This document shows positions 1 through 64,000 of a stretch of DNA of 64,000 bases, piece after piece. The notes beneath the pieces are model-generated. The model was not told the origin of the DNA, did no database searches, and worked only from the letters and a program-made list of their open reading frames with translations. Position 1 is the first letter of the stretch; every line of letters starts with the position of its first letter. The stretch is from IMG/VR virus record IMGVR_UViG_3300017917_003859, positions 64,001-128,000 of that record, one strand, 5' to 3'. This DNA comes from a virus. The position numbers and the translations under genes are program-made.

Positions 1-1
1 A

Positions 2-457
2 TTACGTGTTGAACAAAAATTAAATCAATCAACTCGTGATAACCTTTACAACGGTAAAGTAAATCCAATTGCTACATTCCCTGGACAAGGTATTGTAGTA
101 TATGGTCAGAAAACATTACAACAAAAACCTTCTGCTCTTGACCGTGTAAATGTTCGTCGTTTATTAATTTCTCTTAAGTCTTATATTTCTCAAGTAGCAA
201 ATAACTTAGTATTTGAACAAAATACAATTGCTACAAGAAATAGCTTCTTAAGCCAAGTTAATCCATACTTATCTTCAGTACAACAAAGACAAGGTTTATA
301 TGCGTTTAAAGTTGTAATGGATGATACTAACAATACAGCAGACGTAATTGATAGAAATCAAATGATAGGTCAAATTTACGTTCAACCTACTAAAACTGCT
401 GAATTTATCTACCTAGATTTCATCATTACTCCAACTGGCGCTACATTCCCAGCATAA
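2..457 (+). CDS. Contractile tail sheath protein, C-terminal part (truncated at window edge)
   Basis: Not in ORF track. Frame 2 reads LRVEQKLNQSTRDNLYNGKVNPIATFPGQGIVVYGQKTLQQKPSALDRVNVRRL...FEQN...QPTKTAEFIYLDF, the typical T4 gp18-like sheath C-terminus; TAA at 455-457. Confidence 0.93.
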   Translation, partial: LRVEQKLNQSTRDNLYNGKVNPIATFPGQGIVVYGQKTLQQKPSALDRVNVRRLLISLKSYISQVANNLVFEQNTIATRNSFLSQVNPYLSSVQQRQGLYAFKVVMDDTNNTADVIDRNQMIGQIYVQPTKTAEFIYLDFIITPTGATFPA

Positions 458-467
458 TAATTTAATT

Positions 468-501
468 AATCTTCCCTCTGAAAAATGAGGGAAGATTTTT
501 T
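468..501 (+). terminator. Intrinsic terminator after sheath gene
   Basis: AATCTTCCCTC-tgaaaaat-GAGGGAAGATT followed by T run. Confidence 0.8.
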
Positions 502-508
502 AAAACAT

Positions 509-518
509 AATATGTATA
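509..518 (+). promoter_or_regulatory. Putative late-promoter motif AATATGTATA
   Basis: Same (A/G/T)ATAT(T/G)TAT(A/T) motif recurs upstream of other structural and leader-bearing genes. Confidence 0.5.
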
Positions 519-551
519 ACAAAATAATAACACAACTAAATTAAATATAAA

Positions 552-1040
552 ATGGCAGTATTATCACCAAACGAAATATTTTTTACAGCATTTGAACCTA
601 AAGTAAAAAACAGGTTTATTATGTATGTAGATGGAATCCCTTCATATATGATTAAATCAATTTCTGGAGTATCAGTAGATATGGGAGAAATAGTTTTAAA
701 TCATATTAACATTTATCGTAAAATTAAAGGTAAAGCAAAATGGAGTGATTTAACTATGACTTTATTTGATCCAATTACTCCTTCTGGTGCTCAAGCAACA
801 ATGGAATGGGTTCGTTTACATCATGAATCTGTAACTGGTCGTGATGGTTATTCTGATTTTTATAAAAAAGATGTAACTATTAACGTATTAGGCCCTGTAG
901 GTGATATAGTGTCAGAATGGATCGTTAAAGGAGCATTCATTAAATCATCTAATTTTGGTGATTTTAATTGGGATACCGATGCTGAAGCTCAAAGTATTGA
1001 AGTAGTGTTAGGTATGGATTATATGATCTTAAATTACTAA
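552..1040 (+). CDS. Tail tube protein (T4 gp19-like)
   Basis: Follows sheath; 162 aa with 'YKKDVTINVLGPVGDIVSEWIVKGAF' tube-type motif. Confidence 0.88.
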   Translation: MAVLSPNEIFFTAFEPKVKNRFIMYVDGIPSYMIKSISGVSVDMGEIVLNHINIYRKIKGKAKWSDLTMTLFDPITPSGAQATMEWVRLHHESVTGRDGYSDFYKKDVTINVLGPVGDIVSEWIVKGAFIKSSNFGDFNWDTDAEAQSIEVVLGMDYMILNY

Positions 1041-1061
1041 GATTTTAATAAAAATAAAATT

Positions 1062-1088
1062 AAGCTTGTCTTTCGACAAGCTTTTTTT
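1062..1088 (+). terminator. Intrinsic terminator after tube gene
   Basis: AAGCTTGTC-tttc-GACAAGCTT followed by TTTTT. Confidence 0.85.
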
Positions 1089-1133
1089 ATCTTACAATAG
1101 TTATAATAAACATTAAGTTATTAAATAAAAATT

Positions 1134-1889
1134 ATGGAACAAGTTACAAATCAAGAAACACCCAAATTTAATTTTCCAACAGAAACTGTTGAATTACCTT
1201 CAAAAGGATTACTATATCCTAAAGACAATCCTCTTTCAAAAGGTACAATCGAAATTAGATATATGACTGCTGCTCATGAAGATATTTTATCAAACCAAAC
1301 ATACATCCAGAAAGGAACAGTACTTGATAAATTAATGCAAGCTTTAATTGTATCTCCTATTAATTATGATGATTTAATTGTTGGAGATAAAAATGCAATT
1401 ATGGTTGCTTCACGTGTTTTAGGTTATGGTAAAAATTATACTTTTACTTATAATGGACAAGAGGAAACTATTGATTTAAGTACTCTTGATAATAAACCAT
1501 TTGATACATCATTGATTACCCCTGGTATAAACGAATTTAATTTTACTTTACCTAATTCAGGAATAGTGGTTACTTTTAAAATTTTAACTCATGCTGATGA
1601 GAAAAAAATAGACAATGAACTAGAAGGATTGAAAAAAATAAAAAAAGATTCATCCCCCGAATTATCAACTCGTTTAAAATATATTATCACTTCAGTAAAT
1701 GGGGATCGAACAGTCAAAACTATTCGAGATTTTGTCGATAATCATCTATTAGCTGTAGATTCTCGAGCATTAAGAGAATATATCAAAAAAGTTCAACCAG
1801 ATGTTGATCTAACTTTTTTTCCCGACGGGAGTGAAAAAGCAGTTAACATTCCAATTGGACTTAACTTTTTTTGGCCTGACTATAACTAA
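1134..1889 (+). CDS. Tail assembly chaperone / baseplate hub assembly protein (T4 gp26-like)
   Basis: 'VELPSKG..Y', 'IRYMTAAHEDIL', ends 'FFWP'; lies between tube and tape measure genes. Confidence 0.7.
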   Translation: MEQVTNQETPKFNFPTETVELPSKGLLYPKDNPLSKGTIEIRYMTAAHEDILSNQTYIQKGTVLDKLMQALIVSPINYDDLIVGDKNAIMVASRVLGYGKNYTFTYNGQEETIDLSTLDNKPFDTSLITPGINEFNFTLPNSGIVVTFKILTHADEKKIDNELEGLKKIKKDSSPELSTRLKYIITSVNGDRTVKTIRDFVDNHLLAVDSRALREYIKKVQPDVDLTFFPDGSEKAVNIPIGLNFFWPDYN

Positions 1890-2199
1890 CGCTGCCGAAT
1901 TTAGACTATATTTATTTAATCAAATTCATCAAATAGTATTTCATGGTAAAGGTGGATATGACTGGAATACAGTCTATAATATGCCTATTTGGTTAAGAAA
2001 ATATACCTTCAATGAAATCAAAAAATATTATGATGATGAAAAAGAGGCATATGAAAATAAATCTAATAAAAATTCTGTTATAGGAACAGATGGGTTAGTT
2101 AAAGATAGAAGTGTATTTGAAAATCAACAAGTACCACAAAAACAACCAAAAATTTCTAAACCGGGTATAACACCTAAAAAACCTGTTAGCTACAAGTAA
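1831..2199 (+). CDS. T4 gp51-like / chaperone C-terminal extension, probably made by frameshift from the upstream ORF
   Basis: 'YNMPIWLRKY' motif; only a GTG start, overlapping the upstream ORF across a T7 run at 1866-1872. Confidence 0.6.
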   Translation: MKKQLTFQLDLTFFGLTITNAAEFRLYLFNQIHQIVFHGKGGYDWNTVYNMPIWLRKYTFNEIKKYYDDEKEAYENKSNKNSVIGTDGLVKDRSVFENQQVPQKQPKISKPGITPKKPVSYK

Positions 2200-2212
2200 T
2201 TCTTGTAGCTTT
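2188..2212 (+). terminator. Hairpin / putative terminator
   Basis: AGCTACAAG-taatt-CTTGTAGCT then TT. Confidence 0.6.
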
Positions 2213-2243
2213 CAATATTTATTATAGATAAATAATTTATAGA

Positions 2244-4562
2244 ATGGCAGAAGATCCAAAGAAAAAAGCTGATGAAACTAAAAAATCATTAGAAGAAATT
2301 AGTGAAATCACTGGTGCTTTAGAAGATGGTTTTAGATCTCTTACTAGTAGACTCTCAGACATAGTTGAGGAAATTAAAGAAGGCACTTCTGAAGCAAATT
2401 CTTTTAATTTAGCTTACAAAGATATAAATAGATCTGTAAAATCATTAAGTAAAATTACAGAAGACTTAATTAAGAATCAGGTAAAAATAAATGAAAAGTC
2501 TATAACTTCTAAAAGTATTCAAGATCAAATTAATAAAAAAATTGCCGAGCAACAAATTTTAACTACTAGGATAGGAAGTCTCCAAAAACAATTGGCCGAT
2601 GATGCTAGTATGAGTGAAGATGAAAGGATTGAAAAAGAAAAATTAATCCTTCAACTTCAAAAGAATTTTAATGAATTATCATTTAATGCTATAGAACCTC
2701 TTCAAAAACAAAAAGAAGAAATTGAAGCTATAGAAGAATCATTAAGGAAAGCAGATAAAGAATTAGGAGTATTTGCCGGAGTTTTAAAAGGAATAGGTAA
2801 GATTCCAATAGTAGGAGATTTAGTTGATACTAAAAAAGCTTTAGAAGCAGCTAGAGAAGCAACTGATAAAACAGGTAGTGGTTTAAAAGGTTTAGGAGCA
2901 GGATTATCTAATTTAAAAGGACAAGTATTTCAAAGTCTTACCAATCCAGCAAATGTTGCTTTATTTGTATTTACTCAATTAGGAAAAACATTTTTAGATT
3001 TAGATAAAGGTATTGGTGAATTTGCTAAAGGAATGAATATGAGTTATCGAGAAGCGGCTAATCTCGATAAAGAATTCAACAGCATAGCTAATTCATCCGG
3101 TGATATAGCTGTTACTACTAAAGGTATTAGAGAAACAATGCTTACTATGGGTAAGATAATGGGTTCTAATGCTATATTAAATGAAAAAGATGCTGTTACC
3201 TTTACTCAATTAAGAGAAAAAGCAGGATTAGCTAATGAAGAATTAGCTCAAATGGAAAAATTAACTCTAGCTACTGGAGGTAATTTGGAAGATAATGTTT
3301 CTAGCATGTTATATGCTGCTAAAACCACTGCTCTTAATAATGGTGTATTATTAAATGAAAAACAAATAATGCAAGAAGTAGCTAAAGCATCCTCAGCCAC
3401 TAAATTATCATTAGCTGGAAATCCTGAAGCATTAGCTAAAGCTGCTGCTCAAGCTAAAGCTTTAGGTATGTCTTTAGAGCAAGTTGATAAAATAGCAAGC
3501 GGTTTGCTTGAAATAGAATCTTCAATTTCTAATGAATTAGAAGCTGAATTATTAACTGGTAAAAATTTAAATTTAGAACAAGCTCGTCTATATGCATTAA
3601 ATAATGATATGGAGGGGTTATCTAAAGAAATAGCTAAAAACTTTGGTAGTGCTGCTGATTTTTCTAAGATGAATCGTATCCAACAAGAAGCTGCTGCTAA
3701 AGCTGTAGGGATGACTCGTGAAGAATTAGCTGCTACCTTAACAGATCAAGCAGCATTAAAAGGATTATCTGGGGAACAAGCTAAAAACGCTAAAGCTGCT
3801 TTGGATGCCGCTAGAGCAAGAGGGATGAGTGAAGAAGAAATTAAAAAACAAGGTATAGATGGATTAATGGCTCAACAATCTATGCAAGAACGCTTTAATA
3901 ATTCTGTTGAAAAATTAAAAGAAATATTTACCTCCTTACTAGAACCACTAATACCAGTATTTGATATATTCTCAGATATCTTTAATCTTGTAGGGCCTAT
4001 AATTAAATTATTAGGTAGTGTTTTAGTTCCTATAATAAAATTAATATCTGCAATATTAATGCCTGTAGTAGAAGGTTTAAAATGGGTATTTACTTTAGGC
4101 AGTAGTGGATTTGAAGGTACTAAAAAATCATGGAGTGGTTTAGGAAGCATGTTTACTGGAAATGATATAATATCACCAGGCTATGGTAAACGTACATTAA
4201 TGGGTCCTGAAGGCGCAATAGCACTAAATGATAAAGATACCGTAATAGCCGGAACAGATTTATTTAAAGGTAATGATACTATATCTGAACCCGGAGGAGG
4301 AACAACATTAAAACCTGCAGGTAGTCTTCAAGCTTCACCTTCAATAAGAGAAACAACATTAAAACCTGCAGGTAGTCTTCAAGCTTCACCTTCAATTGAT
4401 TACACAGCATTAGCAAACGCAATAGTATCTGCATTAGCGACATCCCCAATGAATGTAAATGTTAAAGGTGAAGTTGACGGTAAAACTTTAATCAATTTTA
4501 TAGAAAATAACGCTACCGCTGTAGGAACTGCTCAAGCTAAAGGTACTTCTAAGATTCAATAA
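2244..4562 (+). CDS. Tape measure protein
   Basis: 772 aa, Ala/Leu/Glu/Lys-rich helical protein with hydrophobic C-terminal stretch; canonical position after chaperones. Confidence 0.82.
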   Translation: MAEDPKKKADETKKSLEEISEITGALEDGFRSLTSRLSDIVEEIKEGTSEANSFNLAYKDINRSVKSLSKITEDLIKNQVKINEKSITSKSIQDQINKKIAEQQILTTRIGSLQKQLADDASMSEDERIEKEKLILQLQKNFNELSFNAIEPLQKQKEEIEAIEESLRKADKELGVFAGVLKGIGKIPIVGDLVDTKKALEAAREATDKTGSGLKGLGAGLSNLKGQVFQSLTNPANVALFVFTQLGKTFLDLDKGIGEFAKGMNMSYREAANLDKEFNSIANSSGDIAVTTKGIRETMLTMGKIMGSNAILNEKDAVTFTQLREKAGLANEELAQMEKLTLATGGNLEDNVSSMLYAAKTTALNNGVLLNEKQIMQEVAKASSATKLSLAGNPEALAKAAAQAKALGMSLEQVDKIASGLLEIESSISNELEAELLTGKNLNLEQARLYALNNDMEGLSKEIAKNFGSAADFSKMNRIQQEAAAKAVGMTREELAATLTDQAALKGLSGEQAKNAKAALDAARARGMSEEEIKKQGIDGLMAQQSMQERFNNSVEKLKEIFTSLLEPLIPVFDIFSDIFNLVGPIIKLLGSVLVPIIKLISAILMPVVEGLKWVFTLGSSGFEGTKKSWSGLGSMFTGNDIISPGYGKRTLMGPEGAIALNDKDTVIAGTDLFKGNDTISEPGGGTTLKPAGSLQASPSIRETTLKPAGSLQASPSIDYTALANAIVSALATSPMNVNVKGEVDGKTLINFIENNATAVGTAQAKGTSKIQ
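4301..4396 (+). repeat. Perfect 45-bp direct repeat (period 51 bp) in tape measure gene
   Basis: aacaacattaaaacctgcaggtagtcttcaagcttcaccttcaat at 4301-4345 and 4352-4396; TTLKPAGSLQASPSI twice. Confidence 0.97.
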
Positions 4563-4596
4563 TATTTATAATAAATTAATTTAAATTAAAAATACC

Positions 4597-4854
4597 ATGG
4601 GACTATTAGATAAACTAACACTTCAAGGATCTCCATTATCAATTGCAAATGGAGGATCAGTAGCAACTAACCCGTTAGCTACAGCTCAATCTAAAATGCA
4701 TGATGAATATTCACTTAACGGAAGTAATGCTTCATTAGTTAATTCACAATATCAACAATACAAAGATGGCGCAGTTAATATTTTACCTCCACCATCATTA
4801 TTAGATTTAGACGGGATAACACCATCAAAATATACAGATAACTTGCCTCAATAA
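4597..4854 (+). CDS. Hypothetical protein, likely virion
   Basis: ORF in tail module, preceded by AATATTTATA at 4561. Confidence 0.6.
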   Translation: MGLLDKLTLQGSPLSIANGGSVATNPLATAQSKMHDEYSLNGSNASLVNSQYQQYKDGAVNILPPPSLLDLDGITPSKYTDNLPQ

Positions 4855-6812
4855 TGGGATTATTATCTCTCAAAACCAATCTTAAATCTCTTAAGTTTGG
4901 TAATGATCAAGCTGGAGGAGGATCTAGTAATCAACCATACATCCAAACACCCCTTACAGCTAATCTACCACCATCCTTAGATTTTCTCACTAGTGATTTT
5001 CTATTGAGGGGGGGCCCTATTGGGGCTCCAATATCTACAACTAACGATATTGTTAGATTAACTAAATATTTTACTGATCCTAAATCACCTTCTGGATTAT
5101 TATTTGCTTTAAAACAAAATTTATTATCTAGAACAGCAGTTCGCACTCAAGCTAGCGGTAAATTAGTTAATGAAGGTATTTATACACCTTTATCTACTTT
5201 AGCTCAAGCTAGTGTATCTGCTTTTGGTTTTCATTTTAATAAACAAGGATTAAATCCTATTCCTAATACTCCTGGATCTTTACGTACATATGAAGATGTT
5301 GTTAGTGGTCCTACAATTAATGTTGGGAATCTTAATTTAGGAACTAATATATCATTTTTAAATGTTACTCCTAATAGACTAGTTGATTTATATAAAGTAA
5401 AACAAGATAAAACAACCAATACAGTTACTTCTAATGGAATAATTATTTCTCAATTAGATACTGTTAATATATTGAGATATCAAGGTGGACCTGGTTCCAT
5501 TTTAGGTATTGGAACAACCAACATTAAATTTGCAGATCAAAGAACAGGTTTAAATAATCCTTTATATAAAAATGAAAATACAAGAAATGCATTTTTAAGA
5601 GGAGGAGTTCCTAATCCCCAAACTAAACCATTAGAAAAAACAATAGAAAAAACTCGTACTGCTCCTTATGCCAAAACTACATTATCTGGAAAGTATGCTG
5701 AATCTATCTACAATATAAATGAGGCTGATTATAATAAAATAAGCCAAGAAGGTGCATATAATGCCGGAATACCGGTTGATCAATTGTTAGATAGCTCTAA
5801 TAAAGATAATTATAGAGTTACTTTTAACCCAAGTGTATATACTTCAGGTTCAATTTTTGAACCTAACACTGAAAAAACTAATGAAAACAATACAATTACT
5901 TATAATCAACAAGATTTTTCATTAGCTGAAAGTTATAGATCAAATACTCAAAATTTAGTAGATTTTAGAGCTAAACTAAGAAAATCTTTTGATGAATCTA
6001 TAACAACTGAACAAGACCAGAAAGCTTTTAATGTATTAAGTAATTCTCCAAATTATAATACAAATAAAATTGAAACTAGAATAAACTTAGGAGATCCTGG
6101 AAATCCATTTGGTAAAAATTTATCTTCATATTCTACAGGCATTGGAAATGGAGCTGCTTCTAATAATTCATACGATAAAATAACTTCTTTACCTTTATAT
6201 AGAAGTAGTGGAGTTGATAATAATAAATCTATAAATGATTTAATTAAATTTAGAATAGCAGCAATTGATAATGATGATCCAACCCAGAAAGTATATATAC
6301 ATTTTAGAGCATTTTTAAATAGCATTAGTGATAATTATAATGCAGATTGGAATCCTTCTAAATATGTTGGAAGAGGTGAAAATTTTTATAATTATAGTGG
6401 ATTTGATAGAAAAATTTCATTATCATTTACTGTAGCTGCTCAATCTAAAGTTGAATTAATCCCAATGTATAAAAAATTAAATTACTTAGCATCAAATTTA
6501 GCCCCCGATTATAGTGGAGTAGGGTATATGAGAGGCCCTTTAGTTACATTAACTGTAGGAGGTTATTTATACGAACAACCCGGATTTATTACTGAATTAT
6601 CATTTGAAATGAGCGAAGAAACACCTTGGGAAATAGGAATAAATGAAGAAGGAGATTCGGATCCTAATGTAAAACAATTATCACATATTATAAAAGTATC
6701 TAGTTTTAACTTCACCCCAATCCATACTTTTATTCCTAGAAAAGCTCAGTGGAATAATTTAGGAAAAACTCCATTTATTGCTCTAACTAATGGTGCTAAC
6801 ACTAATTATTAA
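4854..6812 (+). CDS. Baseplate / tail tube initiator protein
   Basis: C-terminal 'FRAFLNSISDNYNADW...GRGENFYNYSGFDRKISLSF...P' resembles contractile-system tube-initiator domains; position after tape measure. Confidence 0.62.
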   Translation: MGLLSLKTNLKSLKFGNDQAGGGSSNQPYIQTPLTANLPPSLDFLTSDFLLRGGPIGAPISTTNDIVRLTKYFTDPKSPSGLLFALKQNLLSRTAVRTQASGKLVNEGIYTPLSTLAQASVSAFGFHFNKQGLNPIPNTPGSLRTYEDVVSGPTINVGNLNLGTNISFLNVTPNRLVDLYKVKQDKTTNTVTSNGIIISQLDTVNILRYQGGPGSILGIGTTNIKFADQRTGLNNPLYKNENTRNAFLRGGVPNPQTKPLEKTIEKTRTAPYAKTTLSGKYAESIYNINEADYNKISQEGAYNAGIPVDQLLDSSNKDNYRVTFNPSVYTSGSIFEPNTEKTNENNTITYNQQDFSLAESYRSNTQNLVDFRAKLRKSFDESITTEQDQKAFNVLSNSPNYNTNKIETRINLGDPGNPFGKNLSSYSTGIGNGAASNNSYDKITSLPLYRSSGVDNNKSINDLIKFRIAAIDNDDPTQKVYIHFRAFLNSISDNYNADWNPSKYVGRGENFYNYSGFDRKISLSFTVAAQSKVELIPMYKKLNYLASNLAPDYSGVGYMRGPLVTLTVGGYLYEQPGFITELSFEMSEETPWEIGINEEGDSDPNVKQLSHIIKVSSFNFTPIHTFIPRKAQWNNLGKTPFIALTNGANTNY

Positions 6813-6814
6813 TA

Positions 6815-7111
6815 ATGAATCGTTACCAAAACATACCTACTATAAAAATAGATAAAAAACCTGTTTATAGAACAGTTAAATATCCTGAAATTCCATTAGA
6901 TGAAAATGATATTTATGTTACTACTGTTCAAGGAGATAGATTTGATGTGTTAGCTTTACAATATTATCAAGATGAATCATTATGGTGGATTATATCTATT
7001 GCTAATGATTCTTTACCTCAAAATTCATTAATAATACCTGAAGGCATCCAATTAAGAATCCCAGCAAATACTGCTGTTATTATACAAAATTATAATATAT
7101 TAAATTCATAA
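6815..7111 (+). CDS. LysM / tail protein X-like baseplate protein
   Basis: 'TVQGDRFDVLALQYYQDESLWWIISIAN...G.QLRIP'. Confidence 0.85.
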   Translation: MNRYQNIPTIKIDKKPVYRTVKYPEIPLDENDIYVTTVQGDRFDVLALQYYQDESLWWIISIANDSLPQNSLIIPEGIQLRIPANTAVIIQNYNILNS

Positions 7112-7114
7112 GTT

Positions 7115-10021
7115 ATGGCAAATATAGTAGGAGAACCATTTGATGATTATGTATCAAAACAAATAATAGATCGTCAAAAAATTCATGGTCAAGGATTTTC
7201 CCAAAATCGAGATAATTTTACTTTATCATACCTTAATTCTAAAACGAGTTGGATTAAATTATCATCTGGGGTAGCTATAGGTGTTGGAATTGGAGAATAT
7301 GAAGAAGCAAAAGAAAAATTAAAAAAAATAGGATTAGATAGTAATCCTTCATTTTACGGTCCTGACCCATCTGATATCAAAAATGGTAAAGTTACAGGAT
7401 TATCTAATTTTTTTGTTTTATTTAATGGTACTTCTGATAATTCAGGAACTTTATATGAAGGAATAGATATAGTTAATGGTAAAAATCCTAATCAATTTTT
7501 AGGGCAAAGTATTCTTAATAAAGTAGCATATGGTATTGGAGGAACAGAATTCGGATTAACCCCAATGCCTGGTATAACTTCAGCAGATACTAAATTTAGA
7601 AATAGAGGCTCAATTAGAGAAGGTACAGTAAACATTAAAGCATATAATCGAACTCAATTAGAAATTATTGATTTGCTTTATTTACGTTTAGGTTTTCCTA
7701 TGTTACTTGAATGGGGTCATTCTGTGATAGTAGATGAAAATGGTAATATAAATACCAAACCTGATTTTAGTATATCTAAAGAATTTTTAAGTTTAAAATA
7801 TAATACTGATAATGAAGTCTTAGCAGCATTAGAAACTCAAAGAAAAAAATCAGCAGGAAATTATGATGGAATGTATGGTAGAGTTGTAAATTTTGATTGG
7901 TCATTTAATAAAGATGGTTCATATGATATTACTTTAAAATTAATTAGTATAGGAGCAGTTATTGAATCACTTAAAGCAAATGTTTATATTAAAGATAACA
8001 TTTCTAAATCCGACCCTCCAAAAACAGATGAACAAACTCCTACCCCAGAATCTGATGCTGATTGGATAACAGCTTCTAAATATTCTCATACTATAGGAAA
8101 TTTCTTTTTTCAATTTTTTAAAAAAGAACCAAAACTACAAGATAAAGGAATATTTTATTGCAATATAGATGATATAGCACCCATAAGAGGAGGAACTAAT
8201 AAAGACTTTATATGGAGTTCAGAATTAAACAAATACTATATTAGACTAGGAGCATTTTGGAGTTTACTTCAACAAATAGTTCCTATAAAATTAGATGGAA
8301 AAAAAGAAGAAACTCCTATTATATATTTTTTACCTAGTGGAGTAGAAGATAACCCAGCATATACTGAAGAATACCAGATATCTTCTAATCCTAATGTGTG
8401 TTTGATAGGAAATTTTAAAATTAAATTAGATTATATTTTAAATCAACCAACGTATACTATTCTTCCTCAATTACGTTCATTTAAAGATACTACAGATGAT
8501 GGAATATTAAAAGGAAAAATTGAAAATATATATATTAATACTACATTAATTTTACAAAGTTTAGATAATAATAAAGATGAAAATGGAGATGTAAAGTTAT
8601 TTGATTTTATTCAAAGTATTTTAGATTCAATAAATGTTGCTTTAGGGGGAATCAATAAATTAACTTTAATAGTAGATGAAAATAATAATAATGCCAAAAT
8701 AATTGATGAAACCCCTGTTAAAGGATTACCTAAACAAACTAAACCTGAACCTCCAATATTCAATATTTTTGGATATTATAAAAATAAAACATCTGCTGGG
8801 TTTATTAAAGATTTTTCTTTAAAAACAGAAATAACTAACAATTTAGCTTCTATGTTAACTGTAGGAGCTACTGCTAATAAATCTGTAGTTGGTGAAGACG
8901 CTACTGCTTTTTCTAAATGGAATAAAGGCTTAACACCAATAATTGGAGATAAAATATATTATCCTAATGACGCAGCATCAAAACTTACCCCATCACGAGC
9001 TATTGCTCAATTTCAAAAAGAAAACCAACAAATAATTGATCAATATAAAAAATGGATAAGCAATCAAGAAATCGCAGGCCCTGATAATACTAGTATTAAT
9101 GTAGGTGGAGGCTCTACTCCTTTCCAATCCATAAAATCAGAAGATTTAAATAATTATATTGATACTGTTAAAAATTTTATAAATTTTAACAAAGAATATA
9201 ATCTAAAAAGCCCATTTAACAAAAATAAAACAACTGCAACTAGTAGTAAAGGATTTCTTCCAATTAATTTTTCTTTAACAATGGATGGATTATCTGGTAT
9301 AAAAATTTATCAACAAATAATAACTGATACTTCTTATTTACCATCAAACTACCCTACATCTTTAAAATTTATTATTAAAGGAGTATCCCACAAAATTGAT
9401 AGTAGTGGTTGGTTAACAACAATTGAAACAGTTTCTGTTCCTGTTATAGATGCTATAAAAAATATTTCATCCACGTCAACTACTTCTACACCATCATCAA
9501 CAACAGCACCAGCTCCTGCAGATAGAGCAGAATCTAGAAATAATCCAAATGCCGAGAATTTAAGAAAGACTTTATCTCAATTAGGATATAAAGAAAAAGG
9601 TAAAGAAATAGATAGTGGTGGAGTAGATATTAGTAATTCTATAGAAAAAGCAGCATCTGCTATATTAAAAACTATAAAACAAGAATTACCATCAGTACAA
9701 GTAACTGTAACTGGAGGTAATGATAATTATCATCAAAATTTAAATTATAATTCTAGACATAAAGCTGGAAACGCGGTTGATTTAACTGTAACTCCTAATG
9801 ATCCTGTTACTTTAGATAAAATAGTAAATATACTACAACGATATGCTGCAGGTAATGCTCCAAATTTTAGGTTTATAGATGAATATAGAAATTTAACTAA
9901 GGCTGGAACAGGTAATCATTTTCATTTATCTTGGGGAGCAGGTACTGAATCACAAAATGAATTAAATAAATCTTTAAAACTTGCCCAACAAGGAAAAATT
10001 ACACCTATTAAAATAGCATAA
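7115..10021 (+). CDS. Baseplate hub protein with C-terminal M15-type (LAS) Zn peptidase
   Basis: Hub-like body ending 'IKGVSHKIDSSGWLTTIE', Ser/Thr/Pro linker, then 'SRHKAGNAVD...HFHLS' (H-x6-D...HxH). Confidence 0.68.
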   Translation: MANIVGEPFDDYVSKQIIDRQKIHGQGFSQNRDNFTLSYLNSKTSWIKLSSGVAIGVGIGEYEEAKEKLKKIGLDSNPSFYGPDPSDIKNGKVTGLSNFFVLFNGTSDNSGTLYEGIDIVNGKNPNQFLGQSILNKVAYGIGGTEFGLTPMPGITSADTKFRNRGSIREGTVNIKAYNRTQLEIIDLLYLRLGFPMLLEWGHSVIVDENGNINTKPDFSISKEFLSLKYNTDNEVLAALETQRKKSAGNYDGMYGRVVNFDWSFNKDGSYDITLKLISIGAVIESLKANVYIKDNISKSDPPKTDEQTPTPESDADWITASKYSHTIGNFFFQFFKKEPKLQDKGIFYCNIDDIAPIRGGTNKDFIWSSELNKYYIRLGAFWSLLQQIVPIKLDGKKEETPIIYFLPSGVEDNPAYTEEYQISSNPNVCLIGNFKIKLDYILNQPTYTILPQLRSFKDTTDDGILKGKIENIYINTTLILQSLDNNKDENGDVKLFDFIQSILDSINVALGGINKLTLIVDENNNNAKIIDETPVKGLPKQTKPEPPIFNIFGYYKNKTSAGFIKDFSLKTEITNNLASMLTVGATANKSVVGEDATAFSKWNKGLTPIIGDKIYYPNDAASKLTPSRAIAQFQKENQQIIDQYKKWISNQEIAGPDNTSINVGGGSTPFQSIKSEDLNNYIDTVKNFINFNKEYNLKSPFNKNKTTATSSKGFLPINFSLTMDGLSGIKIYQQIITDTSYLPSNYPTSLKFIIKGVSHKIDSSGWLTTIETVSVPVIDAIKNISSTSTTSTPSSTTAPAPADRAESRNNPNAENLRKTLSQLGYKEKGKEIDSGGVDISNSIEKAASAILKTIKQELPSVQVTVTGGNDNYHQNLNYNSRHKAGNAVDLTVTPNDPVTLDKIVNILQRYAAGNAPNFRFIDEYRNLTKAGTGNHFHLSWGAGTESQNELNKSLKLAQQGKITPIKIA

Positions 10022-10644
10022 TGTATTATCCTAAATCCCAAATAATAACCAATTTATACACAAACGGACAGGAATATGCTCTAAAATCCACCAACCAAAA
10101 TTATATAGGATTTTATTGGAAAACTTCTGATGGAAAGTTTTTTACAGGTAAAGCCCCAGAAGATAAAAATATACAAGAATTAATTCTATTTTCTAATACA
10201 GCAACTAAACAATACTCTAATCTTACATCGGATGCATTTACCGCCCCTTCAGGAGTATATTTAAATAATAATTATACTATAGCAAATGAGTATAATAAAT
10301 TAAATAAAACTTTACTTAATGTTAATAATCTCCCACTTTCATTTAATCCCCAACCAACTCAAGATGATTATAATTTAGGAGAATTTACAAGATATTTTTG
10401 TAAAAAAACAAATGAAATTCGTTATTTAGAAATTAATAAAGATACATACGAAAAACTTTTAGGACAAGATCCAACTTATCTTTGGCAATTATATACCCCA
10501 TTTAAATACCAATGGATAATATCAGGAGATAAAGAAACAGTTTATAAAACAAATGAACAAGTTACTAATTACATGATAACTAAATTTAAATTTCCTTTAT
10601 TTAATAAATTTCTTAAAGAAGATTATCTTAAATTTTGGAAATAA
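10021..10644 (+). CDS. Hypothetical protein (end of tail module)
   Basis: ORF translationally coupled to hub gene. Confidence 0.65.
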   Translation: MYYPKSQIITNLYTNGQEYALKSTNQNYIGFYWKTSDGKFFTGKAPEDKNIQELILFSNTATKQYSNLTSDAFTAPSGVYLNNNYTIANEYNKLNKTLLNVNNLPLSFNPQPTQDDYNLGEFTRYFCKKTNEIRYLEINKDTYEKLLGQDPTYLWQLYTPFKYQWIISGDKETVYKTNEQVTNYMITKFKFPLFNKFLKEDYLKFWK

Positions 10645-10648
10645 AGAT

Positions 10649-10714
10649 ACGGCTTAGGACCGTTATAGCTTACGCTATAGAAAGCACCTCTAAATCGCTA
10701 TCTGAGGTGCTTTC
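10649..10714 (+). ncRNA. Candidate three-hairpin structured RNA; last hairpin may act as terminator
   Basis: ACGG-cttagga-CCGT; TATAGC-ttac-GCTATA; GAAAGCACCTC-13 nt-GAGGTGCTTTC, contiguous and GC-rich relative to genome. Confidence 0.5.
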
Positions 10715-10725
10715 AATTTTTTAAA

Positions 10726-10757
10726 TTTGGAATACCTAAAATTTTTATATATAATTA
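10726..10757 (+). promoter_or_regulatory. Host-type promoter TTTGG-N19-TATAATTA
   Basis: Member of recurring TTGG-N19-TAYATT family. Confidence 0.6.
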
Positions 10758-10772
10758 AGTTAATTAAAGGTT

Positions 10773-12062
10773 ATGGCATTCTATATTGTTGAAACAAATG
10801 AACAACTAAATGAAATATTTGATAAAGCTTATGATAAAGTCTTTATTGAGCCTATTTTTTATAATGATGATATTCATCCTTCATTAAATTATATTTCATT
10901 ACTATATTTAAAGCCGTTAAACAATGATAAAGGGTATGTTTTATGTCTTGATCATACTGAGGCCTTATCTTTGAATAAAGGTAGTATAGATAATTTACTT
11001 GCTACTTTTAAAGAAATATATATTAGAGATAGAAAATCATTTATATATTTTTTTCCATTAAAAAATTTAATTGATATATCATTTTATACTCCTGAATTTA
11101 TTGAGCCTACTACTTCTGCTCATGAAGTTTTTTATCAAAAATATGGAGATAAAGACAATATAAATACTATAATACCATTAGTTAAACATTATGAAAAATG
11201 TGAATTGATTTTTAATAAAGTAAAAGATTATTGTATTAAACTTGATAATTCAAAATTTTATACTAAATTAACTAATGTGTTTTTTGCTATTGAAAAAAAC
11301 GGAATTAAAATAGATAAACATGTTTTTGATAAATTCTTTGAACCAAATAATGAATTATTTTCTATTCAAAACAATAGAATATATACCCAATATAACTTAT
11401 ATACTACAACAGGAAGACCTTCTAATAGTTTTAATAATATCAACTTTGCTGCATTAACTAAAGATAATGGATGTAGAAAAGCATTTGTTCCTGAAAATAA
11501 TTATTTTATTGAAATAGACATTACAGCCTATCACCCAACATTAGCAGCCCAATTGGTTGGTTTTGATTTTAAAAATGAAACCCCATATCAATATTTAGCG
11601 CGTGAGGCTGAAGTAGATTTAACTGAGGCTAAAACATTAATGTTTAAACAATTATATGGTGGAGTATATAAAGAATATCAATATATAGAATTTTTACAAT
11701 CTATACAAGAATATGTAAAAAACTTATGGAATACATATTCTTCTACGGGTTCAATAAAAGCACCAATCTCTGGGCATGTGTTTGAAAATTTGAAAGATAT
11801 TAATCCTCAAAAATTATTTAATTATCTTTTACAAAATTTGGAAACTTCAACTAATGTTTTTATATTGTGGGATATTATAAAAATATTAAAAGGTAAATCT
11901 ACTAAAATTGTATTATATACTTACGATTCCATATTAATAGATTATAATGAAAATGATAATATATTAAATCAAATCCAACAAGTATTTGAAAAATATAAAC
12001 TAAAAATAAAAACAACCCAAGGTACAACGTACAATAACATGATTCTTTACAATAATTTATGA
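10773..12062 (+). CDS. Family A DNA polymerase (compact, divergent)
   Basis: 'TTTGRPS', motif A 'EIDITAYHP', motif B 'AKTLMFKQLYG', motif C 'YTYDSILI'. Confidence 0.78.
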   Translation: MAFYIVETNEQLNEIFDKAYDKVFIEPIFYNDDIHPSLNYISLLYLKPLNNDKGYVLCLDHTEALSLNKGSIDNLLATFKEIYIRDRKSFIYFFPLKNLIDISFYTPEFIEPTTSAHEVFYQKYGDKDNINTIIPLVKHYEKCELIFNKVKDYCIKLDNSKFYTKLTNVFFAIEKNGIKIDKHVFDKFFEPNNELFSIQNNRIYTQYNLYTTTGRPSNSFNNINFAALTKDNGCRKAFVPENNYFIEIDITAYHPTLAAQLVGFDFKNETPYQYLAREAEVDLTEAKTLMFKQLYGGVYKEYQYIEFLQSIQEYVKNLWNTYSSTGSIKAPISGHVFENLKDINPQKLFNYLLQNLETSTNVFILWDIIKILKGKSTKIVLYTYDSILIDYNENDNILNQIQQVFEKYKLKIKTTQGTTYNNMILYNNL

Positions 12063-12526
12063 AACAAATCGAATTTGAACCCTCTATAGATATTTATAAT
12101 CAGTATGATTTCATTACTAACAAAAATTTTACTGATTTTATGAATAACAGGTTATTTGCTACCTTCACCCAGCAAAATGAAATAGATAATTTAGTTAAAC
12201 AACTATCAAGTACTTACAACATAATGTATAATAAAATGTTTGTATTATTTGTTAAAAGTACAAACGAATATGTTGTGACTTACAATGTAGAGCAGGGAAA
12301 CGTTGATAGTATTCCTAGCAATACTATATTAGTACATAGAAAAAAAGAAACCAACACTTTATATACTATTAATGCTCTTAATGATTTAATTAAAAAATTA
12401 AATAATGGTATGTTAGATTCAAATTATAAAGTAGATTGGGTACAATATAAAAATTGTATATTATTAACTCAACAAGGTGAAGTAAAACAACTGAATACAA
12501 AAATATTTAAAATCGTAGACTTATAA
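12059..12526 (+). CDS. Hypothetical protein (start may be 12140)
   Basis: ORF; GATATTTATA at 12089 precedes internal ATG 12140. Confidence 0.65.
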   Translation: MKQIEFEPSIDIYNQYDFITNKNFTDFMNNRLFATFTQQNEIDNLVKQLSSTYNIMYNKMFVLFVKSTNEYVVTYNVEQGNVDSIPSNTILVHRKKETNTLYTINALNDLIKKLNNGMLDSNYKVDWVQYKNCILLTQQGEVKQLNTKIFKIVDL

Positions 12527-12601
12527 TAAACCATAACTGGTACGAATAATACTAGAACAACACTACAAATAAAAAGGCATTCAAGAGCTTTGATAGCTAA
12601 A

Positions 12602-12633
12602 TTTGGCCTATAAAAATTAAAGTAGTATATTAA
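12602..12633 (+). promoter_or_regulatory. Host-type promoter TTTGG-N19-TATATTAA
   Basis: Exact motif and spacing, upstream of SSB. Confidence 0.7.
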
Positions 12634-12658
12634 TTAGTAACTTAAAAACCAAAATAAC

Positions 12659-13522
12659 ATGGATTTAAATTCAATCAAATCAAAACTGAATGCTCTACAG
12701 TCGCAAGGGCAAAAGAAAGAAAAGGTAGATTATTCAAAATACCTTTGGAAACCAAAACAAGAAGGTAAATATCAAATTCGAATTGTTCCTTCTAAATTAG
12801 ACAAAAATAATCCTTTTAAAGAAGTATTTCTTCATTATGGTATGTCTAAATTTCCAATGTATGCTTTAACTAATTGGGGAGAAAAAGATCCAATTGTAGA
12901 ATTTGCAAAACAACTTCGTTCAACTAATGATAAAGAAAATTGGAAATTAGCTAAAAAATTAGAACCAAAAATGCGTATTTTCGCCCCAGTAATTGTTAGG
13001 GGTGAAGAAGATAAAGGTGTACGTTTGTGGGAATTCGGTAAAGAAATTTACATGCAATTGTTAGGAATTGCTGATGATGAAGATTACGGTGATTATACTG
13101 ATATTAATGATGGTCGTGATTTTACTCTAGAAGCAGTAATTGGTGATATTGGTGGTCGCCAAGGTTTAAAAACCAGCATTCGTGCCAAAACAAAAATATC
13201 TCCATTAAGCACTAATAAATCAGATATTGAAAAATGGCTTGAAGAACAACCAAACATTTTAGAAATTCAGTCTACATACAAAATGAGTTTTGATAAAATG
13301 AAAGAAACTCTTCAAAACTGGCTAAACCCAGAAGCTGAAGTTGAAGAGGGAGATGAAGAAGAAAACGAAGTAGAAGAAACTTCAAATAATGATTTACCTT
13401 GGGAAGATAAAAAAGAAGAAAAAAAATCTACTCCTAATAAATCAAATTATACATTAAAAACTTCAACTAAAGTATCAAAAGCAGATAAATTTGATAAATT
13501 ATTTGAAGAAGAAGAAGACTAA
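12659..13522 (+). CDS. Single-stranded DNA-binding protein (T4 gp32-like)
   Basis: 'WKP...IRIVP...F..HY', 'GVRLWEFGKEIY', 'D..DGRDF', acidic C-terminal tail. Confidence 0.8.
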   Translation: MDLNSIKSKLNALQSQGQKKEKVDYSKYLWKPKQEGKYQIRIVPSKLDKNNPFKEVFLHYGMSKFPMYALTNWGEKDPIVEFAKQLRSTNDKENWKLAKKLEPKMRIFAPVIVRGEEDKGVRLWEFGKEIYMQLLGIADDEDYGDYTDINDGRDFTLEAVIGDIGGRQGLKTSIRAKTKISPLSTNKSDIEKWLEEQPNILEIQSTYKMSFDKMKETLQNWLNPEAEVEEGDEEENEVEETSNNDLPWEDKKEEKKSTPNKSNYTLKTSTKVSKADKFDKLFEEEED

Positions 13523-13536
13523 AAAATTAATAAGTT

Positions 13537-14619
13537 ATGGGAAAAAAATCAACGTCGTTAACTGAGGCAGTTAGCAATCAGTTAAAGGGAAATTTTGACT
13601 TAGATAAATTTAAAGAAAAAAAATCTTTAAACAATAATGTCAAATTTAAAGAACAAAAATGGATCCCATTCTCTAAAGCACTCCAGGATACTTTAAGTAT
13701 TCCTGGAGCGCCTATAGGACATATTACTCTCCTAAGAGGACATTCGGATACAGGTAAAACAACTGCTCTTCTAGAATTAGCAGTTAATGCTCAAAAAATG
13801 GGAATATTACCTGTATTCATTATCACTGAGATGAAATGGAGTTGGGCTCATGCTCGTCAAATGGGATTTCAATTAGAAGAAATCAAAAATGATAATGGAG
13901 AAGTAGTTAATTATAAAGGATTCTTTCTTTACGCAGATAGAGGTACATTGAATACTATTGAAGATGTAGCTGAATTTATTGCCGATTTATTAGATGAGCA
14001 ACGTAAAGGAAATTTACCTTATGATTTGTGTTTCTTTTGGGATAGTATTGGCTCTATACCATGTAAAATGAGTATAGAAGCAAATAAAAATAATCCTATG
14101 TGGAATGCAGGAGCAATGTCTCAACAATTTGGAAATTTTATAAACCAATATTTCCCTTTATCACGTAAAGAAAATTCAAAATACACCAATTCATTAGTAG
14201 CAATTAATAAAATTTGGGTAGCACCAGCTGAAACAATTATGTCTCAACCTAAAATCAAAATGAAAAATGGTGAAACAATGTTTTTAGATTCTACTATTGT
14301 TATAACATTTGGTAATGTTACTAATAGTGGTACAAGTAAAATTAAAGCTACTAAAAATGGTAAAGAAGTAGAATTTGCTAAACGCACTAAAGTTTCATGT
14401 GATAAAAATCATATTATGGGTATGCAAACCAAAGGAACTATTACTATGACAGTTCATGGCTTCATCCCAGATGAAAAATCAGCAATCGATGCTTATAAAA
14501 AAGAACACTCTAACGAATGGATCCAAATTTTAGGCTCAGCTGATTTTGATTTAATGGAAGATAACTCAGATTGGGAAGAAAATGTTAAAGATATACCTCT
14601 ATTAGAAGATGAACAATAA
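13537..14619 (+). CDS. uvsX: RecA/UvsX recombinase
   Basis: Walker A GHSDTGKT, Walker B 'FFWDSIG'. Confidence 0.82.
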   Translation: MGKKSTSLTEAVSNQLKGNFDLDKFKEKKSLNNNVKFKEQKWIPFSKALQDTLSIPGAPIGHITLLRGHSDTGKTTALLELAVNAQKMGILPVFIITEMKWSWAHARQMGFQLEEIKNDNGEVVNYKGFFLYADRGTLNTIEDVAEFIADLLDEQRKGNLPYDLCFFWDSIGSIPCKMSIEANKNNPMWNAGAMSQQFGNFINQYFPLSRKENSKYTNSLVAINKIWVAPAETIMSQPKIKMKNGETMFLDSTIVITFGNVTNSGTSKIKATKNGKEVEFAKRTKVSCDKNHIMGMQTKGTITMTVHGFIPDEKSAIDAYKKEHSNEWIQILGSADFDLMEDNSDWEENVKDIPLLEDEQ

Positions 14620-15658
14620 AGATCTCCTTAAACTCCTTGATAGTATCCAAGAAGATGATAAAAAAACTACCCAAACAGATGAAAATAGAATTTTAATTAT
14701 CGATGGATTAAACCTATTTTTCAGAAATTTTGCAGTATTAAATTATATCAATTCATATGGAACACACATTGGAGGACTAAGCGGCTTTTTGAGATCTCTA
14801 GGAGCATTAACTAAACAACTCCACCCAACTTCTGTTTATGTAGTATTTGACGGAGTAGGTTCTACCATAGCTAGGAAGAACCTTCTCCCCGAATACAAAT
14901 CTGGTAGGAATTCTACTAAAATGACTAAAGCTTTATTTAATGATATAGATGAAGAAAATGAATCTAAAGCTAATCAAATAGGGCGATTAATAAATTATTT
15001 ACAATGTCTTCCTATTAAAATCATATCTATTGATAAAGTAGAAGCAGATGATGTTATAGCGTTTTTAAGTAAAGAACTTACTAAAAATAATAAAACAAAA
15101 GCATATGTTGTTTCTACAGATAAAGATCTTCTTCAATTAGTAGATGATAACATTACTATTTATGGAGCTATTGAAAAAGAATTTTATACTCCAAAAGTTG
15201 TAAAAGAAAAATATGGATTACATTCATATAATTTTTTAATTTACAAAACATTAATGGGAGATGGATCTGATAAAATAAAAGGAATACAAGGCTTAGGAGC
15301 TAAAAAACTCCCTAAACTATTCCCAGAACTATTTGAAGATAAAAAAATCACTTTAGATGATTTATTTAAAATTTGTGAAGGAAAATATGATAAACATATT
15401 ATTTATTCTCGAATTGTATTTAATTCTGATGATGTAAAAAGAAATTATAAAGTTATGAATTTAGAAAACCCAATGTTGGATGATCAAGAAAAACTTTATA
15501 TATTAAATTGTATAAATTCTTCTCCATATAAATTAAATATAGTTGATTTTATTAAAATGTACCATGAAGATGGATTGAGTAATGTATTAAAAAATATAGA
15601 TTATTGGTTAAAAGATAACTGGACTATATTAGATAGATACAATAAAACAAAATACTAA
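14609..15658 (+). CDS. 5'-3' exonuclease / flap endonuclease (T4 RNase H-like)
   Basis: 'LIIDG.N', 'VFDG', 'YKSGR', 'EADDVI', 'STDKDLLQ', 'GDGSDKIKGIQGLG'. Confidence 0.93.
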   Translation: MNNKDLLKLLDSIQEDDKKTTQTDENRILIIDGLNLFFRNFAVLNYINSYGTHIGGLSGFLRSLGALTKQLHPTSVYVVFDGVGSTIARKNLLPEYKSGRNSTKMTKALFNDIDEENESKANQIGRLINYLQCLPIKIISIDKVEADDVIAFLSKELTKNNKTKAYVVSTDKDLLQLVDDNITIYGAIEKEFYTPKVVKEKYGLHSYNFLIYKTLMGDGSDKIKGIQGLGAKKLPKLFPELFEDKKITLDDLFKICEGKYDKHIIYSRIVFNSDDVKRNYKVMNLENPMLDDQEKLYILNCINSSPYKLNIVDFIKMYHEDGLSNVLKNIDYWLKDNWTILDRYNKTKY

Positions 15659-15670
15659 ATAAGTTATAAA

Positions 15671-17062
15671 ATGACACTGAATTCAATAGAAAATTATGGA
15701 ATAGGATTCCAAACAAAAGTTATATCTGGTTTGTTAACAGATAAAACATTTTTACAAAATATTAATGATGTATTAACTGAAGAATACTTTACAAATAGTG
15801 CTCACCAATGGATTATAACTGAAATAATTAAGTATTATCAAAAATTCCATTGTCCCCCAACAATGGAGGTACTTAAAACTGAAATGAAAAAAATAGGTAA
15901 TGAAATTTTACAATTATCTATTAAAGAACAACTAAGAGAAGCATATAAACTCTCAGATGAAAATGATTTGCCATATATTAAACAAGAATTTGCTAATTTT
16001 TGTAAAAATCAACAATTAAAAAAAGCACTTCTTAATTCAGTTGATTTATTACAAGCTGGAGATTATGATTCTATTCGTTCATTAGTAAATAATGCTTTAA
16101 AAGCAGGGCAAGAAAAAAACATAGGCCATGAATATTCTAAAGATATAGAATCAAGGTATAGAGATGAAGATAGATCGCCAATCCCATTTCCGTGGAATAC
16201 ATTTAATAAAATTACTCAAGGAGGATATGGTAAAGGTGATTTAGTATTAATTTTTGGTAATCCAAAAGGAGGAAAATCCTGGTCAGTAATAGCTATGGCC
16301 GCTGAAGCAGTTAAATTAGGTTATAATATAATATATTATGCTCTAGAATTAGGAGAAACATATGTAGGGAAACGCTTTGATGCTTATTTCACAGGTATTC
16401 CAGTTGATCAATTAGATAAACATAGGGATAAAGTAGATGAAATAACAAAAAATCTTCCTGGAAAATTAATTATTAAAGGCTATCCACCAAAAAGAGCATC
16501 TTTAGCTACAATTGAAAATCATATTAATCAGGTAAGAGAATTAGGAGAAGAAGAAAACAAAAATTTTACAGTTGATGCTATATATATAGATTATTTAGAT
16601 TTATTAAAAAACAGAGCATCAAGAAAAGAAAGAAAAGATGATATAGATGATGTATATACAGATGCTAAAGGTTTAGCTAAAGAATTAAATATTCCTATAA
16701 TTTCTCCTTCCCAAGCAAATCGTTCAGGTGCAGAAAAAGAAATTCTTGAGAGTAGTCATATTGCTGGAAGTTTTGATAAAATAATGATCGGGGATATAAT
16801 TATATCCTTAGCTAGAGGAAGAAAAGATAGATTAGAAGGAACAGGTAGATGGCATATAATGGGTAATAGATATGGACCTGATGGTGTTACTTATAGTTCA
16901 ACAATAGATACATCTACAGGACATATAGAAATTAATGAAGAAGAATTAGATTTAGATAAAGTAGATATAAATATATCTTCAAAACCTGACTCTGTAGGTG
17001 TATTTAATGAAGAAAAAGAATTTTTAAGAAAGAAGTTTTTTGAGCTTGAAAATAATCTTTAA
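15671..17062 (+). CDS. dnaB: Replicative DNA helicase (DnaB / T4 gp41-like)
   Basis: Walker A GNPKGGKS, 'ALE', 'IYIDYLD', 'SQANR', 'NRYGPDG'. Confidence 0.88.
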   Translation: MTLNSIENYGIGFQTKVISGLLTDKTFLQNINDVLTEEYFTNSAHQWIITEIIKYYQKFHCPPTMEVLKTEMKKIGNEILQLSIKEQLREAYKLSDENDLPYIKQEFANFCKNQQLKKALLNSVDLLQAGDYDSIRSLVNNALKAGQEKNIGHEYSKDIESRYRDEDRSPIPFPWNTFNKITQGGYGKGDLVLIFGNPKGGKSWSVIAMAAEAVKLGYNIIYYALELGETYVGKRFDAYFTGIPVDQLDKHRDKVDEITKNLPGKLIIKGYPPKRASLATIENHINQVRELGEEENKNFTVDAIYIDYLDLLKNRASRKERKDDIDDVYTDAKGLAKELNIPIISPSQANRSGAEKEILESSHIAGSFDKIMIGDIIISLARGRKDRLEGTGRWHIMGNRYGPDGVTYSSTIDTSTGHIEINEEELDLDKVDINISSKPDSVGVFNEEKEFLRKKFFELENNL

Positions 17063-17076
17063 TATTTTTATATTTA
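17045..17076 (+). promoter_or_regulatory. Host-type promoter CTTGA-N19-TATATTTA
   Basis: Motif family, upstream of nrdB. Confidence 0.6.
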
Positions 17077-17094
17077 TACTTATAACCTTAATTT

Positions 17095-18045
17095 ATGATT
17101 ACTGAACCTCGCTTATATTACAAGCCATTCGAATACCAAGATGCATTCGAATTTTACAAAAATCAACATCGTGCTCATTGGCTAGCAGATGAAGTACCAT
17201 TAGCTTCAGATTTAAATGATTGGAAATTAAAATTAAATGAATCTGAAAAGAACTTAGTAGGAAATATTTTAAAATCATTTGCACAAACAGAAGTACATGT
17301 AAATGATTATTGGTCAACAAAAGTATCTGTTTGGTTTCCAAAACCAGAAATTCAAGCAATGGCTCGTGTGTTTGCTGATTTTGAAAGTATTCATGCTGAA
17401 GCATATGCTCGTCTAAATGAAGAATTGGGTTTAGATGATTTTAAAGCATTTTTAGAAGATGAAGTATCTAAAGCTAAAATTGAACGTTTAATTGAAGTAC
17501 CTGGTAACACAATTGAAGAACAAGCAGTTTCATTAGCTATATTTTCAGCATTTACTGAAGGTGTAAATTTATTTTCTTCATTCGCTATATTAATGTCTTT
17601 TCAATTAAGAAATTTAATGAAAGGTACCGCTCAAATCGTGGAGTGGAGTGTTCGAGATGAATCATTACATTCAAAAGCAGGATGTTGGTTATTTAAAATA
17701 TTATTGAAAGAACGTCCTGATTTAGATACATTTGAATTAAGAGATAAAATTATAGAAGCATGTCAATTATCTGTTCAATTAGAATTTGATTTTATTGAGA
17801 AAGCATTTGAAATGGGAGATATTGAAGGTTTAAATAAAGAACAGTTAAAAGCATTTATTAAAGCAAGAGCAAATGAAAAAATGATTGAATTAGGTTACCA
17901 AGCAATTTATAACGATGTTGATCCTAATTTATTAAAACAAATGGAATGGTTTGGTCATTTAACAAGTGGTAAAACACACCAGGACTTTTTTGCAGGTCGA
18001 GTAACAAGTTATGCAAAATCAACAGCTGACTGGGACGATTTATAA
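17095..18045 (+). CDS. nrdB: Ribonucleotide reductase class Ia beta subunit
   Basis: 'ESIHAEAY', 'EGVNLFSSF', 'RDESLH', 'DFFAGRVTSY'. Confidence 0.95.
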   Translation: MITEPRLYYKPFEYQDAFEFYKNQHRAHWLADEVPLASDLNDWKLKLNESEKNLVGNILKSFAQTEVHVNDYWSTKVSVWFPKPEIQAMARVFADFESIHAEAYARLNEELGLDDFKAFLEDEVSKAKIERLIEVPGNTIEEQAVSLAIFSAFTEGVNLFSSFAILMSFQLRNLMKGTAQIVEWSVRDESLHSKAGCWLFKILLKERPDLDTFELRDKIIEACQLSVQLEFDFIEKAFEMGDIEGLNKEQLKAFIKARANEKMIELGYQAIYNDVDPNLLKQMEWFGHLTSGKTHQDFFAGRVTSYAKSTADWDDL

Positions 18046-18055
18046 AAATATAACT

Positions 18056-18607
18056 ATGATAAAATTAATTGATTTACTAAACGAAGGAAAACAAGTAGGC
18101 ACCTTATATCATTTTACTTCATTAAGTGGGGGAGAAAATATTATAAAATCAAACATCCTAAAACCTATAAATTATGATTTTATCTCTTTAACTAGAGATA
18201 AAAATTTATACAAAACCTCAGATCATATAGAAGGAGGATTAGTTAGATTAACTTTAGATGGAGATAAATTATCAAATAACTTTAAAATTAAACCATATGA
18301 TGAAGATCAAAGAAAAATATATGGTAGTTTTGAATCTGAAGAAAGAATTGATAAACCTATAAAAAATATTAAAGATTATATAACTAAAATTGATATAATT
18401 TTAGATTTTTATAAGTATGTTAATCGCAACTATCCTGAATTATTATTTTATGAACCTCAAGAAATAAAAAATGCTGTTTCTATTTTTAAATCATCTGGAA
18501 TACCATTTAATATATTATTAAAAAATAATAAAGTAGATTTAAAAACATGGTTAAAAATTTCTAAAGATTTTATACAAGATAATAAAAATGAATTTAACGA
18601 TTTTTAA
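18056..18607 (+). CDS. Leader-bearing ADP-ribosyltransferase-like protein
   Basis: Start reassigned to ATG 18056 (MIKLIDLLNE); 'LYHFTS', 'ISLTR', 'ESEER' match ART-fold strand motifs. Confidence 0.55.
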   Translation: MIKLIDLLNEGKQVGTLYHFTSLSGGENIIKSNILKPINYDFISLTRDKNLYKTSDHIEGGLVRLTLDGDKLSNNFKIKPYDEDQRKIYGSFESEERIDKPIKNIKDYITKIDIILDFYKYVNRNYPELLFYEPQEIKNAVSIFKSSGIPFNILLKNNKVDLKTWLKISKDFIQDNKNEFNDF

Positions 18608-18667
18608 AAAATTCACACCTAAAGATTTTATAGTAGACTTTAAAAATATAGAAATAATAATAAAAAT

Positions 18668-20392
18668 ATGAGCATACAAGTAGATACAAGTAAATGGATT
18701 AAAGGAAAAAATTATCCGGTATGGTTTGATGAAATAGGGTTAAGTATGATTTCAAAAGGTTATTTATTACCTGATGAAGATGTATTTGACGCATTTAAAC
18801 GAGTAAGTAGAGCAGCAGCTAAACGTCTTAAACGTAAAGATTTACAACCTTACTTTTATGAAGCAATTGAAAAAAATTGGTTATGTTTAGCTTCACCTGT
18901 TCTATCTAATTTAGGAACAGAACGTGGAATGCCTATTTCATGTTTTGGAATTGATGTAGGTGATTCTATTGAAGGAATTGCTGATGCAAATTCTGAATTA
19001 ATGAGATTATCTTCTCAAGGTGGAGGAGTAGGTATTGGTTTATCTCGCATTCGCGGAAGAGGAAAACCTATTAAAGACAATGGTGTAAGTGAAGGTGTTG
19101 TACCTTGGGCTAAAATTTACGATTCAACTATATTAGCAACAAATCAAGGTTCAGTTCGTAGAGGAGCAGCATCTGTAAACCTAAACATCAACCACCCAGA
19201 TATTGAAGAATTTTTAGGTATTCGTCGTCCTAAAGGAGATGTTAATCGCCAATGTTTAAATTTACATCAATGTGTTGTTATTGATGATGAATTTATGAAT
19301 AAACTAGAAAATGGAGATCCTAAAGCTAAAAGATTATGGGGTGAAATATTAAAAACTCGTCTTGAAACAGGTGAACCTTACCTTATGTTTGAGGACAACA
19401 TTAATAATGCAAACCCTGAAGCATACAAAAAGAACAATTTAAAAGTATCAATGACTAACATTTGTACCGAAATTGCTCTTTATACAGATGAATTACATTC
19501 ATTTATTTGTTGTTTATCTTCATTAAATTTAGCTCGTTGGGATGAATGGAAAGACTATAAATTTGAAAATGGAATGACTTTACCTGAACTATCAATTTGG
19601 TTTTTAGAAGGGGTACTTCAAGAATTTATTGATAGAGCTAAAAATATTAAATTTTTTGAAAATACTGTTCGATCAGCAACTAAAGGTAGAGCAGTTGGGT
19701 TGGGGGTTTTAGGATGGCATACATTTTTACAAGCAAAAAACATTCCATTTGTTGGTATTCAAGCATCTGCTTATACAAGAATTATGTTTGAATTTATTCA
19801 AAATGAAGCTCTTAAAGCCTCTAAAGCACAAGCGGAATTTTATGGTGAACCAGAATGGTGTAAAGGAACTGGACTAAGACATACACATCATCTAGCACCA
19901 GCACCTACAGTATCTAATGCTCATATTTCAGGAGGTGTTTCACCTTCAATTGAACCAATTCCTGCTAATGTTTATAATTTAAAGACAGCAAAAGGTGTTT
20001 TTATCAAACGTAATAAAATATTAGAAGAATTATTGGAGAAAAAAGGATATAACATTGATAGTGTTTGGGAACAAATTCTAAAAGACCAAGGCTCAGTTTT
20101 AGGTTTACCTGATTATATTTTAACAGATGAAGAAAAAGAAATATTTTTAACATTTAAAGAAATTAATCAGTTAGAAATTGTTAAACAAAATGGTATTAGA
20201 CAAAAATATGTTGATCAAGCAATTTCATTAAATTTAACATTTGATCCAAATGATACACCAAAATGGATTTCTCAAGTACATAAAGAAGCATGGAAACAAG
20301 GAATTAAAACATTGTATTATTTACGTACTGAAAGTGTATTAAGAGGAGATAATTTACAGCGTTTAGCTGATTGTGTTAGCTGCGAAGGATAA
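18668..20392 (+). CDS. nrdA: Ribonucleotide reductase class Ia alpha subunit
   Basis: 'ISCF', 'GGGVG', 'TNICTE', 'APTVS', 'KTLYY', C-terminal CxxC; no ATP cone evident. Confidence 0.95.
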   Translation: MSIQVDTSKWIKGKNYPVWFDEIGLSMISKGYLLPDEDVFDAFKRVSRAAAKRLKRKDLQPYFYEAIEKNWLCLASPVLSNLGTERGMPISCFGIDVGDSIEGIADANSELMRLSSQGGGVGIGLSRIRGRGKPIKDNGVSEGVVPWAKIYDSTILATNQGSVRRGAASVNLNINHPDIEEFLGIRRPKGDVNRQCLNLHQCVVIDDEFMNKLENGDPKAKRLWGEILKTRLETGEPYLMFEDNINNANPEAYKKNNLKVSMTNICTEIALYTDELHSFICCLSSLNLARWDEWKDYKFENGMTLPELSIWFLEGVLQEFIDRAKNIKFFENTVRSATKGRAVGLGVLGWHTFLQAKNIPFVGIQASAYTRIMFEFIQNEALKASKAQAEFYGEPEWCKGTGLRHTHHLAPAPTVSNAHISGGVSPSIEPIPANVYNLKTAKGVFIKRNKILEELLEKKGYNIDSVWEQILKDQGSVLGLPDYILTDEEKEIFLTFKEINQLEIVKQNGIRQKYVDQAISLNLTFDPNDTPKWISQVHKEAWKQGIKTLYYLRTESVLRGDNLQRLADCVSCEG

Positions 20393-20393
20393 T

Positions 20394-21371
20394 ATGAAAA
20401 AATACTTTTTACCAATTTTAATAGCGCTGTCTGCATTATCAATTAGTGCAGCAGCTGCTTTTTATAGCGTAACAGGTCTAGCAAAATTGTTTGCTGGAGT
20501 AGAAACAGCAGTTATATGGATGGCTTCTTCTCTTGAAGTAGCTAAATTAGTTGTAGCATCTTTACTTTATCAATACTGGAAAAAAATAGGATGGGTACTT
20601 AAAGTATACTTAACAATTGCCTTAATTACATTAATGATAATTACATCTGCAGGTATTTATGGATATTTAAGTAGTGGTTATCAAGATACAGCAAATAAAA
20701 CAGGAGTTGTAGATAAAGAAATCGCTTTAATTGATAATAGAATAAAAACACAAGAATCAAGTAAAGAATTTACTTTACAACAATTAAAAAATACCCAACA
20801 AAGTATTTCTCAATTAAGAGGAGCATTAGGTAATAATACACAAACCTATAAAGATAAAGATGGAAACATTTTAACTACTACTTCCTCGGCAAATAGAAAA
20901 GCATATGAAAAACAACTTGAATTGGCTTTAGTAGAAGAAAAAACACTAACTAACAAATTAAATACTTTAGATTCTACATTATCAGTTTTATCAGAGGAAA
21001 AGTTAATAAAAGAATCAAATGCTGAACTGGCAGGTGAATTAGGTCCATTAAAATATATTGCTAAATTAACTGGTAAATCTATGGATAAAATTATAAATTG
21101 GTTTTTATTAGTTATTATATTTGTATTTGATCCATTAGCTATTGCTTTAGTTATAGCAGCTAACTTTGCTTTTGCCCAATTAAAAAATCCTAATAAACTG
21201 GCTATATATGATGAAAAACCAGTTGAAGTAAAACCAATCATCACAGAGCATAAAGTTGATGATTTATCAGTTCCTCCTCCACCAAAACCTAAAAATTCAT
21301 GGTACAATTATGTTCCTCCGGTTTTTGGAAAAAAGAAAAATAAAGATGATGATGAAATAATTACTTATTAG
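20394..21371 (+). CDS. Membrane protein with coiled-coil domain
   Basis: Three N-terminal hydrophobic helices, coiled coil, 'ELGPLKYIA...FVFDPLAI' TM segment; start reassigned to ATG 20394. Confidence 0.7.
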   Translation: MKKYFLPILIALSALSISAAAAFYSVTGLAKLFAGVETAVIWMASSLEVAKLVVASLLYQYWKKIGWVLKVYLTIALITLMIITSAGIYGYLSSGYQDTANKTGVVDKEIALIDNRIKTQESSKEFTLQQLKNTQQSISQLRGALGNNTQTYKDKDGNILTTTSSANRKAYEKQLELALVEEKTLTNKLNTLDSTLSVLSEEKLIKESNAELAGELGPLKYIAKLTGKSMDKIINWFLLVIIFVFDPLAIALVIAANFAFAQLKNPNKLAIYDEKPVEVKPIITEHKVDDLSVPPPPKPKNSWYNYVPPVFGKKKNKDDDEIITY

Positions 21372-21399
21372 GCTTTTTAAATTTTTTATAATATATTTA
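21368..21399 (+). promoter_or_regulatory. Host-type promoter TTAGG-N19-TATATTTA
   Basis: Motif family, upstream of DpdA-like gene. Confidence 0.6.
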
Positions 21400-21414
21400 T
21401 AATAAATTAATGTT

Positions 21415-22206
21415 ATGATAAAGATTTCACATGAAGTGCCCCTTTGTTTATTAGAAAAAAGTAGAGAATTTAATGATTATGATTATTGTCTTCCTCATTT
21501 AATGGATGAAAATGAAGAATATAAACAATTTTTCCTTAAATCTAAAGAAATAGGTCGTCATATAATGATGGATAATAGTTTACATGAACTTGGAGTCCCA
21601 TATTCTGAAAAAAGATTGTTTTATTGGTTAAATGAATTACAACCACCAGAATTTTTTGTTCCTGATTATTGGGAAAATAAAACAGAATCTATTGTTTCTG
21701 CTAAAAAATGGATTGGATTTCAACAACAATATCCAAATACTACATTTATAGCTGTAGCACAGGCTAAATCATATGGTGAAGCATTAGAGTGTTATCAAAT
21801 TTATAAAGATTTAGGTTATAAAAAGATAGCATTTAGTTATGGAGCTTCTTTCTATAATAAATTATGTCCCCATCCTAATAAATCATTAGGAAAAGCATTA
21901 GGTAGAATTCATTTAATTTCTCATTTATATAAAGAAAATATTATTACTTCAACTGATAGAATCCATTTATTGGGTTGTGCTGTACCTCAAGAATTTAAAT
22001 GGTACAAAAACATGCCTTTTATTGAAAGTATAGATACTTCAAACCCAGTAATGGCTACTTTAGATGAAATGGAATATGGTAGTTATGGTTTATATGAAAA
22101 ACCTAAATCAAATATGAATGATTCATTTTATATAAAATTAAATCAAATAAATATTCCATTATTACATCATAATATTGAAAAATTTAGAAAAATAAATTCA
22201 TTATAA
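21415..22206 (+). CDS. TGT-fold transglycosylase, DpdA-like (7-deazaguanine insertion into DNA)
   Basis: 'MMDNS', 'VPD', 'VAQ', 'HLLG', 'SIDTS' match TGT/DpdA motifs; adjacent to queC/D/E and folE. Confidence 0.72.
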   Translation: MIKISHEVPLCLLEKSREFNDYDYCLPHLMDENEEYKQFFLKSKEIGRHIMMDNSLHELGVPYSEKRLFYWLNELQPPEFFVPDYWENKTESIVSAKKWIGFQQQYPNTTFIAVAQAKSYGEALECYQIYKDLGYKKIAFSYGASFYNKLCPHPNKSLGKALGRIHLISHLYKENIITSTDRIHLLGCAVPQEFKWYKNMPFIESIDTSNPVMATLDEMEYGSYGLYEKPKSNMNDSFYIKLNQINIPLLHHNIEKFRKINSL

Positions 22207-22207
22207 A

Positions 22208-22239
22208 TTTGGAATTTTAATTTAAAAATATTATATTTA
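22208..22239 (+). promoter_or_regulatory. Host-type promoter TTTGG-N19-TATATTTA
   Basis: Motif family, upstream of queC. Confidence 0.7.
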
Positions 22240-22253
22240 TTATAAATACAGTT

Positions 22254-23138
22254 ATGAAAAAATACGCAGTTTTATCGTTAAGTGGGGGAATGGATAGCTC
22301 CACATTATTACTCCATTTATTAGCAAATAATTATGAAGTAACTGCTTTATCATTTGATTATGGTCAAAAACATAAAGTTGAATTAGAAAAAGCAAAAGAA
22401 TTAGTAGAATACATTAATGGGAATTTTAATATAGATGAAGAATCAAAAACAGTTGATTATCCATATTATGTTAAACATCAAATCATTAAATTAGATGGTC
22501 TCTCTCAATTACTCAATTCATCATTAGTTGAAGGTGGTTCTGAAGTACCTGAAGGACACTATGCTGAAGAAAATATGAAAGATACAGTTGTTCCTAATCG
22601 TAATAAAATATTCAGTTCTATTATTCAAGCAGTTGCCTTATCAATAGCTGAAAAAAATAACGCTGAATGTTCTATAGCAATGGGAATTCATGCTGGTGAC
22701 CATGCTATTTATCCGGATTGTCGTCAAGAATTTAGAGATGCTGATTTTGAAGCATTTAAACAAGGAAATTGGGGTGCTGAAAGAGTAAATGTATATACAC
22801 CTTATCTTGATACTGATAAATTTGGTATTTTAAAGGATGGAGAATCTTGTTGTGAGTGTTTAAATTTAAATTTTGACGAAGTATATTCACGTACTAATAC
22901 AAGTTATAAACCAATACATATCCCTTCTTACAATAAACAAGGATTTACAGAACAAGGAAAATGGTACTCAGATTACAAATCAGCTAGTTCAGTAGAACGT
23001 ATTGAAGCATTTATGAAATTAGGAAGAAAAGATCCTGTTAAATATGCTGAAATTATTCCAAGTGGAGAAGCAATCCCTCGCACTTGGGAAGAAGTAGTAA
23101 TTCATGTTAAAAATATTTTAGAAAATCATAATAAATAA
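22254..23138 (+). CDS. queC: 7-cyano-7-deazaguanine synthase
   Basis: 'SGGMDS', 'FDYGQKH', 'VPNRN', 'YPDCR'. Confidence 0.93.
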   Translation: MKKYAVLSLSGGMDSSTLLLHLLANNYEVTALSFDYGQKHKVELEKAKELVEYINGNFNIDEESKTVDYPYYVKHQIIKLDGLSQLLNSSLVEGGSEVPEGHYAEENMKDTVVPNRNKIFSSIIQAVALSIAEKNNAECSIAMGIHAGDHAIYPDCRQEFRDADFEAFKQGNWGAERVNVYTPYLDTDKFGILKDGESCCECLNLNFDEVYSRTNTSYKPIHIPSYNKQGFTEQGKWYSDYKSASSVERIEAFMKLGRKDPVKYAEIIPSGEAIPRTWEEVVIHVKNILENHNK

Positions 23139-23151
23139 AAAGGAGGTAAAT

Positions 23152-23493
23152 ATGTTTAATTTTGAAGATTATTTTAATTCATGGAATGATTTGTTTAAAT
23201 TTAATTATGAATACAAATCAACATCTTATAATTGGGATGAATTAAAAAAACAAGGTAAAGTAGAAGAAACTACTGAAGAAAAAAATGGTTTTAAAACTAT
23301 TACTCGAACCTTTATTTCAAAAGATGGAAATCAAAGAATTACTCAATCTGAAACTTTCCCTATTATTGATGAAACTAAACAAAAATTAATTAGTTTAGAT
23401 AAACAAATTTATGAAGCTGTAAAAAAAGAAGACTATGAAACAGCAGCTAAATTAAAAAAAGAAAAAGAAACTTTAATAAAAAATAAAAAATGA
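23152..23493 (+). CDS. UVR (UvrB/C motif) domain protein
   Basis: C-terminal 'LDKQIYEAVKKEDYETAAKLKKE'. Confidence 0.75.
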   Translation: MFNFEDYFNSWNDLFKFNYEYKSTSYNWDELKKQGKVEETTEEKNGFKTITRTFISKDGNQRITQSETFPIIDETKQKLISLDKQIYEAVKKEDYETAAKLKKEKETLIKNKK

Positions 23494-23741
23494 AACAAGC
23501 AATTTTATTCACAGCAAATTGGTGTTCTGCATGTCAAACAATGAAACCAATTATTGAACAAGTAACTAAAGAAACTAAAACTCAATTAGCAAAAATTGAT
23601 ACTGATTATGATGTTAGTTTAACTCAACAATATAATATTAAAAGTATTCCTACTTTAGTAATTTTAGAAAACGGAAATGAAATTAATCGAGTAGTAGGCA
23701 CTCAATCTGCTGAAAGCATTAGAAATCTAATTAAAGGATAA
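23490..23741 (+). CDS. Thioredoxin
   Basis: 'WCSAC', 'IKSIPTL'. Confidence 0.92.
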   Translation: MKQAILFTANWCSACQTMKPIIEQVTKETKTQLAKIDTDYDVSLTQQYNIKSIPTLVILENGNEINRVVGTQSAESIRNLIKG

Positions 23742-23742
23742 T

Positions 23743-24219
23743 ATGGCAAGATACATCTCAACAAAATTATTCGAAAACTACTCAGTAGCAATTCGTCAAT
23801 GGAAAGCACAACATTCACATTGTCAATTATTACATGGATATGCTTTAAAATTTAAAGTATGGTTTGCATCTAATGAACCTGACATTGATAAACAACTCGA
23901 TGATATGAATTGGATTGTTGATTATGGTGGATTTAAAACTCCTCCTCATGGTAATGGATTAAAAGATTGGATGAATCATATGTGGGATCATACAACATTA
24001 ATTCAAAAAGATGATCCATATGCTGATATTTTTGAGCAATTAGGGCAAATGGGTTTAGCTAAAGTGCATTTTTTAGAAAAAATGGGAGCTGAGTCATGTG
24101 CACGTTTAGTTTATGAACATTTTAATGAAGTTTTATCTAAAACAGATGCAGGTCGTTGTAAATGTATCAAGGTAGAATGTTTTGAAAATGATAATAATTC
24201 TTCAATTTATGAAGAATAA
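23743..24219 (+). CDS. queD: 6-carboxytetrahydropterin synthase
   Basis: 'HCQLLHGY', 'VDYG', 'WDH', 'AE', T-fold length; cluster context. Confidence 0.88.
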   Translation: MARYISTKLFENYSVAIRQWKAQHSHCQLLHGYALKFKVWFASNEPDIDKQLDDMNWIVDYGGFKTPPHGNGLKDWMNHMWDHTTLIQKDDPYADIFEQLGQMGLAKVHFLEKMGAESCARLVYEHFNEVLSKTDAGRCKCIKVECFENDNNSSIYEE

Positions 24220-24251
24220 TTTGGATTATAAAATAAATTAATTTATATTTA
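24220..24251 (+). promoter_or_regulatory. Host-type promoter TTTGG-N19-TATATTTA
   Basis: Motif family. Confidence 0.7.
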
Positions 24252-24263
24252 AAAACAAAAGTT

Positions 24264-24509
24264 ATGGAAAATCAAGAAACAATGTTGTCCTTATATGATT
24301 ATTTAGGACATGCCGCTGGCTCTCAATTAGGAAAAGATGTAGCAGCTGCTGCTAAAAATGAAAAGTGTGGATTTGAAATTAGAGTAGTCTCTAATCCTAA
24401 ATATACTGGTGAAGTTATGTTATATCCTAAATCTTTTTTAGATAAGTATTTTAAAAAAACAAAAACAACTGACCAGAATATTTCTGATAATGACATACTA
24501 CCATTTTAA
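24264..24509 (+). CDS. Hypothetical protein
   Basis: ORF with AAGTTATG start context. Confidence 0.65.
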   Translation: MENQETMLSLYDYLGHAAGSQLGKDVAAAAKNEKCGFEIRVVSNPKYTGEVMLYPKSFLDKYFKKTKTTDQNISDNDILPF

Positions 24510-24511
24510 TT

Positions 24512-25351
24512 ATGAGTAAAATACAAAAAGATAAATTATTAATTAGTTCCGACTTCTATTCAGTACAAGGAGAAGGAAAAACTACAGGTGTACCTTCATA
24601 TTTTGTACGTTTAGGTATGTGCAATTTAACTTGTGGAATGTCTCGTTTATTTGCCAATAAGTTAATGAAAGAAAAATCATTAGAAGATGGTGAAATCTTT
24701 GAAGGTGACTTACATAAGGAAGGTAAAGCAACTTGGACTTGTGATTCTACTTCTCAGTGGTTATGGAGAGGTGAAGATAAAGATTTCCAATACTTAATTG
24801 ATAGGTGGAAAGAACAAGGCATCTATGAAGATATTAAGAACGGTACTATCCATATTATTTGGACAGGTGGTGAACCTACAATTAAAGGACATCAGGAAGC
24901 AATTTGTAATTTTTTAGATTATTGGAATCAAATAGATCCACATTATTCATATAATGAAATAGAGACAAATGGTACTGTTTATATTGAAGATGGAGAAAAT
25001 AAAGGAGTATTTAATTACATAAATCAAATTAACTGCTCACCAAAGTTAGCTAACTCAGGTATGACTGAGAAACAGCGTATTAATCCCGATGCTATTAAAC
25101 GCATTATGGAACACGCTAACTATCAATTCAAATTCGTTATTAGTACAGAAGATGATGTTAAGGAAATATTTCGTGATTTTGTAGAACCATTTAATATACC
25201 GCTTAAAAATGTAGTTTGTATGCCTGGGTTAGATGATCAAACTGATTTTCATGAGCGTACTCAATTTTGTTTAGAAATGGCTAAAAAATATAAATTTATT
25301 GGTCTTACTCGTTTACATATTTCGGCTTGGGATAAAACATTAAATGTATAA
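24512..25351 (+). CDS. queE: 7-carboxy-7-deazaguanine synthase (radical SAM)
   Basis: 'FYSVQGEG', 'FVRLGMCNLTC...CDS', 'TGGEP', 'ETNG', 'CSPK', 'RLH'. Confidence 0.92.
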   Translation: MSKIQKDKLLISSDFYSVQGEGKTTGVPSYFVRLGMCNLTCGMSRLFANKLMKEKSLEDGEIFEGDLHKEGKATWTCDSTSQWLWRGEDKDFQYLIDRWKEQGIYEDIKNGTIHIIWTGGEPTIKGHQEAICNFLDYWNQIDPHYSYNEIETNGTVYIEDGENKGVFNYINQINCSPKLANSGMTEKQRINPDAIKRIMEHANYQFKFVISTEDDVKEIFRDFVEPFNIPLKNVVCMPGLDDQTDFHERTQFCLEMAKKYKFIGLTRLHISAWDKTLNV

Positions 25352-25352
25352 A

Positions 25353-25505
25353 ATGGAAAAGGAAGACGCTAAAAAACACTTAATGAAATTAAGAATAGAA
25401 GCTTTATATAGAGAGTGGGCTATTTTAAAAGAAGTTGTATCTTCAACCCCTAATGATCAAGATTTAGGTAAAAAAATTAGAGAATATTTTAATAATAAAA
25501 AATAA
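25353..25505 (+). CDS. Small hypothetical protein (50 aa)
   Basis: Not in track; MEKEDAKK...PNDQDLGKKIREYFNNKK fills the queE-folE gap. Confidence 0.6.
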   Translation: MEKEDAKKHLMKLRIEALYREWAILKEVVSSTPNDQDLGKKIREYFNNKK

Positions 25506-25506
25506 T

Positions 25507-26148
25507 ATGAAATATATCAATAAAGCAAATGAAAATACTCCTCGTACTGCTAAGGAGATTGAAAAGATGATTAAAGAAGCATCTAAACATTATGGTAAAT
25601 TTTTAAAATCAATGGGATTTGATTATGAACAAGATCCTCAAACCCTAGATACTCCTCGTCGTGTAGCTAAAGCCTGGTTAAAAGATCTAGTTATAGGCTC
25701 AGTTACCGAAGAACCATCAATGACTGTATTTCCTAATGAAGAAAATTATAATGGAGTAGTAATTCAAACAGGAATTCCTGTAGTATCACTTTGTGCGCAC
25801 CATAATCTACCTTTTACAGGTTATGCTTCGGTAGCATATGTGCCTAAAGATAAAGTAGTAGGTTTAAGTAAATTAAATCGTGTTGTTGATTGGTTTTCTC
25901 GTCGCCCACAAATGCAAGAATCTCTTACTCAACAAATTCATAGTTTTTTATCTGAAAAATTAGGATGTGAGTCTGTAGCTGTTAGTATTGCTTCTAAACA
26001 TATGTGTTGTTCAAATCGTGGTATTAAACATCCCACATCAACTATGACTACTAATAAATTTAGTGGTGTATTTATGGAACCAAATAATATGATTCGTGAA
26101 GAATTTTTACATGCAATTGCAAAAAATGGAAAAGATATCAATCAATAA
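25507..26148 (+). CDS. folE: GTP cyclohydrolase I
   Basis: 'TPRRVA', 'SLCAHH', 'GLSKLNR', 'RRPQMQE', 'HMC'. Confidence 0.95.
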   Translation: MKYINKANENTPRTAKEIEKMIKEASKHYGKFLKSMGFDYEQDPQTLDTPRRVAKAWLKDLVIGSVTEEPSMTVFPNEENYNGVVIQTGIPVVSLCAHHNLPFTGYASVAYVPKDKVVGLSKLNRVVDWFSRRPQMQESLTQQIHSFLSEKLGCESVAVSIASKHMCCSNRGIKHPTSTMTTNKFSGVFMEPNNMIREEFLHAIAKNGKDINQ

Positions 26149-26410
26149 AGAAAAATTTAAAGAAGCATCACTATTAGCTATAATTCAAATATTTTTATAC
26201 GGATTATTATGTATAAATTATAGATCAGTAGCTGCTGCTCATTATCATGAAGCTGCAATTTCTGATTTTTTAATAGCTTCTATGAATTTTTTTATTATTA
26301 AAAAAATATCTCAATCCACAGATGCTTTATATCAATGGGTAGGGTATGTTATAGGATCAGTTATAGGTTCATATTTAGGAATTTATTTATCAATAATGCT
26401 AAATTCATGA
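26126..26410 (+). CDS. Small membrane protein
   Basis: Three hydrophobic segments, 'GSVIGSYLG'; start reassigned. Confidence 0.6.
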   Translation: MEKISINKEKFKEASLLAIIQIFLYGLLCINYRSVAAAHYHEAAISDFLIASMNFFIIKKISQSTDALYQWVGYVIGSVIGSYLGIYLSIMLNS

Positions 26411-26904
26411 ATCCGGCAGATTTAATTACTCCTCAAATATTAAATTTTTGTAAACCTATGAATACAATAGTAGTATGTGGATTTACAAAAACTGGAAAAA
26501 TAGCAATTGCTGAAAAATTATCTAAAGAACTTAATAGAAAACTTTTCATTTCAGATGATTTTCAATATGTTAAACCTGAAGAATCATTATATGAATTTAT
26601 AAAAAATATTTCTCCTTATCATCAACAGCGTGTTCCTATTATTGTTGAAGGAATTTTATGTTTTAGATTATTGAGAAAAGGAATACAAGAAGGAATATTT
26701 TTTCCTGATTTAATTATAAAAACTAAATGTGATGAAAAAACAATTAGGTATTTTTATGATAAAGATGGAGAAGGGCATAAAGCAAATAGAGCAATATCTT
26801 TTAATAAAGGATTAGATACTATATGGAATGAATATTTAAATTTATTGAATAAAAATCCATGGTTTAAAAAACCCCAATTTATAGAATTGAATACATCATT
26901 ATGA
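26407..26904 (+). CDS. P-loop nucleoside/nucleotide kinase-like protein
   Basis: 'IVVCGFTKTGK', 'IIVEG'; start reassigned to 26407. Confidence 0.62.
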   Translation: MNPADLITPQILNFCKPMNTIVVCGFTKTGKIAIAEKLSKELNRKLFISDDFQYVKPEESLYEFIKNISPYHQQRVPIIVEGILCFRLLRKGIQEGIFFPDLIIKTKCDEKTIRYFYDKDGEGHKANRAISFNKGLDTIWNEYLNLLNKNPWFKKPQFIELNTSL

Positions 26905-27077
26905 TTCAAGAACAACATCCACCAATCAAAATTACTCTTTCTAGTTTTGGAAATGAGTTTATAGCTATTTTACCTAAAAATTATGATTTAGATTTAGTAT
27001 GCAGAGCATTTGAAGGACTACTTATTAGTGCTGGATATGAAAAAGAACAAATAAATAAATTTATAAACACAAAATAA
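26901..27077 (+). CDS. Small hypothetical protein (58 aa)
   Basis: Not in track; ATGA overlap with upstream stop, MIQEQHPP...INTK. Confidence 0.6.
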   Translation: MIQEQHPPIKITLSSFGNEFIAILPKNYDLDLVCRAFEGLLISAGYEKEQINKFINTK

Positions 27078-27078
27078 T

Positions 27079-27582
27079 ATGGAAAACAAATACATACCTT
27101 TTATCTCTGAGGTAGAAGAATTTAATGAAACAATGGGTAAAGGATGGCAAAATCGTACTACACCAACAATTAATAAAGTAGATGCTGATTTTGTAATTAA
27201 TTTTATTCAAGAAGAACTTGATGAATTAAAAGAAGCAGTTGAAGAAAATGATATTGTAGGAGTATTTGATGCTATTTTAGATATTACTTATGTAGGATTA
27301 GGAAATGGGGCTTTAGTATTTGGATTAAAAGATAAAATATTAGATGGATATGCTGAAGTACAAGCATCTAATATGTCTAAACTTTGCAAATCAGAAGAAG
27401 AAGCACGTTTAACAGTTATTAAGCGCTCTGAAGAACAAGGTCGCCCGTGTCATTATGTAAAAGTAGGAGACAATTGGATTGTATATAGAGATGATAAAAA
27501 AATTATGAAAAGTTTAAACTATTTTCCTCCAAACCTAAACCAATTTTTTACAGAGGATGAAATAAATTCATGTAAAAAATAG
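27079..27582 (+). CDS. MazG-like (all-alpha) NTP pyrophosphohydrolase
   Basis: 'IQEELDEL', 'DAILDITYV', 'EVQASNMSK'. Confidence 0.85.
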   Translation: MENKYIPFISEVEEFNETMGKGWQNRTTPTINKVDADFVINFIQEELDELKEAVEENDIVGVFDAILDITYVGLGNGALVFGLKDKILDGYAEVQASNMSKLCKSEEEARLTVIKRSEEQGRPCHYVKVGDNWIVYRDDKKIMKSLNYFPPNLNQFFTEDEINSCKK

Positions 27583-27624
27583 ATCTCTTATATATTTATT
27601 ATCGATAACTAGATAGTAAAATAT

Positions 27625-28347
27625 ATGACAAAAATTTATTTAATTGAAAACTGTTTTGGAGATCCAAACAAAGTATATATTGGGAAAACCATTAATAGTA
27701 GATATAATCCTCACAAATATATATTTGGAGAAAATATCAAATATACTATTATAGATGAAATTAATTCTTTAGATAAAAAAGATTGGAAACCTTTAGAGTG
27801 TTATTGGATTGAACAATTTAAACAGTGGAATTTTAATGTTTTAAATAAAAATAAAGGAGGAAGTGGTCCTTCTTATTTAGATGAAGAACAAAGAAAAAAT
27901 TTAAGAGTTCCTAAAAAGAATAAAGAAAAATATTCATATCCTAAAACTCAATGTTTTATAAATTCTGTAAAGGGAAAACACAAAATTCACCCTGAAAGTA
28001 GAAATAGGAATATAAGTCAATCTTTAAAAGGATATAAACAAACAGAAGAACATATTGAAAAAAGAATTAAAAAATTAAAAAATAAACCCAATATAAAAAA
28101 TCGAAAACCAAAACCAGAAGGATTTGGAAAAATTATTAGTGAAAAGTTGAAAGGAAAAAAACATGATTTTACATCAAAACCTATTATTCAATATGATTTG
28201 AATAAAAATCTTATACAAGAATTTCCTTCCATTACTAATGCATGTGATGTTATATTTAATGATAGATCTAAAAATCCAAATATAACTAAATGTTGTCAAG
28301 GAAAAATAAAAACTGCTTATGGATTTATTTGGAAATATAAAAATTAA
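27625..28347 (+). mobile_element. GIY-YIG homing endonuclease with NUMOD/HTH C-terminus
   Basis: 'KIY...VYIGKT', 'E.YWI', 'N...GG', 'IIQYDL...EFPSI...CCQGKIKTAYGFIWKY'. Confidence 0.85.
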
Positions 28348-28382
28348 TTTATATTTTTATTAAAAATTTAAAACTAAAACAC

Positions 28383-30131
28383 TTGTATCAGTCAATTTAC
28401 TACGATCACCAATCATATACTTATTATCTCCGTGATGATGATATGGGTTGGTCTGAATTTAAATATCAACCAACATATTGGAAACGAGTAGATGAATGGC
28501 AAGAAAATGCTCAACCTGTACTGACCGGAGGATGGGCAGTACCAACTAAAAAATATAATAAAGATGATTCTAATTTATTAGAAAAAGATATTGATAAATG
28601 TCTTGTTGTATTACGAGAATTATATTACAAATTAGATGATGTTGTGCCTAAATGGCATAACATTGTTTATTTAGATATTGAAATCGAAATGGGAGGTGCT
28701 TTAACACCTGAATACATCAAAGCTGCACCTATGCCTCTTACATCCATTGCTTTAATTGACATTACCACTAAACAAAAAATATGTTTAATTGTTGATAAAA
28801 CAGGTGAAATTAAAGAAACAAATCAAGATAGCAAACATATTATACCTTGTGGTTCAGAAAAAGAATTAATTAAACGCTTTCTAGATAAATGGGAAGAATT
28901 AGACCCAACAATCATCTGTGGATATAACTCAGAATATTTTGATGTACCTTACTTGTATTTTAGAATTAAACAAGTACTAGGTGAGGATGAAGTATTGCGT
29001 TTATCTCCCATTAAAAAAATTAATTATAGAGAATTTGCTGGTCAAATGCAACTTACTATAGGAGGTGTTAACCATTTAGATTATATGCTTTTACATAAAA
29101 AGTATATTATGAAAGAAGAACCCTCATATAAATTAGGAGATATAGGAACTAAATATGTTAATTTAGGTAAAATAGAGTATGAAGGTAATTTAAATACTTT
29201 ATTTAAAAACGATATAAATAAATTTATAGATTATAACTTACGAGATGTTGAAATTATAGAAGCATTAGAAGGTAAATTAAAATTTATCGACTTAACAATC
29301 ATGATTTCTCATATTTGTAATATACCTTACGAAAGTATTTACTACAATACAGTAATGAATGAAGGTGCTATTTTAAAGTATTTAAGACGTGAAGGCATCA
29401 TTTCACCAAACAAACCAACTACTCATAATCCATCACTTAAAAACATTAAGGAAAGTTATGCTGGTGGTTATTTATTGGAACCTATTCCTGGATTATATTT
29501 TGATGTTATTGATTTAGACTTTACTTCACTATATCCTTCAATTATTAAATCACTTAATTTAGGTATTGAAACATTAGTAGGTAGAATTAAAGTACCTTAC
29601 AATGCTACTTACGAGCAAAATCATAGTTTAGAAAAACTTAAAGAACGCAATCCTGAAGAAGAAATAACTATTGAAAAATTAGACAAAACAAATTATACAC
29701 TTAAATCAGCTAAAATTAAATTAAAAACATTAATTGATATAATTGAAAAAAACAATTACACAATATCTGCTTCAGGTGCTATGTTTGATACTAACGAAAA
29801 AAGTATTGTATCTAAAATATTAGCAGGGTGGTTTGACAAACGAGAGCATTATTGTGGTTTAAAGAAAAAAGCAGGTAAAGCAGAGGATTGGGCCAATTAT
29901 AAATTATATGATTTGTTTCAACATGCTTTTAAAATCTTACAAAACGCAATGTATGGCACATTTGCTATTAATGGATGGAGATACACTGATGGTCATTTGA
30001 TTTGTAGTGCTGCTATTACAAATAGTGGACAAAGATTAACTATGTCTACTATAGATTTTGTAAATGATAAAATAAACAATGAATATTTACAATTAAGTAA
30101 AGATAAGTTAATTACTAAATTTGGTTTATGA
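28383..30131 (+). CDS. Family B DNA polymerase, N-terminal subunit (3'-5' exonuclease, motifs A and B)
   Basis: 'LDIE', 'GYNSEYFD', 'YNLRD', 'DFTSLYPS', 'KILQNAMYG'; TTG start; lacks motif C. Confidence 0.9.
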   Translation: MYQSIYYDHQSYTYYLRDDDMGWSEFKYQPTYWKRVDEWQENAQPVLTGGWAVPTKKYNKDDSNLLEKDIDKCLVVLRELYYKLDDVVPKWHNIVYLDIEIEMGGALTPEYIKAAPMPLTSIALIDITTKQKICLIVDKTGEIKETNQDSKHIIPCGSEKELIKRFLDKWEELDPTIICGYNSEYFDVPYLYFRIKQVLGEDEVLRLSPIKKINYREFAGQMQLTIGGVNHLDYMLLHKKYIMKEEPSYKLGDIGTKYVNLGKIEYEGNLNTLFKNDINKFIDYNLRDVEIIEALEGKLKFIDLTIMISHICNIPYESIYYNTVMNEGAILKYLRREGIISPNKPTTHNPSLKNIKESYAGGYLLEPIPGLYFDVIDLDFTSLYPSIIKSLNLGIETLVGRIKVPYNATYEQNHSLEKLKERNPEEEITIEKLDKTNYTLKSAKIKLKTLIDIIEKNNYTISASGAMFDTNEKSIVSKILAGWFDKREHYCGLKKKAGKAEDWANYKLYDLFQHAFKILQNAMYGTFAINGWRYTDGHLICSAAITNSGQRLTMSTIDFVNDKINNEYLQLSKDKLITKFGL

Positions 30132-30153
30132 TATTTATAACAAATACTGGATT

Positions 30154-30795
30154 ATGAAAAAATCACAACTTAGGCAAATAATTAAAGAAGAAATATTTAA
30201 AATATTAAATGAGAATATTTCTAAAATCATAGATAATTTTGAACAAGGACTAATGGTTTATATTATGGATGCATATCAACGATTAGACAATGATGAAGCT
30301 GAGTTATTAGAACTAAATGAATTATATGATTCTATAAATTGGTTTCTTAAAAATACCCCAGAAAAAGAGTTTATAGAATATGAAAAAGAAAATATGGAAT
30401 TTTTTATAAATAATAGATCTCAAATTGAACATTATTTAATAGATAATATAAATGAACCTATTAAAGTTCAATGGCCCGGATTACCAGATGTATTTTATTA
30501 TACTCCATTAGTAAAAAAGAATCAAATCTGGATTAAATTAGGGACTACCCCTAATTCAAAATTAGACCCCAAATATGATTACTACAACCCCAGTGAAGAT
30601 TTAGAGTTCCCTATACGAATTAAAAATAAAGATGATTTTGAAAAATATTCTAAAGAATTAGAGGTAAAAGGGTATTATTGGTATGGAGGAAAACCCCCAT
30701 CATCGTTTAACCCTGCAGAACAAACAAACGGAATAGAATATCCTTTTAAATTATTAAGAATAGATAAAAATTCAAAACAGTTAGGATATAATTAA
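30154..30795 (+). CDS. Leader-bearing hypothetical protein inserted between polB halves
   Basis: Start reassigned to ATG 30154: MKKSQLRQIIKEEIFKILNE; GATATTTATA at 30130. Confidence 0.75.
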   Translation: MKKSQLRQIIKEEIFKILNENISKIIDNFEQGLMVYIMDAYQRLDNDEAELLELNELYDSINWFLKNTPEKEFIEYEKENMEFFINNRSQIEHYLIDNINEPIKVQWPGLPDVFYYTPLVKKNQIWIKLGTTPNSKLDPKYDYYNPSEDLEFPIRIKNKDDFEKYSKELEVKGYYWYGGKPPSSFNPAEQTNGIEYPFKLLRIDKNSKQLGYN

Positions 30796-30819
30796 ACTAA
30801 AATCATTTTAATAAAAGTT

Positions 30820-31701
30820 ATGCAAAATATTATTATAAGCGACACAGATAGTTTATACATCTGTTTAGGCCCTATCTTAGAACATATGCGCTCTCAAGGT
30901 ATCGAAATCAACGACACTAACAAAAATGAGATCATATTAAAATTAGCAAACCAAATACAAGAAGAATCAAACGCTAATTTAGATTCAATTAGTAAAAATT
31001 TATACAACATCACCCCAGGCTCTCACTATTTCCAATTAAAACAAGAAGTAATATGTGCTGGTGTACTTACAACAGGTAAACGTCGTTATGCAATGTATGT
31101 TACTAATAAAGAAGGTGTACCTGTTGAGGAATTAGACATGAAAGGACTTGAATTAATGAAGTCCAACATGAATAAATTATTTAAAAAGTTTGGTGAAGAC
31201 TTAATTAAGAATGTATTGTTTGGTAAACCCAAAAATAAAATAGATAATTCAATAATTGAATTTTACAAATCACTTAAAACATTAGATCCAAGATCACTTG
31301 GTAAACCTACAGGAGTAAAACAAATAGAAGCATATTATGTTCCTGCTCGTGCTGGAGAAATGTTTAGTTCGTTTAAATTAAAAGCCCCAGCTAATACAAA
31401 AGCTGCTGTACGATATAATGATTTGCTTAAATTTAAAAAATTAGATAAAAAATATGAATCTATTATTGAAGGTGATAAAATATTTATTATTAATTTGAAG
31501 AAAAACCCATATAATTTAGAAACAATTGGTTTACCAAATGCTCAAGTACCTAAAGAAATAGAGGAATTTGTTAAAGCATATATTGATATTGAAGAAATAT
31601 TTGAATCATTGTTAGCAAATAAATTGAAGAATTTATATGATGATTTAAAATGGGAGTTTCCTCCTCTTAATTCAAATGTTGGAAAATTCTTTGCCTTTTA
31701 A
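30820..31701 (+). CDS. Family B DNA polymerase, C-terminal subunit (motif C and thumb)
   Basis: 'SDTDSLY', 'KRRYA', 'KGLE', 'GDKI'. Confidence 0.9.
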   Translation: MQNIIISDTDSLYICLGPILEHMRSQGIEINDTNKNEIILKLANQIQEESNANLDSISKNLYNITPGSHYFQLKQEVICAGVLTTGKRRYAMYVTNKEGVPVEELDMKGLELMKSNMNKLFKKFGEDLIKNVLFGKPKNKIDNSIIEFYKSLKTLDPRSLGKPTGVKQIEAYYVPARAGEMFSSFKLKAPANTKAAVRYNDLLKFKKLDKKYESIIEGDKIFIINLKKNPYNLETIGLPNAQVPKEIEEFVKAYIDIEEIFESLLANKLKNLYDDLKWEFPPLNSNVGKFFAF

Positions 31702-31729
31702 ATTAAATTATTTATATTAAATAAAAGTT

Positions 31730-32470
31730 ATGATACAAAAATTCGAATTACAAGCAATTATCAACAAATATTACCTAAATGGTTTAGTTGAATCTACTAA
31801 ATGGGATGTTAAAGATAATAAATTAAATATTAAATTTACTTCACCTACTAGAGAAATGGTTGGTGAATTAATATGTGATAAATTTCCATTAGAGAATTCA
31901 ACATTTGGTATTATAAATACTTCTCAACTACTTAAATTAATTAATATTACATCAGGAGATGTATTGTTAAGTTTTGTTAAAAATAATAAAATATTTTCAA
32001 AATTAGTAATATCTGATAATCAATTCACTACTTATTATACTTTAGCAGATATTTTAACTATACCTAAATCAGGAGAATATAATGGGCCTGATGAATTTGA
32101 TATAGAAGCAATATTGGATAAAGATATAATTAATTCTTTAATTAAAGCTAAAAATGCATTACCTGATAATTCTACAATGATTATTAGGCCATCTATGGGA
32201 TTAGATGGTGATTTTCAATTAGAATTAACATTTGGTGGAGATAATGAATATTCAAATAAAGTTTCTTATTTTCTTTCAAATTTTTCCAAACAAATTACCA
32301 ATTCAACATTTGAACTAGCATTCAACTCAGATTTATTTAAAGAAATATTATCTGCTAATAAAGACGTAGATGAAGCTAAGTTATTTATTAATTTACAAGG
32401 ATTAATTAAATTAGAATTTAAATCTAAAACAACAACAAATAAATATTATTTAGTTCAAAAAGAAATATAA
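31730..32470 (+). CDS. DNA sliding clamp (gp45/PCNA-like)
   Basis: 246 aa directly after polB, two-domain alternating beta/alpha pattern ending 'KYYLV'. Confidence 0.65.
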   Translation: MIQKFELQAIINKYYLNGLVESTKWDVKDNKLNIKFTSPTREMVGELICDKFPLENSTFGIINTSQLLKLINITSGDVLLSFVKNNKIFSKLVISDNQFTTYYTLADILTIPKSGEYNGPDEFDIEAILDKDIINSLIKAKNALPDNSTMIIRPSMGLDGDFQLELTFGGDNEYSNKVSYFLSNFSKQITNSTFELAFNSDLFKEILSANKDVDEAKLFINLQGLIKLEFKSKTTTNKYYLVQKEI

Positions 32471-32673
32471 TGTTAAATATAGTTAATCAATATATTGAAT
32501 ATCAAGGCTGTTTACATAAAATTTTACGAACAGTTAAAGAAAGCAGTAAACCAATCATAGATGATTGGAAAGAACATTTAAATGCTGATTTAGTATTAAA
32601 AAATGAAGGAATATTTTATTTTGTTCAAAAAATGGGAGAAGCTGAAATTATTGAAGAAGATAATAAAGCTTGA
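32470..32673 (+). CDS. Hypothetical protein
   Basis: ORF. Confidence 0.6.
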   Translation: MLNIVNQYIEYQGCLHKILRTVKESSKPIIDDWKEHLNADLVLKNEGIFYFVQKMGEAEIIEEDNKA

Positions 32674-32700
32674 TAAGTAAATTAAAATTTATTATATTTA
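32669..32700 (+). promoter_or_regulatory. Host-type promoter CTTGA-N19-TATATTTA
   Basis: Motif family, upstream of groES. Confidence 0.65.
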
Positions 32701-32731
32701 TTAAAGTAAAACAGTTATAAAAATAAAATTT

Positions 32732-33025
32732 ATGTCAAAATTAGAAGCAGTTTTTAATTCAATTATCGTTAAACCTCAAGAAGAGGAAGAAACAACCTAC
32801 GGCTCAATTGTAGTTCCAGATTTAGGCAAAGAAAAAGGACTACGTGGAACTATTATTTCAATAGGCCCTGGTTACTACTCAGCCACAGGAACATTTGTTA
32901 ATACTACTTTGGAAGAAGGACAGAAAGTAATTCTACCTCCAATAGGACCAGTTAAAATTGAACATGATGGTCAAGAATATTGGTCATGTCAAGAAAATCA
33001 AGTACTTGCAATCATTAATGATTAA
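32732..33025 (+). CDS. groES: Co-chaperonin GroES
   Basis: 'IIVKP.EEEETTYGSIVVPD', 'GTIISIGPG', 'QVLAII'. Confidence 0.9.
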   Translation: MSKLEAVFNSIIVKPQEEEETTYGSIVVPDLGKEKGLRGTIISIGPGYYSATGTFVNTTLEEGQKVILPPIGPVKIEHDGQEYWSCQENQVLAIIND

Positions 33026-33035
33026 TTAAAAATCG

Positions 33036-35453
<2,418 letters not shown>

Positions 35454-35454
<1 letters not shown>

Positions 35455-35702
35455 TGGAAATTAAAGAAAACTACATACTAATTGCCACCAGGCGTGCGCC
35501 TGGTGATAATTGGGTTTTAGTAGATGATGATAAACAAATTATTCATAAATCATTGACTGAAACATTAGAGGCTTATTTTCAAAAAACTCAAGCAAGATGT
35601 GATTTTAAACTTTCACCTTTGAAAGGTGAGTTATATATAATTACTACTGAAGAGGTAGCATCTCCTCCACCTAAGAAATTTAATTTATATGGGGATTACT
35701 AA
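35454..35702 (+). CDS. Hypothetical protein
   Basis: ORF. Confidence 0.6.
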
Positions 35703-35724
35703 TATTTATAGTAAATATTAACTC

Positions 35725-36162
35725 ATGAAAAAATCTGAATTACGCCAAATCATTAAAGAAGAAATACATAAAGTATTAAATGAAATAACATATATTGGAC
35801 CTGATGGAGAATTGATGGGAGATTTTACTTTAAATCAACTCCAATTAACCCCAGAAGTAAAAAAATATATAGATAAAATAGTAGAAGATGCTAAAAATGA
35901 TGGTGAATTTGAAAATTTAATTTCATTTGGCTATTTTGATACTGAATTACCTATTCATCTTCTTCAAAAATTTAATGGGGATATTATAGAAAAATTATTA
36001 GATGTCTCTCCTGAAGATTTAGAATACTTAGAATCAGCTATAGAAGATTTAGAGGATCCTGAAGATTTAGAAGATTTAGATATTGATGATGATATTAAAG
36101 AAAAATTATATACCTCCATTAGCGATAGAGTAAAAAGTTATATAGAATCTAAAATAGAATAA
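35725..36162 (+). CDS. Leader-bearing acidic protein (putative internal virion protein)
   Basis: MKKSELRQIIKEEIHKVLNE leader, AATATTTATA at 35701, very acidic body with EDL repeats. Confidence 0.7.
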   Translation: MKKSELRQIIKEEIHKVLNEITYIGPDGELMGDFTLNQLQLTPEVKKYIDKIVEDAKNDGEFENLISFGYFDTELPIHLLQKFNGDIIEKLLDVSPEDLEYLESAIEDLEDPEDLEDLDIDDDIKEKLYTSISDRVKSYIESKIE

Positions 36163-36165
36163 GTT

Positions 36166-36525
36166 ATGAAACTAGAATTAGAAAAACTTTACAAAGAATA
36201 TTGTGAAAGTGAATTAGAATCATTAAAGGGTGAAGATAAATTTATAGACATGATGTTAATGTTTGTAGAATTTAGATTATATGTAAGTGGTGGTAGTGAA
36301 TATGGTTGTACGGTAAGTATGACAACTGTAAATAATTTTTTAGATGAAATATTCTTATATGATAATATGATGGATGATTGGGGTGGGGCATATAGAGGAG
36401 AGTGTTGTTGGGAAAAGTATAGTTCTTTAAAAAGATTAGTGAATGAAAGTGAATTAAAAGAAAATATTAAAATTGAAATATTAGAAGGTTATAAGAAAGA
36501 AAATGGAATGGATGAAGAATTCTAG
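36166..36525 (+). CDS. Hypothetical protein
   Basis: ORF with AAGTTATG start; C-poor composition. Confidence 0.6.
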   Translation: MKLELEKLYKEYCESELESLKGEDKFIDMMLMFVEFRLYVSGGSEYGCTVSMTTVNNFLDEIFLYDNMMDDWGGAYRGECCWEKYSSLKRLVNESELKENIKIEILEGYKKENGMDEEF

Positions 36526-36526
36526 A

Positions 36527-36558
36527 TTTGGTTTTTTAAAAAAATTTTCATATATTAA
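36527..36558 (+). promoter_or_regulatory. Host-type promoter TTTGG-N19-TATATTAA
   Basis: Motif family, upstream of clamp loader. Confidence 0.7.
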
Positions 36559-36569
36559 AAATAAAAGTT

Positions 36570-37502
36570 ATGTCAAAAAGATTACACACTATTCTGAACG
36601 AAAAATATCGTCCTGATACTTTAGAAGGATATATTTGCAAAGATGAAATTAAAACTAAATTTGAGGAATTTATTAAACAACAAGATATTCCTCATCTTTT
36701 ATTTGCTGGTAAACCAGGTACTGGCAAGACCACAATTGCTAAAATATTAACTAAAAATATTGACTGTGATTTTATTTACATTAATGCGACTGATGAACGT
36801 TCAATAGAAGTGATGAGAGATAAAGTAGGAGCATTTGCTGCTGCTGGTTCATTTAAGCCACTTAAAATAGTAATTTTAGATGAAGCAACTCATATACTTC
36901 AAGCATCACAAGTAGTTCTATTAAACATGATAGAAACGTATAGTTTAACTACTCGTTTCATACTAACTGGTAACTACCCAGAACGACTTATACAACCGCT
37001 TAGAAGTAGATTACAAGAATTTGATTTAGTACCTCCAACTAAAAAAATAGTAGCTCAGCATATTGATGATATTTTAAATAAAGAAGGAATAGAACATACA
37101 CTTGAAGATATAGCAACTATCATTAAAAAATCATACCCTGATTTTCGTAAAATACTCAATAATTGTCAGTTAAATACTGTTAATAATAAATTGGTTTTAA
37201 CTAATTCAAATAATGATGATGATTATAAAGAAAACATTTTAAATGAACTTAAAACACCATCTACTAAATCATTTAATATTATTAGACAAATTATAGCAAA
37301 TGCTGATTTAGATAATTTTGATGATTTATATAAATTTTTATATGAAAAAATGAATGAATATTCTAAAGGTAATGAAGGTATAATAATTTGTACTTTAGAA
37401 GAATATCAATACCACTCAGTACTAGTTCTTGATAAAGAAATTAATATCATGGCTTGTATATCTAAAATATTAGAAACAATTTTAAATAAACGAATAATAT
37501 GA
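36570..37502 (+). CDS. Clamp loader ATPase subunit (T4 gp44 / RFC-like)
   Basis: 'EKYRP', 'GKPGTGKTT', 'ILDEA', 'LRSR'. Confidence 0.93.
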   Translation: MSKRLHTILNEKYRPDTLEGYICKDEIKTKFEEFIKQQDIPHLLFAGKPGTGKTTIAKILTKNIDCDFIYINATDERSIEVMRDKVGAFAAAGSFKPLKIVILDEATHILQASQVVLLNMIETYSLTTRFILTGNYPERLIQPLRSRLQEFDLVPPTKKIVAQHIDDILNKEGIEHTLEDIATIIKKSYPDFRKILNNCQLNTVNNKLVLTNSNNDDDYKENILNELKTPSTKSFNIIRQIIANADLDNFDDLYKFLYEKMNEYSKGNEGIIICTLEEYQYHSVLVLDKEINIMACISKILETILNKRII

Positions 37503-37666
37503 ACAACAACAAACACTTAACAATCGAAATTATTAGAACATTAGAATCTCTTTTACATAAAGAGTATCACCCAGATAATAGTATTATTACTAATCGTTTA
37601 GGATTTACTCCTAAACAAGAAGAAGAAATTAGAAATAAAATTTTATCACTAATTAAAACCCTATAA
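37499..37666 (+). CDS. Small hypothetical protein (55 aa)
   Basis: Not in track; ATGA overlap with clamp loader stop, MNNNKHL...IKTL. Confidence 0.55.
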   Translation: MNNNKHLTIEIIRTLESLLHKEYHPDNSIITNRLGFTPKQEEEIRNKILSLIKTL

Positions 37667-37671
37667 TATAA

Positions 37672-37917
37672 ATGAAAGAACAAATACAAATGAAAGTAGA
37701 TATTACTCAATCTACACCAATCAAATCCACAGACGGAAATCAAATATTTCAAGAAGCAGTAATACTTCGCAAAATCAGTAAATTTATTGCTGGTACAAGT
37801 GAAGATGCTGTTGTTCCAATTCCTGTATTCATCGATACAAAAACAGGAAAAATATTAATTGAAATGTTACCTAAAGAGCTTCGAGCAGAATATGAAGAGT
37901 ACAACAAAACAGCCTAA
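37672..37917 (+). CDS. Hypothetical protein
   Basis: ORF. Confidence 0.65.
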   Translation: MKEQIQMKVDITQSTPIKSTDGNQIFQEAVILRKISKFIAGTSEDAVVPIPVFIDTKTGKILIEMLPKELRAEYEEYNKTA

Positions 37918-38338
37918 ACAATTTTCAGTATTTGATTTTGTAAAAGCAATTATCGATACTAAACAATCGTGGGAATCATTTACTCCTGAACAGCAAAAAC
38001 AATTTAATAAATTTATGATTAATAAAATATTATCTATGAATCGTAAATATATTGATATTGTTAATTATGTTCAAAAATTAAATATAGAAAATAATAAAAA
38101 GGTATATGATGTGTATTGTTGGATGATTCCTCAATCAAAAAATACATATTCTCAATTTATTAAATCTGCTTCTAAAAAGTCTACTTCTGATGAATTACTT
38201 AATTATATTAAAGAATATTTTGAATGTTCATTAAAGGAAGCAGAAGAATATATCAAATTAATGGAAAACGAACATGTAATTGATATACTTACTAGTAGAG
38301 GAGCAGATGAAAAAGAAATTAAAAAATTATTAAAGTAA
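37892..38338 (+). CDS. Clamp loader small subunit (T4 gp62-like)
   Basis: 'FDFVKAI', 'FMINKILS', 'YFECSLKEAEEY'; near gp44; start reassigned. Confidence 0.7.
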   Translation: MKSTTKQPKQFSVFDFVKAIIDTKQSWESFTPEQQKQFNKFMINKILSMNRKYIDIVNYVQKLNIENNKKVYDVYCWMIPQSKNTYSQFIKSASKKSTSDELLNYIKEYFECSLKEAEEYIKLMENEHVIDILTSRGADEKEIKKLLK

Positions 38339-38685
38339 TGGCTGAAAAAGAAATGTCTGTTATTGAACAGTTAGAGAAAGAATACCCTACAATCGCTCAG
38401 GGGTATAAACAAATAATAAAAGAACAATATACTTTATTTGCAAAAAAGCACCTAGACTATGGAATGTCAAACATTGCAGCTGGTACTCAATTAGCAAATG
38501 ATGAAGAAAAAGATTTCGCGTTAACTGGGCTTTGGTATAGACTTTCAGATAAAGTAAACAGATGGAAAAATCTTATTATTACTAAACAAACAAGTAAAAA
38601 CGAACCATTAACTGATACATATCAAGACATTACTAATTATGGTATTATTGCTCAATTAGTAGAGAGAGGATTATGGAAAAAATAA
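38338..38685 (+). CDS. DUF1599 / nucleotide-modification-associated all-alpha protein
   Basis: 'KKHLDYG', 'RLSDKVNR', 'DTYQDITNY'. Confidence 0.7.
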   Translation: MAEKEMSVIEQLEKEYPTIAQGYKQIIKEQYTLFAKKHLDYGMSNIAAGTQLANDEEKDFALTGLWYRLSDKVNRWKNLIITKQTSKNEPLTDTYQDITNYGIIAQLVERGLWKK

Positions 38686-38686
38686 T

Positions 38687-39640
38687 ATGGCTAAAGATAA
38701 AATTCCATCTATAATAAAGAAAATCCAAAACCATAAACCTAAGGAAATAAACTACTCAATTCATAAAACTATTTCTTATTCTCAAATCTCAATGTATATG
38801 CAATGTCCTAAAAAATGGGCGCTGCAATATAAAGATGGCCATAAATTATTCACATCTAGTATTAATACAGTATTTGGAACTGCTATTCATGAAACTATAC
38901 AGCATTATATATCTGAATTGTATAACAAAAGTGGAGCAGAAGCAGACAGAATTGATTTAGAAGAATATTTCGAAAATAAATTTAGAGAAATATATTTAGA
39001 AGAATATAAATCAAACAAAAATACTCATTTTAGCAACTCAGAAGAGATGAGAGAATTTTTCGATGATGGGGTTGCAATATTAGATTTTATTAAGAAAAAA
39101 CGAAGTGAATATTTTGGTAAAAGAGGATGGCATTTGGTAGGTATTGAATTACCTATCATTTTATCACCAGATAAACGCTATAACAACATTTTATTCAATG
39201 GATATATTGATTTAGTGCTTTACCATGAACCAACAGAAAAATTCATTATTTACGATATTAAAACAAGTACTCGAGGGTGGGGTGATAGAGAAAAAAAAGA
39301 TGAATTGAAACAACTCCAAATATTAGTTTACAAAAATTATTTCAGTGAACAATTTGGAGTACCTAAAGAAAATATAGATGTGGAGTTTTTCATAGTAAAA
39401 CGTAAAATTTGGGAAGAGAGTGAGTTTCCTCAAAAAAGAATACAAATTTTTTCTCCGGCTAATGGTAAAACAAAAACCAATAAAGCTGTTACATTAGTAA
39501 CCCAATTTATAGAAGAAACATTTAATTTTGATGGAACCTATAAACAAACAGATTACCAAGCTAAACCGGATAAATACAATTGTACATATTGTCCTTTTAA
39601 AAATAAAAAAGAACTTTGCAATAAAGCAATTTTTTCCTAA
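38687..39640 (+). CDS. PD-(D/E)XK RecB/Cas4-like exonuclease
   Basis: 'SYSQ...CP', 'FGTAIH', 'GYIDLV...IYDIKT', 'Q..VY', 'CTYCPF...C'. Confidence 0.88.
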   Translation: MAKDKIPSIIKKIQNHKPKEINYSIHKTISYSQISMYMQCPKKWALQYKDGHKLFTSSINTVFGTAIHETIQHYISELYNKSGAEADRIDLEEYFENKFREIYLEEYKSNKNTHFSNSEEMREFFDDGVAILDFIKKKRSEYFGKRGWHLVGIELPIILSPDKRYNNILFNGYIDLVLYHEPTEKFIIYDIKTSTRGWGDREKKDELKQLQILVYKNYFSEQFGVPKENIDVEFFIVKRKIWEESEFPQKRIQIFSPANGKTKTNKAVTLVTQFIEETFNFDGTYKQTDYQAKPDKYNCTYCPFKNKKELCNKAIFS

Positions 39641-39671
39641 TTTTCTATATATTTATATATAAACATACGTT

Positions 39672-39860
39672 ATGGAAAACAATACAACATTAACCTCAGT
39701 AAAAGTAGATAAGGATCTATTTGAAACATTCAAAATAGAATGTGTAAAACGAAAATTTTCATTAAATAAACTTGTGAATCGAGCAATAGATTTATATCTT
39801 AATGATGAAAATTTTAGAAAACAAGTTGGTAATCACACTAACATAAAAATCCAAGATTAA
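39672..39860 (+). CDS. Ribbon-helix-helix DNA-binding protein
   Basis: 'TSVKVDKDLFETFK...SLNKLVNRAIDLYL'. Confidence 0.65.
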   Translation: MENNTTLTSVKVDKDLFETFKIECVKRKFSLNKLVNRAIDLYLNDENFRKQVGNHTNIKIQD

Positions 39861-39889
39861 TTATTAACAACAAAACAACAATTAGTTTT

Positions 39890-41341
39890 ATGAATTCAAG
39901 TTTTGCTTACTTACCTCCCAAAGAGAGGAAAAAAATCCTTCTAATATGTGATGACCTCAGAGCATATTCAGGAGTAGCAACAGTAGCTAAAGAAATTGTA
40001 TTAGGAACAGCTCAACATTTCAATTGGGTAAATATTGCAGGAGCAATGAATCATCCTGATAAAGGGAAAAAATTTGATTTATCCCAAGATATTAACAATC
40101 ATACAAATATTACAGATTCTTCTGTGGTAATTTATCCTGTAGATGGTTATGGAGATACAATGTTTATTAGACAAATGATTCAATTAGAAAAACCAGATGC
40201 TGTATTTTTAATTACTGATCCTAGGTATTTTACTTGGTTATTTAATATTGAAAACGAAATTCGCAAACAAATTCCTATTATTTATTTAAATATTTGGGAT
40301 AGTCCATATCCATATCCTTTATGGAATAAAGTATTTTATGAATCATGTGATGCTTTATTGGCGATTTCTAAACAAACCAAAAATATCAATGAAGTTGTTT
40401 TAAATGAAAAAGCTAAATCAAAAATAATAAAATATGTTCCTCATGGATTAAATGATAAAACATTTTTCCCTATTGATCCTTCTTATGAAAAATATACTGA
40501 GTTTAAGAAATTTAAGTCAGATTTATTTAAAGGTAAAGAATATGATTTTGTGTTGTTTTTTAATTCTAGAAACATTCGTAGAAAACAAATTCCAGATACT
40601 TTACTAGCATTTAGAATGTTCTTAGATACATTACCTAAAGAACAAGCAGATAAATGTTGCATTTTATTACATACAGATTTAGTTAGTGAACATGGAACTG
40701 ATTTACCTGCAGTAACTAATTATTTATTTGATAAATATAGAAACAATATAATTTACCATACTCAAGGATTAGCTCCAGAACAAATGAATTGGCTATATAA
40801 TTGTTCAGATGGACAAATACTAATTACAGACAATGAAGGATGGGGATTAAGTTTAACTGAAGCCTTATTAGCTGGGAAGCCAATTATAGCAAATGTTCAA
40901 GGAGGAATGCAAGATCAGATGCGATTTGAAAATGAAAAAGGTGAATGGATTAATTTTAATTTAGATTTTCCTTCAAACCATAGAGGTACCTATAAAAAAC
41001 ATGGTAGTTGGGCTTTTCCAGTTTATCCAGCAAGTATTTCAATTCAAGGCTCTCCTCAAACCCCATACATAAGTGCTGATAGAGTTAAACCAGAAGAAGC
41101 TGCAGAACAAATATCTGCATTATATAATATTCCTAAAGATATTAGAAAACAAATAGGATTAGAGGGAAGAAAATGGGCTACAAGTGATGAAGCAGGTTTT
41201 ACAACTCAACATCAAGCAAAAAGAATAATTGAAGCTTTAGATGAATTGTTTGAAACTTGGGAACCTAGAGAAATTTATGAACTTATAAATGCAACAGAGT
41301 ATACTCCTGATGTAACTCGTGATCACAAATTAATTTATTAA
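39890..41341 (+). CDS. Glycosyltransferase (GT4/GT-B)
   Basis: 'SGVATV', 'PHG', 'RNIRRK', 'EGWGLSLTEA' (E-x7-E). Confidence 0.9.
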   Translation: MNSSFAYLPPKERKKILLICDDLRAYSGVATVAKEIVLGTAQHFNWVNIAGAMNHPDKGKKFDLSQDINNHTNITDSSVVIYPVDGYGDTMFIRQMIQLEKPDAVFLITDPRYFTWLFNIENEIRKQIPIIYLNIWDSPYPYPLWNKVFYESCDALLAISKQTKNINEVVLNEKAKSKIIKYVPHGLNDKTFFPIDPSYEKYTEFKKFKSDLFKGKEYDFVLFFNSRNIRRKQIPDTLLAFRMFLDTLPKEQADKCCILLHTDLVSEHGTDLPAVTNYLFDKYRNNIIYHTQGLAPEQMNWLYNCSDGQILITDNEGWGLSLTEALLAGKPIIANVQGGMQDQMRFENEKGEWINFNLDFPSNHRGTYKKHGSWAFPVYPASISIQGSPQTPYISADRVKPEEAAEQISALYNIPKDIRKQIGLEGRKWATSDEAGFTTQHQAKRIIEALDELFETWEPREIYELINATEYTPDVTRDHKLIY

Positions 41342-41352
41342 AAATAAAATCT

Positions 41353-42669
41353 ATGAATAAACCGTTATTTGTAATTAGTTGTGCCATCGACACATATAGT
41401 GGCTATGGGGCACGTTCTCGTGATATAGTAAAATCCATTATTGAATTAAAAAAAGATGAATGGGATATTAAAATAATGCCTCAACGTTGGGGTGACTGTA
41501 GTTGGGGTTTTATACAAGATAATCCTGAATGGGAATTCTTAACACAATATTTCCTTAATACTCCACAGTTAAATCAACAACCAGATATTTGGGCTCAAAT
41601 TACAGTGCCTAATGAATTTCAACCTATTGGAAAATACAATATAGGAATTACTGCGGGAATTGAAACCACAATTTGTGCCCCAGAATGGATTGAAGGAGTA
41701 AACCGAATGAATATTACTTGGGTTTCATCAAACCATTCCAAAAAAGTATTTGAAGATACTAAATATAATAAACAAGATCCTCAAGGTAGAAATGTAGGAG
41801 TAGTACAATTAGAAAAACCAATTGAGGTAGTATTTGAGGGAGCAGATCTAAATAAATATAAATTATTAAGTGATGTTAAGTCAAGTGAAATTGATTTATC
41901 ATCTATTAAAGAATCATTTTGTTATTTATTTGTAGGCCACTGGATTAATTTAAATTCTCCATTAGGTGAAGATAGAAAAAATGTAGGTTTATTAATTAAA
42001 GCATTCTTTGAAACATTTAAAAATAAACAAAATAAACCAGCATTAATTTTAAAAACATCAAGTGCTGTTAATTCATACATGGATAGGGATGCTATATTAA
42101 AAAACATACATGCTATTAAACAAACAGTAAACAGTACAAATTTACCTAATATTTATTTATTACATGGTGATTTTACTGATGCTGAAATGAATGAGCTTTA
42201 TAATAATATTAAAGTAAAAGCTATGGTTTCATTAACTAAAGGAGAAGGTTTTGGTCGTCCATTACTTGAATTTAGTTTAGTTAAAAAACCTATTGTTACT
42301 ACAAATTGGAGTGGACATATAGATTTCTTAAATAAAGCAAATGTTACTTTATTAGGTGGAGAATTAAAACCTGTGCACCCAGCAGTATCAAATCAATTTT
42401 TACTTAAAGAAAGTTCTTGGTTTAATGTAAATCCTGTAGAGGTTGGAGAAGCATTAATGGATGTTTATAAAAACTATGACAAATATCTACCAGGTGCTCG
42501 TAAACAAGGAGAACAAAATAAAGAGAAATTTAGTTTTGATGCGATGAAGCAAGTTGTAAAAGAACAATTAGCTAAAGTACCTGAGTTTCCAAAACAAATT
42601 CAATTAAAATTGCCCTCTCTTCGTAAAATTGAATTACCAAAACTTACTAAAATAGAAAACAATGATTAA
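41353..42669 (+). CDS. Glycosyltransferase (GT4/GT-B)
   Basis: 'SGYG', 'RKN', 'EGFGRPLLE'. Confidence 0.9.
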   Translation: MNKPLFVISCAIDTYSGYGARSRDIVKSIIELKKDEWDIKIMPQRWGDCSWGFIQDNPEWEFLTQYFLNTPQLNQQPDIWAQITVPNEFQPIGKYNIGITAGIETTICAPEWIEGVNRMNITWVSSNHSKKVFEDTKYNKQDPQGRNVGVVQLEKPIEVVFEGADLNKYKLLSDVKSSEIDLSSIKESFCYLFVGHWINLNSPLGEDRKNVGLLIKAFFETFKNKQNKPALILKTSSAVNSYMDRDAILKNIHAIKQTVNSTNLPNIYLLHGDFTDAEMNELYNNIKVKAMVSLTKGEGFGRPLLEFSLVKKPIVTTNWSGHIDFLNKANVTLLGGELKPVHPAVSNQFLLKESSWFNVNPVEVGEALMDVYKNYDKYLPGARKQGEQNKEKFSFDAMKQVVKEQLAKVPEFPKQIQLKLPSLRKIELPKLTKIENND

Positions 42670-43210
42670 GCTAGTAGATTTACTTAAAGAAAATAGTGAT
42701 AGTAAATACAAGTATGGATGTGTAATGTTATATTTTGATTTTCCCGAAATTAATAAAATACATGATGCTATCAACCCAAATGATATATATGAAGAAGATG
42801 GAGATAAAACTTTTGGATTAGAAGATGAACCCCATACAACTTTACTGTATGGTCTTCACCCTGAAGTTAGTTTAGATGAAGTTAAAAAAATATTAAATTC
42901 ATACACTTATTATCCTTGTACTATCAAGAATGCTTCATTATTTAAAAATGAAAAATATGATGTATTAAAATTTGATGTTGAAGGAAAAAATTTACATGAA
43001 ACTAATAATGATTTAAAACGATATCCATTTACAAGTGATTACCCTGATTATCACCCCCACCTTACAATTGGATATATTAAACCTGGATTTGGAAAAAAGT
43101 ATACTAAAATGTTAAAAGAGATAGAATTCAAATTAATCCCCCAGTATGTAGTATATTCTCACCCAGATGGAACTAAAGATAAAATTAAAATAAAAGTAGA
43201 AAATTTGTAA
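42662..43210 (+). CDS. Leader-bearing 2H phosphodiesterase, Acb1 / T4 gp57B-like
   Basis: MIKLVDLLKE leader; two HxT motifs 'PHTTLLYG' and 'TSDYPDYHPHLTIGY'. Confidence 0.78.
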   Translation: MIKLVDLLKENSDSKYKYGCVMLYFDFPEINKIHDAINPNDIYEEDGDKTFGLEDEPHTTLLYGLHPEVSLDEVKKILNSYTYYPCTIKNASLFKNEKYDVLKFDVEGKNLHETNNDLKRYPFTSDYPDYHPHLTIGYIKPGFGKKYTKMLKEIEFKLIPQYVVYSHPDGTKDKIKIKVENL

Positions 43211-43252
43211 TCTCTTTTGTGATCTTTATCTTTTATTTAATATTTATAACCG

Positions 43253-43402
43253 ATGGGAAGAATTAAAAAATACCAAACACCTGAAGAAAAACAAAAAGCT
43301 AGGGCAAATGCTTCCAAAAAATATTACTGGAAAAATAAAGAACAAGAAGATGAAAAAGCAAGACAACGATATAAAAATAACAAAAATATATCTCGTGACT
43401 AA
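43253..43402 (+). CDS. Small basic protein (49 aa) overlapping the endonuclease gene
   Basis: Not in track; MGRIKKYQTPEEKQKARANASKKYYWKNKE...; AATATTTATA at 43239. Confidence 0.6.
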   Translation: MGRIKKYQTPEEKQKARANASKKYYWKNKEQEDEKARQRYKNNKNISRD

Positions 43403-44006
43403 CTGCTATGGAGATCCCAATAAAATTTATATAGGTAAAACAAAAGGATCAAGAAAAGCAGCTCATAAAAGAAAATTTGGAAAACAAATTGAATATACTT
43501 ATATTGATGAAGTTTTAAGCTTAAATAAAATACATTGGAAACCATTAGAAACATTTTGGATCCAACAATTCAAACAGTGGGATTTTAAAATATTAAATGA
43601 AAATGAAGGTGGTGGAGGACCAGAATTTATATCTGAAGAAGTTAAAAGAAAAATTAGTATAAATAACACAGGAAAACCCAAATCAAAAGAACACTGTAAT
43701 AAAATAAGTCAATCTAAAAAAGGATGTAAAGTATGGAGTAAAGGTAAAAAATTTTCAAAAGAACATTGTGAAAAAATAAGCAAAAATTCAGCAGGAAAAT
43801 CAAAACCTTCATCTTCTTATTTAAATAATCAACATAGTGCTAAATCTATTTTTCAATATGATTTAAATTTAAATTTTATTAAAGAATGGTCTAGTATTAA
43901 AAAAGCAGCTTTAGAACTAAATATAACTCCTGAAGCAATTGGGAATTGTTTAAGAAAAGGAACAAATTCATCATCAGGAGGATTTAAATGGAAATATAAA
44001 AACTAA
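43308..44006 (+). mobile_element. GIY-YIG homing endonuclease with NUMOD repeats (paralog of 27625)
   Basis: 'KIYLVTNCYGDPNKIYIGKT', 'SKEHCNKIS' / 'SKEHCEKIS' repeats, 'IFQYDL...GFKWKY'; true start uncertain. Confidence 0.85.
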
Positions 44007-44011
44007 ATAAA

Positions 44012-44470
44012 ATGAATGATAATCTAATTATTTGCAACCACTGTAGTGGAGATTGTTGCTATGTAACAGAAAACTCCCCAGAAATAAAAACATACAGTTG
44101 TTTCTCCTGCGGATTTACAACAAACACCTTAATGAAAGAAGGAGAACAATTTTATATAGAACAAACAGAAATTCTACCTGAACTTTATAAAGATGTAATG
44201 TATAAAGATAAAGATGGTTTGATTTGGATGCCTACAACTATTAATGTTCCTGATAAAGGTATGGTATTTTACAATGGTACTAAAAAAGAAAATGCTAAAT
44301 GGGCAGCTGTAAAAGCAGTAGAGGTATTAGAAGAAGAAAAAGAAAAATACCCAATCAAAAACAAACCTGGAGAATACTATAAATTTAGAATGGATATGAG
44401 TACTATGAAACCATTTGAAATGAAAGAATTCATGGATGCTCTTTCATATATTGAAATTCTACCAGAATAA
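44012..44470 (+). CDS. Zinc-ribbon hypothetical protein
   Basis: CNHC...CFSC. Confidence 0.65.
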   Translation: MNDNLIICNHCSGDCCYVTENSPEIKTYSCFSCGFTTNTLMKEGEQFYIEQTEILPELYKDVMYKDKDGLIWMPTTINVPDKGMVFYNGTKKENAKWAAVKAVEVLEEEKEKYPIKNKPGEYYKFRMDMSTMKPFEMKEFMDALSYIEILPE

Positions 44471-44502
44471 TTTGGCTTACAAAATATAAATTCATACATT
44501 TA
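44471..44502 (+). promoter_or_regulatory. Host-type promoter TTTGG-N19-TACATTTA
   Basis: Motif family. Confidence 0.7.
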
Positions 44503-44506
44503 AAGT

Positions 44507-44848
44507 ATGAAATTAGCTATTATAGGTAGTCGTACTTTTAATGATTATAAATTGCTTCAAGAAATTCTTGAACAACATAAATCAAAAATAACTTTAGTAG
44601 TATCTGGTGCTGCTAAAGGAGCCGATTCATTAGGAGAAAAATGGGCGTTAGAAAATAATATTCAAACGCTCATTTTTCCTGCTGAGTGGGGTAAATATGG
44701 TAAAAGAGCAGGGTATATTAGAAATGAAGATATAATTAAAAATTGTGATTACTGTATTGCATTTTGGGATGGTGAAAGTAAAGGAACAAAACATTCTATT
44801 TCATTATGTAAAAAATATAGCAAACCCTGTCAAATAATAAAAATATGA
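44507..44848 (+). CDS. SLOG / YspA-like (DUF2493) protein
   Basis: 'IIGSR', 'VSGAAKGAD', 'AGYIRN', 'AFWDGESKGT'. Confidence 0.87.
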   Translation: MKLAIIGSRTFNDYKLLQEILEQHKSKITLVVSGAAKGADSLGEKWALENNIQTLIFPAEWGKYGKRAGYIRNEDIIKNCDYCIAFWDGESKGTKHSISLCKKYSKPCQIIKI

Positions 44849-45495
44849 AAATTAGTTATTGTATCACAGCATGTAATGAACATCTTGAATTAGAAAGATT
44901 ACTTAGATTTCTTAAAAAACATATTAGAAAACAAGATGAAGTAATTATTCAATTAGACACTAATTATACAAGTGAAGTGTTAGAAGTATGCAATTTATTT
45001 ACAGGGTTTAATCATCAAGAAAATTTAGTTGATGCAATTGAAAACAGTCAATTTTATATTTTTGCATTAGATAATAATTTTGCTCAATTCAAAAACCAAC
45101 TGTCTAAATTTGCAACAGGTGATTATATCTTTCAGTTAGATGCAGATGAATTACCTCATGAAGATTTAATTAAAATACTCTATATGTTACTAGAACAAAA
45201 TTCAGAAGTGGATATGTTTTTAGTTCCTAGAGTAAACACAGTAGAAGGGCTTACTCAAGAACATATATTAAAATGGGGATGGAATGTTAATGAAAAAGGT
45301 TGGGTTAATTTTCCTGATTACCAAACCAGAATATATAAAAATATTCCTGAAATACATTGGATAGGAAAAGTACATGAAAGAATAAATGGTACTAAAACTT
45401 TTTCTCCATTACCCGCTGAAGAGGTTTGGTGTTTGTATCATCCAAAAAATATAGAAAAACAAGAAAAACAAAACAATTACTACGAGACAATATGA
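44845..45495 (+). CDS. Glycosyltransferase (GT2)
   Basis: 'ISYCITACNE', 'LDADE', 'PDYQTR', 'VHE'. Confidence 0.88.
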   Translation: MKISYCITACNEHLELERLLRFLKKHIRKQDEVIIQLDTNYTSEVLEVCNLFTGFNHQENLVDAIENSQFYIFALDNNFAQFKNQLSKFATGDYIFQLDADELPHEDLIKILYMLLEQNSEVDMFLVPRVNTVEGLTQEHILKWGWNVNEKGWVNFPDYQTRIYKNIPEIHWIGKVHERINGTKTFSPLPAEEVWCLYHPKNIEKQEKQNNYYETI

Positions 45496-46013
45496 AATTA
45501 CATTTAGGTTGTGGAACTAAACATCTTGAAGGATACACTAATATAGATATTAGATACCTCCCAGGAGTAGATGAAGTGAATAATATTCGCTTTTTACGAA
45601 ATTATAAAGAAAATTCAGTTGATGAAATTTATGCTTGCCATGTTCTAGAACATTTTGGTAGGTGGGAATATAAAGAAGTACTTAAACGTTGGTTAGAGAT
45701 TCTAAAACCAGAAGGAAAATTACGTTTAGCTATTCCTAATTTTCAATCAATTTGTACTTATTATACTAAAACTGGTGATTTAAATTCATTGATTGGACTA
45801 CTTTATGGAGGCCAAGATTATGATGAAAATTACCACTATATCACTTTTGATTATTTAACTTTATCTAGAGATTTAAAAAACATTGGATACAAAACTATTG
45901 ATATTTGGAATGCTGAAGATTATCAAGGAGATGATTTTAGTAAAGCATATCTTCCTCACATGGATAAAGAAAACGGAATATTAATGAGTTTAAATATATT
46001 AGCAATAAAATAA
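45492..46013 (+). CDS. SAM-dependent methyltransferase
   Basis: 'LHLGCG', 'HVLEH', 'LKPEG'; start reassigned. Confidence 0.88.
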   Translation: MKLHLGCGTKHLEGYTNIDIRYLPGVDEVNNIRFLRNYKENSVDEIYACHVLEHFGRWEYKEVLKRWLEILKPEGKLRLAIPNFQSICTYYTKTGDLNSLIGLLYGGQDYDENYHYITFDYLTLSRDLKNIGYKTIDIWNAEDYQGDDFSKAYLPHMDKENGILMSLNILAIK

Positions 46014-46014
46014 C

Positions 46015-46572
46015 ATGGAACATTTTTACAAAACATTAGGAGAAAATTGGTTTACATACCCAGAACTCTATACTTACATGGTAAATAAATTCCCAACAAA
46101 TTCACATTTCGTTGAAGTAGGAACTTGGAAAGGAATGAGTGCAGCTTATATGGCTGTAGAAATCATCAATTCAGGAAAAAATATTAAATTCGATTGTATT
46201 GATACTTGGGATTTTGTAGATTCACAAAAAGAAATTACTCAAGAAATGTGTGAAGGATTATATGAAACATTTCTTAAAAATATAGAACCTGTAAAACATC
46301 AAATCAACCCAATTAAGGCTTTATCATGGGATGGAGCTGCATTTTATAAAGATAATTCATTAGATTTTGTTTTCATTGATGCTGCTCATGATTATGAATC
46401 AGTAAAAAAAGATATTAATGCTTGGTTTCCTAAAGTTAAAAAAGGAGGAGTAATAGCAGGTCATGATTATACTTGGTGTGCTGATGTGCAAAAAGCAGTT
46501 AATGAATTTTTTAAAGGAAAAACAATTTATGAAACTGAAGGATGTTGGGCTTATTTTACTGAAGAAGAATAA
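46015..46572 (+). CDS. SAM-dependent methyltransferase (Methyltransf_24-like)
   Basis: 'VEVGTWKG.S', 'FIDAAHDY', 'GGVIAGHDY'. Confidence 0.9.
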   Translation: MEHFYKTLGENWFTYPELYTYMVNKFPTNSHFVEVGTWKGMSAAYMAVEIINSGKNIKFDCIDTWDFVDSQKEITQEMCEGLYETFLKNIEPVKHQINPIKALSWDGAAFYKDNSLDFVFIDAAHDYESVKKDINAWFPKVKKGGVIAGHDYTWCADVQKAVNEFFKGKTIYETEGCWAYFTEEE

Positions 46573-47381
46573 TGAAAATATTTAGTAAATTTTTTAATCC
46601 AAAAACATTTGAAGAAAAATTACCACATTTAAAACATGTAGATTTTTCTTTATTTGTAGATGAAGTTCCTCAAAAACAAGAAGATTTATCTTCAATTAAT
46701 ATAATGGTGCTAGCTGAACCAAATGAATATTTTGGTTTACATGATTGGACTATACAAAATAAACACCTATTCTCAGTTATATTAACTTGGGATGATAAAA
46801 TTTTAAATACTTGTGATAATTCATTATTTTTCCCATTTGGTCAGACTTGGTTCAAACCTGAACAATATGAAAAAGAACATGAGAAAAAATTTGAAGTGGC
46901 ACACTTATGTGGTGTTCTTTTAAAATCATATGGACATCAAATGCGTCATGAAATTTTAGTAAGAGAAAACGAATTTAAAATACCTACAAATTTCTATAAA
47001 ACAATAGGAGATAGACATAATGAAGATGATGCTCGTATTGGTAAAGAAACGGTGTTTGGTAATTCAATGTTCGGGATAGTAATTGAGAATTTTTCACATA
47101 GAGGATATTTTAGTGAAAAAATATTAGATTGTTTTTTAATGAAAACTATTCCTATATATTGGGGGTGTTCTAATATATATAATTATTTTTTTGAACCTGG
47201 ATTTTTTAAATTTGAAAATGTTGATGATTTAATATACCTTTCAAACAAATTTACCCCAGAGATATATGAATCAAGAAAAGATGCTATAGAACATAATTAT
47301 AAATTAGCTCTTAATTATGTTAATTATGAACAAAGTATTATAAATAAATTAGAAGAAATATTTAAATTAAATGGGTTATGA
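46572..47381 (+). CDS. Glycosyltransferase family 10 (fucosyltransferase-like)
   Basis: 'F.IVIEN....YFSEKI.D.F...IPIYWG'. Confidence 0.82.
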   Translation: MKIFSKFFNPKTFEEKLPHLKHVDFSLFVDEVPQKQEDLSSINIMVLAEPNEYFGLHDWTIQNKHLFSVILTWDDKILNTCDNSLFFPFGQTWFKPEQYEKEHEKKFEVAHLCGVLLKSYGHQMRHEILVRENEFKIPTNFYKTIGDRHNEDDARIGKETVFGNSMFGIVIENFSHRGYFSEKILDCFLMKTIPIYWGCSNIYNYFFEPGFFKFENVDDLIYLSNKFTPEIYESRKDAIEHNYKLALNYVNYEQSIINKLEEIFKLNGL

Positions 47382-48253
47382 TTCAAATAGTTATACACAC
47401 TTTACCGCATGAAATAGATCAATTAGAACAAACTTTAATTCGTTTAAAATATAATGCTAATTATTTAACTGATGAAAAAATATTAGTAGACGTTGTTTTA
47501 AATTGCAATTTAGTTGATTGGAACACTTCAATTATACCTAAATCATTTTTTATAAATAAATTTAATCAACTAGAACAATTAACCAAAACATGGGCCCAGA
47601 CTAAATTTGAGATGAATGAAGATGGAACTATTCAAGGATGTGTTTCTCATAGAAGAAAATCTATTAATGAAACAAATGCTGATGCTTTGCTTATTTTAGA
47701 TACAGATATATTTTTTAATAATACATTACTTTATCTTATATATAATGCAGTCGAACATTTAAAAAATGAAAATCCATATTTTATATTAACACCTCAAACT
47801 ACCCCAATGTGGGATAATAGTTGGGATCCAATTGTTAATGATAAATTTAAAGATGATGGTATTCATTTCCAAAATAGAGATCCATATAAATCATTTCAAC
47901 CTCTTTCAGATAATGTTATGATCAAACCTATAAATGGATTTAAATTTGGAGGAGGATGGGCTACAGTAATTAGTACCAAATTAGCTAAAAAAATAGGTGT
48001 ACCTGAATCATTAGGACATTATGGGTTAGAAGATACATTTATAATGTATTGCTCTTATATGATGCAACAAAAAGGTTTAGGTGTGGTACAATATATTTTA
48101 GAAAATGAAGTAATAGTAGAAGATCATTTATATAGATTTAATCCATATAAAGATTACCTAACTATAATTAATAAACAAGAAGAATTTAAAAAAATCGCCC
48201 ATGAAAATTTTCAAGAAGAATTAATTAAATTTGGGAATTTATTAAATAAATAA
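47378..48253 (+). CDS. Glycosyltransferase (GT-A fold, putative)
   Basis: 'LDTD' DxD, 'GHYGLEDT'. Confidence 0.7.
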   Translation: MIQIVIHTLPHEIDQLEQTLIRLKYNANYLTDEKILVDVVLNCNLVDWNTSIIPKSFFINKFNQLEQLTKTWAQTKFEMNEDGTIQGCVSHRRKSINETNADALLILDTDIFFNNTLLYLIYNAVEHLKNENPYFILTPQTTPMWDNSWDPIVNDKFKDDGIHFQNRDPYKSFQPLSDNVMIKPINGFKFGGGWATVISTKLAKKIGVPESLGHYGLEDTFIMYCSYMMQQKGLGVVQYILENEVIVEDHLYRFNPYKDYLTIINKQEEFKKIAHENFQEELIKFGNLLNK

Positions 48254-48261
48254 TATATTTA
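48230..48261 (+). promoter_or_regulatory. Host-type promoter TTTGG-N19-TATATTTA
   Basis: Motif family, within 3' end of upstream gene. Confidence 0.62.
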
Positions 48262-48267
48262 CTTTAT

Positions 48268-49158
48268 ATGAAACAATATAAAAAAATCTTTATAGCAGGA
48301 GCTAATGGAATGTTAGGTACTACTCTACAAAATATTGTTAATACCAAAAATTTCTTACTCACAGATAAAGAAACATCAGAAAATATTAGTTGGTGTGATA
48401 TTAGAGATCTACAATATACAACCAACCTAATTAAAGAATACCAACCAGACATAATCTTAAATTTTGCAGCATTAGTAGATTTAGAATATTGTGAAAAAAA
48501 CCAAGACGATTGTTATTCAACAAATACAATTGCTGCCATCCATTTATTTAATTTAGCTAAAGATTTAAATATTCCATACGTGTTTATAAGTACAGCAGGT
48601 ATATTTGGTAATGATAAAGAATTTTACACGGAAGAAGACCAACCATACCCATTAAGTGCTTATGGCAAAAGTAAATATTTTACAGAACAGCTTTTACTAA
48701 ATCAAAATTACCCTAAATATTGGATATTCAGAGCAGGATGGATGATGGGTGGTGGGCCTGAAAAAGATAAGAAATTTGTTAATAAAATTATGAAACAAGT
48801 TAAATCTGGGGTTAAAGAACTATTTGTTGTAGATGATAAATTAGGAGTACCTACTTATACTAAAGATTTTGCTAGTTCAATTTTAAAACATATAGAAGAA
48901 GAATTACCTTATGGTTTATATAATATGGTAAGCCAAGGTGAAGCAAGTAGATATGATACTGCTGTTGCTATAAATGAATATCTTAATTTAGGATTAAAAA
49001 TAAATAAAGTAGATAGTAACCACTTCAATCAAGAATATTTTGCTCCACGCCCATACTCAGAAAAACTAATAAATAAATCATTAAATGATTTAGGACGAAA
49101 TTATATGAGAGATTGGAAATTATGTTTACATGAATATTTAAATGAATATTACAAATGA
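48268..49158 (+). CDS. rfbD: dTDP-4-dehydrorhamnose reductase-like
   Basis: 'GANGMLG', 'IST', 'YGKSK', 'PTY', 'RP..S'. Confidence 0.85.
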   Translation: MKQYKKIFIAGANGMLGTTLQNIVNTKNFLLTDKETSENISWCDIRDLQYTTNLIKEYQPDIILNFAALVDLEYCEKNQDDCYSTNTIAAIHLFNLAKDLNIPYVFISTAGIFGNDKEFYTEEDQPYPLSAYGKSKYFTEQLLLNQNYPKYWIFRAGWMMGGGPEKDKKFVNKIMKQVKSGVKELFVVDDKLGVPTYTKDFASSILKHIEEELPYGLYNMVSQGEASRYDTAVAINEYLNLGLKINKVDSNHFNQEYFAPRPYSEKLINKSLNDLGRNYMRDWKLCLHEYLNEYYK

Positions 49159-49805
49159 AAAATGTTTACGATATAACAAATGAATTTGAAAAAAAATTAG
49201 GAGAATATACTGGAGCTCCATACGTAGTAACTTTAGATAACCAAAGTAATGCTTTATTTCTAGCATTATATTATGAACACTACATAACCAAAAATATAAC
49301 CTCAGAGTATATTACTATCCCATCTAGAACTTATCCTTCAGTACCATGTGAAATTATTCATGCTGGTTTGAAAGTAAAATTTAGACAAGTAGAAGGTAAA
49401 ACTATTAAAGGCGCTTATCAACTAGAAGGCTCAAATGTATGGGACTCAGCTCTATCCTTTACCACCAATATGTACAAACCAGAACAACACATGTGTATTA
49501 GTTTTACTGGACCTTATAAACATTTTAAATTAAGTAAAGGAGGAGCAATATTAACTGATAATTATGAAGCTTACCTATGGTTCAAAAGAGCTAGATATTC
49601 AGGAAGAAGAGAATGTTCATATCATGATGATAATTTAGATATGTTGGGGTGGAATTTTTATATGATGCCTGAATTAGCAGCACGTGGATTATTATTAATG
49701 GGGCAATTTTATAATGGAGAAGGAAAACCAAAACATAATGCTGATTTAGAATTACCATATCCAGACCTATCCAAATTTCCTGTCTATACAAATTTTAATA
49801 AATAA
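49155..49805 (+). CDS. DegT/DnrJ/WecE PLP-dependent sugar aminotransferase (short form)
   Basis: 'FEKKL', 'TYPSVP', 'DSA', 'SF...KH...GGAI', 'GWNFYM'. Confidence 0.82.
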   Translation: MKNVYDITNEFEKKLGEYTGAPYVVTLDNQSNALFLALYYEHYITKNITSEYITIPSRTYPSVPCEIIHAGLKVKFRQVEGKTIKGAYQLEGSNVWDSALSFTTNMYKPEQHMCISFTGPYKHFKLSKGGAILTDNYEAYLWFKRARYSGRRECSYHDDNLDMLGWNFYMMPELAARGLLLMGQFYNGEGKPKHNADLELPYPDLSKFPVYTNFNK

Positions 49806-49807
49806 GT

Positions 49808-51052
49808 ATGAAAAAATTATTAATTTTAGGAGCAAATCCTGAAACTATACCACTTATTGAAACAGCTAAGGCTATGGGTGTGTATACTATAGTTACTGAT
49901 CACAACCCTGAAGCACCCGCTAAAAAATTTGCCGATAAAGGTATTAACATTAACGGAATGGATGTTGATGCTTTAGTAAATTTTTGTAGGCAAGAAAATG
50001 TAGATGGTGTTTTAGTAGGTGTTGCTGATAGATTAATAGAACCTTATCAAAAGGTATGTGAAGCTTTGAATTTACCATGTTATGGTAATCAATACCAATG
50101 TGAAGTACTTACAAATAAAGGAAAATTTAATGATTTATGCAAAAAATATAATCTTAATACAATTCCTTCATTTAAATATTTTAAAAATAAATTTTATAGC
50201 CAACATAGATTCAACTATCCATTATTTATAAAACCAATAGATAAAAACTCAGGAAAAGGTATGTCTTTGGTTTATAATATAGATGAATTAGTTGAAGGAA
50301 TTGAAAAAGCATTTAAGAATACTAATAGTGAATATGTTTTAATAGAAAAATATATGGATTGTCCTGATGTTATGATTAATTATACTATCATAAATGGAAA
50401 TCCTGTATTATCTGCTATTACTGATAGATTTACAACTAATGAACAAACAAATGCAAGTAAAGTATGTTTAGGAAATATATATCCATCTAATTTATTAGAT
50501 AAATATTTAAATACTGAGCATTTAAAAGTTTCAAATTTACTAAAAGATATAGGTTTAAAAAATGCTATATTTACTGTATCTGCATTTGTTGAAAATGATA
50601 AATTTTATTATTATGACCCTGGATTTAGACTTCAAGGTGAAGCTCCTAATCTCCATATCCAACAAGTAAGTGGATTTGATCAAAAAGAATTTTTAATAGA
50701 TATAGCTTTATATAATATTATTATCAATAAATATAATATTACACAGCAAAATGATAAAGCTTATTCTGCTACTATATGGTTTTTATTAAAAAAAGGAACA
50801 ATAGAACAAATATTGGGTTTTGATAAAATTAAAGAAGATCCATCTGTATTTTATATTTCAAAACGATTATCTGAAAATGATACAATTACTGATGAAGATG
50901 TAGGAACTGAAGCTCAAGTTTTAGCTAGAGTATATGTAATTTGTAAAACAAAAGATGAATTAAAAAATAAAATTATAAAAATTCAAAATACTATAAAAGT
51001 ATTTGATACTGAGGGTAATAATCAACTTCTCAATGGATTTAAATATGAATAA
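49808..51052 (+). CDS. ATP-grasp domain protein
   Basis: 'LLILG', 'IKPID...KGM', 'IEKY', 'GFRLQG'. Confidence 0.82.
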   Translation: MKKLLILGANPETIPLIETAKAMGVYTIVTDHNPEAPAKKFADKGININGMDVDALVNFCRQENVDGVLVGVADRLIEPYQKVCEALNLPCYGNQYQCEVLTNKGKFNDLCKKYNLNTIPSFKYFKNKFYSQHRFNYPLFIKPIDKNSGKGMSLVYNIDELVEGIEKAFKNTNSEYVLIEKYMDCPDVMINYTIINGNPVLSAITDRFTTNEQTNASKVCLGNIYPSNLLDKYLNTEHLKVSNLLKDIGLKNAIFTVSAFVENDKFYYYDPGFRLQGEAPNLHIQQVSGFDQKEFLIDIALYNIIINKYNITQQNDKAYSATIWFLLKKGTIEQILGFDKIKEDPSVFYISKRLSENDTITDEDVGTEAQVLARVYVICKTKDELKNKIIKIQNTIKVFDTEGNNQLLNGFKYE

Positions 51053-51803
51053 AAAAACATTTGTTATAGCAGGAGGAACTACTGGGGTAGCTAGACAAGT
51101 AGTAATTGAACTTGTTAAAATGGGCCATAATGTAGTTTTTGGTGATGTGGGTACAATGGTTAATGTTGATCATCTTCTAGATGAATTAAAAAAATACAAT
51201 GGAAAAGCCCATTTTATTCCAACCAACGTAGCCAACATAAAAGATTGTAAAATATTATTTGATTATGCTAAAGAAAAATTTGAACACATTGATGGATTCT
51301 TTAGCTATGCGGGAATCACCCCAGCACAATCATTATTAGAATGTACTGAGGATGTTTATGATGATATATTTGATATAAATGTTAAAGGAGCTCTATTTTG
51401 TTCTAAATATGCTGTAAAATATATGAAAGAAAATGGAGGTGGTTCTATAGTATTTACTGGATCTCCTCATTCCGATGCTGGTGAAATAGATAGAGTGGCA
51501 TATGCTTGCTCAAAAGGAGCAGTAGTTACATTATCAAATCATATAGCTAAAAATTATGGAAAACACAATATCCGCTCTAATTATATTACTATGGGGTGGA
51601 CACCAACAGAAGGTGAATTAAATTTAAGAAAAAGTCAAGGTATTACAAAAGAAGATTTAGAAAAAACTGCTAAACAGATTGTTCCTATGGGTAGAATGAA
51701 CACATATGAAGATATTGTTCCAGCAATTATATATCTATTATCTGATAATTCATTAATGGTGTCAGGTTCTAATATTAGAATTACTGGTGGTTGGTTTATG
51801 TAA
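51045..51803 (+). CDS. Short-chain dehydrogenase/reductase
   Basis: 'GGTTGVA', 'YACSK', 'IRSN...GW'; start reassigned. Confidence 0.88.
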   Translation: MNKKTFVIAGGTTGVARQVVIELVKMGHNVVFGDVGTMVNVDHLLDELKKYNGKAHFIPTNVANIKDCKILFDYAKEKFEHIDGFFSYAGITPAQSLLECTEDVYDDIFDINVKGALFCSKYAVKYMKENGGGSIVFTGSPHSDAGEIDRVAYACSKGAVVTLSNHIAKNYGKHNIRSNYITMGWTPTEGELNLRKSQGITKEDLEKTAKQIVPMGRMNTYEDIVPAIIYLLSDNSLMVSGSNIRITGGWFM

Positions 51804-51811
51804 AATTAGTT

Positions 51812-53008
51812 ATGAATAAATTAGTAAGCATAATAATTCCTATATATAACAGTGAAGAATTTCTAGATAAATGCATTCAAAGTGCTATAAATCAATCTTA
51901 TAAGAATATTGAAATTGTTCTTGTTAATGATGGTTCAACAGATTCGAGTAAATCAATATGTGATAGTTATGCTTCTAAAGATAATCGAATTAAAGTAATT
52001 CATAAAAATAATGGGGGGTTAGTTAGTTCTCGCAAAGCAGGACTTAAAGTCTCTACTGGGGAATATATTTTGTATATTGATGGAGATGATTGGATTGAAC
52101 CTGAATTAGTACAACATTATATGAATCAAGTATTTGAATTTAATGCTGATGTTGTAATATCATCTCATATAGTGAATTTAGAAGGTAGAGAAGATATTTT
52201 ACCAAATTCACTTCCACCCGGAGTTTACAATAAAGATCAACTTAATTCAATTGTATACCCAAAAATGCTACATACTGGAAAATTCTCTCAGTTTGGCATA
52301 TTTTCATATTCGTGGGGGAAATTATATAAAAAAGAAATATTGTTTGAAAATCAATTAAATGTTGATGAAAGTATAACTATCGGAGAAGATGCATTATGTT
52401 TGTATCCTACATTATTAGATACTAATAAATTAGTTATTTTAAAACAACCTTATTATCATTATAGACAACGAGCTAATTCTTTAATTAAAACTTTAAGAAC
52501 TATTGATATTCTTAAAATGCAAAAAGTATATGATGACCTTAAAAATGTATTTTCCAACAAAAAAGTTTTAGATATAATGTTACCTCAATTACAACATTAT
52601 CTTTTAAGTTTATTAATCATCAATACTAAAGGACCAGATTTCATTAATACAAATATATATCCATTTGATAATATTAATAATAAATCAAATCTAGTTATAT
52701 ATGGTGGAGGTACATTTGGGCAACATTTATATAAAAAAATCACCACTCATAGTTCTCACAACATAGTAGCTTGGGTAGATGAAAAATATAAACATTATTC
52801 CAAACTAAATCTCCCAGTAACTGGATTTGAGAGTATTCAAAATCTTGAATATGATGCTGTTTTGATAGCTTTAATTGATGAAGATAACTCTAATCAAGCA
52901 TTATTAAAATTAATAAGTTATGGAGTAAATAATAAAAAAATAATTCAAATACCTTATTACAAAACTAACATACAAGAATCATTACTTAAATATGAAATTA
53001 AATTATAA
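51812..53008 (+). CDS. Glycosyltransferase (GT2) with C-terminal Rossmann-like domain
   Basis: 'VSIIIPIYN', 'DGSTD', 'DGDD', 'GED', then 'IYGGGTFG'; start reassigned. Confidence 0.9.
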   Translation: MNKLVSIIIPIYNSEEFLDKCIQSAINQSYKNIEIVLVNDGSTDSSKSICDSYASKDNRIKVIHKNNGGLVSSRKAGLKVSTGEYILYIDGDDWIEPELVQHYMNQVFEFNADVVISSHIVNLEGREDILPNSLPPGVYNKDQLNSIVYPKMLHTGKFSQFGIFSYSWGKLYKKEILFENQLNVDESITIGEDALCLYPTLLDTNKLVILKQPYYHYRQRANSLIKTLRTIDILKMQKVYDDLKNVFSNKKVLDIMLPQLQHYLLSLLIINTKGPDFINTNIYPFDNINNKSNLVIYGGGTFGQHLYKKITTHSSHNIVAWVDEKYKHYSKLNLPVTGFESIQNLEYDAVLIALIDEDNSNQALLKLISYGVNNKKIIQIPYYKTNIQESLLKYEIKL

Positions 53009-53831
53009 AAATTTAGACTTAATTTTTCATGCCGGATCAAGTTTATTAGAAGGCCCAATATGGGATAACAAAAATAAATTAATATATTGCGTATCAATAG
53101 AACAAGGGCTAATTTACCAAATCAACCCATCCTCAGGAGAAGTACAATCATATCCTACTAAAGGAAATGTAGGGTGTGTAGCTTTAATCCCAGGTGGAGA
53201 TTTAATTTCAGCAGAAAAAGAAGGTATTTTTGTTACAAATCCTAAAACAAAAGAAAAAATATATATTGATCAATTTGAATCAAATCCCGATTTACGATAT
53301 AATGATGGTAGATTTGATCCTGTTGGTAGATTTCTTGTTGGAACAAAAAGTGAAAAAGATTTTTTTCTTGAAAAAGAAATTGAGAAAGGTAAATTGTTTT
53401 CGTATTTTCAAGGTGAATGTAAAGTATTATTAGATAATTTACTAATATCAAATGGAATTGGATTTTCTCTTGATAATAAAAAAATGTATTTTATAGACAC
53501 TCCTACAAAAAAAGTAGCTCAATATGAATATAATTTAAACACAGGGGATATTAAATTTGAAAAATATATAGTAGAAATTGATGGACCAGGATGGCCTGAT
53601 GGTATGTGTGTTGATTTAGATGGGAATATTTGGGTAGCCGAATGGGAGGGATGGGGAATCAGAAAATGGGATGTAAATACTGGAAAAATGTTAGATGAAA
53701 TACTTTTGCCTTGTCCAAGAGTAACTTCATGTTGTTTAGGTGGAGAAAATATGAATGAAATTTTTATTACAACCGCTAAAAGTGAAGGTAATATTTTTGG
53801 AGGAGGTTTATTTAAAACAAAATTAAAATAA
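52992..53831 (+). CDS. SMP-30/gluconolactonase family protein
   Basis: 'EGPIW', 'RYNDG', 'SNGIGFS', 'PDGMCVD'. Confidence 0.92.
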   Translation: MKLNYKNLDLIFHAGSSLLEGPIWDNKNKLIYCVSIEQGLIYQINPSSGEVQSYPTKGNVGCVALIPGGDLISAEKEGIFVTNPKTKEKIYIDQFESNPDLRYNDGRFDPVGRFLVGTKSEKDFFLEKEIEKGKLFSYFQGECKVLLDNLLISNGIGFSLDNKKMYFIDTPTKKVAQYEYNLNTGDIKFEKYIVEIDGPGWPDGMCVDLDGNIWVAEWEGWGIRKWDVNTGKMLDEILLPCPRVTSCCLGGENMNEIFITTAKSEGNIFGGGLFKTKLK

Positions 53832-53834
53832 TAT

Positions 53835-54413
53835 ATGGCTACACCATCAAAATTTGATAATGATACTTTTTTAATGACTAGAGAACATTTAAATTCTTTT
53901 ATTAATAGAGTAGCTAAAATATATAATCAAGAAGGAAAAAAATTACTTGAAATAGGTTCCCAAGATAGATCTGAAGTTAAAGAAGCTTTTAATAAATGTA
54001 GTATTGAAACTCTAGACCTAGTATCTGATTACAACCCCGATATTATAGGTGATATTACTAAATATAATGCTCATATAAACGATTCTACATATGATATTAT
54101 AACTTGTTTAGAAATATTAGAACATACTTTAAATCCATTTTCTGCTATAGAAGAATTAAGACGCATCTGTAAACATGAAGGATATATTTTGTTTTCTGCC
54201 CCATTAAATTGGAGAATTCATGGTCCTGTTCCTGATTGTTGGAGATTTACAGAATTTGGTTGGAGAGTATTATTAAAAGATTTTGATATTATTGAAATAG
54301 ACAAATTAGAAACACCAGATAGGAATTTGTTTCCTATTAAATATAATATTTTAGCAAGATGTAATAAAAACAAAAATACTCAAGAACATGAATTAAAATT
54401 TCAAAGAATCTAA
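53835..54413 (+). CDS. SAM-dependent methyltransferase
   Basis: 'LEIG', 'EILEH', 'DCWRFT'. Confidence 0.85.
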   Translation: MATPSKFDNDTFLMTREHLNSFINRVAKIYNQEGKKLLEIGSQDRSEVKEAFNKCSIETLDLVSDYNPDIIGDITKYNAHINDSTYDIITCLEILEHTLNPFSAIEELRRICKHEGYILFSAPLNWRIHGPVPDCWRFTEFGWRVLLKDFDIIEIDKLETPDRNLFPIKYNILARCNKNKNTQEHELKFQRI

Positions 54414-54417
54414 ATTT

Positions 54418-55104
54418 ATGAAAATACATATATTTTATAGCCACTATAATGTAACTGGAACTGATAATAAAAGTAGACCAAACTGGTTTGATTATGAAAA
54501 ATGTTTTGTTAATTTATTAGAAACTATCAAAACCAAAAACAATATTATCCTTAATGTTGTTATGGATGGAAAAATAGAAAATAATTGGATTAATAAATAC
54601 AAACAATATTTCAACACATATGAATTTACAGGTGGTAATATGGAAATTGTTACTAAAGCTGTATATAATATTATAAAAGAATACAAATGTGATGATGGTG
54701 ATTTGATTTATATATTAGAAAATGATTATTTACATCTTGAAAATTGGAGTGATAAAGTAATTGAACTTTATAAAACATTTAATGGATTAAACTATATTAG
54801 TCTGTATGATCACAATGATAAATATTTTTTACCTCAATATGAAGATTTAATATCAAAAATAATAGTTACAAATTCTCATCATTGGAGGACAACTCCAAGT
54901 ACTTGCGGTTCATATATTGTTCCAAAACATATTTTTAATGATGATTATGAAATCCAAACCACAGTAATAGGGGATCATGTTAAACATGTTTACCTTAATG
55001 AACATAAAGGAAGATTTATACTAACACCAGTTCCTGGTTTGTCAACTCATTGTATGGAATATTTATTAAGTCCTACTATTGATTGGCAAAAAATAAATAA
55101 TTAA
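54418..55104 (+). CDS. Glycosyltransferase-like protein
   Basis: 'YILENDYLH', 'SLYDH.DKY', 'STH'. Confidence 0.65.
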   Translation: MKIHIFYSHYNVTGTDNKSRPNWFDYEKCFVNLLETIKTKNNIILNVVMDGKIENNWINKYKQYFNTYEFTGGNMEIVTKAVYNIIKEYKCDDGDLIYILENDYLHLENWSDKVIELYKTFNGLNYISLYDHNDKYFLPQYEDLISKIIVTNSHHWRTTPSTCGSYIVPKHIFNDDYEIQTTVIGDHVKHVYLNEHKGRFILTPVPGLSTHCMEYLLSPTIDWQKINN

Positions 55105-55749
55105 ATGAGAAAATATAAATACGATACCCAAAGTTATAATTTTGCAGATGGTTTAAGAAATATTTTTGATATATATCATCTTGATAGAATAAATGAAAAT
55201 AGAGATGTATTAAAACGAGAAGAAGATCAAAGTACTAGATATCATAAATTATATTATGGGTGGGCCAGAACTGAAAAATTTACTAAAATGTATGAATCTT
55301 TAATTCAACATATAATTAAAAAACATGTATACAACAATGAATCTATAGTATACCAAGCCATTCCTACTTTTAGAATAGCCTTTCCTAACAACATAGCTGT
55401 TGGTGAATGGCATAAAGATAAATGGTATAGAAATGGAGAATGGGCTTCTAAAGTAAAAGAAATGAATTTTTTCCTTCCTATCACAGATGCATTCGATACA
55501 AATACTATTTGGGCAGAAACAGAAGAAGATAAAGAAGATTTTATTCCTATGAATTGCAATTATGGAGAAATAATTCAGTGGGATGGATGTAATTTAACAC
55601 ATGGGAATAAAATTAATGAGACTGGGAGAACTAGAATTTCAATTGATTTTAGAGTCATAGAATATAAAAATTATATTCCAAGTGATCATGGATCAATAAA
55701 CACAAAAACTCCATTTGCTATTGGAGGTTATTATAAATTAATGAAATAA
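55105..55749 (+). CDS. 2OG-Fe(II) oxygenase-like protein (StrG-like)
   Basis: 'WHKD' HxD, 'HGN..N.T..TRISIDFR'. Confidence 0.75.
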   Translation: MRKYKYDTQSYNFADGLRNIFDIYHLDRINENRDVLKREEDQSTRYHKLYYGWARTEKFTKMYESLIQHIIKKHVYNNESIVYQAIPTFRIAFPNNIAVGEWHKDKWYRNGEWASKVKEMNFFLPITDAFDTNTIWAETEEDKEDFIPMNCNYGEIIQWDGCNLTHGNKINETGRTRISIDFRVIEYKNYIPSDHGSINTKTPFAIGGYYKLMK

Positions 55750-55750
55750 T

Positions 55751-56533
55751 ATGGAAAAAATAAGTGTAATTATACCTACATTCAAGACACCTCAAGCTCT
55801 TGATTTATGCCTTAAATCAGCAATTTTAGGTCAACATGATAGAAAAAATCAAATTATTGTTGTTGTAGATGGACATTATGATATAAATAAAGAGGTACTT
55901 GAAAAATGGAAAGAACATATTGATGTATTAAATCTAGAAGAAAATGTAGGAACAGTTAGAGCTACTAATTTAGGAGTATATAATGCCCAACATGAAAAAA
56001 TATTAATAGCAAACGATGACAATGTGTTCCCTGATGATTGGGATTTAAATTTACTAGAAAGTTACTGGCCTAACTCAGTCATGTCTCCAAACCAAATTGA
56101 ACCATACCCAAGTATTTTTTCTCAATTTATTATTGAAGATTTAGGACGTGATCCTAAAACATTTGATTTAGAAAAATTTTGGAAATTTGATAAGGAACAT
56201 GCTTCTAGAGATAAAATAGATCAAACTGGTTCAACATTTCCATTTTTTATGAATAAAAGAGATTATATGCGAGTAGGTGGATTTGCTGAAGATTACCCTT
56301 CACCTAGTGGGTTTGTCGCTGATTGGGAATTTTTTATGAAATGTCAAATGAATGGATTAAATATGATGAGAGCACATAATTGTCATTTTTATCATTTTGT
56401 TTCATTAAGTGCTAAGACTCCTGAACAGTTAGCTCAATCAAAACAATATGAAATTGCTTGCCATGAATATGCTAAATATAAATGGGGTTCTTATATAAAG
56501 CATGATCCTAAAACTAATTTAAAATTTATATAA
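55751..56533 (+). CDS. Glycosyltransferase (GT2)
   Basis: 'ISVIIPT', 'VVVDG', 'NDD', 'GGF', 'DWEF', 'YHF.S'. Confidence 0.88.
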   Translation: MEKISVIIPTFKTPQALDLCLKSAILGQHDRKNQIIVVVDGHYDINKEVLEKWKEHIDVLNLEENVGTVRATNLGVYNAQHEKILIANDDNVFPDDWDLNLLESYWPNSVMSPNQIEPYPSIFSQFIIEDLGRDPKTFDLEKFWKFDKEHASRDKIDQTGSTFPFFMNKRDYMRVGGFAEDYPSPSGFVADWEFFMKCQMNGLNMMRAHNCHFYHFVSLSAKTPEQLAQSKQYEIACHEYAKYKWGSYIKHDPKTNLKFI

Positions 56534-56581
56534 TTTAAATAGGCTTTAAAATATTTATTAGTATATTTAAAAAAAGAAATT

Positions 56582-56764
56582 ATGGGAGCTAAAAAATTAT
56601 ATATATGTTACTTGAAAAGTGATCCTAATAAAGAACCAATAAATAGAATTAGTGCATATTCATACGAGGAAGCACTTGAATTTTTCTCTCAGAGGAAAAA
56701 AATAGATAAACAAGCATTTTTAAGTATATTTGAAATAGAGGTATATGAAACTGAATCTAAATAA
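56582..56764 (+). CDS. Hypothetical protein
   Basis: ORF behind TAGG-N18-TATATTTA (56540). Confidence 0.6.
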   Translation: MGAKKLYICYLKSDPNKEPINRISAYSYEEALEFFSQRKKIDKQAFLSIFEIEVYETESK

Positions 56765-57146
56765 TTTTGGTAGTAAATTAAAAATTACTCAAAAAGAAGA
56801 AAAAACTAAATTTATTACTGAGGAGCAATTGTTTATTGAAACGGTTGATCGATTAGATACATGTTGGAGTAAATCAAATAAATTATATGAAATATTTAAA
56901 ATAAATGCTCTAGAATATGAAGAGGATTTTTATCAAGTAATTGAAGATTTATTTTTACTTAAATATGGTCCTTGGAAAACAGAAATAGTAATGTGGTATA
57001 TTTTCGGTAGAATAGATATCGATGGGAATATGTATCCTTTAATAGTTCAACTAGATGAGGATGACGAAGAAAAAGAAGTACTCCTTAAAACTCCTAAAGA
57101 GTTGTGGGATTTTTTAATAATGGTAGAAAAAAAAAGAAAAAAATAA
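56745..57146 (+). CDS. Hypothetical protein
   Basis: ORF. Confidence 0.65.
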   Translation: MKLNLNNFGSKLKITQKEEKTKFITEEQLFIETVDRLDTCWSKSNKLYEIFKINALEYEEDFYQVIEDLFLLKYGPWKTEIVMWYIFGRIDIDGNMYPLIVQLDEDDEEKEVLLKTPKELWDFLIMVEKKRKK

Positions 57147-57147
57147 T

Positions 57148-57438
57148 ATGAAACTTTGTATATCTTGTGGAAAAGAAATACACCCAAAACGTTTGGAAAT
57201 TCTTCCTAACGCAACTAAATGTGTAGATTGTTCAACCACAAATAAAAAAGCAGGTGTAACTGTTACTAAAGGAAAGGGAGACCATACTTACAATGACATA
57301 GTAATTATGGATCATGAAGACTATCTTAAATATCAAGAACTAGAAAACAAAACCTACAAACGTAGAACAGATGAAATATCTCATCCTGATGAAACAGATG
57401 ATGTTGAAGACACTGAATCTACTGAACCTAATATTTAA
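57148..57438 (+). CDS. DksA/TraR-type C4 zinc finger protein
   Basis: 'CISCGKEIHPKRLEILPNATKCVDC'. Confidence 0.85.
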   Translation: MKLCISCGKEIHPKRLEILPNATKCVDCSTTNKKAGVTVTKGKGDHTYNDIVIMDHEDYLKYQELENKTYKRRTDEISHPDETDDVEDTESTEPNI

Positions 57439-57443
57439 TTAGT

Positions 57444-58133
57444 ATGCCTAAAGCAAAACCATTAACTAAAGAACAAGTACTAATGGCTATGCAGCATACC
57501 AAATCAAATAAAGCTGCGGCCCGTTATTTAAATTGCTCATACATTCACTACAAAAGGTATGCCAAAATGTACCGTGAATTTGATGGTGGAAGAACACTAT
57601 TTGAAATCCATAAAAATCAATGTGGTAAAGGAATTTCTAAATATGGATCAGGAAATAATGCAATGCAAGCCAGAAAAAACTGGAGAGTAATAGATGTGGT
57701 TGAGGGAAGACTATCCCCACATCATTACAAACCTGAATTAATTAAACAAAAAATGATTGAGGAAGGATTATTGAAGGAGGAATGTGCGTTGTGTGGTTTT
57801 CATGAGCGAAGAGTAAATGACTATAAAATACCCTTAATATTAAATTTCAAAGATAATAATTCAAATCATTATAATTTAGGAAATGTTAGATTTTTGTGTT
57901 ACAATTGTTATTTTTTAAATATTGGAAATATTTTCAATCAACAAGACATGAAACAATTGGAAACGCACCAACCAACTTTTGGTATTACTAAAACACAAAT
58001 TGGAGATAGAAAATTTGAAAAAGCAATAGATTTCCAATTAGATGAATTCCAATTAGCCCAATTAGAAAAACTAGGCCTTTATCAGCCACCCAAACCCGAG
58101 GATGATGGTTCTGAGTTTATTTCAAGACTTTAA
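57444..58133 (+). CDS. HTH plus degenerate HNH/zinc domain protein
   Basis: 'SNKAAARYLNCSY' HTH; 'CALCG...LNFKDNN...N.RFLCYNCY'. Confidence 0.65.
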   Translation: MPKAKPLTKEQVLMAMQHTKSNKAAARYLNCSYIHYKRYAKMYREFDGGRTLFEIHKNQCGKGISKYGSGNNAMQARKNWRVIDVVEGRLSPHHYKPELIKQKMIEEGLLKEECALCGFHERRVNDYKIPLILNFKDNNSNHYNLGNVRFLCYNCYFLNIGNIFNQQDMKQLETHQPTFGITKTQIGDRKFEKAIDFQLDEFQLAQLEKLGLYQPPKPEDDGSEFISRL

Positions 58134-58145
58134 ATATTTATTATC

Positions 58146-58301
58146 ATGAAACATCAAAAACATGATAAGATAGTTAAAGACTACCAAAACCAAAAATCAG
58201 AGCATCTTGATAAGTTGGCTACTAAAATGTTGAAAAATGATGAGAAGATGCAAAAGTTAAAAACTAAAAAAATTAATAAAAATTTCCTAAACTTATTTTA
58301 A
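58146..58301 (+). CDS. Small basic protein (51 aa)
   Basis: Not in track; MKHQKHDK...FLNLF; AATATTTATT at 58133. Confidence 0.6.
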   Translation: MKHQKHDKIVKDYQNQKSEHLDKLATKMLKNDEKMQKLKTKKINKNFLNLF

Positions 58302-58302
58302 T

Positions 58303-58608
58303 ATGAAGCCAAAAGAATTTAAAGTTAATACACTTGAAGATTTCCAACAAATGGTAGATAATAAAACCTTTAGTATATCTGAGGCTTTAGTAAATTCTAT
58401 TTTAAATAATTTAAAGACACGTAAAAAAAACATACATGTTCTTTCTGTAAAATGTATTAATGAGAATACAGAATTTGATATAACTTTGGAAAAGCGTCAC
58501 TTTGTTGAAACTCTTAAAGAAAATTTAAAATATTATGAAGAGCGCGAAATGTATGAAGAGTGTTCGAAAATAAATAAAGCTATTAAAGATTTAACAAAAA
58601 CTAAATAA
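58303..58608 (+). CDS. Hypothetical protein with UVR-like C-terminus
   Basis: 'LKYYEEREMYEECSKI'. Confidence 0.6.
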   Translation: MKPKEFKVNTLEDFQQMVDNKTFSISEALVNSILNNLKTRKKNIHVLSVKCINENTEFDITLEKRHFVETLKENLKYYEEREMYEECSKINKAIKDLTKTK

Positions 58609-58627
58609 TTCTGCAATATGTATAGTC

Positions 58628-58768
58628 ATGGCAAAATTAAAAGAACAAATCATTAGTTTTTTCAACAAATTCAAGAAAAAACGCAAGGGTATACATAGTA
58701 AGAAAAAATCTAGTAAACTTAAAACTAGCAAAAATTACAAAAAACCATATAAAGGACAAGGTAGATGA
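58628..58768 (+). CDS. Small lysine-rich protein ending KPYKGQGR (46 aa)
   Basis: Not in track; AATATGTATA at 58615; stop overlaps next ATG. Confidence 0.68.
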   Translation: MAKLKEQIISFFNKFKKKRKGIHSKKKSSKLKTSKNYKKPYKGQGR

Positions 58769-59292
58769 AGCGCTCAGAACTCAAACAAATTATTAAGGAA
58801 GAATTAGCAGAAGCTAAGAAAAAAGATAAAACAGGTTTATCATTTGCTCTAGCAGCAAACCTTGAAAAATACGGAAAACCTCAAACCCCAAAAGGCGCTA
58901 AACCTGTTGATTTTACTAAAAAACAAGAAAAACACGTAAAGAAAACAGCAGAAAAACTTAAAAAATCAATTAAAGAAGATTTAGGTAACTACATGTTTTT
59001 CCAAAACCTTAAAACCATTAAACAAATGGTTGATGATTTACTTAAGTTAGATGAAAAAATGGTTGATGGTATTTTAGCAAGTGGGCATGATTGGGCTGAA
59101 GATCATATTGCAACATCAAAAGATGATGTTGAAGAAGTACATAATTTTCTAATGAATAAAAAAGTTGCTATGCCTGTTGGGATGAATGAAAAGAAACAAT
59201 TGTCTCCTAAACAAAAGAAAATAGCAGCAGCTGCTCCACCAGAAGATGAAATAACGGGTGCTGATTTTAAAGTATTAAGAAATAAAAAATAA
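58765..59292 (+). CDS. Leader-bearing modular protein (putative internal head protein)
   Basis: MKRSELKQIIKEELAE leader; internal IKE and MNE sites. Confidence 0.7.
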   Translation: MKRSELKQIIKEELAEAKKKDKTGLSFALAANLEKYGKPQTPKGAKPVDFTKKQEKHVKKTAEKLKKSIKEDLGNYMFFQNLKTIKQMVDDLLKLDEKMVDGILASGHDWAEDHIATSKDDVEEVHNFLMNKKVAMPVGMNEKKQLSPKQKKIAAAAPPEDEITGADFKVLRNKK

Positions 59293-59300
59293 ATTGAAGG

Positions 59301-59332
59301 CTTGGCTTCCAATGTAAATTAATATATATTTA
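59301..59332 (+). promoter_or_regulatory. Host-type promoter CTTGG-N19-TATATTTA
   Basis: Motif family. Confidence 0.62.
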
Positions 59333-59349
59333 TATTAAACAATTAAACA

Positions 59350-59748
59350 ATGAAACAACAACTCAACGAAGAATTCTGTCGCATGCAAAAACTTGCAGGA
59401 ATTAAATTAAATGAAAATGAAAACTCACGTGAAGGAATTATAAGCTTTGGTCCATTTAAAAATGTAGAATGGTATTTACGTGACAATAATCAAGTATTTT
59501 TAACTGTTACTGAAAGTGATAATTTTAGAAAAATAGAAAATGAACTTGAATACACTAGTGATGAACTTACTGATGAACAGAAATCATTTTTAGATAATGA
59601 AGTAAATAATTTAGCTGAGGAAATGAGTGATTATTTAATGTCTATTGGAGTTAAAAATGAAATATATGATAATCCAATTGGTTATGGTCAAGAAATTGAC
59701 AATTTAGTGGTTGCTTTTGATAAAAATGATTTATCTAAACTTAAATAA
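59350..59748 (+). CDS. Leader-bearing acidic protein
   Basis: MKQQLNEEFCRMQKLAGIKLNE leader, acidic body. Confidence 0.7.
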   Translation: MKQQLNEEFCRMQKLAGIKLNENENSREGIISFGPFKNVEWYLRDNNQVFLTVTESDNFRKIENELEYTSDELTDEQKSFLDNEVNNLAEEMSDYLMSIGVKNEIYDNPIGYGQEIDNLVVAFDKNDLSKLK

Positions 59749-59772
59749 TAGAATTATATAAAAATTAAATAA

Positions 59773-59828
59773 AAGGCTTGGGAAACCAAGCCTTCTTTCT
59801 TATATTTACGTTAAATAAATAAGTTATG
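59773..59828 (+). repeat. Terminator/promoter/start cassette, copy 1
   Basis: AAGGCTTGG-gaaa-CCAAGCCTT hairpin containing CTTGG-N19-TATATTTA, ending AAGTTATG; 51/56 identical to 60974-61029. Confidence 0.88.
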
Positions 59829-60287
59829 AAAGTAGTTACAGACAACAGTGTATTCCCTCCCCGCAAACATTACGAGGATGTAGAATTAAAATTTACAAAA
59901 TTTACCCCAAAATGTCGTGTTCTCCCAGCAAATTATTTTGAAGAACCAAACACCCATTTTATCCTTAAAGCTAGATATGAACCTGGTGAAAATAAATTTT
60001 TCCCAATGGGTGGATTTGAAGTAAAACATTCCGAAGGAGGCACATACAATTATTATTTAGATGAAGTAATTGTTCATCCGTATGAATTAGGAATGAATAA
60101 ATTTTTCACTAAAGCCCCACCAGAAATTAAAGAAAAAGTAAAAGACCCAAATGCTCCTAAAGGAAAACGTGGTCGTAAAGCATTAGATCCTGAAGTAAAA
60201 GCTGCTAAAGAAGCAACAAAATTGGCTGAAGCTGAGGAAAGACGTAAGCGAAGCGGTGGAAAACGTGGAAGACCGAAGAAGTCATAA
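59826..60287 (+). CDS. Protein with C-terminal AT-hook-like motifs
   Basis: 'KGKRGRK' and 'KRGRPKK'. Confidence 0.65.
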   Translation: MKVVTDNSVFPPRKHYEDVELKFTKFTPKCRVLPANYFEEPNTHFILKARYEPGENKFFPMGGFEVKHSEGGTYNYYLDEVIVHPYELGMNKFFTKAPPEIKEKVKDPNAPKGKRGRKALDPEVKAAKEATKLAEAEERRKRSGGKRGRPKKS

Positions 60288-60301
60288 TATGTATAATAGT
60301 C

Positions 60302-60601
60302 ATGAACGACGAATATCAAACTTATCAATATTGGAATAATATGAAAAAACAACAACTCAAACAAATAATCAGAGAAGAAGTACGCAAAGTATTAACTGAA
60401 GGATTAAAATTTGGAAATGTAGGAAAAGGTGAAGAATATTTTGCTACTGAAGATTTTAGTATTTTTAAAAAAGGTGATAAAGTATATGTAGATACTGTTA
60501 GAAATTCAGGAACTGAAGTTGTTCTTGAATTATCTAATGATGCTGGAGAGCATGATTCTATTAAAGGTGATTTAAACGACGAAATTGAAGTATTTGATTA
60601 A
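60302..60601 (+). CDS. Leader-bearing protein (leader Met at 60341)
   Basis: MKKQQLKQIIREEVRKVLTE; AATATGTATA at 60286. Confidence 0.7.
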   Translation: MNDEYQTYQYWNNMKKQQLKQIIREEVRKVLTEGLKFGNVGKGEEYFATEDFSIFKKGDKVYVDTVRNSGTEVVLELSNDAGEHDSIKGDLNDEIEVFD

Positions 60602-60602
60602 T

Positions 60603-60947
60603 ATGAAAAAAATTGAATTAAAAGAAATTATACGTAAAGAAGTACGCGAAGCTCTAGACTCAGAATTCGAAAAGGCTCAAGACAAATTATATACTTCAGT
60701 AACTGGAAAAGAACCAGGTTCAAAAGGTTTAAATAAATTTAGAACCGATTCTAGTAATCCTAACAAAAAATATATAGTATCATATTGGTATACTACTAAT
60801 AATGGTAATGATGTTGATAACGATTATATAACAGATGTTATAGCTACTTCTCCTGAAGAAGCTATTGAGGTGGTAATGAATAATAGGTTTGAGTATGGTG
60901 TTCCTAGAACTGCTAAAAATTTTAAAGCAACAGAACAAAAAAATTAA
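60603..60947 (+). CDS. Leader-bearing protein
   Basis: Start reassigned to 60603: MKKIELKEIIRKEVREALDSE. Confidence 0.7.
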   Translation: MKKIELKEIIRKEVREALDSEFEKAQDKLYTSVTGKEPGSKGLNKFRTDSSNPNKKYIVSYWYTTNNGNDVDNDYITDVIATSPEEAIEVVMNNRFEYGVPRTAKNFKATEQKN

Positions 60948-60973
60948 ATTAAATATTAAATAAATTTTAATTG

Positions 60974-61029
60974 AAGGCTTGGGAAACCAAGCCTTTGTTT
61001 GTATATTTACATTAAATAAATAAGTTATG
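60974..61029 (+). repeat. Terminator/promoter/start cassette, copy 2
   Basis: See copy 1. Confidence 0.88.
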
Positions 61030-61281
61030 GAAAAAAAGATTATTACAAAGACTTTCAAATCGCTTAACGGAGTTATTAGTACTTGGTTTTATGAAGAAGA
61101 CAAATTAAACCTAGGACCATTTAAAGTATTAATCAAATATCCTGATGATTATACTTCAGATGCTGAAGATATAAGAAATAAAAATAAAAAACTTCCAAAA
61201 ACAAAACAAAAATATTTCAACCCAGCAAATGGGAAAATGATCGGATACAACCGTGCAGTGCAGTTGGGATTAATAAAATAA
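61027..61281 (+). CDS. Hypothetical protein
   Basis: ORF. Confidence 0.62.
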   Translation: MEKKIITKTFKSLNGVISTWFYEEDKLNLGPFKVLIKYPDDYTSDAEDIRNKNKKLPKTKQKYFNPANGKMIGYNRAVQLGLIK

Positions 61282-61285
61282 GATT

Positions 61286-61720
61286 ATGAAAGATGAATTT
61301 GTAACATATGAACAGGCACTAGCTCTTAAAGAGTTAGGGTTTGATGAGTCTTGTTTGGCTTATTGGTTTAATACAACCCCACCTAATCCAGAAGGACCGT
61401 GTATTGTTTATCATGAGAAACCGTATAATAATAGAGAAATAATTAAAAATGTAATTAGGGAATTTTGTTGGGCACCACTCAAACAACAAGCCTTTAGATG
61501 GTTTAGGGATAAACATAATTTGTTAGTCACTATTCAAGCTATGATGAAAGATAGTTGGTTACTTACTATACAATCTACTGATTCAACTACTGCTAATGGT
61601 GTTTATAATGGTAAAAGATGGGAATTAGATAATGATGAAGGTTATGTTGAACCAAAGTCATATGAAGAAGCAGAACAAGCCTGTCTAGATAAATTAATAG
61701 AAATTTGTAAAAATAAATAA
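61286..61720 (+). CDS. Hypothetical protein, tandem paralog A
   Basis: 'EFVTYEQALALKELGFDE...AP..QQAFRWFR...YEEAEQACLDKLIEI'. Confidence 0.75.
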   Translation: MKDEFVTYEQALALKELGFDESCLAYWFNTTPPNPEGPCIVYHEKPYNNREIIKNVIREFCWAPLKQQAFRWFRDKHNLLVTIQAMMKDSWLLTIQSTDSTTANGVYNGKRWELDNDEGYVEPKSYEEAEQACLDKLIEICKNK

Positions 61721-61727
61721 GACTAAT

Positions 61728-62120
61728 ATGGAAAAAGAATTTGTAACATATGAACAAGCTCTAGCTCTTGAAGAATTGGGTTTTGATGAACCTGTAATTA
61801 ATGTATATGATCTTAAATCTAAGGAACTAGTATTAGATGAAGATGATGAAATGATATGGGCACCAGTTCTTCATAATAATGGAGCAACTATTTCAGCCCC
61901 ACTTTACCAACAAGCATTTAGATGGTTTAGAGAGAAGTATAAATTGATATCTTTTATAGGTTGTGATGAAAAGTTTTTCTTTTCAATAACTGACATACCC
62001 TATAAAGATAAATACTATTCTTCCCATGATGGGTTAGAACATAATGCGTTTTATGAAACTTATGAAGAAACAGAACAAGCCTGTCTAGATAAACTAATAG
62101 AAATAACTAAAAACAAATAA
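61728..62120 (+). CDS. Hypothetical protein, tandem paralog B
   Basis: Same three conserved blocks as 61286. Confidence 0.75.
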   Translation: MEKEFVTYEQALALEELGFDEPVINVYDLKSKELVLDEDDEMIWAPVLHNNGATISAPLYQQAFRWFREKYKLISFIGCDEKFFFSITDIPYKDKYYSSHDGLEHNAFYETYEETEQACLDKLIEITKNK

Positions 62121-62126
62121 TAGGTT

Positions 62127-62384
62127 ATGAAAAAAGAAAAAGGAATTATTACCAAAACCTGGTTAGAGGTAAAAAAATTCATTGAAGAAAAACAATTCGA
62201 TAAAGCAGAAGAAACAATAGATGTAGGAATTGCTCTATTATCTAAACTTACTTTGGATGGGTATGGAGATAAAGATGTAATTGAAAAAGTAAAAATGGAA
62301 GTGTGGAAAGAACGCTTCTGGATTACTCTAGAAAATCACATATGGGCTCGTCGTCCAGACTATAAAGAAAACTGGAAATGTTAA
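62127..62384 (+). CDS. Hypothetical protein
   Basis: ORF. Confidence 0.6.
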   Translation: MKKEKGIITKTWLEVKKFIEEKQFDKAEETIDVGIALLSKLTLDGYGDKDVIEKVKMEVWKERFWITLENHIWARRPDYKENWKC

Positions 62385-62388
62385 TACA

Positions 62389-62583
62389 ATGAGAAAAAAA
62401 CAAATTCAACAAAATCCTCAATACATTATTTTAAATGAACACGCTCAGGTATGGGTTGGGATTCGTGGTGAAGGATTATCATTTAGTGATAATTTGGATG
62501 AAGCAAAACCATTAGAAACCGATGAACAATTCAATCATTTGAAAAGAATGACTTTATTTAAATTAGAAAAAATATTTGTATAA
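62389..62583 (+). CDS. Hypothetical protein
   Basis: ORF. Confidence 0.6.
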   Translation: MRKKQIQQNPQYIILNEHAQVWVGIRGEGLSFSDNLDEAKPLETDEQFNHLKRMTLFKLEKIFV

Positions 62584-62859
62584 ATGGCTGAAAAACGAGG
62601 AAATACAGGTAAATTAAATTACGACTTTAATCAAGCTGCAAATCTAGAGGTACAAATAAATGATGTTTGGTATAGAGTAACACCTAGAGAATTTCGTTCA
62701 TTTAGTGGGCCACGCCGCATCAATGAAGCACAATATGCTGGTCCAACATATCTATTCGGAACAAATCAAATCATTACTAAATTTCCTAAAGTAGGAATTA
62801 TGTTTTTGAATGATGTAGATCCTAGAGTAAAAAGCACCAAAAAATATTATTGGGAATAA
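62584..62859 (+). CDS. Hypothetical protein
   Basis: ORF, 'WYRVTPREFRSFSGPRRI'. Confidence 0.65.
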   Translation: MAEKRGNTGKLNYDFNQAANLEVQINDVWYRVTPREFRSFSGPRRINEAQYAGPTYLFGTNQIITKFPKVGIMFLNDVDPRVKSTKKYYWE

Positions 62860-62866
62860 TAAAAAA

Positions 62867-62898
62867 CTTGGCTTACAAAATCCAATTTCATATATTAA
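62867..62898 (+). promoter_or_regulatory. Host-type promoter CTTGG-N19-TATATTAA
   Basis: Motif family; TTGGCTTACAAAAT shared with 44472. Confidence 0.7.
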
Positions 62899-62916
62899 CT
62901 TTAAAACAAACAAATT

Positions 62917-63021
62917 ATGAGTAAATCAAGTAACAAATCAAAAGTAGAAACACTTAAAACGTGGTTAGAAGATTTAAAAAAACGTAGAAAAACAAATTAT
63001 TCAAACTACCAAAAACACTAA
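62917..63021 (+). CDS. Small basic protein (34 aa)
   Basis: Not in track; MSKSSNKSKVETLKTWLEDLKKRRK... directly behind promoter. Confidence 0.5.
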   Translation: MSKSSNKSKVETLKTWLEDLKKRRKTNYSNYQKH

Positions 63022-63027
63022 CCTACC

Positions 63028-63750
63028 ATGGCTCGTACCAGTAAAGAATCAATAGATAATTGGTTTGATAATAATTTAGATTTAACTAACAGAATCATGT
63101 ATGTAGGCTCAGTTCATAATGCTCATGAACATGAATCTGGAGTTGATGCTTATATGGCAGAATATGCCATAAAAGGAATTCAATTACTTGAATTAAGAAA
63201 CTCAGAACCTATTACTATTATTATGAATAATCCTGGTGGGGATTTTTTTCATGGATTAGCAATTTATGATACTATAAAATATTCTTCATGTCATTGTACT
63301 ATTAAAGTATATGGTCATGCTATGAGTATGGGTAGTTTGATTTTACAAGCTGCTGATAAACGTATAATGATGCCTAACGCTAGATTTATGATTCATTATG
63401 GGTATGATGCTAAATATGATAATGTAAAAACTGTAGAAAAGTGGATTGATGAAGGAAAACGTTTAGCATATGAAATGGAAAATATATATTTGGATGTTAT
63501 GTTGGAAAAAGAAGAAAAAGAAGGACACGGTTATTTAGCTAAAATCATTTCGGGAATCATGGCTAGACAATCTGCTTTAGAATATCCTCTTCCAACAACT
63601 AAAATATATTCATTTTCTAAAAATTTAGATAAAAAAAGAGAAGAAATACGAGCAGTATTAAAAGAAATGCTTAATTTTGATACTATATTAAATGCTGAAG
63701 AAACAGTAGCTTTAGGATTTGCAGATGAAATTTATAAGTTAAAAAAATAG
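63028..63750 (+). CDS. clpP: ClpP-family protease
   Basis: 'NNPGG', 'AMSMG' (Ser), 'MIH' (His), 'FD...AEE...GFAD'. Confidence 0.85.
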   Translation: MARTSKESIDNWFDNNLDLTNRIMYVGSVHNAHEHESGVDAYMAEYAIKGIQLLELRNSEPITIIMNNPGGDFFHGLAIYDTIKYSSCHCTIKVYGHAMSMGSLILQAADKRIMMPNARFMIHYGYDAKYDNVKTVEKWIDEGKRLAYEMENIYLDVMLEKEEKEGHGYLAKIISGIMARQSALEYPLPTTKIYSFSKNLDKKREEIRAVLKEMLNFDTILNAEETVALGFADEIYKLKK

Positions 63751-63778
63751 GCTTACAAAATTTATCAATGTATATTTA
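63748..63778 (+). promoter_or_regulatory. Host-type promoter TAGG-N19-TATATTTA
   Basis: Motif family. Confidence 0.62.
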
Positions 63779-63782
63779 GATT

Positions 63783-64000
63783 ATGAAAATATTTAAATAT
63801 AATAAAAAAACACTCAATTTTGAGTCAATAAAATCATACAAATTATGGTTATCAATTATTAGTGCTTTATTAATCCTATTCTTAATAGGATGGGCTTCAG
63901 GTACTAATAAATATATTATTAATAAAATTGTAAATAAAACAGAAATCACTGATACATTAGTAGTTCATGGGCAAAAATTTAGTGAAGAAGCATTAGTTGA
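63783..64000 (+). CDS. Membrane-anchored protein, partial (runs off window)
   Basis: Not in track; MKIFKYNKK...LWLSIISALLILFLIGWASG... open to window end. Confidence 0.6.
   Translation, partial: MKIFKYNKKTLNFESIKSYKLWLSIISALLILFLIGWASGTNKYIINKIVNKTEITDTLVVHGQKFSEEALV

Follow-up and report, generated by a model that had tools for sequence, protein, structure and literature searches.

Candidate T4-like capsid-targeting tags of several exchangeable types on unrelated proteins of an uncultured phage of Flavobacteria

Tagged genes and their surroundings

The window, that is, the whole 64-kb stretch of DNA that was analysed, corresponds to bases 64001-128000 of the 155-kb genome of an uncultured T4-like phage of Flavobacteria, of which Flavobacterium phage immuto is the closest cultured relative. 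Eight open reading frames with shared leader peptides of types A, B and C had been proposed in this region, and all eight were found with the expected N-termini (Table 1). The predicted tags are 10, 16, 20 or 22 residues long. Their bodies had been described as unrelated, which was borne out by blastp: no similarity was found among the eight, and the alignments between B1, B2 and B4 ended at residues 20-29. The B1 body matched no Pfam family and gave no Atlas match. Because B5 starts 2 nt past the stop codon of B4, the two form a tandem pair; the B4 start is uncertain, since translation could also begin further upstream, at the ATG at 60302 that immediately follows the variant motif, and 60341 was used here. 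In the complete phage genome, approximately 21 genes (about 10% of the genome) carry a tag, and several of them sit within the replication block. The immuto genome contains at least 12 tagged genes.

Table 1. Positions of the tagged genes and associated motifs in the window
Feature	Position	Strand	Description	Setting
A1	18056..18607	+	Type A tag, 18056-18085 (10 codons, end L-N-E); 173-aa body with predicted ADP-ribosyltransferase fold	Between RNR small-subunit and large-subunit genes
ATATTTATA promoter-like motif	30131..30139	+		14 nt ahead of B1 start
B1	30154..30795	+	Type B tag, 30154-30213 (20 codons, end L-N-E); 193-aa acidic body	Inserted between both halves of a split family-B DNA polymerase
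ATATTTATA motif	35702..35710	+		14 nt ahead of B2 start
B2	35725..36162	+	Type B tag, 35725-35784; 125-aa acidic helical body, pI 4.1	Downstream of phage GroEL gene
A2	42662..43210	+	Type A tag, 42662-42691 (end L-K-E); predicted Acb1-family 2H phosphoesterase body	
B3	58765..59292	+	Type B tag, 58765-58812 (predicted end L-A-E); 159-aa basic body, pI 9.5	Start overlaps stop of a 46-aa basic ORF (ATGA)
ATATTTATA motif	59326..59334	+		15 nt ahead of C1 start
C1	59350..59748	+	Type C tag, 59350-59415 (with RMQKLAGI, end L-N-E); 110-aa acidic body, pI 4.1	
B4	60341..60601	+	Type B tag, 60341-60400 (with LKQIIREE, end L-T-E); 66-aa acidic body	
B5	60603..60947	+	Type B tag, 60603-60650 (predicted end V-R-E); 98-aa body	

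The N-terminal 22-residue segments of 193 proteins of the genome were compared by ungapped BLOSUM62 scoring with cut-offs of 40 and 45. As a result, 22 pairs scored 40 or more, compared with 2-3 pairs for internal segments, and 15 pairs scored 45 or more, compared with 0-1. The B1 and B2 tags were identical at 17 of 20 residues, and 5 of these 17 were encoded by different codons (CTT/TTA and AGG/CGC among them), which indicates that selection acts at the protein level. The DNA identity of the tags was only 60-82%.

The promoter-like sequence ATATTTATA was detected 32 times on the plus strand of the genome and 4 times on the minus strand. It was located upstream of 8 of the 21 tag genes, compared with 14 of the 172 other genes (p 6e-4). 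The original prediction had placed several leader genes behind a motif that also precedes tail genes, and this was confirmed in part: an exact copy lies before B1 and B2, and also before C1, whereas the sequences at 58615 and 60286 are the variant ATATGTATA. As a mark of tail genes the motif did not hold up, because it is not specific to structural genes and also precedes the genes for RNR beta, QueC and GroES. Given these positions and the tagged genes within the replication block, late expression of the tagged genes is not proven.

Conserved junctions, exchange of tags and the scaffold tail

An (L/I/V)-x-E ending at residues 8-24 is also present in 34% of the other N-termini of the genome. 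Accordingly, the abrupt end of similarity at L-x-E, which had been emphasized originally, is weak evidence for any single sequence and becomes strong only in family alignments. Among the best 120 homologues of A2 (59-86% identity), which bear at least five tag types, an (L/I/V)-x-E was found 2-5 residues ahead of the conserved Y-x-Y-G-C in all 120. The ART-fold family represented by A1 showed a hydrophobic-x-E directly ahead of the conserved GKQVG start in 116 of 118 homologues, with tags of types A, B, C, D and others. Similarly, the junction residue Glu20 was invariant in 16 of 16 homologues of B2, and the same body occurred under B, C-like or A tags. The leaders are thus portable and exchangeable, as had been supposed, since in related phages one body of the A1, A2 or B2 family bears different tags. 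Types A, B and C substitute for one another on the same bodies, and therefore one common function is expected.

The tag cores were then located across IMG/VR. The type A sequence IKLIDLLNE followed the ATG directly in 76 of 77 matches, on many different bodies, and the type B core LKQIIREE was N-terminal in 115 (plus 4) of 132 matches. When terminases were set aside, the unique carriers of LKQIIREE (n = 57) fell into 53 unrelated body clusters. The large terminase of the whole phage group, which accounts for 47 of the 132 matches, also starts with LKQIIREE. This counts against capsid targeting, the terminase not being a head-internal protein; however, T4 gp17 from residue 132 on can be aligned with the second half of this terminase stretch, indicating that the stretch belongs to the ATPase fold and is no add-on.

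Type C has a counterpart in the head. In a six-frame translation of the phage's own genome, the RMQKLAGI motif class was confined to C1, for which the profile match gave an E-value of 3e-12, and to the C-terminal end of the scaffold protein. In 94 IMG/VR matches, RMQKLAGI was located at the very C-terminal end of proteins 300-470 aa long, and these proteins were assigned as scaffolds because a gp23 gene adjoins in 89 of the 94 loci. In about 26 further matches it lay at the N-terminus of small proteins, no more than 10-16 residues from the start, and its placement was ambiguous in just 1-2. An (I/V/L/M)-x-E was present upstream of the motif in 85 of the 94 scaffold tails, exactly 6 residues ahead in 69, and the scaffolds of this phage and of immuto share the layout of a hydrophobic-x-E ahead of an RMQKLAGI-class motif. 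Because the type C peptide is also the tail in which the scaffold itself ends, the tags are tied to head assembly.

The phage genome encodes a T4-type portal (Pfam profile match, PF07230, 1.6e-67), a gp23 capsid protein (1.6e-74) and an S77 (gp21-family) prohead protease (PF03420, 1.7e-29), whose gene lies outside the window at genome positions 40077-40682. Compared with T4 gp21 (5JBL), the protease gave a phmmer E-value of 5.6e-15 and has kept the D-H-P, S-S-R-G and W-D-F segments (His, Ser, Asp). Among five long tag-bearing contigs, S77 is encoded by the three most complete. At the propeptide junction of the capsid protein (E60), P1 was Glu in 53 of 56 relatives and P3 was L/I/V/M in 53 of 56, with a variable P2 and A/S/T at P1'. 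The capsid junction therefore obeys the same rule as the tags, in agreement with the proposed cleavage after Glu, which stays a prediction for the tagged proteins. The tags bore no resemblance to the capsid protein's own N-terminus. Both GroEL and GroES are also encoded.

Three further proteins showed related features. A 545-aa protein upstream of the protease has a type B-like helix at its C-terminal end, a 262-aa head-module protein has a tag-like helix ahead of a junction resembling that of the capsid propeptide, and the protein at genome position 30136 combines a tag at its N-terminus with a C-tail like that of the scaffold.

In summary, these analyses show that the tags are genuine, strictly confined to protein termini and exchangeable, that they have a link to head proteins, and that the junctions follow the rule.

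Predicted properties of the cargo bodies

A1 had been proposed as an ART-like enzyme, and structure modelling supports a Tpt1/DarT-type fold. The AF2 model (pLDDT 83) aligned with yeast Tpt1 in VIA-align with Z 10.6 and an rmsd of 2.6 over 111 residues, and with DarT/KptA with Z 8-9; the top 50 rows were all ART-superfamily proteins, and Foldseek gave an E-value of 1e-4. The tag was modelled as a separate short helix of low confidence (pLDDT 54) and the ART alignment begins at residue 9-15, so that the tag appears to sit outside the fold. No Pfam match was obtained for A1. Residues Y18, H19, T21, R47 and E95 were invariant in 51 homologues, an observation made within the family and without residue-by-residue mapping onto the Tpt1/DarT site.

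The assignment of A2 as a 2H phosphodiesterase was likewise supported, and it can be narrowed to the Acb1 family (PF23474, 31.3 bits against a curated cut-off of 27). Its translation contains both H-x-T motifs (H-T-T-L and H-L-T-I), and activity on cyclic nucleotides is predicted only. Acb1, 5'-nucleotidase and similar enzymes are not known as virion cargo in T4. The B2 model (pLDDT 70.6) places its tag in a helix spanning residues 3-21. Several of the cargo bodies are small and acidic and have no known family. That the acidic bodies are DNA mimics, as suggested by pI values of 4.1-4.3, is only a guess.

Proposed function of the tags and comparison with known systems

The eight N-terminal peptides are probably capsid-targeting tags of the T4 kind, present in several exchangeable types. 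Since the peptides end in the cutting site of the head protease, the most likely fate of the eight proteins is loading into the capsid, followed by trimming inside it. The steps that we infer are docking, cleavage, retention and injection. As an amphipathic helix, each tag would dock its protein, soon after synthesis, into the prohead under assembly, and type C would do so by copying the C-terminal docking tail of the scaffold protein. After closure of the shell, the gp21-family serine protease would cut behind the Glu of (L/I/V)-x-Glu and the tag would depart, while the mature protein would remain inside the head alongside the DNA. By analogy with the T4 IPs and Alt, the cargo may be delivered to the host together with the genome; besides several small proteins, acidic or basic, it would comprise the Tpt1/DarT-like ART-fold protein and the 2H phosphoesterase of Acb1 type.

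The tags might lead into the prohead core and the proteins nevertheless be auxiliary core or assembly parts that are degraded or expelled as the scaffold is, or that stay inert in the head, and no delivered effectors. The tag-like helices of the 545-aa, 262-aa and genome 30136 proteins and the small acidic bodies of no known family would suit such a role, but two of the bodies are predicted enzymes with intact catalytic motifs or folds (Acb1-type 2H and Tpt1/DarT-like ART) and no obvious assembly role. The wide variation of bodies among related phages is a better fit for accessory effectors, and the CTS-bearing proteins of T4 are ejected (PMC5694885); we regard this explanation as unlikely. 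It is also quite improbable that the peptides are N-terminal helices for another hub, such as the GroEL/GroES chaperonin, a multimerisation partner or the terminase/portal, and neither direct packaging nor are removed. A chaperonin is encoded by the phage, B2 adjoins GroEL, the N-terminus of T4 gp23 steers fusion proteins to GroEL (PMC3012670), and the type B core is common to the terminase. Against this, type C is a scaffold tail, with 94 occurrences at the end of scaffolds encoded beside the capsid gene, the interchange of types A, B and C on the same bodies calls for one shared function, and the capsid protein's N-terminus is unlike the tags; the invariant Glu junction, which matches the capsid propeptide site, would be left without explanation.

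The similar gene starts could in principle be a nucleic-acid feature, either a translation-initiation region or a promoter plus gene-start recombination cassette, with a peptide of no function. The same promoter-like motif at several tagged genes and the single-gene insertions between core genes (the RNR subunits and the DNA polymerase halves) point in this direction, whereas the codon differences between B1 and B2 include two- and three-base changes and the DNA identity is low. Moreover, the same peptide recurs at scaffold C-termini, and the junction Glu is kept beneath unrelated tags. This explanation is consequently very improbable.

Beyond capsid targeting as such, we tentatively propose scaffold mimicry. 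The tags would be terminal docking peptides derived from the phage's own head-core proteins, type C from the tail of the scaffold, and any tagged protein would enter the prohead, be released by the protease and be co-injected with the DNA; about one-tenth of the genes would then constitute an exchangeable, pre-made first-strike arsenal, with at least four equivalent tags shuffled freely. If this is true, these aquatic T4-like Flavobacteria phages would have in their arsenal a nuclease of the Acb1 type, directed against cyclic-nucleotide defence signals, and an ADP-ribosyltransferase of the nucleic-acid type. The proteins brought in before phage gene expression could be read straight from sequence, and in this abundant aquatic phage group they would form a large and variable set with probable anti-defence enzymes. 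The copy of the scaffold tail suggests a simple physical loading rule, namely use of the scaffold's docking site, which could serve the packaging of foreign proteins in phages besides T4.

The closest known system is that of T4. Its CTS, MKTYQEFIAE, has about 10 residues and is removed by one cleavage, and foreign proteins fused to it are packaged (PMC8442874). T4 CTS propeptides comprise 10-20 residues and are always cleaved after Glu, Alt being cut at I-T-E-6 (PMC5694885), and the internal proteins of T-even phages are diverse, with the CTS alone conserved (PMC3012670). Like the gp21-removed CTS of IPI, IPII, IPIII and Alt, the tags are N-terminal peptides of this size on unrelated proteins that end in hydrophobic-x-Glu. 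An S77 protease of the gp21 family and a gp20/gp23 head are likewise present, the predicted ADP-ribosyltransferase-fold cargo (A1) recalls Alt, and type A is exactly as long, at 10 residues, as MKTYQEFIAE. Apart from length, helical character and ending, the tags show no sequence similarity to the T4 CTS: the peptide is too short for statistics, and in a comparison by eye only Met1, the final Glu and the preceding hydrophobic positions agreed. The phage, which is known from sequence alone, differs from T4 in further respects: its tags are of at least three types (relatives add a fourth) that can replace each other on a given cargo, about 21 of its genes are tagged where T4 has a handful, these genes are scattered and occur even within the replication block, one tag copies the scaffold tail, and the host is a flavobacterium.

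The head proteases of giant phages (phiKZ gp175, SPN3US gp245) belong to the same wider family and likewise cut behind the Glu of a three-residue motif, in a large number of head-internal proteins, but the N-terminal propeptides of the ejection or inner-body proteins of these phages mostly exceed 100 residues, cleavage is at A/S/G-x-E and the basis is mass spectrometry (PMC5694885, PMC10052503). In the present phage, the tags have 10-22 residues and L/I/V at P3, and the evidence is comparative only.

Terminal peptides of other shells offer partial parallels. The M-site of the herpesvirus scaffold and the C-terminus of P22-type scaffolds represent C-terminal capsid-binding tails with a protease release site. 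The conserved RMQKLAGI-class tail, with hydrophobic-x-Glu at a fixed distance ahead, has the layout expected of such a protease-released docking tail; unlike those systems, this phage group also has the tail peptide at the N-terminus of unrelated small proteins, with the cut site after it and not before. Encapsulins, which are HK97-fold shells without DNA and without delivery, load cargo by short terminal peptides that are usually C-terminal and are not removed by a protease. These peptides resemble the tags in being short, terminal and portable between unrelated cargo enzymes, and in the docking inside an HK97-fold shell that is proposed for the tags, and differ in that the tags are N-terminal and predicted to be removed.

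A literature search for the tag motifs found them in no paper, and no proteomics of this phage group came to light. Taken together, the tags appear to be a variation on the known T4 CTS, with several exchangeable types, one of which copies the scaffold tail.

Tagged ORFs and their bodies

The eight ORFs of the original prediction, A1, A2, B1 to B5 and C1 (the letter gives the type of N-terminal tag, a short peptide ending in (L/I/V)-x-Glu), were all present with the starts described. When 22-residue segments of the 193 proteins of the genome were compared by ungapped BLOSUM62 scoring, 22 pairs of N-terminal segments scored at least 40 versus 2-3 pairs of internal segments; the hydrophobic-x-Glu motif itself is frequent by chance when single sequences are considered. 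The bodies behind the tags had been described as unrelated, and blastp likewise found no similarity among them, with the B1, B2 and B4 alignments stopping at residues 20-29. About 13 further N-termini of this kind were found outside the window, mostly at genome 14.8-32.7 kb beside the head module, which brings the tagged genes to about 21, roughly 10% of the genome.

The body of A1, predicted as an ART-like enzyme, showed an ADP-ribosyltransferase-superfamily fold in the structural model (pLDDT 83). Yeast Tpt1 was the best match (Z 10.6; rmsd 2.6 across 111 residues), ahead of KptA and DarT (Z 8-9), and the top 50 matches were all ART proteins, so that the call is upheld at the level of the model, in which the tag is a separate low-confidence helix beyond the aligned range. 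The assignment of A2 as a 2H phosphodiesterase was confirmed by its match to the Acb1 family (PF23474, 31.3 bits against a cut-off of 27) with both H-x-T motifs. The bodies of B1, B2, B4, B5 and C1 are acidic and that of B3 is basic. A Pfam search of these six proteins gave nothing significant, an ESM Atlas search with B1 gave no usable match, and the B2 model (pLDDT 70.6) was too uncertain for a fold search; a role of the acidic cargo as DNA mimics is a guess.

The tagged genes are single-gene insertions in a 155,027-bp IMG/VR virus record that is about 95% complete, has about 27% G+C and carries almost every gene on the + strand. The window covers positions 64001-128000 of this record, and the head genes are upstream of it, at genome 33326-43677. 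A1 sits inside the RNR gene pair, separating the small from the large subunit gene. B1 has a promoter-like motif of its own and separates the two genes into which a family-B DNA polymerase is split. B2 is behind GroEL, A2 is behind two glycosyltransferases, and the remaining four (B3, C1, B4, B5) cluster within 2.2 kb. The stop codon of a very basic 46-aa ORF overlaps the B3 start (ATGA), which suggests that the two are translationally coupled.

Coordinates of tagged ORFs, head genes and neighbouring features (genome, whole record)
Feature	Coordinates	Remarks
A1	window 18056 (start)	
A2	window 42662 (start)	
B1	window 30154 (start)	
B2	window 35725 (start)	
B3	window 58765 (start)	
B4	window 60341 (start)	
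B5	window 60603 (start)	
C1	window 59350 (start)	
RNR genes with A1	window 17095-20392	
DNA polymerase, first gene	window 28383-30131	exonuclease and N-terminal polymerase part
DNA polymerase, second gene	window 30820-31701	C-terminal part
GroES	window 32732-33025	phage-encoded; Cpn10, 1.6e-19
GroEL	window 33823-35454	phage-encoded; Cpn60, 3.1e-70
Three paralogous 205-240-aa genes	window 27625-28347, 43308-44006; genome 28094-28711	33-39% identical; scattered, probably homing-endonuclease-like
46-aa basic ORF	window 58628-58768	
ATATTTATA copies (examples)	window 4562, 17070, 21393, 30131, 35702, 39649, 59326	often trailed by ATAAA
AATATGTATA site	window 58611-58627	AGTCATG; ahead of 46-aa ORF
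AATATGTATA site	window 60283-60301	ATAGTCATG; ahead of alternative B4 start
Protein with RMQK-AGI-class tail copy	genome 26486-27448	related copy, internal
Protein with two tag-like ends	genome 30136-30975	type B-like N-terminal tag; scaffold-like C-terminal tail (RMQK-AGI class)
Large terminase	genome 33326-34897	head module, upstream of window
Portal, T4 gp20 type	genome 33326-43677 region	PF07230, 1.6e-67
Prohead protease, gp21-family S77	genome 33326-43677 region	PF03420, 1.7e-29
Scaffold-like protein	genome 33326-43677 region	acidic, 344 aa
Major capsid protein, gp23 type	genome 33326-43677 region	PF07068, 1.6e-74
262-aa head-module protein	genome 37653-38441	capsid-propeptide-like segment (28% identity, 85 residues, E 6e-4), same junction
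545-aa protein	genome 38438-40075	precedes protease; apparent module chain joined at L-K-E/L-N-E sites; ends in type B-like helix

The promoter-like motif ATATTTATA occurs in 32 copies on the + strand versus 4 on the - strand of the whole genome, mostly 3-30 nt ahead of start codons, and is closer to the Bacteroidota -7 element TAnnTTTG than to the T4 late promoter. Several tagged genes had been described as lying just behind a motif that also precedes tail genes. The association held, as ATATTTATA precedes 8 of 21 tagged genes versus 14 of the other 172 (p 6e-4). Besides tail genes, the motif stands ahead of the genes for RNR beta, QueC and GroES; for this reason it is no proof of late expression and was ruled out as a late marker. 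The sites at 58615 and 60286 belong to a different variant and score below the profile threshold. Their common core is AATATGTATA, with (AT)AGTC and ATG behind it, and they may represent a second promoter or start signal.

Position and exchange of tags

In public viral contigs, ATG stood directly ahead of the type A sequence IKLIDLLNE, used as a query without its start codon, in 76 of 77 matches, and the bodies behind it were of many kinds, including P-loop proteins, 5'-nucleotidases and the ART-fold family. Of 132 exact IMG/VR matches to the type B core LKQIIREE, 115 lay at most 12 residues from the first Met, with 4 more probable. The bodies of 57 unique non-terminase carriers fell into 53 unrelated clusters, and their commonest junction was L-N-E. 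Terminases accounted for 47 of the 132 matches, and the large terminase of this phage has the same core at its N-terminus, running into the conserved ATPase helix. As a counter-example the terminase carries less weight, since its R-E-E-Y-x-K-C stretch belongs to the ATPase fold, aligning with T4 gp17 starting at residue 132.

The type C sequence RMQKLAGI stood at the extreme C-terminus of proteins of 300-470 aa in 94 matches, and a gp23 gene adjoins 89 of these loci, indicating that the proteins are scaffolds. In about 26 other matches it was located 10-16 residues into small proteins of diverse kinds, and only 1-2 positions were ambiguous. An (I/V/L/M)-x-Glu site lies upstream of it in 85 of the 94 scaffolds, exactly six residues ahead in 69. 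The scaffolds of this phage and of its closest cultured relative, Flavobacterium phage vB_FspM_immuto (capsid proteins 57% identical), have the same C-terminal ending, and the six-frame translation of our genome contained the motif class only at the scaffold end and in C1. From this distribution, the type C tag is the tail that ends the scaffold, transferred to the N-terminal end of cargo proteins and with the predicted cut site on its other side. A resemblance of type A to the scaffold N-terminus was weak (D-L-L-K-E in this phage, Gln for Glu in many relatives).

Portability was checked on orthologues of three window proteins. Among the best 120 A2 homologues (59-86% identical), 88 carried type A, 12 type C, 2 type D, 1 type B and 17 other helices, and in all 120 an (L/I/V)-x-Glu sits 2-5 residues ahead of the conserved Y-x-Y-G-C (P3 was L in 82, I in 34 and V in 4). 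On A1 homologues the tags are of type A, B, C or D or of other kinds, with hydrophobic-x-Glu immediately ahead of the conserved G-K-Q-V-G start in 116 of 118. The 16 B2 homologues have B, C-like or A tags and an invariant junction Glu. Type D, the F-D-L-K-K-F-L class, was found in immuto and metagenomic homologues, and not in this phage genome. The predicted portability is thus borne out at sequence level and is the strongest new evidence. The exchange indicates that the tags are functionally equivalent modules, and it is the junction that stays constant under swapped tags.

At least 12 tagged ORFs, type D among them, were found in immuto (NC_055915), with starts at 1803, 24569, 81525, 102294, 102880, 103366, 103806, 111675, 113188, 117631, 118632 and 125241. 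Searches of cultured phages with 12 kb by megablast and with A1 by tblastn gave no match. The S77 prohead protease is encoded by 3 of 5 long tag-bearing contigs, namely the most complete ones. The idea that leaderless homologues track S77 absence failed, as Maribacter phage Molly_1 combines a leaderless 2H homologue with a weak S77 match (27.1 bits). Beside this homologue (NC_062751, 2283-2997) are two small adjacent ORFs with tag-like helix starts (M-K-K-E-N-I-K-E-L-I-E class); given these ORFs and the S77 match, Molycolviridae may have a similar tag system.

Junction, protease and relation to T4

The phage protease could be aligned with the T4 gp21 structure (5JBL, E 5.6e-15), with conservation around the catalytic residues His, Ser and Asp. 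Across 56 relatives of the capsid protein (28-69% identical), the site where propeptide meets mature protein (E60 in this phage) carries Glu at P1 in 53 sequences and L/I/V/M at P3 in 53, with a variable P2 and A/S/T at P1'. A bona fide protease substrate thus follows the junction rule seen behind the tags. Cleavage by T4 gp21 always follows a Glu within a short motif, with I-T-E-6 as the site in Alt (PMC5694885). By sequence comparison, the capsid junction rule fits this specificity.

In T4, the capsid targeting sequence (CTS; MKTYQEFIAE, about 10 residues) directs internal proteins and Alt, as well as any protein fused to it, into the scaffolding core and is removed by a single cut (PMC8442874, PMC5694885), and T-even internal proteins are diverse, the CTS alone being conserved (PMC3012670). 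A scheme of this kind is the most economical reading of the tags. Tagged proteins would dock in the prohead core, the head protease would cleave the tag off, and the mature cargo would be retained in the head and then injected. Counting against this reading, the tags share no sequence similarity with MKTYQEFIAE, single sequences often contain the junction motif by chance, and, with less weight, the terminase has the type B core at its N-terminus.

Among the rival explanations, we rank highest that the tagged proteins act as core helpers and are not delivered, followed by binding of the tags to another hub, such as GroEL. A cassette at the nucleic-acid level ranks third and was ruled out by synonymous differences between tags: in B1 versus B2, 5 of 17 identical residues use different codons, including CTT/TTA and AGG/CGC, which argues for selection on the peptide and not on the DNA.

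No paper containing the tag motifs was found. With at least a dozen tagged ORFs, immuto offers a cultured system for direct study of the tags. In summary, the principle is already known from T4 and giant phages, and the variant here is several exchangeable tags with a scaffold-derived one among them.
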